The translations under genes were made by a program, and so were the position numbers. The notes beneath the pieces are model-generated. The model worked only from the letters and a program-made list of their open reading frames with translations, was not told the origin of the DNA and did no database searches. Shown piece by piece: positions 1 through 64,000 of a DNA stretch of 64,000 nt. Within the stretch, counting starts at the first letter, position 1. Each line of letters starts with the position of its first letter. The stretch is from Candidatus Obscuribacteraceae bacterium (GTDB lineage: Bacteria > Cyanobacteriota > Vampirovibrionia > Obscuribacterales > Obscuribacteraceae): positions 160,001-224,000 of the forward strand of contig JBGAHS010000010.1 in the NCBI GenBank assembly GCA_044226015.1, read 5' to 3'.

Positions 1-355
1 CGATATTAAAGGTGAGAACTTTCAATTGGTCAGGAGTGTCGTCTTCCTTTTCCGCATTTGATTTACTGGATTCACCAGGTTTAGCTGCAATCGTATCTAA
101 GACTTCATTTCTCAGCGCGTCATTCGATGAAGATGCGTTAGCTGCATTTTTTTCACTGACATTGGTTGAATCGAGCATAGCAACACCCCTCACGATATTC
201 GATTTGACATCCGTTGTGGGGGTATGGATGCTCAGCTTTGTTTCGTCTGCCAGGACAGCTGATATCGATAATGTAGCGGAAGTCAGCGTTAGATACAGCA
301 GGCGCCTTGCGGTTATTCCCAATGCAGTAGTACCAAATGAGAAATTTTGAAACAT
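1..355 (-). CDS. Partial (runs off window) secreted endonuclease/exonuclease/phosphatase (EEP) family protein; absent from the ORF track
   Basis: Manual translation from ATG at 355: MFQNFSFGTTALGITARRLLYLTLTSATLSISAVLA-DETK...DDTPDQLKVLTFNI, open to the window edge. It has a signal-peptide-like N-terminus, and LKVLTFNI matches the first beta-strand motif of EEP domains. Confidence 0.7.
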   Translation of the reverse strand, partial: MFQNFSFGTTALGITARRLLYLTLTSATLSISAVLADETKLSIHTPTTDVKSNIVRGVAMLDSTNVSEKNAANASSSNDALRNEVLDTIAAKPGESSKSNAEKEDDTPDQLKVLTFNI

Positions 356-542
356 ACAAGCACCCGTATTCTTGAGTCAGCAAGGAGAATGCCAGTTTTT
401 TGCTTCATTTGTCAAGCTGTTTCTACAACAGTGTTTGACTGTGATTTATTCACTCTTTCTCTTAAGTGGCTATTATTTTGGTGGTTTGTCTTCGATTTGT
501 TGGGACATTCGAGATTAGAAGAAGTTTGCAGCAATCAGTTGA

Positions 543-2600
543 TTAGTCGAAAAATGATTTGAATAGTTTGCCTACAGAATGAAACAGTCCGTGCTTTTTG
601 CGATTAATTGCCTTTTCCACTTTTTCAACCTTGGAGCTGACTCTATCAGCACTTTCTTCAAGTGTGCCCTCGATATCTGGACTTGCGATGAAGCGAATAC
701 TTGAGTCCATTGGAGTTTCAGGAGCATCAAATTTGCCTGGAGGAATAGCGTGTGAGCTGTAATATGATAGGTTGTATGATTTCCAAATTCCTGCCATGAC
801 AGAGCCTCCTGTGGCAGAGCTTCCGGGAATTGGGTTATTCTCGTCATTTCCTCCCCAAGTGGCTGTCACCATATCTGGTGTAAATCCGACAAACCAGAGG
901 TCTTTTGATTGGTCTGCAGTGCCAGTCTTGCCTGCTACAGGACGACCAGGCAACTTAGCTGCGGTAGCTGTACCTGACTGAACAACGGTTTGCATCATAT
1001 CCACGAGCTCGGCTACTGGTTCCTTTTCGAACACCTTTTGTGAATCCGATTTTTCCTTGAGGAGTTCGTGCCCGCTGAAGTCTTTAACAGAGCGTATTAA
1101 TCGAGGCGTCACGCGCACTCCGCCCCTGGCTAATGTAGAGTATGCTGCTGCCATTTCAAGCGGCGATACCGCGCAGCTACCTAATGCGATAGATAGGTTC
1201 GGCTCGAGGTTTTCATTGATACCAGCTTCTTTTGCCACATTAATAACTTTGTCGATTCCTGTGTCCGCTGCAACCTTAACGGCACAAACGTTTCTCGATT
1301 TTGCGAGAGCATCGCGAACTGTCAGCGCGCCAAGATATTCGTGGTCGAAATTTCTGGGACTATACGGTTTTGTTTGTCCCTGAGTGATAGTCAATGGCTC
1401 ATCTTGCAGAACTGTATCTGTATGAATTGCACCAGATATAATACCTGCCAGATAAACAAATGGCTTGAATGCCGACCCAACCGTATGTGGGTTTGTCGCG
1501 CGGTTGAACTGGTGTTTCCAAAAATTTCCGGCTCCGCCGACCAGTGCTAAGACGGACCCATCCTTAACATTGATTGATACTAGTGCTGCCTGCCGTACTC
1601 CCTTTGGCGCTTTTCTTACTCCATTGTTTATAGCAATCACAGCTTGCTTCTGGGCAGCTGAGTCCATGTTGGTATAAACGCTAAACCCATCCATGCTCTC
1701 TCTGTCTTTGCCAAGGCTGTGTTTTATCTCATCCATTACCGCATCGACGTAGTACAAATAATAAGAATCAAGTGACCCTACACTTCTGATATTTAGCTTT
1801 GTTGCTTTAGCTTTCGTTGCTTGAGCACGGCTGACATAGCCGTATTCAACCATCTGATCAAGAATTCTTGCTTGTCTTTCTTCTGCATCATCGCGGTTGT
1901 CCTTGCGACTGAGTGACGATGGTGCATTTATTATGCCAGCAAGAAATGCGGACTCGGGCAGCGATAGTTTAGCTGCGGGTTTTGCAAAGTATAGTTCTGC
2001 CGCTCGTTCTACTCCGTAAGCACCTCGACCAAAATAGACCTGGTTGAGGTAAGACTCCAGTATTTTGTCTTTTGAGTATTTACCTTCGAGCTGCAGAGCA
2101 ATTAACGCCTCTTTAATTTTCTGCTCTATATTGCGTTCTTCGCCTTCACTATATAACGTCTTGGCTAATTGCTGAGTAATAGTCGAGCCGCCTTCTCTCA
2201 CTCGACCTGAGCGCAAGTTCACCAGGGCAGCTCGAACGATACTCTCAGGGTTTACACCGTGGTGTTTATAGAAATCGTGGTCTTCCGCAGCGATTACTGC
2301 CTCGCGCATAAATGGAGCTATCTGTTTGATGTTTACGGGCACTCTGTCTTCGTTGCCACTAATCGTACAGACAATTTTGTCATTCTTATCGTAGATGCGA
2401 ATGGTATCACTCTTTCCTGCTTCCAGTGGTGATACCAGTTTGGAAACATCGCTCCAACTCCTAATCAATAATGTTCCTGCAATTACAACAATGATCGCAA
2501 GGGCTGTTGTAATAAAGAGCCCATTTTTGCTGCTGAATGATTTGACTTTCCGAATCAGCCGTGGGGCTCGCCGTGCGGTAGATGGCGTGGAAGATGGCAT
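543..2600 (-). CDS. Class A penicillin-binding protein (PBP1A family; transglycosylase + transpeptidase)
   Basis: N-terminal TM anchor; GT51 motifs EDHDFYKHHG, GGSTITQQLAK, KIKE and YLNQVYFG; transpeptidase motifs SAFK, SRN and KTGT. Confidence 0.95.
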   Translation of the reverse strand: MPSSTPSTARRAPRLIRKVKSFSSKNGLFITTALAIIVVIAGTLLIRSWSDVSKLVSPLEAGKSDTIRIYDKNDKIVCTISGNEDRVPVNIKQIAPFMREAVIAAEDHDFYKHHGVNPESIVRAALVNLRSGRVREGGSTITQQLAKTLYSEGEERNIEQKIKEALIALQLEGKYSKDKILESYLNQVYFGRGAYGVERAAELYFAKPAAKLSLPESAFLAGIINAPSSLSRKDNRDDAEERQARILDQMVEYGYVSRAQATKAKATKLNIRSVGSLDSYYLYYVDAVMDEIKHSLGKDRESMDGFSVYTNMDSAAQKQAVIAINNGVRKAPKGVRQAALVSINVKDGSVLALVGGAGNFWKHQFNRATNPHTVGSAFKPFVYLAGIISGAIHTDTVLQDEPLTITQGQTKPYSPRNFDHEYLGALTVRDALAKSRNVCAVKVAADTGIDKVINVAKEAGINENLEPNLSIALGSCAVSPLEMAAAYSTLARGGVRVTPRLIRSVKDFSGHELLKEKSDSQKVFEKEPVAELVDMMQTVVQSGTATAAKLPGRPVAGKTGTADQSKDLWFVGFTPDMVTATWGGNDENNPIPGSSATGGSVMAGIWKSYNLSYYSSHAIPPGKFDAPETPMDSSIRFIASPDIEGTLEESADRVSSKVEKVEKAINRKKHGLFHSVGKLFKSFFD

Positions 2601-2718
2601 GTTGAACTCCGGGGAGAGGTTCTAATGGACTGGCCTGCTTTGACGCATATTAAACTCAGAAGTTCCAGCAATGAGCCACGAGCATCTGTGGCGCTTTAGA
2701 AATTGGGAAAGAGTCAGC

Positions 2719-3186
2719 TTAAGACTGTACATCTCTAGGCACCACTATAGTTGATTCCATAATCTGCACGGTTTCATCTCGATGATTCTTTGTGACACTG
2801 CGCATGGTGACAGTTCCCCTATCAGGACGCGAGCGAGAAGGGCGAATCTGTGTTATCTCTGTTTCAACATGCAAGCTATCGTCTGGACGGACGGGTTTCT
2901 TCCAGCGAACATCTGAACCTGCACCGATTAAGCCTCCTTCGATGGGCACGCTTCCGACAAACAATCGCATCGTGACTGCTGCGGTTTGCCAGCCACTAGC
3001 GGCGATGCCGCCAAAGAATGAATTTTTTGCACCTTCTTGGCTGAGGTGAAATGGTTGAGGGTCATATTTGGATGCGAATTCGATAATCTCGGCTTCTCTT
3101 AAAGTGTATGTGTCGCTTTTAAAAATTTGCCCTATCTTCAGGTCGTCGAGCATCAGTTTCTTGCCTGAGGCATTCTTTGAATTCAT
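2719..3186 (-). CDS. MaoC-family (hotdog-fold) dehydratase
   Basis: FASKYDPQPFH, FGGIAASGWQT and VRWKKPVRPDD motifs. Confidence 0.9.
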   Translation of the reverse strand: MNSKNASGKKLMLDDLKIGQIFKSDTYTLREAEIIEFASKYDPQPFHLSQEGAKNSFFGGIAASGWQTAAVTMRLFVGSVPIEGGLIGAGSDVRWKKPVRPDDSLHVETEITQIRPSRSRPDRGTVTMRSVTKNHRDETVQIMESTIVVPRDVQS

Positions 3187-3258
3187 TTTTCACCGCGTAT
3201 GAAGGTCGCAACATATTAATGAATGCATTCGAAATCTGCCAGATAGATTAGTAAATGA

Positions 3259-3291
3259 ATTGTTGACTAATTTCAAAAATTGGTCAACAAT
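3259..3291. promoter_or_regulatory. 33-bp palindrome, putative TetR operator overlapping sigma70-like promoter elements
   Basis: ATTGTTGACTAATTT-CAA-AAATTGGTCAACAAT has 15-bp arms with 1 mismatch and contains TTGACT-N17-AACAAT. It lies between the divergent maoC-like and tetR genes. Confidence 0.8.
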
Positions 3292-3307
3292 AAACTCGGA
3301 GGCAGTT

Positions 3308-3925
3308 ATGGCGCGTACTAAGTCAATTCCCGACAGAGCCGAAAAAATCGTTGAGGCAGCCATTGAGCTGTTTTCTCGATATGGCTATGAACGCACCAGT
3401 ATAGAGGACATTGCTAAACATCTGGGCATCGGCAAGGGTTCTGTCTATCTCGACTTTCGTACAAAAGAAGACATTCTCATGCGCATTATTGAAACACATG
3501 CCATGCGAATACAGGCATCGCTTGATGAACGTATGCAGAACATTGAGGGCTCACCGCTTGAGTGTCTAAGTGATATGTTCTCGTCTTGTGCAGTTACTGT
3601 TTACGACAATGTTACTCGGGACATTCACACGCCTGAAACTTTGTTGCATACGTCTTTGCAATTTAAGCCGCGCTTTGCGCATTTTTATGTGCGAAAACGC
3701 GAACGAGTTTTGAAGTTGTTGAAACTGGCTGCTGAAGCTGGAGAAATTGAACCTGGAAAAGCTACGGAAGACAATGCCGTTGCATTTCTAATGGCAATTT
3801 CCAGCCTCTTTCCTCCCTACTTTAATAACTACACGGAATCCGACGGGCAGATTACTCGTGCTGAATTAGAGAAGCGTTCGAGACAAGTAATGGACCTCGT
3901 AATCAGCGGTTTGCGTAAGCGTTAA
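3308..3925 (+). CDS. TetR/AcrR family transcriptional regulator (start re-assigned to ATG 3308)
   Basis: HTH region AAIELFSRYGYERTSIEDIAKHLGIGKGSVYLDFRTKEDIL. GGAGG RBS at 3298-3302. The ORF-track TTG start lies inside the palindrome. Confidence 0.93.
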   Translation: MARTKSIPDRAEKIVEAAIELFSRYGYERTSIEDIAKHLGIGKGSVYLDFRTKEDILMRIIETHAMRIQASLDERMQNIEGSPLECLSDMFSSCAVTVYDNVTRDIHTPETLLHTSLQFKPRFAHFYVRKRERVLKLLKLAAEAGEIEPGKATEDNAVAFLMAISSLFPPYFNNYTESDGQITRAELEKRSRQVMDLVISGLRKR

Positions 3926-3980
3926 TCGACACCTGCAAGACCTGGACTGATGGCAGTCTTGCTTTGGAGAACTTGATTTA

Positions 3981-5573
3981 ATGGCGACCTTTTTTCAGGA
4001 AGAACTTCAGCGCCGGGTTGAAGAAGAAGGCGAAATCGTTCGTTGGTTGATGCTAGTTGGAGTTGCGATTGCAGCTCTGATGGAGGTTATTGACACAAGT
4101 ATCACTAACGTGGCATTGCCTCATATTCAGGGAAACCTGGGTGCCACCACTAGTGAAGCGGCCTGGGTAGTGACATCGTATTCGATTGCCAATGTCATAA
4201 CGATGCCTCTTGCCGTGATGTTTGGCGATATCTTCGGCAAAAAGCGTTACTTCGTTTTCTCGATGATAGGTTTTACTATTGCCTCCATTGCCTGTGGACT
4301 TGCGGGCGACCTCTTAAGTCTGGTGCTCGCTCGAGTTGCTCAGGGACTTTTCGGGGGCGGTCTGCTAGCTAAGGCGCAGGCTTTTTTATTTGAAGGCTTT
4401 CCTCCCGAGAAGCAAGGTTTTGTACAGGCTGTCTTTGGCATATGCGTCATCGTCGGACCCGTGCTCGGTCCTACGCTTGGTGGCTGGTTAACAGACAATT
4501 ACAACTGGCGATGGATCTTCTTCATCAATATTCCTGTTGGAATTCTTGCTACGATTTTGTGTCAGGCGTACATACCAAAAGACAAACCTTTTGACCCTTC
4601 TGCATCTAAAACACCTGTTGATTGGTTGGGAATTGCCTCGATGAGCCTTATGTTGGGTTCCTTGCAATACGTACTGGAGAAGGGGCAAGATGAAGACTGG
4701 TTTTCGTCAAAGTTGATTTGTTGGTGTGCAGCAGCCACCGTACTCGGTGCCGTAGTCTTCTTCGTACATGAATTGCGAACCAAATTTCCTGCAGTGAATT
4801 TGCGAATCGTTAGATTTCGCTCAGTCGCGATTGGTCTATTGTTTCAATCTGTAATTGGTTTTGTTCTTTTCGGCATCAATTATGTAATACCGAATTTTGC
4901 GCAATTGATGTTAGGCTACACCGCCTTGCAGGCAGGCTTATTGCAGATGCCAGCATCGTTAGTTACAGGCTTCATGTTTCCTGTCGTGGGCGCTATGGTC
5001 GGCAAAGTTGATGCTCGCGTAATGGTCGCTATAGGAATAACTCTTCTGAGCATATCTAACTGGTGCCTGGTGCCCATTACTCTCGATTGGGGCTGGAACA
5101 ATTTTCTTGCCGCCAGTTTGATACGGGGATTTGGGCTAGTTCTCGTCTTCTTGCCTCTCACAATCGCAGCTGTTGGAGACTGTCCCCCAGAGGACATTCA
5201 AACAGCAGCATCGATGCTGAGTTTAGTGCGCACTTTGGGTGGTGGCGTGGGCATCGCAATGTTGGCGACAATACTTGTGCGTCGTGAAGACTTTCACCGA
5301 GCTGTGCTTGTGGAAAAAATCACGCCTTACGGAACTCAGGCTATGGCACACCTTTCTCAGCTAATCGAAATGTTCAAGGCGGAAGGCTGGTCGTTTGCAG
5401 ACGCGAGGATGCGTGCACTAAAACTAATGAGTGAACAAGTGGAAAGGCAGGCAGCCGCGCTCTCATTCTCCGATATAGCTTGGCTTTTGACGTTTTTTAC
5501 CGCTGTAACCCTGCCATGTTGTCTTTTGTTGACCTCTGGAAAGCGCAAAGGACAGGCTGTAGAGATGCATTAA
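3981..5573 (+). CDS. emrB: DHA2-family MFS multidrug efflux permease (EmrB/QacA type)
   Basis: MEVIDTSITNVALPHIQGNLGA, WVVTSY and GPVLGPTLGGWLTDNYNWRWIFFINIPVG motifs; about 14 hydrophobic segments. Confidence 0.92.
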   Translation: MATFFQEELQRRVEEEGEIVRWLMLVGVAIAALMEVIDTSITNVALPHIQGNLGATTSEAAWVVTSYSIANVITMPLAVMFGDIFGKKRYFVFSMIGFTIASIACGLAGDLLSLVLARVAQGLFGGGLLAKAQAFLFEGFPPEKQGFVQAVFGICVIVGPVLGPTLGGWLTDNYNWRWIFFINIPVGILATILCQAYIPKDKPFDPSASKTPVDWLGIASMSLMLGSLQYVLEKGQDEDWFSSKLICWCAAATVLGAVVFFVHELRTKFPAVNLRIVRFRSVAIGLLFQSVIGFVLFGINYVIPNFAQLMLGYTALQAGLLQMPASLVTGFMFPVVGAMVGKVDARVMVAIGITLLSISNWCLVPITLDWGWNNFLAASLIRGFGLVLVFLPLTIAAVGDCPPEDIQTAASMLSLVRTLGGGVGIAMLATILVRREDFHRAVLVEKITPYGTQAMAHLSQLIEMFKAEGWSFADARMRALKLMSEQVERQAAALSFSDIAWLLTFFTAVTLPCCLLLTSGKRKGQAVEMH

Positions 5574-5586
5574 TGTTAGAAAACTA

Positions 5587-5619
5587 ATTGTTGACCAGAA
5601 AGGAAAATTGGTCAATAAT
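5587..5619. promoter_or_regulatory. Second copy of the putative TetR operator / internal promoter upstream of emrA
   Basis: ATTGTTGACCAGAAAGGAAAATTGGTCAATAAT has the same length and arms as 3259-3291 and contains TTGACC-N17-AATAAT. Confidence 0.78.
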
Positions 5620-5658
5620 TGTACTTACTGGACGGAAACCTAAGCGATAAAACGTGCG

Positions 5659-7044
5659 GTGTATGACATGGACAATAGAAACGAGGAATTGGGGGACGCG
5701 GCTGTGGGAAATGAAAAAATTTCTGAATCGCCATCGAACAGTGCCACTGTTACTGCTGAGCCATCGAGCGCGTCCGGATCTCCGAAAGCATCAGTCAAGA
5801 AAGTTCATCCTGAAATGACAGCAAAAAAGAAAAGTCGATTCGTGATGCCTGCGGTTCTGAGCATGATCCTTCTTGTCGCCGGTGTAGGCGCTTACAGATG
5901 GTGGCAGCATGCATCTTCTGTTGAAGAAACTGATGATGCCACCATCGTTGGTCGCGTTCACCAGCTGAGTTCTCGCGTAAGCGGAACAGTCACGAAAATT
6001 CTTGTGGATGATAATGACCATGTTAAAGCCGGTCAATTGTTAGTTCAAATCGATCCTAAAGACTTTGAGATTGGCGTAAATGCAGCCAAAGCTGCTGCTG
6101 CTGAGGCAGCCTTTAAGTCAGGCGAAATCGAGTCATCTATAGTTGCGCACCAACGAGAAGCTGAAGCAAGAGATTACGAAGCTCAATCGGCTCTTGCCAG
6201 TGCTAAAGCTGGCGTTGACAAAGCACGTGAAATGCTCAACGAAACTAAGCTAGGAGTTAGTCTGGCAAAGACGGAAATCCGACAGCGAGAAGCAGAGCTG
6301 ACGCGCGCGAAATCTGACTTTGAACGCTATGAGTCACTGGTTAAAGATCGCGCGGCGACTATGCAGAGTTTTGATAAAGCAAAGCAGGACAAAGAGGTCG
6401 CCGAGGCAAATCTTCAGTCTGCTCATGAACAATTTAAGCAAGCTCAAGTTAGAGTTCAGCAGTCAATGCAGGCTCTGGCTAATGCTGAGTCTGAGGTGAC
6501 AAGAGCCAAAGGTGCTTCAAGAAATGCAGAGGCTGCCGATGCAACAACTGAAACCACAAAGAGAAAATTGGCGGTTCAGGAAGCAGCTGTGGCAAAAGCA
6601 AAAAGCGATTTTGATAATGCGATGACGCAATTATCGTACACAAAGTTGACTGCGCCTGTAACTGGTAAAGCGGGGCATCGCACCGTTGAAGTAGGACAGC
6701 AGATTGAGCGTGGACAAGCCCTCATGAGTGTTGTCTCTGATGATAAATGGGTCGTCGCAAATTTCAAGGAAACGCAGCTGGGTCGAATGCGACCAGGTCA
6801 GAGAGTTGACATCAAAATAGATGCGTTTCCAAAAGCACATTTTCAAGGAGTGATTGACTCCATTTCACCGGCTTCCGGAGCCCAATTTGCTCTGTTGCCG
6901 CCCGACAATGCAAGCGGTAACTTCACCAAAGTGGTACAGCGCTTGCCAGTCAAAATTGTGTTTGATAAGGAATCTATCAAAGGGTACGAAAATCTTATTG
7001 CACCCGGTATGTCTGTTATTCCAGAAGTGCACGTAGGTCAGTAG
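5659..7044 (+). CDS. emrA: HlyD/EmrA family periplasmic adaptor (membrane fusion protein)
   Basis: TM anchor, ETDDA, lipoyl-like half motifs, long coiled coil, ANFKETQL and FALLPPDNASGNFTKVVQRLPVKI. Confidence 0.93.
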   Translation: MYDMDNRNEELGDAAVGNEKISESPSNSATVTAEPSSASGSPKASVKKVHPEMTAKKKSRFVMPAVLSMILLVAGVGAYRWWQHASSVEETDDATIVGRVHQLSSRVSGTVTKILVDDNDHVKAGQLLVQIDPKDFEIGVNAAKAAAAEAAFKSGEIESSIVAHQREAEARDYEAQSALASAKAGVDKAREMLNETKLGVSLAKTEIRQREAELTRAKSDFERYESLVKDRAATMQSFDKAKQDKEVAEANLQSAHEQFKQAQVRVQQSMQALANAESEVTRAKGASRNAEAADATTETTKRKLAVQEAAVAKAKSDFDNAMTQLSYTKLTAPVTGKAGHRTVEVGQQIERGQALMSVVSDDKWVVANFKETQLGRMRPGQRVDIKIDAFPKAHFQGVIDSISPASGAQFALLPPDNASGNFTKVVQRLPVKIVFDKESIKGYENLIAPGMSVIPEVHVGQ

Positions 7045-7063
7045 GACAGCGTTTTCCTTTTGG

Positions 7064-8761
7064 ATGACGCCACGAAAGGTGCTTATGTTCTTTCCTCGAA
7101 ACTTAGTTTCTTCGCATTCTGCATTTTTGCTTTTATCGTTATCGATAAGCACGGCTAGTGCTAGCGCTGCGATCGATGCAAGCAGTGAAAATAGAAGTGC
7201 CATAGACTCGTCTATGCGCGCTCTTAAAACACGCATGCCGACAGAGAGCGATAAGAAGCCAACAAAATACATTCTTGAACTGCAGGCTACTCAGAATGTG
7301 CGACCTTTTGGCAATGAACCGTTGCACAAAATTGAAGTTCCTCTGGAACGAATTGATTCTGGTGGCATCAATCTTGATACGGGCAAGGATGACACTGGCG
7401 TTATAATCGAGACGCCTCCTATAACTTCTTTGATAAAGCTGAGGGATCATTTGAACCCCTTCTCGCTCGATGCCACTTATGTCACTCGCATTGACCTGAA
7501 GGAAGTTCTGGAGACGGTGCTGAATCAAAATCTTGATATTGACAGTGCCTTTGTTCGAAGCAAATCTCAGAAGTGGCAGACACTATCAACCGCGAGTGGG
7601 TTTTTGCCGAACATAAATACTGGCTACAGCATATTTGGCATCAAGGGATCCTTTCCTGGTGCAGTGCTCGGTGGTGGCAGTGGGGCTGCGAAATTACCCA
7701 GTTTTGCCCAACTTCTGACTGCAGGTTTCACCTACAATGCCTACCAGGGCGGCAAAATTTTGTTTGGTACTCTGGCTGAACGTCATCGATACAGAGCCAC
7801 ACGCGCAGGGCTCAAAACAAATATCAACGACGCCCTTCTTCAATCTGCAAGACGCTACTACGAACTTTTAAACAGCGAAGCACTATTGGCTATTCGAACC
7901 AGAGCAGTTTCGATATCTGAGGAGCAGGTTCGACTGAACACTGCCCACGAGAAAGCTGGTATTGCGACAGGTCTTGATGTTTTGCAGTCTCAAGCTCAAC
8001 TTGCCAGTGATGAGCAAAACTTGATTGAGCAGCAGAATAGCCGGCGACAATCTGCCATTCAATTAGCGCACCTGATGAATTCGAGCTTTACTGAAGATTT
8101 TAAGTCTGCAGACAAATACTTGCAAATGAAGAGACTGGTGCCGAATACGATACCGGTAGAGCAATTGCTCAAGTTGGCTATCGACCAGCGCCCAGAGTTA
8201 AAACAGTACGAAGAACTGCGTCTTGCTGCGAAGCGTTCAATCATGGTTGCTGCTTCGCCGTTGCAGCCAAACGTCTCTTTGGGTGGAACCGTATATGGTA
8301 TTGGCGCCTCGGGGTCCAATATTGATTCGATTTATACATTGAATCTTGGTGTTAAGTGGTTTCTTGGTGGTTTAGGAACTACAGACCTTGCAAACATACA
8401 AAAAGCTCGCTGGGAAGCGCGGCAGGCAGCCATTCAAGCTAAGCAAACATTTTTGACCGTGTTTGAAGAAGTCCGTACATCTTACAATTCAAGTCTGGCT
8501 GCAGACAAGAAAGTCGACCGCGCAACTGTACAGATTCAAGCTGCAGAGGAAGAGCTTCGTATCGCGAGGAAGCGAATGGACGCTGGAGTGGGTTTGAATA
8601 TCGATGTATTGAATGCACAGCGCGATTTGACTCAGGCAAGCATCAACAAGGCTAGAGCAATTTTGGAATACAACGTTGCTCAGGCGCAACTGCTTCGTGA
8701 TATAGGTTCAATTTCGGTGACTGGTCTATTGAGCGGCATCAAACAGAGCGACATCAGATAG
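7064..8761 (+). CDS. TolC-family outer membrane efflux channel (start may be a downstream ATG)
   Basis: Signal-like N-terminus; two OEP-type repeats (GIATGLDVLQSQAQLA; GVGLNIDVLNAQRDLTQA...YNVAQAQLLRDIG); follows emrA. Confidence 0.9.
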   Translation: MTPRKVLMFFPRNLVSSHSAFLLLSLSISTASASAAIDASSENRSAIDSSMRALKTRMPTESDKKPTKYILELQATQNVRPFGNEPLHKIEVPLERIDSGGINLDTGKDDTGVIIETPPITSLIKLRDHLNPFSLDATYVTRIDLKEVLETVLNQNLDIDSAFVRSKSQKWQTLSTASGFLPNINTGYSIFGIKGSFPGAVLGGGSGAAKLPSFAQLLTAGFTYNAYQGGKILFGTLAERHRYRATRAGLKTNINDALLQSARRYYELLNSEALLAIRTRAVSISEEQVRLNTAHEKAGIATGLDVLQSQAQLASDEQNLIEQQNSRRQSAIQLAHLMNSSFTEDFKSADKYLQMKRLVPNTIPVEQLLKLAIDQRPELKQYEELRLAAKRSIMVAASPLQPNVSLGGTVYGIGASGSNIDSIYTLNLGVKWFLGGLGTTDLANIQKARWEARQAAIQAKQTFLTVFEEVRTSYNSSLAADKKVDRATVQIQAAEEELRIARKRMDAGVGLNIDVLNAQRDLTQASINKARAILEYNVAQAQLLRDIGSISVTGLLSGIKQSDIR

Positions 8762-8877
8762 GGCGAGATAGGGCGGTATCAATTAGAGCGACATCAGATA
8801 GGGCGACATCAAGTTGAGCGGCGTTCAAGTTGAGTGGCATTCAATAGAGCGACATTCAAGTTGAGCGACATCAATTA
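8731..8877. repeat. Degenerate ~15-bp tandem repeat (about 10 units, consensus GAGCGACATCAAnTn)
   Basis: Units read directly: gagcggcatcaaaca, gagcgacatcagata, gggcgagata, gggcggtatcaatta, gagcgacatcagata, gggcgacatcaagtt, gagcggcgttcaagtt, gagtggcattcaata, gagcgacattcaagtt, gagcgacatcaatta. Confidence 0.9.
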
Positions 8878-8882
8878 GGACG

Positions 8883-9674
8883 CTACTTGATGGCAGTTTG
8901 CGGATCAAGCCCCCATGAGCGCAAAATTTCACGCTCTTCATCACTCGATTTCGCTTTCTTGAACTTTGCGTTTCGTCCCTTCACGACCCTTTCGCATTCT
9001 GTCCATGTTTTGTGCCGCTGGACGACCCCTCCGTAATAGCTGAGGTAGGTAACCGGACCACTTGCGCCACCAGAACTGCTTCGCGATACGCTTTTGCTGC
9101 CGCCTGTGCTTTTGCTGCTGCTGCCTTTGTTTTGTTGTGGAAGATCCTCTCCACCTGGTACTTGAGAGAGGTCTACGAAATAGCCATCTTTGTCTCCGAT
9201 ATACAGGCTTTCCATTTTGCCTTTTGCAAATGCCACCGCGATTTCGTCGCAGCGTTCGTTACCAGGAAATCCGGCATGGCCCCGTACATAACGCCAATCT
9301 ACCGTTGCAGGCTTCAAGCGCGTGACCTGACGCAGAAGTTCTTCCCATAGGGCACGATTTGCTACCTCACCACCTTCGGAATTTTTCCATCCCTTGTTTC
9401 GCCATCCCCAAATCCACTGCGTGATGCCTTTGATAACATACGTAGAGTCTGTGTAAAGTATGATGGGCTGCGGCTCAGTTATTTCAAGCGAGGCTAGTGC
9501 TCGTATTGCGGCAGTCATTTCCATCTTGTTGTTTGTGGTCTGTTTATCGCCTGCACCAAGTTCGCGAATACTGCCGTCTGGCAGGGAAACAATGCTCGCC
9601 CAGCCGCCTGGACCAGGGTTGCCCGTGCAGGCGCCGTCAGTGAAAATCAAAATCGCATTAGCCGGAACGGTCAT
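8883..9674 (-). CDS. rnhA: Ribonuclease HI with C-terminal hybrid-binding (viroplasmin-like) domain; likely start ATG 9674
   Basis: IFTDGACTGNPGPGGW, TTNNKMEM, YTDSTY and VRGHAGFPGNERCD motifs, then a Ser/Gly linker and RHKTWTECERVVKGRNAKFKK. Confidence 0.9.
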   Translation of the reverse strand: MTVPANAILIFTDGACTGNPGPGGWASIVSLPDGSIRELGAGDKQTTNNKMEMTAAIRALASLEITEPQPIILYTDSTYVIKGITQWIWGWRNKGWKNSEGGEVANRALWEELLRQVTRLKPATVDWRYVRGHAGFPGNERCDEIAVAFAKGKMESLYIGDKDGYFVDLSQVPGGEDLPQQNKGSSSKSTGGSKSVSRSSSGGASGPVTYLSYYGGVVQRHKTWTECERVVKGRNAKFKKAKSSDEEREILRSWGLDPQTAIK

Positions 9675-10044
9675 ATTCGCCTCTGCAAACAAGGGTGACA
9701 GCGCTGATCTTAGCGAAGTTCGCAAAGAAACACATTTGGATAATCCAAGGGTGTGATATCCATTGTATATCTTTGGGGCGTGCCTGTCGCAGCGGGAATG
9801 CACGTATTACATGTGTCATACCGAGATTTGCTTTGCAGCAGCAGAGCGAGGTCCGAGGGCTCTCTTGATCAGTTTAAACTTTTCAAATGCCATCAAAGCT
9901 TGTTCACTGTGCTGGCGGTTCCGTCAAACTAATAGATGATTTTTAGAAGATAGCTCTTATCGTGAATAGCTAAGTTTGTTACAACTACAATTGAGACGGC
10001 GATTAGCATGTTCTTTATTGCGATTGATGTTTTGGTTTGCATAA

Positions 10045-10377
10045 TTATTGTCTCCATACTACGAGTGCTTGTCGAGCTAATCTAGCTCTGCGGCGGAAAT
10101 TTTCATCAGGACAGTTTTCAGCAATCGTCAGAAATATTTTTGCAGCTGCTGCCTCTTGCTTCGATTGAGCAAGCGACATACCAAGGAAAAATTGAGCATC
10201 CCAGTTCTGTGGATTCTTTTTCACAGCGTGTCTAAAACAATCGGCTGCAAGATCGAAGTCACCACTTTTGTATGCTGATACACCAGACTCATAGTTCTCA
10301 TAGAGTCCGATGTTGCTTGACTCGAAATTGCTTATCATTTTGGCGACCCTCCAGATTTCTTTGAACATTTTGATCAT
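10045..10377 (-). CDS. Small TPR protein
   Basis: TPR pattern YESGVSAYKSGDFDLAADCF...NWDAQFFLGMSLAQ; paralogue of 12937..13233. Confidence 0.75.
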   Translation of the reverse strand: MIKMFKEIWRVAKMISNFESSNIGLYENYESGVSAYKSGDFDLAADCFRHAVKKNPQNWDAQFFLGMSLAQSKQEAAAAKIFLTIAENCPDENFRRRARLARQALVVWRQ

Positions 10378-10542
10378 CCCTCCTGGCTGTGAGCGATTCG
10401 TGAGGACTGGTTGGGGTCTGGTGATGCTTACCTGGTCTGGCTCAAGCTCCTCTTGGCAATAAAAGCGGTGAGATGGAAAGGTTCTTTTGGAATTCGTTTG
10501 TGAGGATTCTGTGAGGCAAATTCATTTTGTTTCAGGTTCCTT

Positions 10543-12090
10543 CTACTTCTTTTGGGTGAATATTCCTTCGACAAAACTTGTTAGCGGAGCGGCACTTAGT
10601 TGAGAAGGTAACGTGATGCCGAACAATGTTGTCGTTGTTGACGCTGCAGTAGTCTTCTGAATAGATACGGTTGTGGAAGCTGAACCCTTTGCAAAAAGCA
10701 ATGGCGCAACTACACGTGGTGGCTTAATTGGTAGTGGAGTTGGTGTTCGCAAGGGTGGTCTCAAGCCAGGCGACCTCGCCGGAATAGTCGGTATCGGTAA
10801 CGGTCGGGGGGTTAGCACTGGTCGAGGGATTCTCGGCGTGGGAGTTGGAGTCGGAGTTGGAGTTGGAGTTGGAGTTGGAGTCGGAGTTGGAGTCGGAGTT
10901 GGAGTTGGAGTTGGAGTCGGAGTCGGAGTTGGAGTTGGAGTCGGAGTTGGAGTCGGAGTTGGAGTCGGAGTTGGAGTTGGAGTGGGAGTTGGAGTCGGAG
11001 TTGGAGTTGGAGTTGGAGTTGGAGTCGGAGTCGGAGTTGGAGTGGGAGTTGGTGTCGGAGTCGGAGTCGGAGTTTGATTTTTTGCAAGATTTGCAATCAG
11101 AACTTTCATCTGCGGTGTGTCCTGTCCGTTGACAGGTTCCACTCCAAATACATATGCTTGCCACCATGGACCTGCAGACCAGTATGTGTAGCCGTCCCAC
11201 TGTGCCTTGTTTGCATAGATGTATTTCAGCATCGCGTCAAGATCATCCAGCCCACCCGTGCTAGCTGGTACCCCGATTTCGCCAAGAAAACCTGTGCGGT
11301 TGTTTGCTTTCAACCATGCTGTGAATCCCGTTAAGTACGAAACGGCTTCCGCAACACTCACTGTATCTGTTGTGTTTCCGGAACCGTCGTAATTGACGTA
11401 TTCATGAACTTCAAATGTAAAATTGTTCGCAGAGTCTGTGAGCTTTAACATCTCCGCCCCAGTAGTTTCTACGAAGTTTCGTGCATGGTTCCAATATGGT
11501 GCAGACACAACTATCAGGCTGGTATTCCCTGCAGCTCTAATTGCATTGATTGCTTCCTGAGTCGAAATACGCCAGGTCTCAGAAGTCATGCCTGCACCAT
11601 TTGGTTCCCCCATCAAACTTAGAATTACTTTTGAGTTGTTCTTATATCTGGTTCCTATCTTGCTCCAGAAGTCTGCGAAAACTGAGTTAGCAACGCCACC
11701 GGGAACGCCCACAATCGCACCATAATACTCACCGTGATTATGAAGTTCGATCATTGTGGTCATGCCTTTTGCTGCGGCATAGTTTACGACTGCGTCTATC
11801 TGCGCAAGGTAGTTCGGTTCAAGGGCACCATTGGCGGTGGGTTGTGTTCGTTCCCATGCGATGGGAAGCCGAATTATGTTCATACCCCTTGCAGCAAAAT
11901 AGTCTAGTTCTGCTGTAGTAGGAAATACATAGTCGTAATTATTGACGCCAGGAAAAACGCCAGCACCCCATTCAGCGCCTGATATGCTTACGCCCTCGTA
12001 CTTCATTCCGCCAGTGGCAGCAATTGAGCTATTGTCCACCAGGAGGGCGAAGGAAAGCGCTGTGACTATTGGAAGGAATTTTCGCAGCAT
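10543..12090 (-). CDS. Secreted glycoside hydrolase family 5 (endoglucanase-like) with C-terminal Thr-Pro repeat tail
   Basis: Signal peptide; [29 protein letters not shown] (acid/base Glu), FEVHEY, FLGEIG (nucleophile Glu) and YWSAGPWW motifs. Confidence 0.9.
10834..11073 (-). repeat. 6-bp coding tandem repeat (GGAGTY on + strand) encoding about 40 Thr-Pro units
   Basis: Run of ggagtt/ggagtc/ggagtg units about 240 bp long. Confidence 0.97.
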
Positions 12091-12307
12091 GAAGGTCTCC
12101 CTTGTTACGGCGACCCTTTCCGCTTTGAAGAGTGTATATAGGTGTGTTTGCGTCGTCGACGTTTTCGACCACGCATATTAGTGACTTTTCCATTGAATCA
12201 ATTTGTATTCCAACAACACTATTGGAATAAGAATCTGCAATCAATCATTAAATCAAAGAATCAATCAGGGAACTAAACTGCTGGACCTGCTTCATCAGTC
12301 GGAAGAA

Positions 12308-12820
12308 CTAAAGTTTTTCGCCACCACTCAACACTGACCATATGACGCCTGATACTACAGCCACTGTAATGTATTTCAAAATTCGCGGCATTGATTTAAC
12401 AGGAAATAGCGCCAGTTGTACCAATGTTGCTGCGGACACAGAGCCGACAGCTTCTCGGGCGAGCATCGATCCAAGGGACCCTGAAGGCATGAATATCGCA
12501 AACAACAGAGCGATTGCAGAAAGGGCAAGACCAACTTGATAAAAAATCTTCAAAGCTTTTGTCGCAGTCAAATTATTGTTTGAGTGTAGCGGTCCGATCT
12601 GCTCTTCTTGATGTTTGGCGTCTTTGTTATAGATTGAAGCTCTGAGCGCTTTTGCTCTTGCCGTTGCGTTGGCGGCATCTAATAATTGTCCGGAATCTTT
12701 GAGAGCGGTTGCAAGCTCATCAAGCTTGTAAGAAACTTCAAGACTATTTGAGCCGAACTGATGTTCAGTTGAAGCCAGTTCTGACTTTAATTCATCGATT
12801 GACTTGCCTAGATAACTCAT
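12308..12820 (-). CDS. Hypothetical membrane protein with N-terminal TPR-like helix pair and about 3 TM segments
   Basis: EHQFGSNSLEVSYKLDELATAL resembles TPR_12-type repeats; hydrophobic C-terminal half. Confidence 0.6.
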   Translation of the reverse strand: MSYLGKSIDELKSELASTEHQFGSNSLEVSYKLDELATALKDSGQLLDAANATARAKALRASIYNKDAKHQEEQIGPLHSNNNLTATKALKIFYQVGLALSAIALLFAIFMPSGSLGSMLAREAVGSVSAATLVQLALFPVKSMPRILKYITVAVVSGVIWSVLSGGEKL

Positions 12821-12936
12821 TTGCTGCCAAATTTCTGCTTGCTCGATTTTATCATTGTTCTCGCACTTTCAGGTTCCTCACGAATTACTCACTCGGCCGA
12901 TCGAGAATGAATTTAAGCTATTAGGAGAAATAAGCC

Positions 12937-13233
12937 GTGACAAATTTGGAACACACTTTGAACAAATCGAACAGCAGTTTTATTTACGAAACTGGGTTAC
13001 ACGCTTACTACAAACATAATTACAAACTTGCAACCGAATACTTTATCAATTGCCTCAAAAGAGATCATCGCAACTGGAACGCAAGACTTTATCTTGGTAT
13101 GTGCTATACCCATACTAAGCAGTTCTCAGATGCGATGAGCCAGTTTCAAATGATTGAAGACGGCTGCTCCGATCCATCGATAAAGAATAGAGCCATTCTG
13201 GCTGGACTAGCACTCAACTCAATAGCCCAGTGA
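12937..13233 (+). CDS. Small TPR protein
   Basis: AGGAG RBS before the GTG start; YETGLHAYYKHNYKLA...NWNARLYLGMCY; paralogue of 10045..10377. Confidence 0.75.
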   Translation: MTNLEHTLNKSNSSFIYETGLHAYYKHNYKLATEYFINCLKRDHRNWNARLYLGMCYTHTKQFSDAMSQFQMIEDGCSDPSIKNRAILAGLALNSIAQ

Positions 13234-13234
13234 A

Positions 13235-13609
13235 TCATCCGACGAAGTCAGGGTCATCGGCTAGCAGAACTTGAAGCAAGCGTTTCTTCACGCCCAAGAC
13301 TGCTTTTGTTCTGAGGGAGTCATCGGCGTTTTTCCAAAACTCTGAAATCTTTAGAATCGACTCTATCTCGCTAACGTTGCCTGCGTTCAATAGCTCGTAC
13401 ACATTCTCGAAGCTTCTCTGTTCCGGCTCCTGGTGCCTAATTTGGTGAATCAGCAGAATCAACAAATAATCATGTTCTGCTTGTTCTTGCTTTGCATCCA
13501 GCGAGTCATCAGATGTGGCCAGTACGATCAAGTGCGAAAAGTGTTCGGCATCGATAGGACCATTTGCTCGGGTGAGAGCTTTCTGAAAGAGCATTGGCGA
13601 TTTTGACAT
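13235..13609 (-). CDS. Hypothetical helical protein
   Basis: 124-aa ORF filling the gap, with AAGG upstream of the ATG; no recognised motif. Confidence 0.55.
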   Translation of the reverse strand: MSKSPMLFQKALTRANGPIDAEHFSHLIVLATSDDSLDAKQEQAEHDYLLILLIHQIRHQEPEQRSFENVYELLNAGNVSEIESILKISEFWKNADDSLRTKAVLGVKKRLLQVLLADDPDFVG

Positions 13610-13798
13610 GAGTACCTTTTATCATTGACATGCGAAATTACATTCGACATCATTATCACACAACTGACCGTTGGATAATCGAACTTTCACGCGAAATTGG
13701 CAATCATGAAATCGCTAGTTCAGCTGGGTTGCCCGGTATGGCATTAGAAAAATCTCCTGTGAATTGTGCGTTTTTGGATTAGGCTCAAAGCTAGGACT

Positions 13799-14671
13799 AT
13801 GAATTTTCTGCAAATGAAATCTCTGAGCCGGGCTAAAACTGTCGCACTTATTGCGACGGTTATTGCATTCCTTTATGTTTTTCTTTCTCCATTCAATTCC
13901 CCTTTGTATGAATTGATTATGTTTCCTTGCCCTGACTTTCGAACTCCCGATGTTTCCAAAATGCTGATCAGTTTGAGACCTTATGGCATTGATGCAAGCG
14001 AAATCGAATTTAAATCACTGAACGGAAAAGTTCTTCGAGGCTTATTTCTTGAAAAAAAAGGTAGCAAAAGAGTCTTTCTCTTCAGCCACACAAAGGGTAA
14101 TAACGCGTACTTTCAGATAGAAAAAGCACGGTGCATGTGCGCTTTCAATGCATCCGTATTTCTATATGACTATCAAGGTTTTGGGAAGAGTGAAGGGCGC
14201 ATGTCAGTGAATAACAGCTGCGATGATGCTTTAGCGGCATATGATTATTTGCAAAAGGTCCGAAACTACAGCGCGGAAAATATCATCGCTGTTGGGCAGT
14301 CTTATGGCTCAGGGGTCTCCGGCCAGCTTTGCAAACGCCGAAAGCTTGCTGCCGTAATTATGCTTTCTGGGTTCTCATCACTTTCTTCAGCGGGAAAGAA
14401 ATCTTTGTTGTGGTTGCAGGCTTATCCTGATGCCGCATTCCCAAAACAAGATTTGGATAATGTAGAGGTGTTTTCAAAACCGCATCCGCCTCTGCTAATT
14501 GTTCATGGAGATCAAGACAGAGTTATTTCGGTAGAAGAGGCTAAACGATTATTTGCTAAAGCGATAGAACCAAAGCAACTCTTAATTCTTCGTGGCGGTC
14601 ACTGTTCTTTTGGTGATGGTGCTGATTTTGCTGTTTGTGTTTCTGACTTTTTGAAAAAGCATGGTATTTGA
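13799..14671 (+). CDS. Membrane-anchored alpha/beta hydrolase (ABHD13/Bem46-like); start probably ATG 13799
   Basis: N-terminal TM; YDYQGFGKSEG, nucleophile elbow GQSYG, IVHGDQD and GGH. Confidence 0.88.
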   Translation: MNFLQMKSLSRAKTVALIATVIAFLYVFLSPFNSPLYELIMFPCPDFRTPDVSKMLISLRPYGIDASEIEFKSLNGKVLRGLFLEKKGSKRVFLFSHTKGNNAYFQIEKARCMCAFNASVFLYDYQGFGKSEGRMSVNNSCDDALAAYDYLQKVRNYSAENIIAVGQSYGSGVSGQLCKRRKLAAVIMLSGFSSLSSAGKKSLLWLQAYPDAAFPKQDLDNVEVFSKPHPPLLIVHGDQDRVISVEEAKRLFAKAIEPKQLLILRGGHCSFGDGADFAVCVSDFLKKHGI

Positions 14672-14763
14672 TCCGGGAATTGGTCGTGATTGCTTGATCG
14701 TTACCTGATGCTCTCCGGGGCTTAGATGCTCATTTCTCTGCATTCTATGATGAGCTATTTGCA

Positions 14764-15855
14764 TTACCTGGAATTTGAATCGGGAATTCTCTTTGTAGGA
14801 TTTTTCGTCTGAATCCTCTTCATTTGGTCTTGCAGCCAGTAATCTTTTGCAAGTGTGGAAAAATCCTGAGCTTCAGATTCGGATGAGAAGCAACGCATTG
14901 GAATAACAACGGTACGACCATTCTCAAGCTTAAACATCAAGTTTTTGTTCCAGATCCATATGTTCTTGATGGATGACCAGACTAAGCGATTGTCGGTTCC
15001 CCCTAACTCTGTCGTTGATTCAAAAAACTCTGGAGTAATTGTGGTGCGAGCCTGCATCCACTCAGGATGATTTTTGAATTTGTTTCTGGCTCCGATTAAG
15101 GGCGAAAATAGCATTAGCAGCCCTGATGTTGTGCAGATAATTGCGGTGCTAAGCTCGATTTGGGGAATTTGCATTAGCGCAAACAAGCATAATCCGATTC
15201 CCAAAAACGCCTGGGCTTTAAGCAAGTAGTAATCGACAATTATTAGCTCTTTCAACGTTAGATTAGCTACAACGTGACGCCCATTGGGTGGTAAATCGCT
15301 TTCTTGTTCCTCTTTATCGAATGATAGACTATGACGCAGGTTCTCCCAATATTCTTTCGCCTTTTCAAAGAAATGTTCGGCATCGGCTGCGGAGGCGAAC
15401 CTATTGAAGGGAATCCAGTAATACATGTCGGGCTTGCGAGAAATGCGTAAAATAACTGCTCCATGTCGTTTTGCAATCAAGGAAACATTTTTCCATTCCA
15501 GATCGCTTTCGGCACCAGCAGGAGTCCTAACTTTGATGCGCTCTCTTGTCAGTGTTATGTTTGCTTCTAGCTTTTTCTTTTGCGCTTGATGAGTGAAAAG
15601 TGCAGTTACTGGATACAAAAGTAGATAGAAAAGAAATAAAAGGACTACGGTTTCGAGGAAAAACGGAGATGTTAGATTTGAGCCTCCGAGAAACAGTCCA
15701 GCAATAGAAAGACCTGCCAACATACCTGCAACCTGCAGCGAACGAACCAGCGGATGAAACGGCATGGATTGGCAATAGAGCAGGTCCATATATGACAGCG
15801 CATTTTGCACTGATGGCGATTCTTCTTTTGCGGGCAAGCTGTCTTCGTAATTCAT
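14764..15855 (-). CDS. Membrane protein with two tandem TM-hairpin + YcxB-like (PH-like) modules
   Basis: Internal duplication: SDLEWKNVSLI...YYWIPFNRFASAADAEHF...AKEYW versus NRLVWSSIKNI...TVVIPMRCFSSESEAQDF...AKDYW. Confidence 0.75.
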   Translation of the reverse strand: MNYEDSLPAKEESPSVQNALSYMDLLYCQSMPFHPLVRSLQVAGMLAGLSIAGLFLGGSNLTSPFFLETVVLLFLFYLLLYPVTALFTHQAQKKKLEANITLTRERIKVRTPAGAESDLEWKNVSLIAKRHGAVILRISRKPDMYYWIPFNRFASAADAEHFFEKAKEYWENLRHSLSFDKEEQESDLPPNGRHVVANLTLKELIIVDYYLLKAQAFLGIGLCLFALMQIPQIELSTAIICTTSGLLMLFSPLIGARNKFKNHPEWMQARTTITPEFFESTTELGGTDNRLVWSSIKNIWIWNKNLMFKLENGRTVVIPMRCFSSESEAQDFSTLAKDYWLQDQMKRIQTKNPTKRIPDSNSR

Positions 15856-15956
15856 GCTAGGAAATCGTTCTGAAATGCACGGACCTAATTGGGATCTGAA
15901 AGTTAGTCTTGTGCGTGCTGCAACTTAGATTTGCGCCAATAATGTCCTAGTATACA

Positions 15957-15988
15957 CAAAGAGGAGTTGGTCGCCCTACTCCTCTTTG
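15957..15988 (-). terminator. Putative intrinsic terminator downstream of the 4209-aa gene
   Basis: Perfect 11-bp stem CAAAGAGGAGT/ACTCCTCTTTG with a 10-nt loop; weak U-tract. Confidence 0.6.
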
Positions 15989-16049
15989 CTAACTATTCTT
16001 CCAGCTCTTTTATTACTGCGCTTGAGCTTGAGCTTTAAACAACAGCATA

Positions 16050-19000
16050 CTAGTTCATCGCTATGTTCTCCGGATTTGTTCTGCGATATTCGCGATAGCT
16101 GCCTGAAGACTTGCGAACTTGCATGATGATCGCGGCGTTCTTCAGGACTGTGTGAACGATGTGGACATCATTTCTGTCTTTCGATTGCTTCATCGCAGCC
16201 CAGGTCTTCATACCTCCAAGTGCTGACATGATGGAGAACTCAGATGTATGAACAGCTGACGAGCCAACAAGGCTAGATGTTAGTGTGCGGTGACCGATGC
16301 AAGCTATTGGATTGACTTGATCGAACGTACCCATTTGTCCGCTCACCGTAAGGTGATGTCCCGGTGCAAGTTTGATTTCTTGCTTACCAATTGTAGTTGC
16401 GACACTGCCAGAATGGTTGTCGTGGAAATTGTAAATTGACACACCCTCTGGTTTCGCTACTACCAGTACCACTGCCCCGGCGTTCACCTTGATGCTACCG
16501 AAAGCGGTTTCGACTGTTGTGTCTTGTTTTGGCACCATCAAAACGCTTCCGCGTTGCAAGTTAAGCTTGCCAGCATTCATTCTTCCATCGACCCCGAGCT
16601 TGCCGAAGTCTCTTACAGAGCCATTCTTCATGCCTGTTGGCATTTGTGGCGCCAGCAGTGTATGCAAGCCCGCCGGCTTGAATTCAGAGCTGATTTCAAC
16701 AGTGTCGCTTGCTGGATCAACCATCAACTCTGCACTGCTGTTGGTGCGCACATTTGTCCCATCAAACAGAATGAAGTTTTCTGGAATGAAGCTGAACTCG
16801 TCTCTTGTTGCAGAAGTCGAAGGCAGGTATTGTGAGACAGCTGATTTAACCGCCTCAGCCATCTTGTTTGCCGTCGCCGCTGTCTGAGTGGCTACGTTGT
16901 TGACCCACGAGGTGAATCCATTCATCGCATTACCATTGTTGACACTGTTGTTCGTGCTGGGTGCTGCGGCGGGAGCTGCATTGGCTGGACTCACAGTAAC
17001 TGCGTTTGTTGGACTTAGCAGGCTGCCACCAACTCGAGTTGGTGCATCCAATGGAATAGGGTCTGCCTTGACTGTTGCACCGGCTCCGATTGTGATGGTT
17101 CGTCCAGCTGTTGTGGTGTCGAATATGACATCAGCACCAATTGCTTGCAAGTTTGCGGTCTTACCAGGAGTCGCAGGCTGAATATTGCCAGCGTTGGCGC
17201 CAGCAAATATGCCGCCACCATTCTTGGTGGTGATGACAAACCCTGGTAGTGAGGTGACCTGTCCAGATTTCGCAGCCAGTACGTTGGCAATTCCTATGGT
17301 TACAGAACCCTGGCTTGTATTGGTCGCCCCCTTGATGATTGTTGTTACCTGCTTACTCGCTGCTATGTTGATAGTACCGGAAGCAGTGTCTTTGTTCTGA
17401 AGGATGATATTGCCACCTGATGCCTGCACATTACCATTGATGTTCATTGCACCAGCAGCGTTGACTAAGGTGATGTTTCCAGCGCCAGTCAGCGAAGTGC
17501 TAGGTGCCTTGGTCGAAACACCAAGAGCAGTAAGTGTTCCAGTTGTCTGGAATCCGAAGGAAAGCCCAGCTGTTGAGACTCCCAATGTGACAGCAGCACC
17601 TGTGTTGCTCACATTCACCAGAGCATTGGTCAATGTCGACAATGTGATGGTTCCGCCGTTGACGGTGGTAGCCAATGGTGCGGAGGACGAACCTATGTTT
17701 GACACACCTGTGGTCTTCAGTGTCAGAGCACCTGCATTTGTTGTGATCGAGCCGCCGACACTTCCAAGGTTTGTTGCATTGAACAATGATGTGCTTACGT
17801 TGTAGCTGGAGACTGCGGTGCCCACGGGAGCTGAACTTGTTCCCACCGTAGATGTAGCGCCACCATTGATGGTGAGCAATCCATTACCGATAATTTTGGT
17901 TCCGCTTCCGGTCAGGCTGCCGCTAACATTGAATGTGATGTCGCTTGCACCAGCTACACCTGCAACTACGCCATTCAAGAGTATGTTGTTGGCACTGCCA
18001 GAGTTCGCAGTCAGTGTTATCGAACGAGCGCTTATCGAGCCAACGGTCATTTTGCTTGCAGCTGTAGCGGTTTGTGTGACCACAAAGGAGGCACCCCCAC
18101 TAGAGTTGCCCAGGGTAAGTGCTGCAGAGCTATCTGACACTGCTACTGGTCCTGAGGAGTTTATGGTCAGGAGTGGAGCATTCGTTGCAGTTGCCAGTGA
18201 CACACCTTGCGTTCCTGCATTTATTGTCAACGATTTAGCTGCTTTGATGTCGCCAGATGTTTGGGTGACATCACCTTTGCCCGAAGCTGTCAATGTCACA
18301 ATTCCGTTTGTTGTGGTTATGAGCTTGAATGCACCGAGATGAACTGAACCGCTAGTCGCGTCAGTTGCGGCAAGGTTGATGCTAGTGGTGGCATTGATGT
18401 CACCCCCTAAGGTTATCGCAGCGGTGCTGTCTTGTGCCTTGCTGACGAGACTGAAAATAGTTCCCTTTGAGGCAAGCAATGTACCGACGGAGTTGTTCTG
18501 TAAGTAAACTGCGTTTGTCGTGTTTGCGCTCAGGTTGGAAGCTGCCACCACTATGGGGCTCTTCGTAGCTCCGATCGCTCCAGTACCAGAAACTAAGGTT
18601 ACCTTGTTGGCAGTTACCACTCCCTTATTAAGGACGGATGTGATAGTTCCTGTACCTGAGGCATTTAATGCTGCGTTGCCAGATTCGTTAATAGCAGAAC
18701 CAATAACGATGCTTCCCTTGCCTGGGTCAGTCATATTTATTGTTAGGTTTGTACCGCTGATGTTGCCAGTTGTCGTGACGACTCCTGATTTCGCATTGTT
18801 GTTAACAACCAGGTCGGTAACTGTAGAGTTGCCCAGGCTGAATGAAGCCGTGGCGTTGAGTGTGAGAGTTCCTGGGAAAGAAAGTGAGACAGTTTTTGCA
18901 CTCGTATTGACGGTCGCCGGCACGCCGAACCCACCGGCTCCTGCACCTAGAGTCAAAGCAGTGACAGTAGGTCCGAATGTGAGACCAGATAAGCCGGTGA

Positions 19001-22000
19001 TGCCACCATTGGAGCCACCAGCCGTTAAGGTGAAGGTGGCTGGCAGCACCGCCGGCAGATTTGAACCTACTGCGATGTTACCCGTAGTGAGGCTTCCGAC
19101 AGTTGAAATTGTCAGAGCACTCTTCGGGTTGAGGGCTCCGTTGAGAGTGACAGTACCGCCCTTGATGCTGACGATTGTGCCGCCAGATACGGTGCCCGTG
19201 TTCACCGCGCCACCAACATTGATGGTCAGGTTTTTCACGCCCATCGTGATTGTTTGACCTGTGCTGGTGAAAGAGGCGGATGTCTGATTAGCGGACACGA
19301 ATGATAGGTTCAATTTGCTTGAGTCAATATTGCTTCCTACCGTCATCGTACCGGTATTGTTGCCATCCCCAATTTGTAGTGTTCCTGCGGTGATGGCGGC
19401 TATGTTTGCAGGGCTTACGTTGAAAGCCGCTGCGCCACCCAGAGATATTGCCTGGTTGAAAGTAGATGGAGATAAAGTGACTGTGCTTGAGCCAGCAGCC
19501 ACTTTTCCATTTAGTTGCAGCTGACCTCCAGAAGAAGGTACTTCCAGGGTAATCGGTGAGTTGCTAGAACTTATGGTTGTGCCTAGATTCTGAGAGAAAT
19601 TCGGTAACGAGTTTATCGTCACGCCCTTGCTGCCTGAAATGTTAGCTCCTACACTCGTATTTTCGGTGAGCACTGACGATGAGTTTGTCAGGACGATTGA
19701 ACCGCCCGTCGAACTCAGCGCACCATTTATAGTGACTTTGTTTGAACTCGACGACCAGTTTATGCCACCAGTTGATGCAACGGTTGACCCTGAATTCACC
19801 GTAATACCATTAGTAGCGGTAAGCGAAAATAGTCCAGCTGTATTGGTTACCGCAGCCTTCACTAGAGAGTTGGTGCCAAACTGCACCGCGGCTGCGCTGA
19901 CGTTTATGCCCGTGCCGGCCGTTTTCAGAGCTCCGCTTCCAAGAATGAAGTCGCCATCATTGGTGATTGCAGAGAACCCTTTAGAAGCAGTTATTGTGGA
20001 TGTTATGTTGATGGGTGCTTGTTTTACACTGTTATTGATATTTATAGTTCCAGCACTAGCTGTGATGGCGCCATTAATGATGGTGCTTCCCTGAACGTTG
20101 AAGGTCAAACTGCCGGACGTAGTTATCGCTCCCTTTCCTGCAAGTGCAGCTCCAGTTGTTGGGTCAATGTTTATTCCGAATGTCGAACCCTGGTTGCTGC
20201 TTACATTGAACGCTAATGGTTGTGTGCTTCCTGTAAGAATCAACGGGCTGTTAATTACAACATTGTTTGATGTGCTTGAGTCGCTGATATTTACATTAAT
20301 AGGATTGACCGATTGGAAATTGGTGAGGGTTACGCTTAGTGGCAATGCTGGATTCGGTATGTTCAATGCGGACAAACGCGAACTCAGGTTAATCGGGTAG
20401 AGAATCATCGTTCCTCCCGTCACTGCAAAAACGTTGTTGTTTTTGGTGAAGGTCAATGCCCCGCCGATGACCCCGCTGGTTTGCTGAGCCGTGATTGTTT
20501 GAATCGTACTTGAATCAGTCAAATCGAGGCTCGAAATAGGAGTGCTGTTTGAAGCCCCTAGCTGCGTGCCACCACCGAGGGTGATTGAGTTCTTGTTACC
20601 GCCAGTAACACCACCGCTCTGGAATGCAACTTGTAATGGCGTTGTACCGAGCGCAAAAATCGTGTTCTGAGGTCCTTGAGCTGTTATGCCTGCCGTTCCA
20701 AACGCGATGAAGTTTGCAGGCTTTGTGGTTGGAGAAATAACTGTGAATACGTTGGCAGGATTCGAACCTTGAACAGCTGGTACCGGTGATTTCTGGAACC
20801 AGGTTGGCAGTCCAATTGAAACGGACAGTCCATATTGTCCGCCATTGTGCGCAAATATTTGGGAATTCGAGCCAATGCTGATTAGTCCTGAGGTATTGTC
20901 ATTCTCAAGTATTATTCTTCCGGAATAGGTGTTTATGGTCGTTGAGGAATTGACAACCAGGTTTCCGCTCAGGGTTGAGCCCACCCAGGCTGTGATTGCA
21001 CAATTGGTGCAGTTCGGGTTAGGAGATGAACCAGAGTACTTTCCACTCGCTAACAAATTTCCAGTGATGGTGAGATTGCCAGCGCCGGTGCTGCCGACGC
21101 CGTTAGTCTTCAGGAAGATGTTTCCTGCCGTTATGTTACTTGGGGTAGAGAAGGTGTTGGCTGTCATTGTGACAATACCATCACCTGCACCAGTTGTGGT
21201 GACAGCATCAGCCCCTGGCAATCCGAAGGCGTCTTTCTCGCCTTGGACGGCTGGTACGTACGAGGTATTTGCTGATGCGCCTCCAGACCCACCATTTGCA
21301 AAAGTACCGCCGATAGCAGACGGTAGAAGTGTCGTTGTTCCGCTGGAAAGCAATCCACTGTCTGTGTAGTAGTGTCCACCGAAGCCGCCGACATTTCCAC
21401 TGCCGCTAGTTGCTGTTGAAAAATAGGGTAACCCATTTGTCGGCGAGGTTAGTGATTCATTTGGCGCCCCACCGAAGACACCGGCAGCATATACTCCAGA
21501 AGCTTGGCTCTTGTTTCCGAGTATTGGAAGGTAGGCTCCACCTCCCCATCCGCCGAAACCTGACTGTTGCTGAGGGATAGCGGCTGTCGATGCGATGTTC
21601 TGGGTGTCGCCACCGCCGCCACCGTATGTACCACCACCGCCAGCGCCTCCGAGTCCTGAGAAGTTCGCGGAAGTTGGCTCAAGTACACCGGCGCCTCCGC
21701 CGCCACCACCAGCGCCGTAGCTGCCACCGCCGCCACCGCCTGACCCACCATATATGCCTGATTTAGAGTTGGTCATGCCGGTTCCACCATTGCCACCTCG
21801 CCCGCCTGCGACGGCGAAGATATCACCGGCTACTTGAATGGTTGTTCCGAGTTGATTACCTCCTGTGACTGTGATGTCACCAGCGGAGCCTCCGGAGCCT
21901 CCAGTGCCTCCGGCACCATGTTCGGTGATACCAGAACCGCCGACACCTCCGCCGCCTCCTCCGCCGCCTCCTCCGGAGGAATTGATACCTCCGTTGACGA

Positions 22001-25000
22001 GAACATAACCATTTGATTGAATCGCCACTACTCCACCTGCGCCGCCATTGCCTCCGTTGCCTCCAACAAGGAGCCCACCTGCAAACGGTGCTCCAGTGCC
22101 ACCACCACCTCCTCCTCCAAAAGACTGAACTCCTCCGTTTACGCTTACTCCCAGGTTGCCATTAACATAGACAGCTCCACCGGCACCACCTGCGTAACCG
22201 TTGAGACCTGTACTGCCTGGCGCAGGCTGATAGGGGGGCGCGATGTTCGTGGTGACCGGAGTAGAACCCGAAAGTCCTATAGATACTAGCTCTTGCGTGC
22301 TCACAAAACCGCCCGCTACGATTGATATACCGGATTGAGTGAGCCCGATCTCCGACACCTTGTTATTGACTGCGCTTCCCGCGCCAGAGGCGGATACTTT
22401 CTGGGTCGAAATTGATCCGTTTGGGAGATTCCCTGTGAAAAATTTAGTGGAGTAATCACCAGTGTTTATGCCAATAGACACTGGTGCTACTACGCTTCCG
22501 GCCGGAGTAGCTGTCGCAATGTTAACGCTGCCGACTCCTCCGTAGACATTCCCTGTCGAGATGGTTACGTCCGCAGTTGGTCCGCCGGATGCCTCACCAA
22601 CGATAGCGATCCCAAAAGACCCCCGAGCCGAGGTATCTGTGCCTGAAGGGCTGTATGCTCCTATTGTTGAGCTAGACGGAATTGTAATTGTTCCGCCGAT
22701 GAGACCTGCAACTGTATTCGAATACGCAACAACCGCGATGTCTCCGCCAAATCGACTTCTGTCCGTCTGCGTGTTGAAAGAGTTGTTATCCGTTATAAGT
22801 GGTAGGGATATGTCTCCGCCAATTCCTGAACGGCCGAGAACAGACACGCTGTTGCTAGCCATGGTGGCAGTAGCGCCAGCCAACAGGAAGATACTGCCTC
22901 CGCCACCAGGAATGGGGCTCGTCCCTGAGCGTTCTGTAGCCGTGAGGCTGGCCTTCACACCTGTGGTGCTTATACTTCCAGCGGCTGCTAAGAAGATGTT
23001 ACCGTAAGGCGTGTCTATAGCATTTGTAAAGGTAATTGAGCCCTGGTTTTGTGAAAATGGTGTCGAAATTAGCACCATGTTTCCAGTTGAGTTATTACCA
23101 GGTGATACTCCAGTGTATATTATTTTCGTCGTGCTTATATTGTCCAGGTACAAGTTACCGTTGGCTTGTATAGCAAAACTTCCCGCTGCGGAATCGTGGA
23201 AGCTGACTCCATCGCCTCTGCCCTGAATATTGAGTGGACGTCCAGGGTTGTTAGTGAAGTCGCCTACGGCACCGTTTGAATTGATTTGAAGATTATTTGT
23301 GAAAATCGGCAGCAAGGTGCTGGAGTTATAGGCGATCGTGCCTCCGGGTCCGGTTCCTGGAGTCGCGCCACCGACAGAGTCAAGGTATACTTGCGAGGCC
23401 GAAATTGTTCCCTGTAAGCTTATGTTCTGAGGGATGGTGGCGCTGAATTTTGCTGGGGTTACAATTGTTCCCAAATTCAAGGCTGAAGCCTGAAGTGATG
23501 TGCTAGTTATACTTATGTTGCCGGGTGAGACAGCCGTCATGGCGTTTTGGAATCTATTAGAGTTTCCGCCTATCGTGACGCTAGTTCCAAAAAATGCCAG
23601 TGTTACTGTCGAAATACTTGAAGCTGACGCTGAATTGTTCCAGGTAAGTCCGCTAGGACTGAGTGAGACAATTGGAACTATCAATCGAGAGTCACCAGTA
23701 ATTGCCAGGTCCGTTGCCGGATTGTTTATGCTGGTGAATCCGCCTGCACTATAAAATACTGGTTTGATATTGCTTGGACCTTGCGTCTCTTGGATGCTAG
23801 ATGGCGCCCCGCTCGAGAATGCTAAAGTGGTTGTAGGCAAACCGGGCAAAGCACCTGGAGCTGTCGAGTAAAATGCGGGAAGATTGCTTGAATTCAGAGA
23901 CACGCTAATGTTGCTGGTAGAGGCGCTGTTGAAGGTTGCTGCTCCTTTTCCAGTTGCTGCATTGTTGATTCCAATAGAAGTAAGAACACTTCCTGTGTAA
24001 CTAAGGCTGGTGATGAATGTGCCTGCAGGTACTCCAGCGCCTGAGACAGTCATTCCCAACGCGAGTTGCGTTGGAGCGCTGGATATGGCGATGGTTTTGT
24101 CACCAATATTCGCGATGCTGCCGTCGAATTTCGAAGCTACTGTGTTGTTGAAAAATCCGAATAGATTGCCTTGATTCGAACCTGACCCGGTACTAGCATC
24201 CACGGCCGCTACAATTGTAGTACCAGAAGCCGCACCGGCAGATAGGAATGCGTAACCAGCTCTACCTAGAGAAAGAGCAGCTTTCATGGAAATGTTTGTG
24301 ACGCTGATGCCGCCTGGGGTCGATATCATGACTGACCCGGCATCACCAGAAGCTACGGACGAGTTTTGGTCCGTGTTGATCAAGGTTCCACTGATGGCGC
24401 CAGAGGTACCTATCGATACAATTTCTACGTCTCCTCCAGCGCCTGTGTTGTTTATGCCATTGTTGGTGCTTCCGCCTTTAGTGGAGATGGTGCCGAAACT
24501 GACGTTGCCTGTACCTAATGTGGTGTCTCCCGCGAAGAGGATGACGGTGCCTCCGTTAGCGCCCGATCCTGAAGTTGCTGAAGTGCTGTCACCCGTGGTG
24601 ATGTCGACAACGTTAATGTCTGCGGGTGTGAGTATAGCCACGTTGCCACCTACTCCTGTGACAGGCTTCGCGCCGACCCCAGGGTCTGTGATGGTGAATC
24701 CTTGCGTTGAGATGTTTCCAGTGACTCTTATACTGGTATTGCTCGTAGCCTTGTCTAAGCCGGAAGTCAAATAGACAGCTCCACCTGAACCACCGAGAGT
24801 AGAGTTTGCATGTGTATCAATGCTGGCTAAGTCGATTGCAAATGTACTATTGTTTGAACCAGCATTGACTGTTACAGAGCCACCGTTTGTTGCGAGATTT
24901 CCAGCCTTGACACCACCACTAACGTAGGACGTACCGGTAGCATTTCCAGAAAGTACGTTGCCTGAGAGGTCGTTTATGACCAGTGGCTGTCCTGCAGTTG

Positions 25001-28000
25001 CCCCGGGGGAGGCGGTCGAGAGTATTATGGTGCCTGTGCCATTAACTGTTCCATTAGTGTCGATGTTCTGAATATTTATCGTAGGTCCGGAACTGTTTGG
25101 ACCCTCTGCCACAACGATGACATTACCGCTGCCGCCAATGTACGTTGTTATTTTAGTAGAGGAATTAAATATTCCATTGAAGTAAGAACCTGTCGAGATG
25201 TCACCTGTTAGAGTGACTTTGCCGGTACCAGCTGCGGTGCCATACGCCAACATTGTAACTGCGCCGCCAGAACCAGTAACGTTTGAGAAAAGACCAGAAA
25301 AGGTTGTGTCAATAACCGTTGAGCTTCCGCTGGTTAGTGTTATGTTGCCACCAAAACCTGATGAACCATTGATTGAAATAGTGGGTGCTGTACCGATTTT
25401 TCCGGTCGTTGCTGATGCGCCAGCCACCAGAATAACGTTACCGCCGTTTCCGTTTTGGTTTGTGATTGAACCACTGGAATCTATCTCAAGTCCGGTAAAC
25501 GTCGATGAAATATTTCCGCTGGCAATCATTTCGACTGCACCACCGAAGATGCCGGTAGTGCTGACATTCTTAAAGGTGATATTGCCTTTCTGAGAGCTAC
25601 TACCTGCCAGTAGTGTGACGGAGCCGCCGCCGGCACCGGAGCCAGAAGTTCCAGTTGTAACTGTGCTAGCTGACAAATTCAAATTAGTTCCCGCAATGAT
25701 GCGCACCTCTCCACCGGTCGCTGCAGAGCTGTAGCCCGTGGTCGTGATATTGCCACCGATTACGATGTCTTCGTTTACATTCGCGCCAAGAATGCCTGAG
25801 GTGATAATCACATTACCGCCAGAACTCGATGCAGCGGTGACCCCACCCGGTCCAAGTGTTGAGGACCCTGTGGAGATAGACCCGGTGCTGATAGCCGTCG
25901 CGGCTGATATGTTGCGTCCCGCAGTGATCGTTACGTTACCGCCGGTAGAGCCGGTAGCGACGATGTTCGCACCGGTGGTGGAGATGTTGCCGACACTGAC
26001 TGCTCCGGTGATGTTTGCTCCGCTATTTGGGTCTCCTGATTGCAGGGCACCGCTGGCGGTGAAAGCCAGATTGCTGCCAACCTGACCAGTCTTTATCGTG
26101 ATGTCACCGCCGCCGGCTTGGGTTCCGTTGGTAGTGTCCATGTTTTGAAGAACTATGGTCACAGGGTTGGTAGCATTTGTAATTTCACCAGCAGAGACGA
26201 ACACGTTACCGCTCTTCCCGACTGAGGCGGGAAGCTGACCCCCTTCTGCCTCGATTGAGCCGGCGATGCTTATTCGGCCTGCTGTGTTGCTAACTCCGCC
26301 AGCAGCCAGAGTAATGTTGCCTGCATTGCCTGCAATGTTGTTCGCTCCAACTGAACTTCTGATTGCAGTTGCCTGACCGCTGAACAGAAGATCGCCGCCG
26401 CTTGAAGATACCGTGGTGGTGCTGAGTGTACCATCGCTATTCAGTGTCGATTTGACACCTGCCAGGACAATGATGTTGCCTGCTGAACCGGTGGTTTCAC
26501 CACCCGAATTGATATTGTATTGACTAGCGCCAAGTGAGGCGGCGTTCGAGGTGATCGAACCAGATGCCACCACTTCAACCAGACCGCCAGATGTGCCCGT
26601 AGCTGAAATTCCTGTAAATGTAATGGCTTTCGAGCCAGTGCCTCCGGCGTTTAGAATGACGTTACCTGCAGCGCCTGTTGGACTGACAGAATGGTCGCTG
26701 CTGTCGATAGCTTGCAAAGACAAGGTTCCTGGACTTGCTACCGTGACATTACCACCGTGAATTAAGCTGGTAGTTGTTATGTTTCCTGTGACGGTGATGT
26801 TTGATCCTGTTGTGTTCGTGGCTGTCAGAGACACGTTGCCCGCGGCTTTTGTCGTGCTCGAAGTGTCGATAGCACCTGTCACGGTAATTGCAGCTCCAGC
26901 GTTGGCGTTGCCGCCTGCAGCGATCGTGACATTGCCTCCGCTCGTAGTGAGCGCCCCTGTCGTTACAGCTCCATTAACAGGAGTTCCACCTATAAAGGAT
27001 CCTGACTTTACAGTTCCGAGTGTAGTGTCGATGGTGATAGCTTTTGCAGCGGTATTTGGGGTGCTTGTGTATACACCGATTGAGCCCGTTCCTGACGCAC
27101 CACCAGCGGTGTTAATGTTGCCCAACTGCACAGTTATCGGTGTTCCAACTGTACTTTGTGCGCCTGCTACTACGAGTACATCACCATTCTTGCCTGTGCC
27201 GTTGCCGGCGGTTTTGATTGTCGTAGTCGAGCCTAACAAGACATGACCTCCAACGGTCGCATCGTTAGGGTTAGCAAAAGCAAACAGAGTTACATTGCCA
27301 CCAGCTGAATTGAGTTTGCTGGAACTGCTATCGATTATGGTGCCCTTCAGGTTGCTGAGCAAAATGTCGCCGCCAGTCTTTGATGGACCCAGAATGCTCG
27401 GAGACTTGTAGTTGACACCGGCGCCGAGCATCACCGTGCCCCCAGCTTTCGCATTTGAGGAGGTGTTGATCGTGAATGTATCGGTGTTAGACGTGATGTT
27501 GCCGCCAGCTAGAATGACGTATTCAGTTCCAGACAGAGCTGCGGTTTGTGAGATGTCGATATTTCCAGTGTTCGAAATGAGAGGGTCGCCTGAAACATCC
27601 CAAACACCCAGGCTGAGGTTCTCAGTCTCGGACCAGAAATGCGCTTCGCAACCGCTGACGTTAACGGTACCTGTCACATCGCCTACGTTGACCTCAATGT
27701 TTGAGCCTTTGAGGTTCAATGCTTGTGAAAGGTAATTTCCATCCTTCATGTTCAAGTTGTTGCTCAGGCTCGAACCTACATTAATGGAGCCCATTAGCGC
27801 TGAAAGTGTGCCACCAAGTCCATCTACTGAAGTAGCCGTTGATGCTGTTGCACTTGCGATGTTGATATTGCCTGTCGATGCCGTGATGTTTCCGCTGTTG
27901 ATGTAATTTCCAATGGCGGAATTCAAATTGACATTGTTATTTGCGAGCAAGTTGCCCGAGTTATTAATGGTTCCACCTGCGTTCAAAGTCAGGTTGCCAC

Positions 28001-28679
28001 CAGATGTGATGCTGCCTGCATTGTTGATGTTCTGCACCGCATGCAGTGTCAGATTCTGACCTGCCTGCAGCGAGGCAATCACACCTCCAGCCAGGTTATT
28101 AATGTTATTGGCGTTAACATCGAGTTGTTGTCCGTTACCCGAGAAGTAAAGTGCACCAGCATTGGTCAGATTACCAGTGATATTGAGAACATTGTCTGTG
28201 AGCAAGCTGGTGACCTTCACATTGTGTGGAATCACCATGTTGCTCAACGTATTGTTGGTGCCTGCACTGATGGTTGCAGAACCGCCGACGGCGCTTCCAA
28301 GTCCGCTGATGAGCAGGTTCTGTTGTCCCGAGGTCAAAACTTGATTTACTGCGAGCACTTGTGCCGGCGTCAGTAGGCTGTTTGCATTGACTAGCTGCAT
28401 CAGCCCGCCAGTCTTGATTGCGGTAGGATGGAAACCGGCAATTCCTCCGGCTAGGACGCTCTTGGTGGTTGCCCCCAGGTTCAGGTTGGAAGGCAGTGCG
28501 CCCGTCATTGCTGATTTTTGCGATACAGGCACTGTGACCGCTGTAGCGGGCAACATGCCTGAGTCAGGCCGCAGAGTCTGTTCTGCCATGGCCTGCGGTG
28601 AGGCAACGAGTTGTAATAAACATAGAAAACTCGGCCAGGTGACCATTTCCCGGGAAGTTTTGGTACGCAAGAATTGCAT
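16050..28679 (-). CDS. Giant secreted beta-helix/filamentous-haemagglutinin-like exoprotein A (4209 aa) with Gly-rich insert and conserved FecR-like C-terminal domain
   Basis: Uninterrupted 12.6-kb ORF; signal peptide ending PQAMA; G/S/T/N-rich GGnVtlxAG repeats; N- and C-terminal domains homologous to the genes at 36359 and 45078. Confidence 0.85.
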   Translation of the reverse strand: MQFLRTKTSREMVTWPSFLCLLQLVASPQAMAEQTLRPDSGMLPATAVTVPVSQKSAMTGALPSNLNLGATTKSVLAGGIAGFHPTAIKTGGLMQLVNANSLLTPAQVLAVNQVLTSGQQNLLISGLGSAVGGSATISAGTNNTLSNMVIPHNVKVTSLLTDNVLNITGNLTNAGALYFSGNGQQLDVNANNINNLAGGVIASLQAGQNLTLHAVQNINNAGSITSGGNLTLNAGGTINNSGNLLANNNVNLNSAIGNYINSGNITASTGNINIASATASTATSVDGLGGTLSALMGSINVGSSLSNNLNMKDGNYLSQALNLKGSNIEVNVGDVTGTVNVSGCEAHFWSETENLSLGVWDVSGDPLISNTGNIDISQTAALSGTEYVILAGGNITSNTDTFTINTSSNAKAGGTVMLGAGVNYKSPSILGPSKTGGDILLSNLKGTIIDSSSSKLNSAGGNVTLFAFANPNDATVGGHVLLGSTTTIKTAGNGTGKNGDVLVVAGAQSTVGTPITVQLGNINTAGGASGTGSIGVYTSTPNTAAKAITIDTTLGTVKSGSFIGGTPVNGAVTTGALTTSGGNVTIAAGGNANAGAAITVTGAIDTSSTTKAAGNVSLTATNTTGSNITVTGNITTTSLIHGGNVTVASPGTLSLQAIDSSDHSVSPTGAAGNVILNAGGTGSKAITFTGISATGTSGGLVEVVASGSITSNAASLGASQYNINSGGETTGSAGNIIVLAGVKSTLNSDGTLSTTTVSSSGGDLLFSGQATAIRSSVGANNIAGNAGNITLAAGGVSNTAGRISIAGSIEAEGGQLPASVGKSGNVFVSAGEITNATNPVTIVLQNMDTTNGTQAGGGDITIKTGQVGSNLAFTASGALQSGDPNSGANITGAVSVGNISTTGANIVATGSTGGNVTITAGRNISAATAISTGSISTGSSTLGPGGVTAASSSGGNVIITSGILGANVNEDIVIGGNITTTGYSSAATGGEVRIIAGTNLNLSASTVTTGTSGSGAGGGSVTLLAGSSSQKGNITFKNVSTTGIFGGAVEMIASGNISSTFTGLEIDSSGSITNQNGNGGNVILVAGASATTGKIGTAPTISINGSSGFGGNITLTSGSSTVIDTTFSGLFSNVTGSGGAVTMLAYGTAAGTGKVTLTGDISTGSYFNGIFNSSTKITTYIGGSGNVIVVAEGPNSSGPTINIQNIDTNGTVNGTGTIILSTASPGATAGQPLVINDLSGNVLSGNATGTSYVSGGVKAGNLATNGGSVTVNAGSNNSTFAIDLASIDTHANSTLGGSGGAVYLTSGLDKATSNTSIRVTGNISTQGFTITDPGVGAKPVTGVGGNVAILTPADINVVDITTGDSTSATSGSGANGGTVILFAGDTTLGTGNVSFGTISTKGGSTNNGINNTGAGGDVEIVSIGTSGAISGTLINTDQNSSVASGDAGSVMISTPGGISVTNISMKAALSLGRAGYAFLSAGAASGTTIVAAVDASTGSGSNQGNLFGFFNNTVASKFDGSIANIGDKTIAISSAPTQLALGMTVSGAGVPAGTFITSLSYTGSVLTSIGINNAATGKGAATFNSASTSNISVSLNSSNLPAFYSTAPGALPGLPTTTLAFSSGAPSSIQETQGPSNIKPVFYSAGGFTSINNPATDLAITGDSRLIVPIVSLSPSGLTWNNSASASSISTVTLAFFGTSVTIGGNSNRFQNAMTAVSPGNISITSTSLQASALNLGTIVTPAKFSATIPQNISLQGTISASQVYLDSVGGATPGTGPGGTIAYNSSTLLPIFTNNLQINSNGAVGDFTNNPGRPLNIQGRGDGVSFHDSAAGSFAIQANGNLYLDNISTTKIIYTGVSPGNNSTGNMVLISTPFSQNQGSITFTNAIDTPYGNIFLAAAGSISTTGVKASLTATERSGTSPIPGGGGSIFLLAGATATMASNSVSVLGRSGIGGDISLPLITDNNSFNTQTDRSRFGGDIAVVAYSNTVAGLIGGTITIPSSSTIGAYSPSGTDTSARGSFGIAIVGEASGGPTADVTISTGNVYGGVGSVNIATATPAGSVVAPVSIGINTGDYSTKFFTGNLPNGSISTQKVSASGAGSAVNNKVSEIGLTQSGISIVAGGFVSTQELVSIGLSGSTPVTTNIAPPYQPAPGSTGLNGYAGGAGGAVYVNGNLGVSVNGGVQSFGGGGGGGTGAPFAGGLLVGGNGGNGGAGGVVAIQSNGYVLVNGGINSSGGGGGGGGGGVGGSGITEHGAGGTGGSGGSAGDITVTGGNQLGTTIQVAGDIFAVAGGRGGNGGTGMTNSKSGIYGGSGGGGGGSYGAGGGGGGAGVLEPTSANFSGLGGAGGGGTYGGGGGDTQNIASTAAIPQQQSGFGGWGGGAYLPILGNKSQASGVYAAGVFGGAPNESLTSPTNGLPYFSTATSGSGNVGGFGGHYYTDSGLLSSGTTTLLPSAIGGTFANGGSGGASANTSYVPAVQGEKDAFGLPGADAVTTTGAGDGIVTMTANTFSTPSNITAGNIFLKTNGVGSTGAGNLTITGNLLASGKYSGSSPNPNCTNCAITAWVGSTLSGNLVVNSSTTINTYSGRIILENDNTSGLISIGSNSQIFAHNGGQYGLSVSIGLPTWFQKSPVPAVQGSNPANVFTVISPTTKPANFIAFGTAGITAQGPQNTIFALGTTPLQVAFQSGGVTGGNKNSITLGGGTQLGASNSTPISSLDLTDSSTIQTITAQQTSGVIGGALTFTKNNNVFAVTGGTMILYPINLSSRLSALNIPNPALPLSVTLTNFQSVNPINVNISDSSTSNNVVINSPLILTGSTQPLAFNVSSNQGSTFGINIDPTTGAALAGKGAITTSGSLTFNVQGSTIINGAITASAGTININNSVKQAPINITSTITASKGFSAITNDGDFILGSGALKTAGTGINVSAAAVQFGTNSLVKAAVTNTAGLFSLTATNGITVNSGSTVASTGGINWSSSSNKVTINGALSSTGGSIVLTNSSSVLTENTSVGANISGSKGVTINSLPNFSQNLGTTISSSNSPITLEVPSSGGQLQLNGKVAAGSSTVTLSPSTFNQAISLGGAAAFNVSPANIAAITAGTLQIGDGNNTGTMTVGSNIDSSKLNLSFVSANQTSASFTSTGQTITMGVKNLTINVGGAVNTGTVSGGTIVSIKGGTVTLNGALNPKSALTISTVGSLTTGNIAVGSNLPAVLPATFTLTAGGSNGGITGLSGLTFGPTVTALTLGAGAGGFGVPATVNTSAKTVSLSFPGTLTLNATASFSLGNSTVTDLVVNNNAKSGVVTTTGNISGTNLTINMTDPGKGSIVIGSAINESGNAALNASGTGTITSVLNKGVVTANKVTLVSGTGAIGATKSPIVVAASNLSANTTNAVYLQNNSVGTLLASKGTIFSLVSKAQDSTAAITLGGDINATTSINLAATDATSGSVHLGAFKLITTTNGIVTLTASGKGDVTQTSGDIKAAKSLTINAGTQGVSLATATNAPLLTINSSGPVAVSDSSAALTLGNSSGGASFVVTQTATAASKMTVGSISARSITLTANSGSANNILLNGVVAGVAGASDITFNVSGSLTGSGTKIIGNGLLTINGGATSTVGTSSAPVGTAVSSYNVSTSLFNATNLGSVGGSITTNAGALTLKTTGVSNIGSSSAPLATTVNGGTITLSTLTNALVNVSNTGAAVTLGVSTAGLSFGFQTTGTLTALGVSTKAPSTSLTGAGNITLVNAAGAMNINGNVQASGGNIILQNKDTASGTINIAASKQVTTIIKGATNTSQGSVTIGIANVLAAKSGQVTSLPGFVITTKNGGGIFAGANAGNIQPATPGKTANLQAIGADVIFDTTTAGRTITIGAGATVKADPIPLDAPTRVGGSLLSPTNAVTVSPANAAPAAAPSTNNSVNNGNAMNGFTSWVNNVATQTAATANKMAEAVKSAVSQYLPSTSATRDEFSFIPENFILFDGTNVRTNSSAELMVDPASDTVEISSEFKPAGLHTLLAPQMPTGMKNGSVRDFGKLGVDGRMNAGKLNLQRGSVLMVPKQDTTVETAFGSIKVNAGAVVLVVAKPEGVSIYNFHDNHSGSVATTIGKQEIKLAPGHHLTVSGQMGTFDQVNPIACIGHRTLTSSLVGSSAVHTSEFSIMSALGGMKTWAAMKQSKDRNDVHIVHTVLKNAAIIMQVRKSSGSYREYRRTNPENIAMN

Positions 28680-29119
28680 CGCTTTTCACCTAATGACTGC
28701 GAGGAGACAACAAATGGCTAAAAGTTTAACATAATTTATACTGAAGGCTTTGCAGCACCCAAGAATTTATCTTAGGCTGCTGAAGCGCTTCTCTAATGAC
28801 AACGCTAACCTGGCACATTTTGTATTGCAGCTTACAATGCGCTTCTAGTTTGTATTCCAGGTAACAATGCATCAGGGGAAACACCTCTAAAACTAAGCCA
28901 GACAGTGCTTTCGGCGGCTGTGGTGAAATCTGCAGTGAATCCACAACAAGCCGTTCCTTATAATATGTTTTCCCATCATCTAATGGAGAATCACACTTTT
29001 TTCCGAAGATGATTTTGACCAATTTGTGGAACAAAAAATCACGAGACCAATCCTCCTTTTTCATTGATTGATCAAGGTTTCGCTTGTTATTTCGAGCAAC
29101 TCATACCCCGAGAGAAAAA

Positions 29120-30472
29120 ATGACAGATATCGATAGAAAAATGCTCAAAATGAAATTGGAGAAAGAGCTTGAGGCTTTTGTGGAGAAGCATCCGCGTTCC
29201 AAGGCAATGTATGAGCGCGCTCAAAAGAATATGGTTTCTGGTGTGCCTATGAACTGGATGGTCAAATGGGCCGGAGCTTTTCCGGTTTTCGTTCAGGAAG
29301 CGAAGGGTGCGCACTTCGTTGACGTTGATGGTCACAGATATCTTGATCTTTGTCTCGGAGACACTGGGGCGATGACCGGGCACGCCCCTGCAGCAGCTGT
29401 CGAAGCGATTCAGAATCAAATTGCTCAAGGCGCAACTTTTATGTTACCGACTGAAGATTGTTTATGGGTTGCTGACGAACTGAAACGCCGCTTTCGTCTG
29501 CCATATTGGCAGTTCGCAATGACAGCAACCGATGCAAATCGTTTTTCAATTCGATTGGCCAGGCACCTTACTGGGCGGAAGAAAATTCTTGTATTCAACT
29601 GGTGCTACCACGGCACCGTTGACGAAACTTTTATCGTTCTGCGTGATGGGAAAGGTGTCAGTCGAAATGGCAACATAGGTGCTGCCGTCGACCCAGCTAT
29701 AACGACAAAGGTCGTTGAATTCAATGACATTTCTGCTTTAGAACAGGCGCTCGCAGATGCTGATGTGGCTTGCGTTCTTGCAGAGCCGGTGCTTACAAAT
29801 ATTGGTATTGTTCATGCTATGCCTGGGTTTCATGATGCTTTGCGTCGGCTTACCAGAGAGACCGGAACACTGCTCATTCTCGATGAAACCCACACAATAT
29901 GCACCGGACCTGGTGGCTATACTGCTGCGTATGGATTAGAACCCGACATTTTGACCTGTGGCAAGCCTATAGCTAGCGGCATTCCCGCTGCCGCCTATGG
30001 TTTCACGGCTGAACTTGCGGAGAAAATTGAAGCGAAAATTAAAGTGGAAGATTCTGATACTGGTGGCATTGGTGGCACGCTGGCTGCTAATGCGCTTTCC
30101 ATGTCAGCTATGCGAGCAACTTTGCAGCATGTGCTTACTGAAGATGCTTACGCGAAATCTATTCCCCTTGCGCAGAGATTCACTGAGGGCGTGCAATCGG
30201 TGATTGATGAGTACAAATTGCCCTGGTCTGTTCAACAACTGGGCTGTCGTGCCGAATATTGGTTTCGCGAAAAAGCTCCTATAAATGGCTCTGAGGCAGC
30301 AGCAGCGGTTGACTATGAATTAGATCGCTTTATGCACCTGGCTGCATTGAACAGAGGCATTCTAATGACGCCTTTCCACAATATGGCGCTGGTATCTCCT
30401 GCCACATGCGCGGCTGATATCGATGAACATACGCGTGTTTTTGCAGAATCTGTGCGTCTGCTTCTAAGCTGA
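29120..30472 (+). CDS. Class III PLP-dependent aminotransferase (glutamate-1-semialdehyde aminomutase-like); likely start ATG 29120
   Basis: DVDGHRYLD, YHGTVD, AEPV, LLILDETHT and GKPIASG (PLP lysine). Confidence 0.9.
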   Translation: MTDIDRKMLKMKLEKELEAFVEKHPRSKAMYERAQKNMVSGVPMNWMVKWAGAFPVFVQEAKGAHFVDVDGHRYLDLCLGDTGAMTGHAPAAAVEAIQNQIAQGATFMLPTEDCLWVADELKRRFRLPYWQFAMTATDANRFSIRLARHLTGRKKILVFNWCYHGTVDETFIVLRDGKGVSRNGNIGAAVDPAITTKVVEFNDISALEQALADADVACVLAEPVLTNIGIVHAMPGFHDALRRLTRETGTLLILDETHTICTGPGGYTAAYGLEPDILTCGKPIASGIPAAAYGFTAELAEKIEAKIKVEDSDTGGIGGTLAANALSMSAMRATLQHVLTEDAYAKSIPLAQRFTEGVQSVIDEYKLPWSVQQLGCRAEYWFREKAPINGSEAAAAVDYELDRFMHLAALNRGILMTPFHNMALVSPATCAADIDEHTRVFAESVRLLLS

Positions 30473-30498
30473 GCGTTGTTTTTTTTGATTCTTCAGCA

Positions 30499-30636
30499 AG
30501 TGCCACCATTCCAGCGTTATAGAGTTCATAAGCCGGGTGAAAGCCGGCGCTCCCATGCCTTATTTTAGATGACGTAATACAGGTCAGCTTATTGCTAGCC
30601 TCCTTTGAGCCTGGGAGTGCCACCATCCTGGCGGCT
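30499..30636. repeat. Degenerate REP-like GC-rich inverted repeats
   Basis: AGCCGGGTGAAAGCCGGCGCTCCCA (30531-30555) is an imperfect inverted copy (17/25) of TGGGAGTGCCACCATCCTGGCGGCT (30612-30636). AGTGCCACCAT also occurs at 30499. Confidence 0.5.
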
Positions 30637-30861
30637 TCTGCGTTCGGGAAAATATTTTCGGCACTGTTAAAGCTGTGTTGGTTTTCTTACTCTGCTATTA
30701 CAAAGTACTTCGTTTTTAGCGGCTAATTAACAGTGTTCTTACGAATAGCGAGATCTTTCGAGACTCTTATACTGGGCTTTACATGAGCCTTACGCTATGC
30801 CACGAATTCGTACCGTTCAATGAGTAGTGTGAATGTTGTATGCAACTCGGAGGCACTAAAA

Positions 30862-31887
30862 ATGAAACCAGGTAAGAGAGCTCTACTTGTACTTCCTGCA
30901 ATTCTCTTCTTCTTAAGTCAATCAACATTCGCGCAAGATATTTCGACTGTGGTTTCGAGCACTCAGTTGCCAGCACCATATACAATGGCAACCATTCCAT
31001 TCACTGGTATCGCTCCTGCTCTTCCGATTGCTCCGCGAACACCTCTACCTGGTCCGCGGTCTATCCCTACTCGAAAACAGTCTGTTTCCAAACCTGGCAG
31101 TACGGCTGCTGCGGCCGTGACGGAAGTCGAAAGAGTTAGAGCTGTCGTGAGAACTCCGAAAAAAGCAAGTTCTTCCGTTAGATCCATAAACCGCTTTGAC
31201 AGAGTTGGCAAAGTAACCAGGGTTCCGGAAACAGAAACGAAGCCTTTGCCTTTCCTTGACCCTTCGACGAATATTTCAACTGAAGTGATAACAAAAGCTC
31301 AATCCGTTCCAAACAATCCCGAAGCTAAGACAGTAGCGCTCACATTCGACGATGGTCCTAGCCCCGTATACACACGGCAAGTTTTAGCGATTCTAAAGGA
31401 GAATCAAGTCCATGCCACATTCTGCGTTGTTGGAAGGCAAGTGAAACTGTGCCCGGATTTGGTCAGGCAAATTGTCGCAGAGGGGCATAAAATCGCAAAC
31501 CATTCGATGAATCATGACGAGAGCATCGCTAAAAAGTCTGGCAAGAAAATCAAGACTGAGGTATTAGCTGAAAACGAGTTGATTCTATCGTGTGCGCCGG
31601 AAGCCAAAATAGAATATTTTCGTGCACCTGCTGGTAATTGGAATATGAAACTGCGGAAGATGTCTGCAAGCTGGGGGATGAAAGCTCTTGGTTGGAGCAT
31701 TGACACAAAAGACTGGCAGCATCCTGGTGTTGATGCAATCGTGAACCATGTCACAAAATACATCCACTCGCGAGGCGTAGTTCTCATGCATGATGGTGGC
31801 GGTGACAGATCTGAATCGGTCGCAGCGCTAAAGCGTATCATCCCATTGTTGAAAGCTTCTGGTTATGAATTCACCTTCCCAGAGTAA
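30862..31887 (+). CDS. Secreted polysaccharide/peptidoglycan deacetylase (CE4/NodB); likely start ATG 30862
   Basis: GGAGG RBS; signal peptide; Pro-rich linker; TFDDGP, NHSMNH, FRAPAG, DTKDW and VLMHDG motifs. Confidence 0.92.
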   Translation: MKPGKRALLVLPAILFFLSQSTFAQDISTVVSSTQLPAPYTMATIPFTGIAPALPIAPRTPLPGPRSIPTRKQSVSKPGSTAAAAVTEVERVRAVVRTPKKASSSVRSINRFDRVGKVTRVPETETKPLPFLDPSTNISTEVITKAQSVPNNPEAKTVALTFDDGPSPVYTRQVLAILKENQVHATFCVVGRQVKLCPDLVRQIVAEGHKIANHSMNHDESIAKKSGKKIKTEVLAENELILSCAPEAKIEYFRAPAGNWNMKLRKMSASWGMKALGWSIDTKDWQHPGVDAIVNHVTKYIHSRGVVLMHDGGGDRSESVAALKRIIPLLKASGYEFTFPE

Positions 31888-31962
31888 AAATGTCGAGCCA
31901 GCGCAATTTGCTGCAATATTCTCTCGTGTTGCTGTGCTATCCTTTTCGCCACGAGGTGTAAG

Positions 31963-32424
31963 ATGCAGATTTGGATCGACGCAGACGCTTGCCCTGTAGT
32001 GGTTCGCGATATCACTATAAAGGCAGCCTTAAGATTGAAGGTCAAGATAGTTTTTGTAGCAAACAAAAAAATATTGTTGCCTGGGTCTGACTTGGTTGAA
32101 CAGGTCGTAGTAACGGAAGGTCCAGACAAAGCGGACGAATACATCATAGAAAATGCACGACCAGGCGATCTCGTTGTGAGTCAGGACATTCCTCTGGCGC
32201 ATTGTCTGGTTAAAGCAAAGATTGTTGTGATTGACCCACGTGGAAGAGTGCACACTGAGGATAATATCGCTGAGCGACTGGCAACGCGCGACTTGCTGCA
32301 AGAGTTGCGTGACATAGGCGACGTTAAAGGCGGACCTCAGGCGTTTGGCAATAAAGAGAAACAGGCTTTTGCTTCGAGCTTTGACCGCGAGTTAAACAAG
32401 CTGATTCGCGTTTCTAATTCTTAG
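31963..32424 (+). CDS. YaiI/YqxD (UPF0178, DUF188) family protein
   Basis: IWIDADACPV, VANK, DKADEYI, GDLVVSQDIPLA and DPRG motifs. Confidence 0.9.
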   Translation: MQIWIDADACPVVVRDITIKAALRLKVKIVFVANKKILLPGSDLVEQVVVTEGPDKADEYIIENARPGDLVVSQDIPLAHCLVKAKIVVIDPRGRVHTEDNIAERLATRDLLQELRDIGDVKGGPQAFGNKEKQAFASSFDRELNKLIRVSNS

Positions 32425-34906
32425 GCTTGTTCGTTTTGCTGTCGGAATCTTTAAGACTGTAAGTCTTGATGTCGCAACCAAGAAGATAGTTGTGTAGTTT
32501 GATTGATTTAGTCAAGTATTTCTTTTCACTTTCTCGCCAGATTACGTAGTCCACGTTGGTGTCAAGAGTGCTTTCTCTGGCAAGAGCGAATTGAGCTGAG
32601 TTGCCTACTGCAATGCCCTTGACCGCCACTATTATGTCGCCTTTTTGAATACCAGCCTTATCTGTCTTGAACGAGCGGTTAACGATTCTCACGCCCTGCG
32701 TTGGCGGCTTTGTGTCAGGCACATACTTCTTCATTCCTTCAGGGAATACATCTTTGATTGCCTCCTCTGCTCCGTTTTTGTAAACTGCGTTTAAGTCGGG
32801 ATGCCTGACGTAAAGCGCTTTGAGTTCATCATCTTTGTCATAGCGCTCTTTTATCTTCTTGAAAGTCTCTTCCGCTTCCTGAATTCGCCCACTGCGTTCC
32901 TGGAAATAGCCTTGTGTTCGAAGACCGACTCGTGAGTAGACTTCTCCTACTTTGTTTGCTAGAGCCTCGGCTTTCTCGTGTTGTTCTGTCTCACGGTAAT
33001 AATCGATTAGCCAGCCGCCGTAATGCGAGAGCACCACCTGATCACGAGCCTGACTCAACGCTTTCTCATAAGATGCAACAGCTTTTGATGGATTGATTGT
33101 TTCATAGCACTCGGCTATTTTGAAAGTCATATCTGGTTCGATCTTTGCGATTTTTTCCAGTTGCTCTATATATGCCATTTTGTTAGAGTTTTGGTAGGCA
33201 TAAGCTACTGAATTCATAGCTTGCAAGCTGTAATCAGCAAGCGATTTGTATATTGTTTTCAGCTGGGCTCCTGTGGCTGTTTGCCCATACTTTGCGTCAG
33301 CTGTTGCCCAGAGCACGGGCACATCGTATGGTGCAAGTGCTGCTAGTTGCGATAAATCGATTTGATTTAAGCGTCTCACATATTCCAGCCTATTATCAAA
33401 ATCATAAACCGTACCATATGGAAGTCCCTTCCCGAACCAGGAGAGTTCTCTCATCGGCTCTTCTGCTTGGTTCTTGCTAGCTTTCATCCATAGTGAATAA
33501 GTAATCAATTCAGGCTTATTCCAACTGAGGTCTACCAATTGCTTGTCTAGTTCTGGCGTACTTGCTTTTCGTTCTTCCTGATAGGCATCTATTTCAAAAA
33601 GCGGATACAAGGTAAGCTTTGCAAGTTGTGTCTTCGTTTCTTTGAGCATCTCTTTTGCCTGGTCAGTTACTCCCCACATGCCCCACAAGAAGTGGTGAGT
33701 TTGATAGCAAGCGTCAAGCAACTGTCTGCAGTGAAAAGCCTCCAAAGAGGATCTTGATATTGGAGATAAAACCCATTTCTCACCGGTCTTTTCCAGTGCA
33801 CCATTAGCAGTGGCGTTTAGGTAAGTGATCAGTTCGTCTGCATTTGCAGGCTTTAGACCCTCAAACAAATTAAGCTCATGTGCGGCATCTTGAATTTCTG
33901 CTTGAATGCTGTTCTTACAGAAGATGTGACCCGACTCAACTGTCGCACGCCCTCGCATACCCAAACGGAAATAATCAATGAGGACCTCGTCCTGTGGTTT
34001 TTCAATTCTTAGATAATCGGTAAGTGCATCGGTCGTTATGTTCCTGCTAATTGCACCGGCATACGCAAGCTTTTCGAAGCTACCGGCGTGGGAGAGATCG
34101 GCAATGCGATAATCATTAGTGATCCTCATTTTTAGCCCGCGAACAAGGCTCTTGATTCCCGAATCGTTTTGGTCTGCGCTTGAAATTTGGGCGAGCGCAT
34201 CTAATGCTTCTTTTTGAAGGCCACTTCGTTCAAGCAAAATTACTTTACTGAATTGCCCCGCCAGAGACGGTTTAGAGCCGTTTCGAGCCGCTTCTGCAAT
34301 CGCGAGATGTGCGGACATTTGGTTAAGCCAGGGGCGCGTGTCGCTGAAGCACGCAGCTGTTTCACGAAGGGCAAAAAATCCACACAAGAGCGCCGCTGAC
34401 TCGTTTATTTCTGCATCTAGTGGATGCGCAGACAGTTGTGCCGAGAGGTCCTTGTTTGCTTTTGCAAGCTTGGTTGAATTAAAGTTCGCCAGATTTTTTA
34501 CGAGCGCTTTTGAGTCGTATGAGCTTTTGTTTTCAAATTCTTTGTGGACACCTCTTGCGATTTCTGCGGCTAGATCTCTGTAATTTTCTGGTGACCAGAT
34601 GAACTTACTTAGTGCCAGATTTCCTTCCGTTTTTAGCTTGGCACAATTTAGAGAATAGCGATATTTCTCGGCGCCATCTTTGTCTCCGGTAGTTGAGAAC
34701 TTTATGTTTGAAAGGTCTAAGTCAGAACCTTTTGATGCATAGAGGACGATTTGTGCGACATCATTTCCAACTGATTCGACTATCCACTGCTGCTCGTTGC
34801 TCAGTCTTGTATTCTTTGCCGAGGTTTCGCCTAATTGTTGCAGTGTGCAAGCTGATAGTGTGAAAGCCATCAGTATTGCCAGAGTGCTAGTTCCTGTTGG
34901 CTTCAT
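32414..34906 (-). CDS. Lipoprotein with helical/TPR-like body and C-terminal PDZ-like domain
   Basis: Lipobox LSAC at residues 17-20; TPR-like helices; C-terminal GVRIV...KAGIQKGDIIVAVKG PDZ pattern. Confidence 0.72.
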   Translation of the reverse strand: MKPTGTSTLAILMAFTLSACTLQQLGETSAKNTRLSNEQQWIVESVGNDVAQIVLYASKGSDLDLSNIKFSTTGDKDGAEKYRYSLNCAKLKTEGNLALSKFIWSPENYRDLAAEIARGVHKEFENKSSYDSKALVKNLANFNSTKLAKANKDLSAQLSAHPLDAEINESAALLCGFFALRETAACFSDTRPWLNQMSAHLAIAEAARNGSKPSLAGQFSKVILLERSGLQKEALDALAQISSADQNDSGIKSLVRGLKMRITNDYRIADLSHAGSFEKLAYAGAISRNITTDALTDYLRIEKPQDEVLIDYFRLGMRGRATVESGHIFCKNSIQAEIQDAAHELNLFEGLKPANADELITYLNATANGALEKTGEKWVLSPISRSSLEAFHCRQLLDACYQTHHFLWGMWGVTDQAKEMLKETKTQLAKLTLYPLFEIDAYQEERKASTPELDKQLVDLSWNKPELITYSLWMKASKNQAEEPMRELSWFGKGLPYGTVYDFDNRLEYVRRLNQIDLSQLAALAPYDVPVLWATADAKYGQTATGAQLKTIYKSLADYSLQAMNSVAYAYQNSNKMAYIEQLEKIAKIEPDMTFKIAECYETINPSKAVASYEKALSQARDQVVLSHYGGWLIDYYRETEQHEKAEALANKVGEVYSRVGLRTQGYFQERSGRIQEAEETFKKIKERYDKDDELKALYVRHPDLNAVYKNGAEEAIKDVFPEGMKKYVPDTKPPTQGVRIVNRSFKTDKAGIQKGDIIVAVKGIAVGNSAQFALARESTLDTNVDYVIWRESEKKYLTKSIKLHNYLLGCDIKTYSLKDSDSKTNKPKN

Positions 34907-35132
34907 GTTTCAATTCTCCAGTGGCACTAAGTTGACTCTACCTCGGTTGGGCCATGAATAATCCTGTTCTTTCGGAAAGTGTGTCGCAGATTTTGCGCTA
35001 ACAATGATTTCTTCTTTAGCTGCAAGAAAAATGTATGTCAATGGGTCATTCTTTTCTGGAAGATTGTTTGTTGTCAGCAGCTCCTAAAAATTCGCCTGGC
35101 AGGGTGAAGTCTCTAGTTCAGGGGATTAATAA

Positions 35133-36011
35133 GTGAAGATCGATTTTCTCAAAACGGTAACTTGTTCAATTGTTTTTAGCTGTTCTCTTATGGCAGCTTG
35201 TTTCGCTGCCCCTGCAGAGGCAGCCCCGTCTAAGTCAGACGCGAAGATGACTGAGATACTTTCCAGCAAGAGTAGCGTAACGGAAAAAGCTGAGAAACTT
35301 CGGGTGGAAGGTGCATCTCAGCTGCAAAAAGGTGATGCCACAAAGGCGATAGTATACTTGCGTAAGTCGATGGAACTCGACCCTTCGAACGCCGAGTCAG
35401 TTTGCGACTATGGGGAAGCGCTCTACTTCCAGAATAAGTTCAATCCTGCTTTGCTTGAGTATACCAAGGCGATCAAAATGAACCCCAAGTTGGCTCGTGC
35501 TTATTTCGATAGGGCTATGTATTTTGAGGGAGAAAAAAAATATCCTGAAGCCATCAAAGAGTTTGGATTTGCTGTTCAGTACAATCCTAACAATGCTGAC
35601 TATTGGGGCTCACGAGGCAAGCTTTTGGACACATTAGGGAGACACGCTGAAGCCGTTGCCGACTACACAGCTGCACTGAAGGCGGATCCTGAAGCTCGTT
35701 GGCCTCACGTTCAACGTGCCACCGCCTATGAAGGCATGAAGCAGTTTGACAAGGCTGTTGAAGACTACAATATTCTGCTGAAGCGTTACCCTGATGAGCA
35801 GGATTATTACGAGTTTCGAGGCAAGTCGTATTTTCTAGGTGCTAAGTATGAGCAATCAATAGCGGACTACTCAAAGGTAATAGGCTATTCTCCTAAGTAT
35901 GCAGGGGGGTATCTGGGAAGAGCCCGCGCTTACGAAAAGTTGGATGGAAAGAAATCGGCACGCGCTCAGTCCGACTATGCTATGGCTAAAAAGTATGGTT
36001 GGGAACCATAA
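35133..36011 (+). CDS. Secreted TPR-repeat protein
   Basis: Signal-like N-terminus; about 7 TPR repeats (ALLEYTKAIKMNPKLARAYFDRA, AVADYTAALKADP, SIADYSKVIGYSPKYAGGYLGRA). Confidence 0.9.
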   Translation: MKIDFLKTVTCSIVFSCSLMAACFAAPAEAAPSKSDAKMTEILSSKSSVTEKAEKLRVEGASQLQKGDATKAIVYLRKSMELDPSNAESVCDYGEALYFQNKFNPALLEYTKAIKMNPKLARAYFDRAMYFEGEKKYPEAIKEFGFAVQYNPNNADYWGSRGKLLDTLGRHAEAVADYTAALKADPEARWPHVQRATAYEGMKQFDKAVEDYNILLKRYPDEQDYYEFRGKSYFLGAKYEQSIADYSKVIGYSPKYAGGYLGRARAYEKLDGKKSARAQSDYAMAKKYGWEP

Positions 36012-36130
36012 GTCGGTCTCTGGACTTGGCGACTTACTTCAAGGTAGGAATTGTTCCGATGCCTGTCTAGGCTGATGTTTCCCTAGCAAACCCCAGCTAA
36101 TTGTGGGCTTGTAAAGAAGTTTTGTATTCT

Positions 36131-36177
36131 GCACGACAAAAAGCCGCGAATGCTGTCGCTGATGGGCTTTTTCCGTG
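36131..36177 (+). terminator. Possible terminator hairpin after the TPR gene
   Basis: AAAAAGCC-GCGA...TCGC-TGATG-GGCTTTTT, with flanking CACG/CGTG pairing. Confidence 0.4.
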
Positions 36178-36358
36178 ACAAAAATTTACCTTTGAATGAA
36201 TGTCAATACGGCTAATGGCGGATAGTAAACCACTCTGGCAGCCTATAGGCTTAGTGTAGGTGGATAGTCCAGGGGCTTGCATTTTAAGCTTCTTCACCGT
36301 TGAAACTGGGTTTGGCTGGGTCCCAAGCTCATACGCCTATCGATTCGAGTTGAGGTCT

Positions 36359-39300
36359 ATGAAAGCATCTACAAGTTCTGCCCTCGTGTTCCTGCTGTTT
36401 ACGCAAGTTATCCATCCGCTGACTGCTCTTGCTCAGTCCAGACCTGGAAGTGCGTCGCCCGGCAACTCGTCGAGTTCTGGGGTAACTCCGATTAATTTGG
36501 ACCTGAGTTCGAAGAACCGTAACTTGACCGCGAACAATCTCGGCAGTTCCGGGCAGGTCTCGATTAAGGTTGGAAATCAGACCATGCAAGTCAATGCAGC
36601 AACCATGCTGACACCAGCTGAAAGGCTTGCGGTCTACCAGGTGCTGTCAACGGGGCAGCAATCGATTCTGCTTGGTAGCCTCGGCAATGCAATCGGTGGA
36701 AGCTTCAACATCGGCGCAAAGTTCAACCAGTATGTGTCGAGTCTGGTGATTCCTCGAGGTGTTACTGCAATTCAGAATGCAGCAGTGAACAGCAATTTGA
36801 GCCTGGCTGGTAATTTGACAAACGCAGGCAGTTTGTTGGGTGTGTCGACGAGCCAGGACTACAGCTCGCTTTTGATCAGCGCTCAGAACATCTATAATCG
36901 TCAGGGGGCGCTCATTTCGACCATGCTCCCAGCCGGGGGAATCGCGGGCGTTAGTGGTGCCATCTCCAGTCTAAATTTGTCGCTGAGCGCGCTGAACAAT
37001 ATTGTGAACTATGGTTCGATTATCAGTTCAGGCAATTTGAACTTAAGTGCTGGCAATTCTATTATCAATGCTCTCCCTGCGGGAACCAGTGGTGCCGCAC
37101 CTCTGATGCAAGCTGCAGGAAATTTGAGTTTCAACAGCAGCCAAATTGCAAATGCAGGTTTGATTAATGCTATTAATGGAAACGTCAATTTTGCGACACA
37201 AGGTCTGCAATCTCTAAATATTAATAACAAGAACGGTACAATTCAAGCGCTTCTCGGTAGCATCAATTTGCGGGACGCGTTTTTTAGTGGCAAGGCTGAT
37301 ACCAGTTTGCTCGGTGGGAATTTGCTCTCTAAAGAGTTGAATGTCTTCTCGAGTGACGGCATAGCCAATGTACACGTGAAGGATCTCACTGGTGTGGTCA
37401 ATGTTTCTGCCGCTTGTGCATTCATAACTGCAGAGACAGACAATCTTTCAATCGGAAGTCTCAATCTGACTGGAGACCCTCTAATTGCCAATGCTGCTGG
37501 TGACCTTACTTTGCTAAGCAGCATGAATTTGATTACAAACGGTGCTGACCTGGCATTATTGGCAAAAGGAAATATAACTGCTGGAAACGCGCTATCAATC
37601 GACACGAGTTCTCTGACAGGAAGCGGTGGTGACATTACCATAGTTGCAGGTGCCAACTTCGCAGCTCCGGTAGGGAATGTGACGAAGGTTACTGGTGCGT
37701 CCAGCACCGGTGGTAGTATCAACTTTTTGAGTCCCAGTAGCGTAAGTCTCATCGACAGCTCTGCCAAAGGTGCTTCGGGAGATGCTGGCAGCATACAACT
37801 TCTAGCTTTTGCTGGCAGCACTAAAGGGTCTGGAACGATCACTCTTCCTTCGTCAATGCCGATTAACGCCAACAGTGTTGGCGGAAAGGCAGGCGATGTT
37901 ATCATCACTGCTGGTGGTCAGAGCGCTGTGGTTCTCGATAACACTAGCCCTGCCACCGCTAAAGCAAGTACTGTGCAAGTTTCTATATCGGGTGGCGTCA
38001 CCACTGTCGGTGCCCTGTCCGCCGTGAACTTCATCGGTCCAATACATAATGTAGGGTTGGCAGGCACGGGTAGCACCAGCATAATCGCTGCACAACCCAA
38101 GGTGTCAACTGGCGGTGTGACCATAACAGATGGCAGCATCACTGCAGGTTCGTTTAGCGCTGGAACTCCTACGGCATCGAACGGACGCATCTATCTCGGC
38201 GCAATTGACAGTTCTAAAGATCTAACTGTTTCTTCTGGCAATACCATTGTATTTAGTGAGGCTGTAAATGTTGGTGGCAATGCTACAGTAAGCACTACAG
38301 CCAACAATGGCAATATTTCAATTGAGAAAAACTTCAAAGCCGGTGGCAACATCAGTCTGACTGCACACGGCTCGGGGTCGATTACGACACAAAGCTTTTT
38401 TATTGCCAGTCCGCAAGTGGGAAGTGGTGCATACGGCGCTGCCATTCAGTCTTTGGGGAATTTTGTCTATGTGCCGAACAATGCCAGTAATACAGTAAGC
38501 GTTATTGACTCTTCGACGAATCTAGTGGTTGCCACAATCGACTTGAGTGCAGTTGACATAGTCGCGCCTCGTGGCGCTGCATCGTCAGCCAATGGGCAAT
38601 TCATATATGTAGTCGGCAACTCGTCTACTGCCGGTCAGGGCACAGTTGTTGTAATAGACACTTCCAATAATACTGTAAGCACAACCTATTCCTTCCAGTC
38701 GGGAACACCATCGGCTAATGCAAATTTTGAACCGAAGTTTGTTGGCGTTTCTGGCGGCAAAGTTTATGTTTTGAGTGATTACGCCCTCGGGACGTCCACG
38801 CCAACTGCAGCTAGCCAGCTTACTGTGATAGATCCATTGAATCCCGGCTCTCCAGTTAATGTCTCTCTGCCAGGAGCCGTGGGACGTGGTAATTTTGGTG
38901 GTCTGGCTATAAACCCTCAGGGCACACGTGCTTATATCGCTAACACTGCAAGTAACAATATTTCTGTAGTTGATTTGAGCAACAACACCGTAACAAGCAC
39001 CATCAGTCTTGGCACGGCAGGCACTACAGGACCTACAGCATTGTCTTTCAATCCTACAGGCAGCCGTTTGTTCGTTGCTTACGCAGACACGGCGGGCTCT
39101 GGGTCGATGAGTCTCAAGGCTATCGACACGCTGCCCGGTTCTAATACATTCAATCAAGTTGTTTTGACTCAGCCTTTCGCTAATGCAAATCCAGCGGCTA
39201 TTCCTCTTGCAATTAGCAGTACTCCAACTGGTGCTCAACTAATCATGAGTGATACCAATCTGGTTGGTATACAGAATCCGATTTCATTGAGCAATACTGA

Positions 39301-42300
39301 AGTGCCATTTTTCCCGAGCGGCATTAACTCAGTTTCTGGGTATGGTACCAGCAATTTCTCCACCATCGTCACTAATGGTGGCGTTCGAAATGTGCAGTCC
39401 TATATCACCACGCCAGACAATACGGGCAAAGGTAATGTCCTGGTCTTGCAGGCGCCAACCATTCAATCAGGAAAAGATTTGACTCTCAAATCCACGAGTG
39501 GTGTAATCTCCGTTTCGTATGATGTGCAAGGAAACACTCTTATTGCAAATACCAGCTCTAGTGTCACTCTCAGTAATGTTGGAACAGCAGCAAGCAATAT
39601 TGGTCCATCATCTAGTGGCTCCAATGGACTACTCTTCCAGGTGAATGCTCTTGGAGGGCTGGCTACTATAGGTGCCATAACTGGTGGTGCGATTGCCCTC
39701 ACATCTGTACAAGGTGGCATCACATTAGGAGCAAATGTAGGGACTGCCACCACAAGCGCTATCAGTTTAGAAGCCGCGGATTCAATCACTTCGACTGCAG
39801 GAAAGGTTATTGCGAAGAGCATTGATCTTACATCACATGCAGGCAGTATTGGTACTGATGCTAGTCATAGAATAACTACCAGCACTGGCACCATGAACAT
39901 CTATCGCACGGGTACCGGCAATGTATTCGTCGGCAACACGGGAACCTTATTAGTTCCATCTGTGGGTAATGGAACAGGCACGTTTGATATTACAAATGGT
40001 GGCAATATCACTGTCTTGAATGCGATTGCTGGAACAAACGTTTCCGTCGTCACCACCTCATCGAACGGAAAAATTTCGCTGGCGGGAGTGAACACTCCCG
40101 ATGCAAGCTCCAGCACGAGCATCAACTTGAATGCCAATGGCACTGGCAGTATCACCACTACTGCGCCTCTGAATGCACTTCTTGGTTCCATTACTTTGAA
40201 ATCAGGAACCGGTAACATCGGCACCTCTACTCTGCCGCTGTCTCTGAATACTGCCCAATTAAGTGCTAACACTACTGGTGCTGGCAGTGTGTTTTTGACC
40301 AATACATCAGATCTAAAGCTAGGCAATTCCGGAGCTGGAAAAACTTTCCAATTGGTCAATGCCGGCAGCATCGGAACTGACTCTAACCCAACCGGCAGTA
40401 TAGCTGGCTCTGTTATAAACCTCACGGATACCAAAGCATCTACGACCATCGTCTTTGGTGGCAACGTGGGCTCTTCTACCTCAACTGTAACTATCGATGC
40501 CAGTCCTAACACTGTAAGTGTTTCTCAGAAGTCCGGAATTTTGTCTGCAGCATCGCTCAAAGTGACAACGACATCTGGAGATATCAATCTAAATAACGTT
40601 CGCGCATCAAAGATGACTTTTGACTCGACATCGGGTGACGTCACTATTGTAAACAATGTGACTAGCAGTTTGCTTGGTGCCAAAGGCGATGTGATTAACA
40701 TTTCCAATCCGAATGCTGCGCTGACTATTGCGGGTAGTGTGCTCGGAAGTGACATTACACTCTCATCTACTAATAGCACTGCAACTTCGCCTGGAAAGAT
40801 CATCATCTCCGCAGATATTGGAAATGCACTAACCGATGGTATTCACATCAATACAACAAAGAGCGGTACCATTACTCAGACAAAAAATACTTTTAGTATC
40901 ACGAGCAATAGCGCTGCAACAGGTATCTTCCTACAAACAGAAGATGGAGCCATAGGTACTAGCGCTATTCCTATTAATACAGTCACCGAGAAACTCGCTG
41001 CAAACACAACTGGAGTTTTTGGTTCCTCTGTGTTCATTAACAACACTGGTGCTGATTTGGTGCTCGGTAAGTCGTCGGGACAGAGCTTTACTTTGAAGAA
41101 TACCGGAAACATTAGCCAGAACATTCCTGACCCGAATAACCCACCTACAGTTTTGTACGCCACCTTTGTTGATTTGACCTCAACAACCGGTAGCATAGGT
41201 GTTGATGAATCTCATCGATTCAACATTGCTGGCACCACTGCTAACGTCCCATCCGCCCTTGAACTCACGATTAACACCGGAGGAAACGCTTTTATCTCCG
41301 GAAACAATTCCAATGGTGCATCCGTTCAGATAAATCTGGCAAAATCATCTTTTGTCGCAGGTTCATCGGGAGCTTCAATCTGGACCTTTGGCGGCTCACT
41401 ATTGCTAACAACTGGCGCTACGCTGAAGTCAAACGGAACCATTGATTTCTCTTCTTCCGGTGACATTATTCAACTGGGCACCGCTACTCAGCTTTTTGCG
41501 CCGAAATTCATCATCGAGAGCTCCACAAATACAGGATCATCCAAGTTCCCCTTGCTTATCAGCGCACTTCCAGGCAGCAATATTCCTGTCGAAATCTCGG
41601 TACATTCGTTCCAGGATATGCATATTTCATCGAAGAGCTCCTTGACTGTAGTCAACACTCCCCTGCTGATTTATACTCCGCCAGTTGGTCCTGTTGTGGA
41701 TAACAATAACAAGGTGGATGGCTCACTTTTTCTTACCAGCAGTGGTGCCATCAGTTTCGCAAATGGGGTTTATCCTAATGGCGGCGCGCTTGTTTACAAA
41801 GCGCTTGGTGGCAGTATAAATGTTGGAAGCAGCGTTAATTTCACAACGACGTCAACCAGTCTTACTGCCAGTGCTGGCAGCGTCAATATAGGAACAGGCA
41901 GCCTTATCAGCACGACAGGGCTCGTAATCAGTGCGCGCGATGCGATTACACAGGCAGATGCTGCCGCCAAAGTCACTATCTCTGCTGGCACCATTTCTTT
42001 GACTTCAGGAACGCAGGGTATAGGCACGGCGTTGAACCCCATCGCTTTTCAAGCAGGACTCAACAGCTTAGATCTCACTGTGGTGTCAAAAGGCAGTGCT
42101 TTCTTAGAAGCTCCGACAGCTGGCAAGGGTGAAGAACTCAATCTTGTAGGAAACAGCTCTGCAACTGGAACTTTCTCACTGAAGTCTGTAAATGATGTAA
42201 GGCTGCAAGATAATGCTTCAAAAGTTCCGATAATCACTGGCGGCGCCGTAGTCATTGAAACCACGGGGACAGCCAAAGGCATCATCCAGAACGTATTAGG

Positions 42301-44782
42301 CGCTACATCTGGCGTAGGAATCTCCAGCCCAACAATCACACTCAAGACCGCAAAAGATGGAATTGTAGGTGACAGCAAGGCTCTGGTTCTTGCTAGCAGT
42401 AAGGGAACCGTTACTCTAAATGTCGTCGCAGATAAAACGGTGAGTATCAGCTCAAAGAACAACGTGATTCTTCAAGGTGCTTTGAATCTCACGTCTGCTA
42501 CGAGCACTGGTGTTGATATGTTGGTCACTGGCAACCTTTTGTTTGATACTGCAGCTAGTATCACTTCGAAGGCGCATGTTGATCTTACTGCAACCGGTAG
42601 CATCACTCAGAAATCGACTGGGGGCTCTACATCTGTCACTTCCGATGCAATTACGCTGACTTCGGGAACCGCCGGGATAGGCACTGCTAGCGCCAGGTTC
42701 GGAATAGACACGAACTCAACAGGGAATATTGAAGCCATTTCTAAGGGCGATGTATTCTTGAGTGCAAATAATGCGACTCAGACGATATTTGCTGGGGACA
42801 GTGAGGGGCGTAACTTTGATGTGAGCTCTATTGGTACGATTTCCATTTCTGCAGGAGATTCTATTTACGGTACCAGTTCTATTGCTATCAACGTCACCGG
42901 CGCAGGAAATGGCATTTTTCAAACCGGCGTTGATAATCCATTCATCAGTAACAAGATAACATTGAATGCCCCCAATGCAGTCAGTGGCACTGATGGTGTA
43001 GGTACTGCCGCGAATGCCATAGGTATTACTAGCTTGACAGCGAACGGTACCATTACTTTGAGTACCTCTAGTAAGGGGTCCATAAATATTGTGTCTGACT
43101 CTGCTGTAAATCTGGGTGCGGTTAGTGCAGATGTTGACTCCAATGTTGGTATCACCGGATTTAAGTTGAATTCTGACGGCAAAATCAATGTCACTAATGT
43201 TGTTACTGCTGGTAACGTTTTTATCGCTGGTACCAAGGTTGGTGCCAATATAACTAGCTCAGGCAAAGGCTCCGTCAACGGTGTCAATGTTACATTGGAA
43301 ACAGACAAAGCCAACATTGGCTCATCTACTGCAGGCTTAGTGACTGGCGCTGCTAATCTTTTTGCCAACACGAGTTCAAGTGGGCTCATCAATTTGAAGA
43401 GTACGAATCTCGCTGGTGTGAACCTTGGTGCTTCCAGCAGTTCTACGTCGCTGACTTTGACTGCTGTCGGGCCGCTCACCGTCAGTGGTGCAATCTCTAC
43501 TAATGCTCCCAATGGAAGCAAAGCCGGCAATCTCAGTCTCGTCACTAACAGCGGCAAGCTGCAAGTTTCAGCTAACCTCTCCGCTAGCGAAGGCAGCATA
43601 AAGATTCAAAACACGGATAAAAACGGTTCGATTGTTATTGATAATAATTTGACAATCGACACTAATGTGAATGCCGCAGTGAAAGGAACACTGGGCGCAA
43701 TATCAATCTTTATCGGAACTGGGACCACCACGCAAAATCCGAGTCCGCCGGCGACGATTGCTAACATCACTGTCAACCAGGTTGCTGGAACAAACAAAGC
43801 TTACTTTGGGGCTAACCCGTCCTCGATTACCGCTACGGGACCGATGACAGTTAATCTGAAGAACCAGAGTGTATACTTCAACGCGCCCTTGACTGGAACC
43901 ATTCAACTCGGTTCTGGTACAGTGATTACTGCTGACCCACTCGCATTCGTGCCAGATTCACCAATTAAAACAAGTCAGAATGTCATTCTTCCCAGAGGTG
44001 TTCAATCGACGCAAGCGCCCGCTGCTGTGTACCCGCTAAGTGTCGCAAGCGCAGGAAATGCTTACAACTTCGCAAACCAAGTCTTTCTGCCGGTGACGGA
44101 TACCGTAAATGTCAAACAGAGTTTTGCGGGGGCGGATGCCTCCTCAGCAGCGCAGTCGCATTTTCTGGCAGGCTCAATAAAACAGATTGACGGGTTATTT
44201 GATGAAAGTCAGATCACGGTATGCAATGATTGCTCGTCTAAAGTAGACCTCAAATATGGTGGCACAGTTTTTGCGCCGCGACAAAATTTATCCGTTGCTA
44301 CGCCGTTTGGAAATGTACATTTAGCGGCTGATTCAATAGCGTTAGTTGTTGTCACTGAAAGCGGTTTGTCGATTTATAACCTGCACGATGAGCATCGGGG
44401 AAGTGTCAGGTTGCTGCGCGAAGGCGGACGACAGTATTCTGTTATTTTGGGCGAACATTTGACTGTGGCCAGGAAAGGCAAAGAGTTTCCTGAGCTCAAT
44501 CCGGTACCGTCGATTTCGCATGCAGACCTTCGCACTTTTGGGGGTACAGCTTGGAATGTCTATCAATCTAAGTTCTCTTTGACTTCAGCGATTGTGGGGT
44601 TAGACTCGCTTGCGCTGCTTAAGAATTCAGCTGATTCTTCCAAGAGGAAATTATCTGACAGGCTATACAAGAACGCTGCCATTCTGATGCAGTTCCGAAT
44701 GCCGAGCACGCCTTATTCAAGAATGTCTGCTCGCAACATTGACGATAATCGCAAAACGCAGTTTGTCGCCCAGCAAAACTAG
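36359..44782 (+). CDS. Giant secreted exoprotein B (~2807 aa) with inserted YVTN/YncE-type beta-propeller and FecR-like C-terminal domain; likely start ATG 36359
   Basis: Signal peptide MKASTSSALVFLLFTQVIHPLTALA; propeller blades VYVPNNASNTVSVIDSSTNLVVATI and AYIANTASNNISVVDLSNNTVTSTI; shared N- and C-domains. Confidence 0.85.
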   Translation: MKASTSSALVFLLFTQVIHPLTALAQSRPGSASPGNSSSSGVTPINLDLSSKNRNLTANNLGSSGQVSIKVGNQTMQVNAATMLTPAERLAVYQVLSTGQQSILLGSLGNAIGGSFNIGAKFNQYVSSLVIPRGVTAIQNAAVNSNLSLAGNLTNAGSLLGVSTSQDYSSLLISAQNIYNRQGALISTMLPAGGIAGVSGAISSLNLSLSALNNIVNYGSIISSGNLNLSAGNSIINALPAGTSGAAPLMQAAGNLSFNSSQIANAGLINAINGNVNFATQGLQSLNINNKNGTIQALLGSINLRDAFFSGKADTSLLGGNLLSKELNVFSSDGIANVHVKDLTGVVNVSAACAFITAETDNLSIGSLNLTGDPLIANAAGDLTLLSSMNLITNGADLALLAKGNITAGNALSIDTSSLTGSGGDITIVAGANFAAPVGNVTKVTGASSTGGSINFLSPSSVSLIDSSAKGASGDAGSIQLLAFAGSTKGSGTITLPSSMPINANSVGGKAGDVIITAGGQSAVVLDNTSPATAKASTVQVSISGGVTTVGALSAVNFIGPIHNVGLAGTGSTSIIAAQPKVSTGGVTITDGSITAGSFSAGTPTASNGRIYLGAIDSSKDLTVSSGNTIVFSEAVNVGGNATVSTTANNGNISIEKNFKAGGNISLTAHGSGSITTQSFFIASPQVGSGAYGAAIQSLGNFVYVPNNASNTVSVIDSSTNLVVATIDLSAVDIVAPRGAASSANGQFIYVVGNSSTAGQGTVVVIDTSNNTVSTTYSFQSGTPSANANFEPKFVGVSGGKVYVLSDYALGTSTPTAASQLTVIDPLNPGSPVNVSLPGAVGRGNFGGLAINPQGTRAYIANTASNNISVVDLSNNTVTSTISLGTAGTTGPTALSFNPTGSRLFVAYADTAGSGSMSLKAIDTLPGSNTFNQVVLTQPFANANPAAIPLAISSTPTGAQLIMSDTNLVGIQNPISLSNTEVPFFPSGINSVSGYGTSNFSTIVTNGGVRNVQSYITTPDNTGKGNVLVLQAPTIQSGKDLTLKSTSGVISVSYDVQGNTLIANTSSSVTLSNVGTAASNIGPSSSGSNGLLFQVNALGGLATIGAITGGAIALTSVQGGITLGANVGTATTSAISLEAADSITSTAGKVIAKSIDLTSHAGSIGTDASHRITTSTGTMNIYRTGTGNVFVGNTGTLLVPSVGNGTGTFDITNGGNITVLNAIAGTNVSVVTTSSNGKISLAGVNTPDASSSTSINLNANGTGSITTTAPLNALLGSITLKSGTGNIGTSTLPLSLNTAQLSANTTGAGSVFLTNTSDLKLGNSGAGKTFQLVNAGSIGTDSNPTGSIAGSVINLTDTKASTTIVFGGNVGSSTSTVTIDASPNTVSVSQKSGILSAASLKVTTTSGDINLNNVRASKMTFDSTSGDVTIVNNVTSSLLGAKGDVINISNPNAALTIAGSVLGSDITLSSTNSTATSPGKIIISADIGNALTDGIHINTTKSGTITQTKNTFSITSNSAATGIFLQTEDGAIGTSAIPINTVTEKLAANTTGVFGSSVFINNTGADLVLGKSSGQSFTLKNTGNISQNIPDPNNPPTVLYATFVDLTSTTGSIGVDESHRFNIAGTTANVPSALELTINTGGNAFISGNNSNGASVQINLAKSSFVAGSSGASIWTFGGSLLLTTGATLKSNGTIDFSSSGDIIQLGTATQLFAPKFIIESSTNTGSSKFPLLISALPGSNIPVEISVHSFQDMHISSKSSLTVVNTPLLIYTPPVGPVVDNNNKVDGSLFLTSSGAISFANGVYPNGGALVYKALGGSINVGSSVNFTTTSTSLTASAGSVNIGTGSLISTTGLVISARDAITQADAAAKVTISAGTISLTSGTQGIGTALNPIAFQAGLNSLDLTVVSKGSAFLEAPTAGKGEELNLVGNSSATGTFSLKSVNDVRLQDNASKVPIITGGAVVIETTGTAKGIIQNVLGATSGVGISSPTITLKTAKDGIVGDSKALVLASSKGTVTLNVVADKTVSISSKNNVILQGALNLTSATSTGVDMLVTGNLLFDTAASITSKAHVDLTATGSITQKSTGGSTSVTSDAITLTSGTAGIGTASARFGIDTNSTGNIEAISKGDVFLSANNATQTIFAGDSEGRNFDVSSIGTISISAGDSIYGTSSIAINVTGAGNGIFQTGVDNPFISNKITLNAPNAVSGTDGVGTAANAIGITSLTANGTITLSTSSKGSINIVSDSAVNLGAVSADVDSNVGITGFKLNSDGKINVTNVVTAGNVFIAGTKVGANITSSGKGSVNGVNVTLETDKANIGSSTAGLVTGAANLFANTSSSGLINLKSTNLAGVNLGASSSSTSLTLTAVGPLTVSGAISTNAPNGSKAGNLSLVTNSGKLQVSANLSASEGSIKIQNTDKNGSIVIDNNLTIDTNVNAAVKGTLGAISIFIGTGTTTQNPSPPATIANITVNQVAGTNKAYFGANPSSITATGPMTVNLKNQSVYFNAPLTGTIQLGSGTVITADPLAFVPDSPIKTSQNVILPRGVQSTQAPAAVYPLSVASAGNAYNFANQVFLPVTDTVNVKQSFAGADASSAAQSHFLAGSIKQIDGLFDESQITVCNDCSSKVDLKYGGTVFAPRQNLSVATPFGNVHLAADSIALVVVTESGLSIYNLHDEHRGSVRLLREGGRQYSVILGEHLTVARKGKEFPELNPVPSISHADLRTFGGTAWNVYQSKFSLTSAIVGLDSLALLKNSADSSKRKLSDRLYKNAAILMQFRMPSTPYSRMSARNIDDNRKTQFVAQQN

Positions 44783-45077
44783 CAGATTCGGTGAATTCTT
44801 AGTGTTAGCTAGAATACAATGGCGAAATTTGTGTCGCCGAAAACTCCTTTGTGGCAATTCTTTTGCGGTGTTTGCTATCTATCGTCTAAGTCCGATTGAA
44901 TGATAAAAAGTTCTGTTAAATTCTTAGAGGGTAAGGCTTTTGACTGATTGTCAGTAGCTCGTTGATCCAATACTCTTAATATGGGAACTCAGATTCACTG
45001 CGTTTTTCGCGCGTAAACGTTGCGAGAAAAAATGTAGTGAGTCTTACAAAGTTAATCCAACGAAAGAGTTGAGGAAC

Positions 45078-48000
45078 ATGACAAAAAATCTCTCTGCAGC
45101 CGTAGTCTACATGCTCGCTTTTCAAGTCGCGGTGCCATCACTAGTCTGGGCTCAGGCTAGACCAGGTTCGACCGGGAACTCGACTGGAACAGGGTCTTCA
45201 GGTGTTCCAATAAACCTTGATTTGTCTTCGAAAAATCGAAACTTGACTGCCACCAATCTCGGTAGCAGCGGACAGGTCGACATTAAGGTTGGCTCACAAA
45301 TGATGACCGTCAATGCCTCGACTCTTTTGACTCCTGCTGAACGTCTGGCTGTCTTTCAGGTGCTTTCGACGGGGCAGCAATCGATTCTTCTCGGTTCACT
45401 AGGAAATGCAATCGGCGGAAGCTTCAACATCGGGTCTAAGTTCAATCAATATGCTTCGGGTTTAGTCATACCTGGAGGTGTGACTGCCATTCAGAATGCC
45501 GCCGTTAACAACAGTTTGAATCTCACCGGTAATCTAGTTAACGCTGGCAACTATCTCGGTGTTTCTACAAGTCAAAGCTATACCAACCTTTTGCTGGGAG
45601 CTGCGAACATCTACAACAATCCAGGTGGACACATCTCAACCGTACTTCCTGCTGGCGGATTGGCAGGTTACAGCAATGCAATTTCCAATGTGAATCTCAC
45701 TTTGAGTGCGCTCAATAACATAGTCAACTCTGGCTCAATTACCAGTTCGGGAAACTTGAATTTGGTTGCAGGCAATTCCGTCATCAATGCACTGCCTCCA
45801 GGAACAACCGGGTCTGCACCTGTTCTCCAGGCTGTTGGTGATGTGAATTTCAACGCCGGGCAGATTGTGAACTCTGGTTTGATTTCTTCACTGACTGGCA
45901 ATGTCAATTTCGCAACTCAGGCGCAGCAATCACTTCTTGTTGATAACGGCGGTGGTGCTATCAAAGCATTGCTAGGAAACATCAATGTACGTGACCCGCA
46001 GTTCTCAGGCAAATACGATGTCAATTTGGCTGGCGGTGACTGGTTGTCTAAACAGCTAAATGTGAACTCGGGAGACGGTGCAGTCAGGCTAAACGTTGGA
46101 AAACTTACTGGTGCGCTCAACGTCACTGGTGGCACTGCCCATGTTGTAGCTGACACAAGTTCGTTGGTGCTCGGTACCATGAACCTCTCAGGTGACCCTC
46201 TGTTTTCGGGTACAGGTGATGTTACTATCTCTACTCCGATGACCTTTCCTGGTGTTGATCTCGCGATTGTCGCTGGCGGTAATATTCTCACTTCTGCAAC
46301 AGCAGTGAGTCTGGATACACATTCGAATGGAGTTGGCGGCAGCATTACCCTCGTGGCAGGTGCAAACTTCGTAGTTAATGGATTGCCAGCGAACGAAGAT
46401 ATTACAATTACAGGTGCAAGTGCCAGTGGCGGAAAAATAGATCTTTTGACCAAAGCACCTGCAAGCTTTTCGATTAACAGTTCTGGTGTAAGTGGCGATG
46501 CTGGAAATATTCAGTTTATTGCGTTCAGTGGAAAGGCCGATGCATCAGGAAGCATAACGATTCCATCAACTGTGCCAATCAGCGCGAACAGTACCTCTGG
46601 CAAAGCAGGCAACATTACATTTATTGCGGGCGGTGCAGGAGCCATTCCTAATACCTCTGCCAAGCTTTCAATTTCTGGTGGCTATACTCAATCTGGTTCC
46701 TCAGTTACACTCAATTCGATTGGTACAATAAGTGCTGTTGGAAGTGCTGGAAGCGGTGATATTACTCTGAGTACCTCACAACCAGTAGTCTCCAACGGTG
46801 GGGTCAATATTCTCCAGGGAACGATTAAGAGTGGCAATTTCAGTACATCTACGCCGGTGGCAGCAAAGTCAGGGCGTGTAACGCTTGGAACAGTAACAGG
46901 TTCTGGAAAATTGACCGTCACCGCGGGTGACTCCATTCTTTTCAGAAATGCGGTTAAGGTCGATGGTGATGCCACTGTCAATGCTACTGCCAATAATGGT
47001 GGCATCACTTTCACTAACAATTTTGTATCTGGCGGCAATGTGACTTTGGGTGCCAATGGCGCAGGAACGATCTCGACTCCCAATCAGTACTTGACCAGCG
47101 TTGCTGGTGGTGGCAACTATCAGATGGGTGTCGCTGCCTCGCCTGATGGAACCGTTGTGGTGATGCCGAATTTCTCGAGCAACAACGTTAATATCATCAA
47201 CACTGCCAACAACTCCAGCACGATTATTTCACTGACTGGGACTATCAACAGTGGGCCGAGGGGGGCTGTCATATCGCCTGATAACAAATTTGCTTACATA
47301 GTCGGATTGGACGTTCAAGGGGCAAACCGAACAGGCAAGGTTATCGTAATAGACCTGTCTTCGAAATCTGTTAGCACCACTTACAATTTTACCGCTACCG
47401 GTACACCAAGTACTTTTGACCCGCAGTTGATTGCTGTTTCCCAAAACACGGGCAAAATTTATGTTCTTTCGGCATTCAACGGGCAGCAAGATGCACAGGT
47501 CACGGTAATTGATCCCCTGAACCCTCTTTCGCCACAAAACATCGTGGTGACAGGCAGCAAAGGTGGTGCATCAGGTAATAGCAATCTCGCTGGTGGCATT
47601 GCCGTCAATGCGCAAGGGACGCTCGCTTATATAGCAAGCCCTGCTTCGAACAATATTGCTGTCTTAGATTTGAAGACCAACACTGTGATGTCGACAATCT
47701 CTTTGAGTTCAGTAAGTCCTAATTCTTTTGGACCTGTCTCTATTGCTTTCAACACAACAGGCACGCGCATCTTCGTTGGAGAGAATGTCGTTTTTGCAAA
47801 ATCTGGCAAAATACTAACTATAGATGCCGTTCCCTCATCGCCCAATTTTAACAAGGTGATTTCTTCTAGCTTGACCTTCTCGGCTACGTCGGCGTCAGCT
47901 GGGTTCTTCCCTCAAGCTTTGACTATGAATCCGACCAACACGTCTCTGATAGTCGAGCCCACTTATCTTGAATTGCAAACCACGTTCAATCCTCTAACCC

Positions 48001-51000
48001 TACAGAACGTTGACAACACCGGTATTGGTACCAGCCTGGCTCCAGATAATTATGGTTCGAATACTTTTTCAACCATTGTGAATAACAACGGTGTTCGCAA
48101 CATCAGAACTTACATTGCTTGTCCAACTCATACAAATCCGCTGTCTGGAACAATGGCGATTATTCAGAGCCCGACCATTATGGCAAAGAATCTGACAATG
48201 TCGTCTGGCACCGGTCAGATTTCCGCAAATTATGATGTGCAGGGCGGCACAATGAAGGTCAACACTGGTGGCAGCGTCATTCTGTCAAACGTGGGCTCTG
48301 CTGCTAGCACGGTTGGTGCTTCCAGTGCTGGAACCGGCGGCAGCGTGTTTCAGTTAGGTTCTGTCGCTGGACTCTCTATAACAGGAAACATCACTGCCGG
48401 TGGTCTCATCAATATCTCTGCTAATACCGGTGGCATAGCGTTGGGCGCGAACATCGGTAGTGCAGCTACAAGCTCTGTGACTCTGGAAGCCGCTGGTACA
48501 GGTTCTATTACCCAGACCGCAGGACTGCTCTCAGGTAAAGTGATAAATCTCTTTGCCACCGGAGGTGGTAGCATCGGTGTCAATAGCGGTAGCCGCGTTA
48601 AAACTGCTACGAATAGCTTGAATTACTTTGCTACGACTCCAACCGGCAATATCTACCTGCAGAATACTGGTACTCTCACGTTGAATAGCATCAATATGGA
48701 GGGAACTTTTGATCTGGTAAACACAGGAGCAATAACTTCCAAGCAGCTTATTTCAGCCGGAAACGTCTCCTTAATAACTAGTTCGGGTAGTTCTGCTATT
48801 ACACTTGCAGGAATCACCGCACCAGACGCTGGCACTATAAATCTTCAAACTAGCGGAAGTGGAGCCATCTCATCGACCGGACAATTGAAGGCCCTTGCCG
48901 GTATCACGCTTACATCTGCGTCGGGAAGTATTGGCTCTTCTGCCAAACCGCTTTCTCTTCATACCAGCAATTTGACCGCGCTGACCTCAGGAAGCGGTAG
49001 CGTTTACCTGACTGATGATGTTGCTATTACGTCGATGGGCGCATCAGGAGGGCAGACCTTCCAGCTCTCAGCAAATGGTGATATCACGACATCTGCCATA
49101 AGCGGTAAGACAATAAACTTGTCTGTGACTGCTGCAAACGGTGCTGTGACTCTAGGCGGGAATATTGGTGCCTCTACTTCGACCGTCACCATAAAAGCTG
49201 CCGGCACCGGAAAGGTCTTGCAAACTTCAGGCACTCTGGCTGCAAGTTCGCTCACTGTCACTACAGGTAGTGGCGATATAGATTTGAGTGCTGCCGCTAA
49301 TAATGTTGCCAAATTCTCCCTGTCTTCTTCGGCGGGAGGTGCCATCAAACTCGATAACACCGGCAGTTCTGCTACAGGCTCGCAGACTCTGTCATTGGCT
49401 AAGGGAAGTTCAGTTGATATCAATACGGCCGGAAATCTCATTATCGCCGGTTCGGTAGGGCAGGGCGGAGCAAGCACAGTCACACTGCAATCCGGTGGTT
49501 CGATTACCCAGTCTGCCTCTACAGCAAGTGTTACTGCTGGTTCGGTTAGTCTGGATGCTGTCGGTGGAGTTGGCACTTCCACGGCACCAATTAAAACGGT
49601 CACGTCGAAAATAATTGCTCTGGGCAGCACTGCTGCGGGCAAGCTTGGTGTCTACATCAGCAACACGGGTGATCTAGATATACTCGGTGTGACCGGACAG
49701 ACTGTAAGTTTGACTTCAACTGGTGCGATAACACAAAACACTCTGCCTACGAATTTGATTGAAGCTAATACATTGATATTGAAGTCGGGGACAAACTTCG
49801 ACATTGGCGCCAGCGGCTCTCCACTGCATGCTACTGGCGTTGGCGGGGCATTCAACCCTAGCACGGTGAATCTCACGGTCACCTCGGGTGGTGACACTTA
49901 TTTCAGCGCCGGGTCTGGTTCACAGAGTAGCCTTGTTACTCTCAATTTCACTGGGAAGAGCACAGCCGCTGGTAGCAAAGGCTTCTCTATAGCAACTGAG
50001 ATTTCGGGAGCATCTGCCCCTGGCGCTATCACATTCGCGTCCGGAGCTTCAATGGTTGCTTCTAATCCAAGTGCTCAAGTTGTTCTGTCAACAGTCAATG
50101 GTACATCAGGTGCCAGCATCACCCAAGCGAAGACCGGTACTTCGATATTCGCGCCTTCTGCTGTAATTAGTGGTGGCAATATAGGTACTCTCTCCATACC
50201 GCTCGGAGTGTCAGCTCTGAAGGCTACGGATAGCCTGACGCTTCAGTCAACGAATACTGTTGCTAGTTCTACCTATTTGAATGCCGCTTCGAATGTAATT
50301 TTGTCGGGAGCCAGCAGCAGCTCGAAGGATTTCAATTTGAGCAGTACCGGCAATATATCAATGAGCAGCACCGGCTCTTTCAATGCAGCTCAGTCGATGA
50401 CAGTGACTGCGAAGGGCAGCATAACGCAAGACATCGCAAGTGCGGGCTTTAGCGCTCTGTTCGCGACGCTCAGTTCTGGAGCTGGCGGCACCGGTACGCT
50501 GGCCATTCCTGTTGTAGTCAATTCTAAGTCTGGTTCGATACTGAACTTGACTGCGACCTCTGCAGGAAATGTCTTCTTAAAAGCACCATCCTCTGGCGTA
50601 GGCGAATCACTAAGTCTGGCTGCCTCGAATGCTAAAGGTAGTCTGGGTTTCAATCTCCAATCGGTGAATACTGTGACTCTCGTGCAGGCTGCTGTGGCAG
50701 GGGTGACGGCACCCAGCGTCTCCATCCAGGTCTCTGGGGCCGGACAGTCTATATTGGAATCGGGAGCAGGGGTAGGCATTTCTGGTACCACTGTAAATCT
50801 GAAGGCCGGAGCTGGTGGCACCATAGGTGACACATCGCCCGTGAATGTCGTTGGCTCGACCGTAAAGCTTACCGCGAATGCGGACTCGGTTAATCTTGGC
50901 AGTACAAGCGGCATTATCAATCTCGTAGGCAACAATACGGCAACTGCCGCACTTGGAACTGGTTTCAAGCTAAATGCCGCCGGAAATATTGTCATCGCTG

Positions 51001-53345
51001 CTGGTGCCAGCGTCAGTGGACCTGTTGTCAATTTGAGTACAAGCAAGGGCACCGTTACACAGGTCGATGTGGGCACGAGCACAATAAGTGCCGGTCAGGT
51101 CATACTTTCAGGTACCTCTATTGGAACGGCAAGTACTAAGACTGTTGTCTTCAGCTCTAACTCTGCCAGTCCTGTGCAAGCAACTCTGAATGCTACGACA
51201 GGAGCCGCTTACGTCACAGTAGGTGGCTCTGGAGGTGTTGATTTTACTGGCACTAGCAATATCAAAACCATAGCTTCTGTCACCACAAATGGTGTTAATG
51301 CGCCGATCAACTTTAAGTCAGGAGCGACGCTGACCGCGGGAACTTCTGTTGCCCTCAGCTCTACTGGTGGTATCACTCAGTCTGCTAGCTCGGCTACAAT
51401 AATTTCACCCATTATCAATTTGAGTGATTCCAGCGCGAGCGGTATAGGATCCGTCGGTCAAGGTATAGTAGTGAGCAATGTCGTTGGCAAAACTACTCCA
51501 ATAACACTTACTGTGAATGACACCAGTTCTGCTTTCCTTAATTCAAACTCTTCTGTGAACATTGCGCCGAGCAAAGTCGGGGCGGTGGCATTGAGCAATT
51601 TCACTCTGGTGAGTGCAGGAACCATCACTGTTACAGGTCCTCTAACTAGTGGCGATTTTGTCAGCCTGAGCACAACTGGCGCGGGTGCAAACATTTTGAC
51701 TTCTGGTTCTGGGCTTATCACTGGCACAATCTCACTGAGCAGTGCCCATGGAAGCATCGGCACTACTGCAGCTCCTCTAAAGGTAAATACGACTTCACTG
51801 GTCAGTACAAATGCTCCAGAAGGAACAGTTGCAATTTCAAACTCCAATACATCGACTCTTGGAATTAATGGAAACAGTACTGCCAAGAATGGGTATTCTG
51901 TGACTACTGCTGGACCTCTTGTGATTAACAGCAATGTCAGCACATCGGGCGCTGTCTCCGGGTCTAAGCTGGGTAACATCAACCTCGTAGGTAAGGGTAA
52001 CGTCGTTGTATCTGCAAATGTTACGTCTGAAGAAGGAAGCATCAAGATTCAAGATACTGATGCCGCGAATGGCTCAATAACTGTCTCTGACAATAAGAAC
52101 ATCAAGAGCCATCTTGCTGTTAATACTGGTACAACGGCCGGTCAAGTTTCCTTGATTGTTGGACCATCTACATCTACTGCTAATCAGTCTCCTCCATACA
52201 ATCCTGGAAACAGTTTTGTCTTGAATGCTAATGGTGGAAAAATTTACTTCGGTGCTAATCCTACTGGTGTAAAAGTTTCCAGTGGACAAGCTACGATTAA
52301 TGCCATAAACCAAAATGTGTTCTTTAATACATCAACGCCAACCGGTAAGATTACGTTAGGCAATGGAGTAATCGTTGAAGCTGACCCACCGCCTCTCGTA
52401 CCGACAATCGCATCACCTGCAAGCAGTGCTAGCGCATCAGCGCAGTCATTGCAGCTGGGCTCTATTGCTACTCCATCTGCTATTGTAGGGTCTGTTGCAC
52501 CAATCGCAAACATCGCATCTGGATTTGTCCCGCTCGCGCAGGCTTCGATGCCGGTGCCGACCGACTTAACTGCTAGTCGCATCTCAGCACTTGGGAACAG
52601 ATCTGTTGGCTTCGCGCATGGTGGCAGTGACTCTGTTGGAGAAATGTCACTCGGAGAGATGGCTACGCTCGACGGAACGGGAATTCATTCATCGCAAGGC
52701 GTGCTTGCTGGTGTCGCAGTGATTAATTCAGCGAATTCTAACTCTATCAGTGCTGAGTCGCTTCGCGGTTCTGTTAGCCAGGGGATTGCACCATCCAGTT
52801 TTGTATTGAGTGAAGGACAAATTCTACTTGCGCCATCGAAAGACATTTCGGTTCACACGCCATCAGGTACGGTGCATGTCGACAAGGGTGCGATAGCACT
52901 ACTGCTGGTAACCCCAGAGACAACCTCTATATACAACCTTCATGACGGACATCGCAACTCTGTCTCCATAACTGCCGAGCGCCAGACCATCAATCTTTTG
53001 CTTGGTGAGCATGCAAGCCTGAGCTCAGGAAATGGTGACTTTGCAGATGTAAACTTGCTTGTTGAGGTCAGCCATGCCGACCTGAAGTCGCAAAAGCTAG
53101 CGAACAACACGAGCTTGCACAGAAGTAAGTTTTCGTTGACTTCACTGTTGGGATCTGGTGTTCTCTCCAATCTCAAGCAAGCTGACAACAGCACAGAAAA
53201 GCGTGTTACAGCTCGCCTCCACAAGAACGCCGCTATCATGATGCAGTTCCGTCTGCCTTCCTCGCCTTACGTGAAAATGCAGAGCAAGAGTGTCGGACGA
53301 ATTGCACAGAAGAAAGCACCAGTGACATTGCTTGCTGAGAAATGA
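45078..53345 (+). CDS. Giant secreted exoprotein C (~2755 aa), tandem paralogue of B; likely start ATG 45078
   Basis: Signal peptide MTKNLSAAVVYMLAFQVAVPSLVWA; N-domain very similar to B (PINLDLSSKNRNLTA...LTPAERLAVxQVLSTGQQSILLGSLGNAIGGSFNIG); same propeller and C-domain. GAGTTGAGG-N3-ATG precedes both B and C. Confidence 0.85.
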   Translation: MTKNLSAAVVYMLAFQVAVPSLVWAQARPGSTGNSTGTGSSGVPINLDLSSKNRNLTATNLGSSGQVDIKVGSQMMTVNASTLLTPAERLAVFQVLSTGQQSILLGSLGNAIGGSFNIGSKFNQYASGLVIPGGVTAIQNAAVNNSLNLTGNLVNAGNYLGVSTSQSYTNLLLGAANIYNNPGGHISTVLPAGGLAGYSNAISNVNLTLSALNNIVNSGSITSSGNLNLVAGNSVINALPPGTTGSAPVLQAVGDVNFNAGQIVNSGLISSLTGNVNFATQAQQSLLVDNGGGAIKALLGNINVRDPQFSGKYDVNLAGGDWLSKQLNVNSGDGAVRLNVGKLTGALNVTGGTAHVVADTSSLVLGTMNLSGDPLFSGTGDVTISTPMTFPGVDLAIVAGGNILTSATAVSLDTHSNGVGGSITLVAGANFVVNGLPANEDITITGASASGGKIDLLTKAPASFSINSSGVSGDAGNIQFIAFSGKADASGSITIPSTVPISANSTSGKAGNITFIAGGAGAIPNTSAKLSISGGYTQSGSSVTLNSIGTISAVGSAGSGDITLSTSQPVVSNGGVNILQGTIKSGNFSTSTPVAAKSGRVTLGTVTGSGKLTVTAGDSILFRNAVKVDGDATVNATANNGGITFTNNFVSGGNVTLGANGAGTISTPNQYLTSVAGGGNYQMGVAASPDGTVVVMPNFSSNNVNIINTANNSSTIISLTGTINSGPRGAVISPDNKFAYIVGLDVQGANRTGKVIVIDLSSKSVSTTYNFTATGTPSTFDPQLIAVSQNTGKIYVLSAFNGQQDAQVTVIDPLNPLSPQNIVVTGSKGGASGNSNLAGGIAVNAQGTLAYIASPASNNIAVLDLKTNTVMSTISLSSVSPNSFGPVSIAFNTTGTRIFVGENVVFAKSGKILTIDAVPSSPNFNKVISSSLTFSATSASAGFFPQALTMNPTNTSLIVEPTYLELQTTFNPLTLQNVDNTGIGTSLAPDNYGSNTFSTIVNNNGVRNIRTYIACPTHTNPLSGTMAIIQSPTIMAKNLTMSSGTGQISANYDVQGGTMKVNTGGSVILSNVGSAASTVGASSAGTGGSVFQLGSVAGLSITGNITAGGLINISANTGGIALGANIGSAATSSVTLEAAGTGSITQTAGLLSGKVINLFATGGGSIGVNSGSRVKTATNSLNYFATTPTGNIYLQNTGTLTLNSINMEGTFDLVNTGAITSKQLISAGNVSLITSSGSSAITLAGITAPDAGTINLQTSGSGAISSTGQLKALAGITLTSASGSIGSSAKPLSLHTSNLTALTSGSGSVYLTDDVAITSMGASGGQTFQLSANGDITTSAISGKTINLSVTAANGAVTLGGNIGASTSTVTIKAAGTGKVLQTSGTLAASSLTVTTGSGDIDLSAAANNVAKFSLSSSAGGAIKLDNTGSSATGSQTLSLAKGSSVDINTAGNLIIAGSVGQGGASTVTLQSGGSITQSASTASVTAGSVSLDAVGGVGTSTAPIKTVTSKIIALGSTAAGKLGVYISNTGDLDILGVTGQTVSLTSTGAITQNTLPTNLIEANTLILKSGTNFDIGASGSPLHATGVGGAFNPSTVNLTVTSGGDTYFSAGSGSQSSLVTLNFTGKSTAAGSKGFSIATEISGASAPGAITFASGASMVASNPSAQVVLSTVNGTSGASITQAKTGTSIFAPSAVISGGNIGTLSIPLGVSALKATDSLTLQSTNTVASSTYLNAASNVILSGASSSSKDFNLSSTGNISMSSTGSFNAAQSMTVTAKGSITQDIASAGFSALFATLSSGAGGTGTLAIPVVVNSKSGSILNLTATSAGNVFLKAPSSGVGESLSLAASNAKGSLGFNLQSVNTVTLVQAAVAGVTAPSVSIQVSGAGQSILESGAGVGISGTTVNLKAGAGGTIGDTSPVNVVGSTVKLTANADSVNLGSTSGIINLVGNNTATAALGTGFKLNAAGNIVIAAGASVSGPVVNLSTSKGTVTQVDVGTSTISAGQVILSGTSIGTASTKTVVFSSNSASPVQATLNATTGAAYVTVGGSGGVDFTGTSNIKTIASVTTNGVNAPINFKSGATLTAGTSVALSSTGGITQSASSATIISPIINLSDSSASGIGSVGQGIVVSNVVGKTTPITLTVNDTSSAFLNSNSSVNIAPSKVGAVALSNFTLVSAGTITVTGPLTSGDFVSLSTTGAGANILTSGSGLITGTISLSSAHGSIGTTAAPLKVNTTSLVSTNAPEGTVAISNSNTSTLGINGNSTAKNGYSVTTAGPLVINSNVSTSGAVSGSKLGNINLVGKGNVVVSANVTSEEGSIKIQDTDAANGSITVSDNKNIKSHLAVNTGTTAGQVSLIVGPSTSTANQSPPYNPGNSFVLNANGGKIYFGANPTGVKVSSGQATINAINQNVFFNTSTPTGKITLGNGVIVEADPPPLVPTIASPASSASASAQSLQLGSIATPSAIVGSVAPIANIASGFVPLAQASMPVPTDLTASRISALGNRSVGFAHGGSDSVGEMSLGEMATLDGTGIHSSQGVLAGVAVINSANSNSISAESLRGSVSQGIAPSSFVLSEGQILLAPSKDISVHTPSGTVHVDKGAIALLLVTPETTSIYNLHDGHRNSVSITAERQTINLLLGEHASLSSGNGDFADVNLLVEVSHADLKSQKLANNTSLHRSKFSLTSLLGSGVLSNLKQADNSTEKRVTARLHKNAAIMMQFRLPSSPYVKMQSKSVGRIAQKKAPVTLLAEK

Positions 53346-53374
53346 AAATCAAAGCTTGATTTGCTACGATGCAG

Positions 53375-54484
53375 TTACTTTGCTTTCTTCAAGTCTTCTT
53401 CAGCTTCTTTATTCTGACCGAGCAGCTTGTATGCTTTCGCGCGCCCTCTATAGGGTTCTTTCCATGTTGGTATCAAGTCAATCGCTTGTGTATAGACCTC
53501 GATTGCTTTCTTCACTTCGTATTCTCGAAGACCAGTTTTTGCTGGCGGACCATACACACCATCCAAATATTTGTTGCCGACGTTGTTGTACTGTCGCGCA
53601 CGTTGCTGAACTCGCATCTCGTAAACTTTGCGAGATTTCGGGCTGTGCTTAGCTTCTAGATAATCTTCATAAAAGCGGAGATAGTTGGCAAACCATTCGG
53701 GTATTATGCTATTCGTTGCCTCGTAGCTCGCTTTGTTTACACGAGCCATTCCCTTGTCAAAAAGAGTTTCACCTTTTGCTTTTGGTTCGCGGCGCAGATA
53801 GTACTTTCCAAGTTCGAAACATGAGCAAGAATAGCTTGGTTCAGTCACTAAGACCGCCTTCTCTTCCGCTCTAAGAAGCGTGTCAAACAATGGAAGGTCT
53901 TCTTTTGAGCAGTCTTGCAATAAAAAAGAAGTTGCATGGCGGGCGAAGTCTTCGAGAATGTAACCGCGTTTTTTTGATGACCTTTCTGCCGCATAAAGAG
54001 CTGGGTCGCTGGTCAACCTTATGGCCAGCTTAATTCCTTTTCTGGCATTCTCCTGCGCTGCCGGTTCGCTGAGTTTCCTTTCTGCTGCTCGCACGATACA
54101 TTGAAAAAACTCAGTTCGGAGTGGCTCGAACTCTTCCGGTAATTCTTGCTTTTGTTTTTCTTGAGTTTTGTTTACTTGAGTTGGCGATACATCACCTTGT
54201 CTTGCTTGAGCTGTGGATACATCGCTTAGTCCTGCTTGAGCCAGGAAATTCAGCGTTCTTGCTTGTGCTTGATTATCCTTTTGTCTTTGCTTTGCTGCTT
54301 CATCGAATGGAGTCGTCTTTTGGTTTTCCAAAACATTGCTAATTTCGCACGCATTCAGCGCTTGGCCAGAAGCCCAGGAGCCCAAGCTTGATGCCAGCAT
54401 AAGGGTGAAAAACATCTCTGCAGTGAACTTGGAAGTGAGCACCATGTCGCTGAACCTGTGGATGTAATGTACTAGTTGGATCAA
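53375..54484 (-). CDS. Hypothetical exported protein with C-terminal TPR (start uncertain)
   Basis: KAIEVYTQAIDLIPTWKEPYRGRAKAYKLLGQNKEAEEDLKKAK TPR; hydrophobic N-terminal segment. Confidence 0.7.
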   Translation of the reverse strand: MIQLVHYIHRFSDMVLTSKFTAEMFFTLMLASSLGSWASGQALNACEISNVLENQKTTPFDEAAKQRQKDNQAQARTLNFLAQAGLSDVSTAQARQGDVSPTQVNKTQEKQKQELPEEFEPLRTEFFQCIVRAAERKLSEPAAQENARKGIKLAIRLTSDPALYAAERSSKKRGYILEDFARHATSFLLQDCSKEDLPLFDTLLRAEEKAVLVTEPSYSCSCFELGKYYLRREPKAKGETLFDKGMARVNKASYEATNSIIPEWFANYLRFYEDYLEAKHSPKSRKVYEMRVQQRARQYNNVGNKYLDGVYGPPAKTGLREYEVKKAIEVYTQAIDLIPTWKEPYRGRAKAYKLLGQNKEAEEDLKKAK

Positions 54485-54651
54485 TGCGGTATCTGAGCAA
54501 GTTCATTATGCTGGCATCGGGAGACTAGGTTTACGGATGCCAGAGGAAACCGCAGTTTAAACGCGAGCCTACTGTCAGTCAGATGCTTGCTTGATCAATC
54601 ATATCCTTACTGACTAGTGCCAATCATACAGGATTTAGTATAGACTATCCA

Positions 54652-57090
54652 TTGCGGCAAAATGAAGCAATTACTTTGGAAAACTATGCGGGCGATTCAG
54701 TAGGCAGTCTATTTGAGGGGCGATATCACCTCAAAGAGCTGCTTGGCTCAGGTGGCTTTGCAACCGTCTACAAAGCCTGGCAAACTGACCTCGGGCGAGA
54801 AGTTGCGGTAAAGATTTACCATTCATTTGTTGCCGATGACGATAACTTTGTTCAGAGATTCATGCGGGAAGCTCAGGCACTGAACAAGATTCATCACGAA
54901 AATGTTGTGAGCATTTATCATATTGGATCTTCAAAGAATGGCGCACCATATATGGTGATGGAACTTCTCGGTTCTGACAATCTCAGGCGCTTGATGAACG
55001 AATCTAAGCCACCAACACTTCTTTCATTGCGCATTATGCGTGATGCTGCTAATGCGCTTGATTTTGTTCATCAGAACGGTATTGTACATCGCGATTTAAA
55101 GCCAGATAACATTGTTTTTGTGAGCAAGCCCGAGCCGTACACTGTCAAGATAATTGACTTCGGTTTAGCGCGTGACTCGCGGACAGAAAATCAAAAACTG
55201 ACTCAAACAGGCGAACTGCTTGGTACACCGCATTACATGAGCCCGGAGCAGTGTGCGGGACTGAAGGTTGACGCGGCTTCCGACATTTATTCTCTTGCGC
55301 TTGTTTTATATGAATCCCTTTCCGGGATGCGCCCATATGAAGCTGATAGCGCGATGGGAATTCTCTACAAACAGCTGAACGACCCTTTACCAATGCTTTC
55401 ACAAGATGATGTAGATGGCAGTTTTGACAAAATAAATCGAATCTTGCGCAAAGCAACAGAGAAAGATCCAACCCAGCGCTACAAAAATATGGCTGAATTC
55501 GCTAGCGATATCCAGCGTGCCATCGATGAACTTGAAGCTGACACTCGTGACGTGAGTGATTTGCGTCGAATCTATTTTGACGTGAAGAAGTTCCGTACTG
55601 CGCTTGCGGTTCTTTTGCTGCTAGCAATTGCTGCTTTTTATTTTAGCCAGACCAAGAAGAGTATGACTCCGCAGTTCGATAAGAAAGAAGCTAAGGTTAC
55701 TGCCTACGAAAAGAAGCTTGAGCAAGCGATGGCTGGTCCGAGTATTCGCAGTAAGATGGTGAAGATGGCTTATTTCTTTGAGAAAACAGTTAGTGAGCAA
55801 GACCTTGCAGAGCGTGCATCTTATCGCAAAGTACTTTTGACAAACCTAGATCGTTTGTTAGATGAAGCGAAGACTAGCAAAACAGATAAGTGGATTTTTC
55901 TTTGTATCCGCATGAAAGCAAGATTGATGAGCTATAAACATGATTATTTGGAAGCGATAAAGTTAACAAATGAAGCGCTGCGGTATTGCCATAAACCTGA
56001 TGGCAGCCTGTATTTTGATGCGGCTGATTGTTATTTACAGCTGGCTGAAATTCAGGTGCTGGTTTCCTTGGACGAAAATAAGATTCGAGAAAATGCGCTG
56101 AAGTGTATCCAGATTTGCAAGGAAAAAGGAGATGAGACCTTCGACCTGCCAGAGGAAGAGCGTCGCTATCTAACACGTCCTGCCTTCATCATGAGATGTC
56201 TTGCGCTTTTAGCCCAGTCTTACATGCGCACCGGCGAAATAGAAAAGGCTATACAGGCTTCGAAACAGGTCTTCGAATCGATGAACTTTATTCGTGGTGC
56301 CCGCTTCTTTCCGTTCAATTATTGCGAGGCTCTTTTTCTTGCTGGAAAGCAAAAGGAAGCTTTGCAAGCTGCTTCGAAGATTCTCTACAACTTGCGGAAC
56401 CGAAAGACTTCGCTGACAGAGCGAGAAGATTTTGAGACATTCTTGTTGCTCGGCGATTGGTATATGCGTCACGAATTTTTCGACGAATCCAAATCTACTT
56501 ACAAAGCTGCCATCGAGTATGCTGATGAGTGCAATGCGAATTTGCTGCACGGCGCAAATGCAATGCATTGGAAAAAAGAGACAGCAAAGCTCAGGAGCTA
56601 TCTTGCGGATCCCATGGCTCATTATATGCAACTATGTTCGGAGCACGCTGTTGACTCTTCTATTAGATTCCTGAACTGGGGCGCGGCCGTTGAGGAGCTG
56701 GGAGAAAGCATAAAGCGCGATAGTCGACCGAGTATTTACTACAAGTATGCTTTTGTCTATCGTTATCTTGCACTGCTGCACACTAAGGGGCTTGAGGCTG
56801 CTTTGTCTTCTCTGGCAGAGGTGAAGAAATTTGATGATGGAAAAGAGTTTCCTGATTTGCTGATTCAGTACTTTCTGGGTGACATTGATGAGAAGAAGCT
56901 CTTGGCTGGAACTCCCCTTGCTGAGCAAAATCATGCTCATTTCTTCATCGCTGAGAAGCGACTTGCCATGAATGATAAGGAATTTGCGCAAAGAGAGTTT
57001 GATTTCGTTTTGAGGAATGGCGATCAGGCACAGTTTTATTACAAAGTCACGCTATGGGAGCAATCGAGGTTTCAAACATCGAACCATTAA
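54652..57090 (+). CDS. Hanks-type Ser/Thr protein kinase with TM segment and TPR-like C-terminal region
   Basis: LGSGGFATVY, VAVK, HRDLKPDN, DFGLA, GTPHYMSPEQ and DIYSL motifs; TM ALAVLLLLAIAAFYF. Confidence 0.95.
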   Translation: MRQNEAITLENYAGDSVGSLFEGRYHLKELLGSGGFATVYKAWQTDLGREVAVKIYHSFVADDDNFVQRFMREAQALNKIHHENVVSIYHIGSSKNGAPYMVMELLGSDNLRRLMNESKPPTLLSLRIMRDAANALDFVHQNGIVHRDLKPDNIVFVSKPEPYTVKIIDFGLARDSRTENQKLTQTGELLGTPHYMSPEQCAGLKVDAASDIYSLALVLYESLSGMRPYEADSAMGILYKQLNDPLPMLSQDDVDGSFDKINRILRKATEKDPTQRYKNMAEFASDIQRAIDELEADTRDVSDLRRIYFDVKKFRTALAVLLLLAIAAFYFSQTKKSMTPQFDKKEAKVTAYEKKLEQAMAGPSIRSKMVKMAYFFEKTVSEQDLAERASYRKVLLTNLDRLLDEAKTSKTDKWIFLCIRMKARLMSYKHDYLEAIKLTNEALRYCHKPDGSLYFDAADCYLQLAEIQVLVSLDENKIRENALKCIQICKEKGDETFDLPEEERRYLTRPAFIMRCLALLAQSYMRTGEIEKAIQASKQVFESMNFIRGARFFPFNYCEALFLAGKQKEALQAASKILYNLRNRKTSLTEREDFETFLLLGDWYMRHEFFDESKSTYKAAIEYADECNANLLHGANAMHWKKETAKLRSYLADPMAHYMQLCSEHAVDSSIRFLNWGAAVEELGESIKRDSRPSIYYKYAFVYRYLALLHTKGLEAALSSLAEVKKFDDGKEFPDLLIQYFLGDIDEKKLLAGTPLAEQNHAHFFIAEKRLAMNDKEFAQREFDFVLRNGDQAQFYYKVTLWEQSRFQTSNH

Positions 57091-57159
57091 ATTTGGACCA
57101 GAGAGTGTTTCAAAGACTGTAAACTAGCGGTTCCTTTCACTGTGGTCTGCCTGTTCGGA

Positions 57160-57531
57160 ATGAACTATTTAATTGTTTTTCTTGGCGCTGGAATTGGCGG
57201 AGTTCTTCGCTTCTTAATGAGTGGCGCGCTGCAGAAGGCAAGTGGATGGTCTTTTCCGATCGGGACATTTTCGGTAAACATGCTTGGCTGTCTGGTCATT
57301 GGTTTTCTGGGTCAACTCGCTGAGTCGAGGGGGCTATTTCAAGGTGAAATGCGTTTGTTCCTGTTTGTTGGAATTCTTGGCGGGTACACGACATTTTCGA
57401 GCTTCGGTTTTGAAACTTTTCAGTTGATTCGTGATGGTGAATTTTTATATGCGGCACTAAATGCGGTGCTTCAAGTTGTGCTTGGACTTTTTTGCGTCTG
57501 GTTAGGAACTGTACTGGGAAAACTTCTCTAA
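57160..57531 (+). CDS. crcB: Fluoride channel Fluc/CrcB; likely start ATG 57160
   Basis: GAGIGGVLRF, FPIGTFSVNMLGC and GILGGYTTFSSF motifs. Confidence 0.95.
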   Translation: MNYLIVFLGAGIGGVLRFLMSGALQKASGWSFPIGTFSVNMLGCLVIGFLGQLAESRGLFQGEMRLFLFVGILGGYTTFSSFGFETFQLIRDGEFLYAALNAVLQVVLGLFCVWLGTVLGKLL

Positions 57532-57541
57532 GGGAAATGAA

Positions 57542-57883
57542 ATGTTGCCTGAAAATGGTCATCTGCTGCGAATCTTCATTGGCGAAGCTGAAAAGCATGA
57601 AGGAAAGTCCCTTTACGAGTGGATTGTAAGAAAGGCAAAGGAACAAGGGCTGGCGGGTGCAACGGTAATGCGGGCGATGCAAGGGTTTGGAGCTCATAGC
57701 CAGATACACACTTCCAAACTGCTCGACCTGTCCACAAATTTGCCCATCATTGTCGAAATCGTTGATGATTTGCAGAAAATAGAAGACTTTTTGCCACTAT
57801 TAGATGCTGTTTTGGAAGAGGGGCTCGTCACCGTAGAACGCGTGCACGTCAGATTCTACAGGAATCGTAAGAAGAAAGATTGA
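57542..57883 (+). CDS. DUF190 family (PII-like) protein
   Basis: LLRIFIGE, GLAGATVMRAMQGFG and LSTNLPIIVEIVD motifs; typical neighbour of crcB. Confidence 0.9.
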   Translation: MLPENGHLLRIFIGEAEKHEGKSLYEWIVRKAKEQGLAGATVMRAMQGFGAHSQIHTSKLLDLSTNLPIIVEIVDDLQKIEDFLPLLDAVLEEGLVTVERVHVRFYRNRKKKD

Positions 57884-57979
57884 CATGAGGATGATTGTGG
57901 CGCCCTCAGTCTTAAGGTCGATTTGCCGCCATGCTTATCTGCCATAATTAGAGTATAGCTAACGAAGGAGAAACTTTTC

Positions 57980-60724
57980 TTGTTGGCGTTAGAACAAGAA
58001 AGCAGCAATAGTGATAGTCAGGACGTGCCCGAAATTGATGTTGACAGGTCTGATGAATATTTCGCTGCCCTAGAGGAGAGCGCTTTGCTTGCTGTGTTCA
58101 GCACAGACAGGAAGCTAGGTCTCACTCAAAAACTCATATCTGAAAAGCTCGAACAATTTGGTAAGAATGAGCTGCGGCAAGAGAAAAAGCAAAGTGCTTT
58201 GGGCATTTTCTTGCATCAGTTTCAGTCAAGCGTTGTCTATTTGTTGCTAGCCGCGGCGCTTGCTTCCCTTCTTTATCACGAGTTTTTGCAGGCTATTGGC
58301 ATAATGCTTGCTGTGTTCATTAATGCGATTACCGGCTTTTACATGGAATACAAAGCTGGTGTTTCACTCGAGGGATTAAAAGGTCTGGCAGGGCAAACAA
58401 TTCGTTGCGTCAGGGAGGGCGTGCAGTCCGATCTGCCAGTCGTTGAATTGGTTCCAGGCGACCTGGTAATTCTGGAGCCCGGTTCTAGAGTACCTGCTGA
58501 CATAAGACTTCTTGAAGCTGCCAATTTAAGTATTGATGAATCGCCTTTGACTGGCGAGTCTGTGCCGGTGTTCAAAGATGCAAGCGTGAGTGATGGTGAT
58601 GAGCCGCACAATATCGCTTATCATGGAACACTTGTTGCAGGCGGGCGTGGGCTCGGTCTCGTCTTGCGAACTGGTATGAAGACTAGTCTCGGTCGTCTTG
58701 GCAAATTACTTGAAAGCACCGAATCTGGTGGCACTCCTCTTGAGCGGCAATTGGAAAAATTAGGGCAGCAGCTCAGTATTCTGACTATTATAATTTGTTC
58801 GGTTGTTACGCTTGTAGGCATTGTTCAAAAACAAGACTTGCTTTTGATGGTAGAGACTGGAATAGCGCTGGCTGTCGCGGCTATACCTGAGGGCTTGCCA
58901 GTTCTTGCGACGCTTGCTTTGGCTATGGGAATTCAACGCATGGTTAGAAACCATGCAATCGTGCGGCATCTTGCGGCGATGGAGACCCTTGGTTGTACCA
59001 GCATTATTTGCACTGATAAAACTGGTACTCTCACCGAAAACCTTATGACTGTGTGCAAAATCTATTTCGATGGAAAGACCGTTGATGTAGAAGCCATCGG
59101 CTATCAGCCCGAAGGACGCATTTTGTTTGGCGAAAAACAACTTAGTGCAAGTTCCGAAGCAACACTGGCTGAATTGGTAAAAGCGGGCTTCTTGTGTAAC
59201 GATGCGAAATTAGAGCACAATGCAGAAGAAGGGTGGCATGTTCACGGCGACCCCACAGAAGGTGCCTTGCTAGCACTTGCTGCGAAGACAGACCTTGACC
59301 TCAGCCAGTTGAAATTACTTGCACGTTCGGGCGAGATACCATTCGATCTGTCGCGCAAGAGAATGAGCACCATTCATCAGTTAGATAATGATGCTGCGAT
59401 AGTTTACACAAAGGGCGCTCCGGGTCCTTTGATCGCACAATGTTCGTTCATTCAAACTAGCGACGGAGTTGAGGTTTTAGCGGATGATCACCGCGCACAG
59501 CTAATGCTCGTCAATGAGGGGCTTGCCAAAAAAGGGTTGCGAGTTCTCGCATTTGCCAGGAAAGACCTCGACGGGCTACCAGACCTCATCTTAGCTGATG
59601 AGCTAGAGAGCAACATGATTTTCCTCGGTCTAATTGCTTTGCATGATGCTCCTCGCAGCGGTGTGAAAGATGCGGTTAGTAAATGCAAAAATGCAGGCAT
59701 CAAAGTAGTTATGTTAACAGGCGACCAGGCTCAAACCGCCAGGGCTGTTGCTCATGAGCTAGGCATTATATCTGATACCACTGAAACTGTGGTGACTGGC
59801 ACAGAGTTGAATTCCATGGGTGCTGACGAGGTGAAATCTGCTCTTCAGCAGACTCATGTGCTTGCGCGAGTAACGCCCGAACTTAAGTTATCTATAGTGA
59901 AGTGTTTTCAGGACAAGGGCTCTGTCGTTTCTATGACGGGTGATGGAGTTAACGATGCCCCCGCATTAAAGCAAGCGAACATCGGAGTCGCAATGGGGCT
60001 CAAAGGCACTGACCTGGCGCGTTCTGTTTCTCAGATGGTCATTGCCGACGACAATTTTTGCACCATCGTCAAAGCTATTGAACAGGGACGAGTGATTTAT
60101 GGCAATATTCAGCGCGCAGTGGGTTATCTGCTGACTGCAAGTCTCGCCTCTGTACTGACCGTGGCGCTTGGAATTCTCTGCAAAGTAGGCTTACCGTTGA
60201 GCCCCTTGCAGCTGCTATGGCTCAACCTGATAATGCATATCTTCCCGGGTCTGGGCATCGTAATGGAGAAGCCCTCTGCTGATGTTATGAATTCCCCGCC
60301 GCGTGACCCGTCCGCCAAATTAATGGGACCTACCGAACTGAAACAGATCTTTGTGAGAAGTCTTATCGTTTCCATAACTGTCTTAGCTTCTGTGCTTCAT
60401 GCTGAAAAGATCAGCCAGGATGCCTCTCACACAACCACCATCGGGCTGGCTACCTTGTCTTTGTGTTTGCTTTTTCAGGCGTGGGCATGGCTAGGTGTCG
60501 GACATAAGAAATTGGAGACAAAGAACTTCGCTGTTGGACCTTCCATGGTTTGGAACATGTGCGCCGCCTATTTCATGTTTTTTGCGGCAATCTATATGCC
60601 AGGACTGAAGGATGTGCTCGGAACTATGTCGCTTGGCATTCATGAGCTGCTATTCTGTGTAGGCGTGGCTTTCGTGTCTTTACTTGTCAGTACAGGAGTT
60701 TGCGCTATTGCAATCAAGAAATAA
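57980..60724 (+). CDS. P-type II cation-transporting ATPase with non-canonical TM5/TM6 residues
   Basis: LTGES, IPEGL, DKTGT (phosphorylation site), KGAP, MLTGD and TGDGVNDAPALK motifs. Confidence 0.93.
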   Translation: MLALEQESSNSDSQDVPEIDVDRSDEYFAALEESALLAVFSTDRKLGLTQKLISEKLEQFGKNELRQEKKQSALGIFLHQFQSSVVYLLLAAALASLLYHEFLQAIGIMLAVFINAITGFYMEYKAGVSLEGLKGLAGQTIRCVREGVQSDLPVVELVPGDLVILEPGSRVPADIRLLEAANLSIDESPLTGESVPVFKDASVSDGDEPHNIAYHGTLVAGGRGLGLVLRTGMKTSLGRLGKLLESTESGGTPLERQLEKLGQQLSILTIIICSVVTLVGIVQKQDLLLMVETGIALAVAAIPEGLPVLATLALAMGIQRMVRNHAIVRHLAAMETLGCTSIICTDKTGTLTENLMTVCKIYFDGKTVDVEAIGYQPEGRILFGEKQLSASSEATLAELVKAGFLCNDAKLEHNAEEGWHVHGDPTEGALLALAAKTDLDLSQLKLLARSGEIPFDLSRKRMSTIHQLDNDAAIVYTKGAPGPLIAQCSFIQTSDGVEVLADDHRAQLMLVNEGLAKKGLRVLAFARKDLDGLPDLILADELESNMIFLGLIALHDAPRSGVKDAVSKCKNAGIKVVMLTGDQAQTARAVAHELGIISDTTETVVTGTELNSMGADEVKSALQQTHVLARVTPELKLSIVKCFQDKGSVVSMTGDGVNDAPALKQANIGVAMGLKGTDLARSVSQMVIADDNFCTIVKAIEQGRVIYGNIQRAVGYLLTASLASVLTVALGILCKVGLPLSPLQLLWLNLIMHIFPGLGIVMEKPSADVMNSPPRDPSAKLMGPTELKQIFVRSLIVSITVLASVLHAEKISQDASHTTTIGLATLSLCLLFQAWAWLGVGHKKLETKNFAVGPSMVWNMCAAYFMFFAAIYMPGLKDVLGTMSLGIHELLFCVGVAFVSLLVSTGVCAIAIKK

Positions 60725-60825
60725 GCTTTTAGTCGTCTATCGGTTTCCATTCTCGGCCTGAATAGGTGCTACAACTAAAGTGGAAACTTTATGAGGGAAT
60801 CGAGAATTACATAAGAAAGGAGAAA

Positions 60826-61383
60826 ATGAGTTATATGCAAATACCGTTAACTGTATCTTTCAGGAATATGGGTCATTCTGACCGAATTGAAAGTGAAATT
60901 CAGAAACGTGTCGAAAAATTAGAGGAGCTGTCCAAAGACATAATTTCGTGCAGAGTCGTAGTCGAACTGCCGCATAAACATCACAGACAGGGAAATCAGT
61001 ATCTCCTCCGCATTGATCTCTCGCTTCCAGAAAAGGAAATCATCGTAAACAAAGAGTCCGCCGGAAACGCTGAGGCTGAGGACTTCCAGGCTGTTCTGCG
61101 CGATGCCTTTGATGCTGCAAAAAGGCAGCTACATGATTACAACGAAAAGCGCCGCAAGAAAGTGAAAATTCACGATCAACACCATCCGCGCGCCAAGGTC
61201 ACTAAGGTGTTTGACGATGGTTACGGGTTTATCGAGACCGACGATGGTCGAGAAATCTACTTTCACATGAACAGTTTGCTTAGCGAAAATGGCAAGCTGG
61301 AGATTGGGGCGGAGGTTGATTTTGTGGAGACTGAGGGAGAGAAAGGTCCACAAGTTTCCTCAATGAAGCTATCTTCTAAATAG
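60826..61383 (+). CDS. HPF/RaiA ribosome-associated domain fused to a cold-shock domain; likely start ATG 60826
   Basis: AAGGAG RBS; MQIPLTVSFRNM...CRVVVELPHKHHRQG...RDAFDAAKRQL, then the CSD motifs GYGFIETDDGREIYFHMNSL and GEKGPQ. Confidence 0.9.
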   Translation: MSYMQIPLTVSFRNMGHSDRIESEIQKRVEKLEELSKDIISCRVVVELPHKHHRQGNQYLLRIDLSLPEKEIIVNKESAGNAEAEDFQAVLRDAFDAAKRQLHDYNEKRRKKVKIHDQHHPRAKVTKVFDDGYGFIETDDGREIYFHMNSLLSENGKLEIGAEVDFVETEGEKGPQVSSMKLSSK

Positions 61384-61394
61384 AACGCTGACGA

Positions 61395-61601
61395 CTAAGC
61401 GCAATTGCGTCTTAGTTCAGCGAAACTTTCACCAAATTTGCAATGGGCGCAGTAAGCTGGAACCAACGAATGTTGGCAGAACTGCGTCTTTTGTATAGGC
61501 GCCTTTTTTCTTGACTCGTCCAAAGCCAGATGCTTGCCGCTTTGAGAGTTGATTGTCTTTTCATTTTCCATGCGCATATTCCCCGAAATTCGACGGACCA
61601 T
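61395..61601 (-). CDS. Possible small protein with CxH-x5-CxxC motif
   Basis: FCQHSLVPAYCAHC; no clear RBS, start uncertain. Confidence 0.35.
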   Translation of the reverse strand: MVRRISGNMRMENEKTINSQSGKHLALDESRKKAPIQKTQFCQHSLVPAYCAHCKFGESFAELRRNCA

Positions 61602-61656
61602 TCGACGAACTATTCGTTCTTATGGACCGAAGCCCTAACTATAAAGTTAGGGTCTA

Positions 61657-61863
61657 CTAGCCCAATTCGATGCCCCAGTGGCGAAGGTTTTCTTCGTAGC
61701 TGAGCAAGTCTTCGTCGTTCCGCGATTTCTGTTCGGAATCGTTTTTCTTTTCCAGTCTTTTGAATTCGTGAGCTGTGATTTCATGTTCACCAGTAGATGG
61801 CAGAATGATCGTATCGCTCAATTTTGTTCTCGGGAATTCCATGTCTCTCTCCTCAGGACTCAT
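61657..61863 (-). CDS. Small hypothetical protein (68 aa)
   Basis: Strong GGAGG RBS shortly upstream of the ATG; charged, hydrophilic sequence. Confidence 0.55.
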   Translation of the reverse strand: MSPEERDMEFPRTKLSDTIILPSTGEHEITAHEFKRLEKKNDSEQKSRNDEDLLSYEENLRHWGIELG

Positions 61864-62432
61864 TACAGTCCTCCACGCCTAGCCCCGATTTATTAGGAGC
61901 GGTCCGACTTTATCGGTGCTTTCCATCGAAGCATGACTAACTAGACTTTACTCTAAATACAATGTTCCCCGGATGCATATAAGGATCGCCCGAAACTCGC
62001 TAGGGGCAACCTTTACAAGATTTTGCTGCGCAGACAATAAAGTTCACAATTTAGCATTTACGCTGAATCTTGAGGTTCATCGTCCAATAACACTTCTGTT
62101 GACCTGTTTGGCTTCGATAGAGTTCATCCCGCACATTGCATAGAACCGCATCCGTCAATTGGTGGATGCAGTTCTAGCCATGTTGCGCCGCTGTTTAAGT
62201 TTTTACATAAGAAGGATGTGCTCTAATTCATCTGCTCAATTGCAGTTGATTCAAAAAATCACATGGGTGCATATGGCACTATATTTGGTGCCAGATTCCG
62301 TGTGGTCTCTTCTAGTAAATCTCTTTTTACTAAAAGCATTATTGCGGGTTTTTCTTACGGAGTAGAAAAACCTCAAAAGTGGCTATTTGAGCCGGTCTTT
62401 GTTATGCTCTGATGTATTCGGAGGCGAAACTA

Positions 62433-63138
62433 ATGCAGAAAATTGATCCAAAAGTTGAAACGAATCCTCTATTATTGGGCGACACTTCACCAGCAACAAT
62501 TGTCCGCGGGTGAAGCATACAAGAATTTATGCCCAACTATAACGATTTGCCTGGCAGACTTTCTGCTGTTCCCTGATGTGAGCGCGTATTGTTTGCCTTT
62601 CGAGCTATACAATCGGGTGCATAATGTGACATTTGACTCTGATATATTGATAGTGGTGCTGGAGCTTCCAAAATTTAAACTGAATTCAGACGAAATATCG
62701 AATCCACTCGATAGGTGGCTGTATTTTCTATGTAATGCGGATAAACTGGACCGAGACAATCTTCCCGAGTCGCTCTGCAGACCAGAGATTCGTAGAGCTT
62801 TAGAGGAGCTGTTTATGTTAAGCCAAGATGACCTAGAACGAGAGAAATACTCCGCACGGCTGCGAGTGCTTATGGATGAGAAAAGCAGGCTAGTTTCAGC
62901 TCACGATGAGGGACTTGAGCAGGGACTTGAGCAGGGACTTGAGCAGGGACTTGAGCAGGGACTTGAGCAGGGGATTGAGCAGGGGCAGCTAATAGGAATA
63001 GTAGGAATTTGCGAAAAGCTCCTTGAGTTGGACCCTACACCTTCAGAAGAACTAAGGAGGCTTTCTCTCTCTGAGCTAGAGAAGTACGCCAGGCAGCTGG
63101 AGCTAAAAGCCATGAGTAGGAAGCAACAAACGGAGTAA
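62433..63138 (+). pseudogene. Rpn-family (PD-(D/E)XK nuclease/putative transposase) gene with internal deletion and frameshift
   Basis: GGAGG + ATG 62433 gives MQKIDPKV, a typical Rpn N-terminus, but is out of frame with KRILYYWATLHQQQL...ELPKF...LDRWLYFL...EGLEQG. The catalytic D..IExQ segment is missing. Confidence 0.8.
62911..62982 (+). repeat. 12-bp coding tandem repeat GGACTTGAGCAG x5 plus 1 variant (GLEQ repeats)
   Basis: Read directly; typical of Rpn C-terminal tails. Confidence 0.95.
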
Positions 63139-63283
63139 AATGATTGAGCTCCGCACCGTATATGGTGCATGGTATTGTGCTAATTATCTTCTTTCGCCAA
63201 TGTCGATGTGATTGTCTCGCTAAACAAACTAATTTGTTCCAGTACTCTTTATAAATCATTCGGGTAATCACTCTATAAATCAT

Positions 63284-63320
63284 CAAAATAAACGCGCCGG
63301 CTCTTTTGGAACCGACGCGT
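63284..63320 (-). terminator. Intrinsic terminator for the hxlR-like gene
   Basis: Minus strand reads ACGCGTCGGTTC-CAAAA-GAGCCGGCGCGT followed by TTATTTTG; the stem uses G-U pairs. Confidence 0.7.
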
Positions 63321-63340
63321 GGTGCAATTAAGATCGACAG

Positions 63341-63778
63341 TTATGCGGAGATCGGACTTTCCGTTATCATTTCGTTGCGGAGGTTATAACCTCCTTCAGG
63401 AACGCTGACGGCTCCGATATTTGATTTCTCGCCATCTCCGTTGGAATCTTTCGATTCGACTTTTTCCTGCCAAAATTTGCCGTAATCTGCAAGAGTGTCG
63501 AGAACTCTTTGTAGTTCTTTGCCCAATGGCGTTAGAGAGTATTCAACGCGAGGTGGCACTTCAGGAAATGAGTGTCTGGAAACGATATTCCATTCTTTTA
63601 GATCGTGGAGTCTCTCCGCCAATGTTTTGGCGCTCAACCCTTTCAAGTTACGTTCCAAATCCGATGGACGAAGTGGTCCTTCCATCAATTGACGAATAAT
63701 TGGAATGCTCCACTTATTAGCCAAAATTTGAACTGTAATTTCCATTGGGCAGCAAGTTTCTTTGCCTAGCTTTTTCAT
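63341..63778 (-). CDS. HxlR-family winged-helix transcriptional regulator
   Basis: CPMEITVQILANKWSIPII, LSAKTLAERLHDL and PEVPPRVEYSLTPLG motifs. Confidence 0.92.
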   Translation of the reverse strand: MKKLGKETCCPMEITVQILANKWSIPIIRQLMEGPLRPSDLERNLKGLSAKTLAERLHDLKEWNIVSRHSFPEVPPRVEYSLTPLGKELQRVLDTLADYGKFWQEKVESKDSNGDGEKSNIGAVSVPEGGYNLRNEMITESPISA

Positions 63779-64000
63779 TGACTCAACCGGTGCTGAAGAC
63801 CCGCGTTACGCACCGCTCCTTTTTAATTCAGATTAGCCGGAAAGTCTACTTACTACATCGACTTAGAGAATGAACACTAAGGTCATCCTTTAGGACGATA
63901 ATTCCCGGAAACCATACAGTGTCAGGCATTAGAGTCATTTGGTAGGAGCCGACTCTATGTGTCAATTTCTTCTGGAACGCATGGCAAGCTGAAGGTGAAC

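Follow-up and report, generated by a model that had tools for sequence, protein, structure and literature searches.

The window, a 64,000-nucleotide stretch of a Candidatus Obscuribacteraceae genome, contains three genes for giant exoproteins. Gene A (16050–28679, minus strand) encodes 4209 aa, gene B (36359–44782, plus strand) 2807 aa and gene C (45078–53345, plus strand) 2755 aa. All three were uninterrupted open reading frames ending in AMN, QQN and AEK respectively, as the first-pass annotation had claimed. The start codons of B (ATG, 36359) and C (ATG, 45078) were each preceded by GAGG, and C is a tandem paralogue of B, from which it is separated by a gap of 295 bp. B and C were also covered as strain variants in an independent run of 2016, with only compensating indels within the genes; run X1 was left out of this evidence because it may be the window's own source.

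In gene A, a signal-peptide-like leader (28584–28679, minus strand; judged by eye) precedes the N-domain (27411–28493, minus strand), which combines an LTPA cap with a beta-helix, includes the motif GDPL (27579–27590) and matched the haemagglutinin repeat TIGR01731 (E = 1.7e-5). A glycine-rich segment without a family match follows (21180–22112, minus strand), then a cap module ending in ADP (17058–17522, minus strand) and a C-domain predicted as a FecR/PupR CJM-like beta-fold with helices (16071–16589, minus strand). In gene B, on the plus strand, the corresponding elements are the N-domain (36488–37657; GDPL at 37472–37483), the cap module with its terminal ADP (43457–43939) and the C-domain (44207–44740; E = 9e-45 against the family HMM). 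In gene C, also on the plus strand, they are the N-domain, modelled as a parallel beta-helix with an 85-aa helical cap (45207–46367; GDPL at 46191–46202), the cap module with its ADP (51906–52388) and the C-domain (52767–53294; E = 4e-46).

Alignments bore out the shared architecture that had been read from the sequence. The N-domains of B and C were 40–43% identical to that of A, with LTPA, GQQ, GGS and GDPL invariant, while the cap, ADP and C-domain aligned at 30–31%. The stalk had been described as beta-helix-like; in B and C it also carries an inserted beta-propeller, which that description did not mention. The propeller in B (38402–39484) is of the YVTN/lactonase type (TIGR02276, E = 3e-16; PF10282, E = 7e-8), and that in C (47082–48188), likewise of the YVTN type, matched TIGR03866 (E = 2e-10) and PF10282 (E = 6e-6). 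From the combination of beta-helix and propeller we infer a role in adhesion. None of the three proteins had a detectable catalytic domain, and no Pfam or NCBIfam family accounted for the N- and C-terminal ends, or for A as a whole.

Elsewhere in the window, TPR genes flank the B–C pair (35133–36011 and 53375–54484), but these were not adopted as partners since TPR genes are abundant across the genome. An operon of TetR, MFS, HlyD-type and TolC-type genes (3260–8761) is an ordinary efflux system unlinked to the giants; it was rejected as an export route because it has no ABC transporter and is not linked to the family elsewhere.

The genome (G000, 92% complete) encodes 50 giant Gly/Ser/Thr-rich proteins of 1,469–14,391 aa, A, B and C among them, and their genes occupy 606 kb, or 7.4% of its DNA. 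A family had been proposed from the three alone; the family is real, but its size was understated. HMMs built from the N-domain and from the cap and C-domain matched members at E-values down to 1e-120, far past chance. An iterated C-domain HMM matched 65 proteins in this genome, 48 of them giants of more than 1,400 aa; the remaining two giants have the N-domain and lack the C-domain. These two (G000:C10:420504–429701 and C10:433155–442265; L059, L060) carry instead a PI-x-Y/F motif and a short acidic tail, and are possibly released forms. A second set of giant open frames (G000:C12:364671, C9:323696, C11:406378 and others) was unrelated: these reach 7,753 aa, have acidic N-termini and lack an apparent signal peptide. 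One C-domain protein (G000:C11:156596–160273; L044) is possibly misassembled: its N-terminus is garbled and it contains long NESDIA and TSP repeats.

Not all motifs of the three proteins were fixed across the family. The LTPA cap occurred in 39 of the 50 giants; because it was repeated within the stalk at G000:C12:276044, C1:311885 and C11:978608, its position is not strictly confined to the N-terminus. Asp-Pro closing the N-domain was kept in 48 of 50. The downstream ADP, annotated as a fixed element, is present in A, B and C, but ADP or GDP was found in only 24 of the 50; PI-x-Y/F was found in another such fraction (24/50, last 520 aa), and both in three. Self-cleavage at Asp-Pro was not adopted: the N-side DP lies in a between-strand turn of the model and the C-side ADP occurs in only about half of the family, which makes a structural role equally likely. 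The stalks had also been proposed to be interchangeable. Similarities among N-domains and among C-domains were weakly correlated across 48 giants (rho = 0.16; best partner identical in 17/48), which fits some shuffling, although B and C resemble each other over much of their length.

Beyond this genome, the C-domain profile matched 2,755 clusters at 50% identity, and the named relatives were Candidatus Obscuribacterales or Melainabacteria, which points to Obscuribacterales as the probable order. Atlas clusters labelled Verrucomicrobiota or Bdellovibrionota were left out of this range, and a single Bacteroidales match to the locus was discarded as a spurious frame opposite another gene. Within the order, the N-domain was present in 45 of 61 genomes and the C-domain in 58 of 61; their counts per genome, which are lower bounds, were correlated (rho = 0.88). 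The N-domain was absent from 200 other genomes of the phylum. In one relative (G039:C3, near 174652–175152) a C-domain lies inside an open frame of 25,007 aa.

The predicted fold of the N-domain appeared TPS-like, with EtpA and HxuA as the top structural matches, yet no Foldseek match was significant. Of 43 N-domains compared with Pfam, five weakly matched the haemagglutinin repeat PF05594 (best E = 0.0017). The C-domain model was a beta-solenoid-like structure with helices, resembling the FecR/PupR CJM; it was neither a beta-barrel nor an SLH anchor. The 58 C-domains tested against Pfam showed no consistent family and no FecR_C or PF04773 match, nor, among the matches listed, any to SLH at E up to 1. 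Sequence searches of the PDB returned nothing credible for either domain. True FecR proteins (PF04773) were found at G000:C7:691947–696642 and C1:1004963–1009574 (L119, L121), where their operons also encode CHASE2 histidine kinases and response regulators.

In 149 of the 150 best database matches, at most 30 aa separated the end of the C-domain from the C-terminus. The domain had been described as the C-terminal module of the giants, which is correct for A, B and C, but it also occurs on small proteins and inside a sensor kinase. The non-giants among the 65 carriers were mostly small proteins with signal peptides, some with tandem domains. The kinase (G000:C6:296935–300378; L045) is a hybrid histidine kinase comprising signal peptide, C-domain, a PTD motif, transmembrane helix, HisKA, HATPase and receiver; two independent homologues of this fusion were found, at 76% and 38% identity. 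The position of the C-domain before the transmembrane helix fits a periplasmic location, and the CJM fold itself derives from a periplasmic module, according to the accessible part of PMC7186176.

Searches for established export routes agreed with the original reading that none was recognisable. The TPS domain PF05860 matched nothing in the genome nor any of the 43 N-domains, and TpsB (ShlB, PF03865) was not found in the genome, while controls in same-phylum genomes were positive for each (5/5). NPNL, NPxG and NPNG motifs occurred in none of the 50 giants, and hhalign of the N-domain against 20 TPS domains gave 16% probability, outside the N-terminal core. By these searches the N-domain does not score as a standard TPS domain with a cognate TpsB, despite its apparently TPS-like fold. 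Across the 61 order genomes ShlB produced no strong match; nine weak ones (E = 3e-5 to 1e-3) were mostly frames of 690–770 aa, the size of BamA. One single-contig genome (G079) had one N-domain match and no ShlB match. The only Omp85 protein in the genome was BamA-like, in an ordinary bamA-skp-lpx context unlinked to the giants. Autotransporter barrels (PF03797) were likewise unmatched in the genome (controls positive in 3/14), and an aromatic C-terminal residue was seen in only two of the 50 giants. There was no RTX match in Pfam for A, B or C, and the giants have signal-peptide-like leaders, judged by eye. Two secretins were present, one PilQ-like and one Tad, and one of the two bears an STN domain. 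Clustering of neighbouring genes within this genome identified no conserved partner beside family genes.

A heuristic screen of the genome for outer-membrane barrels identified an unannotated family with three members (C9:602851, C11:696040 and C8:340215). These are proteins of about 40 kDa with approximately 12 amphipathic segments, counted by inspection. In the Atlas, language-model features assigned BBP2_2 to 12–19% of the members of the best clusters, and one cluster was SlipAM; the predicted barrel identity rests on these features and the segment count. No Pfam match was obtained for 26 barrels, PF04575 included, and sequence search of the PDB gave nothing credible.

The distribution of the barrel followed that of the C-domain. 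Of the 61 order genomes, 57 had both, three had neither, one (G103, 89% complete) had the C-domain only, and none had the barrel only. Fisher's test gave p = 1e-4 for this coupling, which overstates it because the genomes are related by descent. Over the class, the C-domain was present in 34 of 151 genomes and the barrel in 33; both were found in the one outlier from another order (G146), as adjacent genes. Neither occurred in 300 other genomes of the phylum. Twelve order genomes had barrel and C-domain without the N-domain, showing that the barrel tracks the C-domain. Barrel copy number also rose with the number of giants (rho = 0.64–0.67).

Gene order was evaluated at 60 barrel loci. The first 20 consisted of 13 picked for visible adjacency and seven taken blind; here 18 of the 23 barrels had a family member no more than two genes away, with three of the seven blind loci positive. 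The second, unselected set was 40 of about 58 remaining loci (41 barrels), leaving aside loci close to a contig start, two that were already known and some in fragmented assemblies. In this set, a family member was found within one gene of 8/41 barrels, within two genes of 17/41 and within three genes of 20/41, against background values in our own genome of 1.9%, 3.8% and 5.6%; the other 21 had no family gene within three genes. Nineteen of the 41 represent a single inherited arrangement and are not independent; of the other 22, nine were within two genes. The inherited arrangement comprises a barrel, a periplasmic TPR-CHAT protein (about 1,070 aa) and a small C-domain protein rich in proline. 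It is present in this genome (G000:C9:602851–608472; L115) and at L156, L159, L162, L165, L169, L171, L184 and L185, is kept in genomes without giants, and is possibly an ancestral module.

In six genomes (G009, G039, G062, G083, G099 and G107) a giant gene and a barrel gene were adjacent and co-oriented, the giant first. In G107, of the same genus, a 67%-identical orthologue of C11:696040 directly precedes a protein whose best match in our genome is gene B. None of the three barrels in our genome adjoins a giant gene, and the window contains none of them. A Skp-like gene was found within two genes of 8/41 unselected barrels (OmpH, E = 1.6e-11). The genome has three Skp/OmpH-like paralogues beyond the bamA-adjacent gene (G000:C12:466326, C8:343562 and C8:393463), one of which is directly upstream of a barrel and another between two giant genes. 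Several barrels in relatives adjoin TPR-like genes, and in G075 a FecR/CHASE2-kinase-type operon adjoins the barrel locus.

A short motif offers a further lead, the pattern having been chosen post hoc after inspection of the data. PTD is nearly invariant at the barrel N-terminus (125–128/129), and a PTD-like motif immediately preceded the C-domain in 12 of 27 barrel-locus proteins, compared with 7 of 123 background windows. It was rare before other C-domains (2/55 proteins of this genome, 3/128 database matches). A strict form was present in nine of 6,029 genes of this genome: two barrels, four C-domain proteins and others. Gene C is one of the four, its linker containing the peptide VPTDLT (52554–52571, plus strand), which is like the barrel motif by pattern comparison and is likewise a lead only.

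The data directly show the family and the two predicted folds; they also show that barrel and C-domain are coupled across genomes and that no TpsB or autotransporter gene could be detected. The first-pass suggestion of an undescribed surface-protein system is supported and gains a candidate partner, which both the distribution over genomes and the order of genes link to the C-domain. The predicted barrel is probably a functional partner of the C-domain proteins. That it is their translocon is a more even question; export and surface retention of A, B and C by this dedicated barrel, encoded elsewhere in the genome, is the leading explanation, with a chance about equal to that of its being wrong. 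The same balance applies to the fuller proposal: a secretion system of the Obscuribacterales in which a non-Omp85 barrel of about 12 strands, with Skp paralogues, would export and tether dozens of beta-helical proteins of 1,000–25,000 residues through a FecR-fold C-terminal docking domain, the same domain coupling the barrel to inner-membrane kinases and to the CHAT-domain protein.

Under this proposal, the leader would direct Sec export to the periplasm, where Skp-type chaperones, suggested by the gene neighbourhood, may hold the giant chain unfolded. By analogy with TPS, the N-terminus would lead the chain through the barrel, and the N-domain would fold first outside and nucleate the beta-helix. 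Once folded, the C-domain would remain periplasmic and, docked beneath the barrel, act as a stopper, so that the stalk with its inserted modules would be displayed as a rod resembling an adhesin. Small domain-only proteins, and likewise the kinase fusion, may bind at that docking site too, acting as plugs or sensors. N-first threading with a retained C-domain is put forward tentatively, being rather doubtful as a specific mechanism. It is favoured because it accommodates giants, small proteins and kinase fusion alike and follows the logic by which other giant adhesins are retained (PMC13090378, accessible part). Several points weigh against the proposal: two giants of this genome lack the C-domain, G103 has the C-domain but yielded no barrel, none of the barrels in our genome lies beside a giant gene, three barrels for about 50 cargoes imply sharing, and a 12-strand pore is narrow, so that help from BamA might be needed.

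An unlikely alternative gives the barrel a role in trans-envelope signalling, as a receptor or an anchor comparable to FecR with TonB-dependent transducers, and has the giants cross by means of housekeeping BamA. The C-domain fold derives from a signalling regulator, the kinase fusion exists, BamA is the sole Omp85 found, and the most conserved barrel arrangement, with CHAT-TPR and small C-domain proteins, occurs in giant-less genomes. However, barrel copies scale with giants, barrels stand directly behind giant genes in several genera, and the bamA context shows no link to giants. A similarly unlikely possibility keeps the barrel as translocon but reverses the direction, the C-domain being a Slam-like targeting domain exported first, with release or anchoring by other means. 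Type XI cargo share a C-terminal domain and some are Skp-dependent (10.1101/2024.09.26.615229, accessible part); the barrel tracks the C-domain rather than the N-domain, and one of its Atlas matches was a Slam-family cluster. Against this, the C-domain precedes a transmembrane helix in the kinase, the N-domain is both apparently TPS-like and the better conserved end (mean column identity 36% versus 25%), and PF04575 was unmatched in the barrels.

It is improbable that folding takes place in the periplasm and that the giants then exit by a PilQ-like or Tad secretin whose STN/N0 domain is bound by the C-domain. An STN-bearing secretin is available, and the CJM fold of PupR packs against STN domains; but the C-domain has no counterpart of PupR's STN subdomain and the isolated CJM failed to bind its partner (PMC7186176, accessible part), the only gene linkage is a giant located three genes away from the Tad secretin, and the barrel profile is left unexplained. 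Ordinary but highly diverged two-partner secretion, its TpsB missed or unassembled, is very improbable: TpsA secretion domains are the best structural matches of the N-domain and the genome is 92% complete, but ShlB gave only weak, mostly BamA-sized matches over the order, no giant has NPNL or NPxG, hhalign placed its match outside the N-terminal core, and G079 has an N-domain without ShlB.

No description of the giant family or the barrel was found in the accessible portions of the literature searched (PMC5422565, PMC5498481 and 10.64898/2026.03.19.712371 included); most subscription papers and all supplements lay outside the search, and giant-gene tables there could list them. A term search of the accessible part of 10.1101/2023.11.21.568195 returned neither this lineage nor FecR. 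What is new is the candidate partner, an undescribed outer-membrane barrel predicted from sequence to have about 12 strands. If it is a translocon, very large beta-helical proteins would have a new way across the outer membrane without TpsB or a fused autotransporter barrel, in a non-photosynthetic sister group of cyanobacteria; the FecR fold would gain a role in sorting and anchoring, and the expenditure of up to 7% of a genome on giant genes would be explained. If it is instead a signalling receptor, it still represents an undescribed envelope module. The system is minimal, with one barrel of about 40 kDa and cargoes down to about 1,100 aa in apparent operons, and hence directly testable in a laboratory host.

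Compared with known systems, the proposed system would work like two-partner secretion (type Vb; FHA/FhaC, EtpA, HxuA) and resembles type XI, but lacks defining features of both. It differs from type I (RTX) adhesins in its signal-peptide-like leaders, the absence of an RTX match and the lack of a conserved export-gene neighbour. Like classical autotransporters (type Va), it would pair a beta-helical passenger with a predicted 12-strand barrel. The autotransporter barrel has 12 strands, preceded by a helix; here, passenger and barrel are separate genes, with no PF03797 match. Two features set it apart from type XI in particular: the cargo domain has a FecR fold instead of a TbpB-like beta-barrel, and the barrel, with about 12 predicted strands and no Pfam match, would serve cargo of up to at least 14,391 aa in a non-proteobacterial lineage. 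The Slam barrel has 14 strands. With type XI (Slam/DUF560) it would share a non-Omp85 barrel, a C-terminal domain uniting the cargo and an involvement of Skp (10.1101/2024.09.26.615229, accessible part). The C-domain has the all-beta fold of the periplasmic CJM subdomain of FecR/PupR (6OVM, 4M0H), to which it adds three strands and helices, and it terminates giant exoproteins; A, B and C have no anti-sigma domain, transmembrane helix or STN subdomain. In LapA/DvhA and type Vb adhesins, a folded periplasmic retention module holds the giant adhesin in its outer-membrane conduit (PMC13090378, accessible part, where FecR is not mentioned); the role proposed for the C-domain is like that of these modules, with a different fold and a different conduit.

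Follow-up and report, generated by a model that had tools for sequence, protein, structure and literature searches.

The window analysed here, a 64,000-nucleotide stretch of a Candidatus Obscuribacteraceae contig, holds three giant open reading frames (ORFs) of 4209, 2840 and 2758 amino acids, each of which closes with a homologous domain of about 180 residues, hereafter the tail. Giant secreted protein 1 (16050–28679, minus strand; 4209 aa) opens with a signal peptide, likely by a hydrophobicity heuristic only. This is followed by an N-cap domain (28143–28487, minus strand; LNL-S...LTPAQ...GG) found by a genome-wide count to be common to the giants, a long G/S/T/N/A-rich body, a low-complexity linker running from the end of the repeat body (ADPI) to the terminal domain (16617–17054, minus strand), and the terminal domain itself (residues 4022–4209; 16053–16616, minus strand). 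Read from its composition, the body of protein 1 is probably a beta-helix. Giant secreted protein 2 (36260–44782, plus strand; 2840 aa) comprises an N-cap, YVTN beta-propeller repeats and a terminal domain at 44183–44779 (plus strand), and is followed by its tandem paralogue, giant secreted protein 3 (45069–53345, plus strand; 2758 aa), with a terminal domain at 52731–53342 (plus strand). Proteins 2 and 3 (36260–53345) share 67% identity across their first 350 residues, and the inserted YVTN-type beta-propeller, at approximately residues 720–1000, is a candidate ligand-binding module. Directly upstream of both, in the same orientation, lies a gene for a secreted TPR protein (35133–36011, plus strand), for which a link to the tail system is a possibility. 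The bodies of the giants contain 58–62% G/S/T/N/A and 6–8% charged residues, a composition that suggests beta-helix fibres; their repeat periodicity is weak, and 100–250 low-complexity residues precede each tail. Elsewhere in the window, a secreted GH5 cellulase-like protein (10543–12090) has a long Pro-Thr linker, its own C-terminal tail being unannotated, and Rfam gave no match anywhere in the 64,000 nucleotides.

The motifs that the initial annotation quoted as shared by the three proteins are all present where it had placed them: SIYNFHDNHSGSV at 16401–16439 (minus strand), SIYNLHDEHRGSV at 44369–44407 and SIYNLHDGHRNSV at 52926–52964, together with G-x-H, H-R/A, S-E/K-F-S and KNAAI, which were found in all three tails. 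Pairwise identity of the window tails is 33–35%, far above chance. The tails are enriched in His, the last 190 amino acids of the three proteins containing 8 of 22, 5 of 17 and 8 of 18 His residues.

An iterated profile search of the whole source genome (labelled G000 in locus names) allowed the other passengers of the domain to be surveyed, and returned 73 tail matches in 65 carrier ORFs. Among these matches, 59 are full terminal copies, and the 14 that are partial, internal or the first of two were excluded from the 59-row alignment used below. Tail-carrying genes make up 7.5% of the source genome. The domain is terminal in 59 of the 65 carrier ORFs and in 150 of the 150 top representatives; among the source-genome ORFs of at least 2,000 aa, 46 of 65 end in a tail, the largest reaching 14,391 aa. 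The N-cap occurs in 39 ORFs, 37 of which also have a tail, and the remaining two N-cap giants end just past the linker, so the tail is not needed for every giant. The N-cap itself had no TPS or PDB match, the control of the PF05860 search being silent. Some carriers are small, a signal being joined to a single tail or to two. An FKPI[AG][FY]-like motif stands just upstream of the tail (16600–16660 in the window, and in paralogues) in 22 of 59 copies, compared with 12 of 1190 background windows, and the two tail-less giants end shortly after such a motif. The genome also contains a second class of giant ORFs, 2,500–7,750 aa long, whose N-termini are acidic and which lack both a signal-like stretch and a tail; they are located on G000:C12, C9, C11 and C3 (for example C12:364671–387932).

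Beyond the source genome, a search of 1.84 billion representatives recovered 2,764 tail clusters at 50% identity, and the outside set referred to below consists of 156 domains taken from the 150 best proteins once four source-genome proteins had been removed. Within the order Obscuribacterales, to which the best pyrH matches assign the source genome, 98 of 107 genomes carry the tail, as against none of 200 genomes sampled elsewhere in the phylum. We found no description of the tail family or of the system in the literature searched, a scope that did not extend to subscription journals and bioRxiv supplements, and no paper in it joined Obscuribacterales to FecR or filamentous hemagglutinin.

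The AlphaFold2 model of the protein 1 tail, built on the 59-row alignment, is confident (mean pLDDT 91.7, pTM 0.88) and consists of a beta part followed by three helices. The beta part corresponds, by model and structural matches, to a FecR/PupR juxtamembrane-type subdomain (residues 4038–4148; 16236–16568, minus strand), and the helical subdomain, which carries Lys4180, covers residues 4150–4188 (16116–16232, minus strand; model helices 129–135, 137–143 and 148–167). The closest structures were PupR (6OVM; Z 10.0, rmsd 2.4 over 108 aligned residues) and BDI_1681 (4M0H; Z 9.9), and the next unrelated match scored Z 4.2. The PupR match spans the juxtamembrane (CJM) subdomain and stops at residue 257. 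The FecR-like beta fold proposed in the initial annotation is thereby borne out.

This relationship is not mirrored in family assignments. None of the 59 tail copies matched the FecR family PF04773 above cut-off, whereas four other genes of the source genome do, and profile alignment of the tail with these four true FecR domains was weak (probability 35.8%, E 4e-4). Pfam and NCBIfam scans assigned the tail to no meaningful family, the tail profile found nothing significant among PDB sequences, and a word-indexed homologue search with one tail sequence gave no match. The Gly-Thr dipeptide at which FoxR self-cleaves (Gly191-Thr192; PMC11637429) is absent from the window copies, as had been noted from the sequence: the aligned positions read GA, DS and GA, the first being Gly4068-Ala4069 of protein 1 (16473–16478, minus strand, by profile alignment). 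At the position of the Thr, a Thr is found in 7 of 59 genome copies and 25 of 156 outside domains; in the outside set, the residue after Gly4068 is Ser in 88, Ala in 39 and Thr in 25.

Four His and one Asp had been taken as invariant and as marking a metal or catalytic centre, perhaps of a self-processing protease. All three window copies do carry them, and the invariance is apparent among these copies because they are close relatives, falling in one tree group of six within the family. Over the wider family, however, the five residues are kept together in only 4 of 59 paralogues and 3 of 156 outside domains, and the SIYNFHDNHSGSV motif, with its H4086, D4087 and H4089, proved variable in the alignment counts. 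In the 59 full terminal copies and the 156 outside domains respectively, H4086 is found 15 and 27 times, D4087 35 and 102, H4089 17 and 66, H4109 13 and 63, and H4130 9 and 47, and none of the five is present in 21 paralogues and 47 outside domains. This lack of conservation, an outcome that the initial annotation had itself named as refuting, refutes such a centre as a property of the family; a tail fold that matches no protease also speaks against it, and we regard the idea as very improbable, even though a [D/E/H]-D-x-H...H...H pattern occurs in 38 of 215 domains and clusters on a tree built without the pattern columns (10 changes, versus 35.6 with shuffled labels). This pattern may mark a metal site restricted to the His-bearing subgroup.

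The near-invariant positions of the tail lie elsewhere: Lys4180 (59 of 59 genome copies and 153 of 156 outside domains), Arg4131 (57 and 150), Glu/Asp4147 (56 and 153) and Gly4107 (54 and 149). Arg4131 is paired with Glu or Asp in 203 of 215 domains and replaced by an Ala/Lys pair in two; in window proteins 2 and 3 the Arg4131 and Glu4147 positions are jointly altered to Ala and Lys. Since the two residues are modelled on adjacent strands (16239–16289, minus strand) and change together, the pair is consistent with a salt bridge. The net charge of the tail is positive.

Which outer-membrane component might handle these proteins was not apparent from the source genome alone, where gene-neighbourhood clustering revealed no recurrent transporter near tails; the association described below is visible only across genomes. 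Genomes with few tails led to a conserved small tail-only gene located near an unannotated barrel gene, of which the source genome has three copies. Its AlphaFold2 model (pLDDT 83.4) has 12 strands, and the protein is predicted to be a 12-stranded outer-membrane barrel. The closest structures were COG4313, KdgM/NanC, FapF and autotransporter barrels (Z 13.7–15.7), none standing out, and the fold alone gives the barrel no function because small-solute porins score equally well. Pfam, PF04575 included, gave no match for the six barrels scanned, and the language-model neighbours of the barrel include BBP2_2 and one Slam-family cluster. We found 591 homologues, and all the named ones among the best 120 are designated 'hypothetical'. 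Of 80 genomes of the order, 75 have the barrel, and of 200 genomes from the rest of the phylum none does. Of 41 barrels, 32 have a PTD[VI]TP motif at the N-terminus; the small core tail proteins contain it too, as do the linkers of 5 among 18 tail proteins encoded at barrel loci (carriers include L209:5779–6984 and L167:9534–10472), and a PTDLT is found in the linker of window protein 3 (52557–52571). The motif might be a common site of modification, cleavage or binding.

Barrel and tail genes are tightly linked. Within 1.5 kb of a tail or giant-protein start we found 20 of 41 barrel genes, compared with 0 of 30 TolC and 0 of 26 BamA control genes from the same genomes (0 of 56 together) and with a baseline of 2.1% for adjacency at this distance in the source genome. 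At clade-B barrel loci, a tail lies within 6 kb in 18 of 40 cases and a tail or N-cap in 29 of 40, representing 12 of 15 genera; the other 11 loci, some of them on short contigs, have neither. These 40 loci were taken from the listed matches in the sequence of the listing, two of them merged into one region, together with one chosen in the knowledge of its adjacency; the set leaves out further listed matches and 69 unlisted ones. Without the chosen locus (L214), the figures become 28 of 39 at 6 kb and 19 of 40 at 1.5 kb. The set comprises 27 genomes of 15 genera that are related, so p-values overstate the linkage. In clade A, a small tail-only gene is found no more than 12 kb from at least 37 of the best 63 barrels. 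The neighbours of barrels include several short tail-only proteins with no N-cap, which points to the tail as the linked element.

The two genes are also co-distributed, with a Spearman coefficient of 0.63 between barrel and tail counts over 80 genomes (tail counts near 31 being lower bounds), and three of the four tail-less genomes also have no barrel. One part occurs without the other in genome G235, which has barrels and no tail, and in G009 and G237, which have tails and no barrel that we could find. In the source genome, neither of the two clade-B barrel genes adjoins a tail gene, and three barrel genes would serve about 60 tails. Skp paralogues were found at 12 of 40 barrel loci and TPR genes at 15 of 40; counted per barrel gene, 13 of 41 have a flanking TPR gene no further than 1.5 kb away. 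Besides the Skp/OmpH gene at bamA, the source genome has three extra paralogues, one directly before a barrel gene and one between two giant genes (loci L216 and L217; G000:C8:343562 and C12:466326). The proposal of the initial annotation that the domain is an anchor or secretion signal thus gains indirect support from its terminal position and its tight linkage to an outer-membrane barrel, and the tail probably marks an undescribed export or anchoring system.

This linkage has a bearing on whether the tail could instead anchor the giants to peptidoglycan, LPS or a glycan through its Arg, Lys, Ser and Tyr residues, independently of the barrel, with gene proximity reflecting co-regulation only. 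The near-invariant basic residues, the positive net charge and a gene that often follows the core small gene, read from sequence with no Pfam hit as a GT-C-like membrane glycosyltransferase, would all suit a polymer ligand. The direct adjacency to one particular barrel family, rather than to TolC or BamA, would be left unexplained, however, and the conserved Arg looks paired with Glu, and we consider polymer binding distinctly unlikely.

In the source genome and in G282, a TPR-CHAT gene is located between the barrel and the small tail gene. The conserved cluster at L167:4851–12888 (G000:C9) consists of the barrel, a TPR-CHAT protease, a small tail protein, the GT-C-like glycosyltransferase and a Ser/Thr kinase. 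The TPR-CHAT protease could release or process tethered proteins. In addition, one tail is part of a hybrid histidine kinase, in which it follows the signal peptide and precedes the membrane span, an arrangement that would place the tail in the periplasm; the fusion lies at L071:2935–6378 (G000:C6), and several relatives have matching ORFs of comparable length. The FecR fold, this fusion with the similar long ORFs of relatives, and a core small gene set in a cluster of barrel, TPR-CHAT protease, tail and kinase would be expected if the tail reads the state of the barrel or fibre and signals to inner-membrane kinases or proteases, as FecR does, with tail-only proteins ancestral and the giants acting as sensory antennae. 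For PupR, both the juxtamembrane and the STN subdomain are reported to be needed for partner binding (PMC7186176), whereas in the tail the STN subdomain is replaced by helices. A strongly hydrophobic segment beyond residue 110 occurs in one carrier among the matches listed (65 carriers), and no sigma-factor gene recurs in source-genome neighbourhoods. A primary role in signalling is quite unlikely in our judgement.

A docking partner or translocon was also sought among known exporters. The source genome encodes a single Omp85, which is BamA-like and adjoins Skp; exactly one Omp85 was found in 26 of 27 relatives and none in the 27th, and with one Omp85 per genome there is no TpsB. Genome searches for ShlB (PF03865), Slam (DUF560/PF04575) and the SprA/Sov translocon gave no match, the control being silent in each case, and the autotransporter barrel PF03797 was not found in the source genome (its control matched in 3 of 14). 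Two secretins are present, one of them with an STN domain, as are PilC/TadB-type genes, which makes type IV pilus or type II and Tad machinery alternative routes. Docking of the tail to the secretin STN domain was considered because FecR partners are STN-like, and no conserved linkage was seen; the candidates of an ad hoc barrel predictor were inner-membrane proteins and were discarded.

The presence of these secretins and PilC/TadB-type genes would allow a secretin-based or BAM machine to translocate the giants whole, with the exported tail clipping onto the outer face of the barrel. The barrel-tail linkage would be equally expected in that case and the barrel does have conserved loop positions, while type B CTD cargo such as SprB on PorP/SprF offers a precedent (PMC9143113). 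Against this arrangement, the T9SS component SprA was not found (in a search whose control was silent), and the kinase fusion suggests a periplasmic tail. Export of multi-thousand-residue fibres is not known for type II systems, and attachment at the outer face appears rather unlikely.

The fold of the tail, its terminal position, the size of its family, its occurrence together with the barrel across the order and the adjacency of the two genes are documented here. On this basis, we propose that the tail is an unnamed FecR-fold domain that docks the giants onto a dedicated, predicted 12-stranded barrel for export or anchoring, a reading to which we assign an even chance and in which the binding step draws all its support from gene context. 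The giants would cross the inner membrane by Sec via their N-terminal signal, and a Skp-like chaperone and the TPR protein, encoded at many barrel loci, would hold the chain unfolded. The N-cap and repeat body may then thread through the barrel and fold outside as a fibre, while the folded tail beyond the linker would remain on the periplasmic side, bind the barrel and tether the fibre. Periplasmic retention is expected because a folded domain of about 180 residues is too large for a 12-stranded pore, and the kinase fusion together with the FecR fold points to the same compartment; the linker could span the pore. That two giants have no tail speaks more for retention than for an indispensable export signal. 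The small signal-plus-tail proteins would dock at this surface too, in an accessory or regulatory role, and the conserved Arg, Glu/Asp, Lys and Ser would form a structural or binding core, the His residues being a feature of a subgroup.

Neither the tail nor the barrel has a family name, and how proteins of 2,000–14,000 residues cross the outer membrane of a non-photosynthetic cyanobacterial relative with a single Omp85 is a puzzle. If the proposal is correct, it would represent a new route of secretion or anchoring in which a signalling fold has been reused as a sorting tag, and possibly a tool for the display of very large proteins. A cognate pair of barrel and tail can be tested directly in E. 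coli.

The periplasmic domain of FecR, PupR and FoxR has the twisted beta fold in common with the tail, and in both cases an extracytoplasmic location and an outer-membrane barrel as partner are likely. FecR regulators, in contrast, have a cytoplasmic anti-sigma domain and a membrane span ahead of this domain, both lacking in tail carriers; where PupR continues into a C-terminal STN subdomain, the tail protein ends after three helices; and the cleavage site of FecR and FoxR is not conserved in the tail, which terminates giant secreted proteins. Type Vb systems (FhaB/FhaC, HMW1/HMW1B) also comprise giant, signal-bearing, probable beta-helix proteins whose N-terminus bears a conserved cap and whose barrel is encoded by a separate gene close by, and some TpsA proteins are known to be retained in the periplasm at their C-terminal end. 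Their TpsB is a second Omp85 with POTRA domains, whereas tail-bearing genomes have no second Omp85 and the tail-linked barrel, with its 12 predicted strands, lacks a POTRA domain.

Type XI systems (Slam/DUF560, with TbpB-like cargo and Skp) resemble the present one in that a dedicated barrel gene adjoins genes for cargo proteins sharing a C-terminal domain, in the involvement of Skp and in a nearby TPR protein. The Slam barrel, however, belongs to DUF560/PF04575 and has 14 strands, while the barrel here is predicted to have 12, shows no PF04575 match in the six copies scanned and is accompanied by TPR as a separate gene; type XI cargo ends in an eight-stranded barrel, unlike the FecR fold that closes cargo of up to 14,391 aa here. 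For type XI, the adjacency of a dedicated barrel gene to cargo with a common C-terminal domain is reported in bioRxiv 2024.09.26.615229, and the involvement of Skp in PMC9090332. T9SS cargo with a type B CTD likewise pairs giant proteins that have a C-terminal domain with a dedicated barrel, the domain of a giant adhesin being described as bound to PorP/SprF for anchoring (PMC9143113); fold and phylum differ from those of the tail, and SprA was not found here, the control being silent. Autotransporters (type Va) and FapF are 12-stranded, polypeptide-passing barrels and structural neighbours of our barrel model (Z 13.7–14.2), but type Va carries its barrel at the passenger C-terminus, whereas the tail is not a barrel and the barrel is a separate gene for many passengers. 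FecR regulators, type Va, type Vb and type XI cargo thus each have a defining feature that was tested for here and is lacking. We tentatively suggest, as a possibility short of even, that Obscuribacterales have a secretion class of their own, in which a free-standing 12-stranded barrel, its own Skp-like chaperone and a TPR protein would export dozens of fibres, up to 14,000 residues long, and tether them, with a repurposed FecR-fold tail as their address and independently of TpsB, an autotransporter barrel or T9SS.
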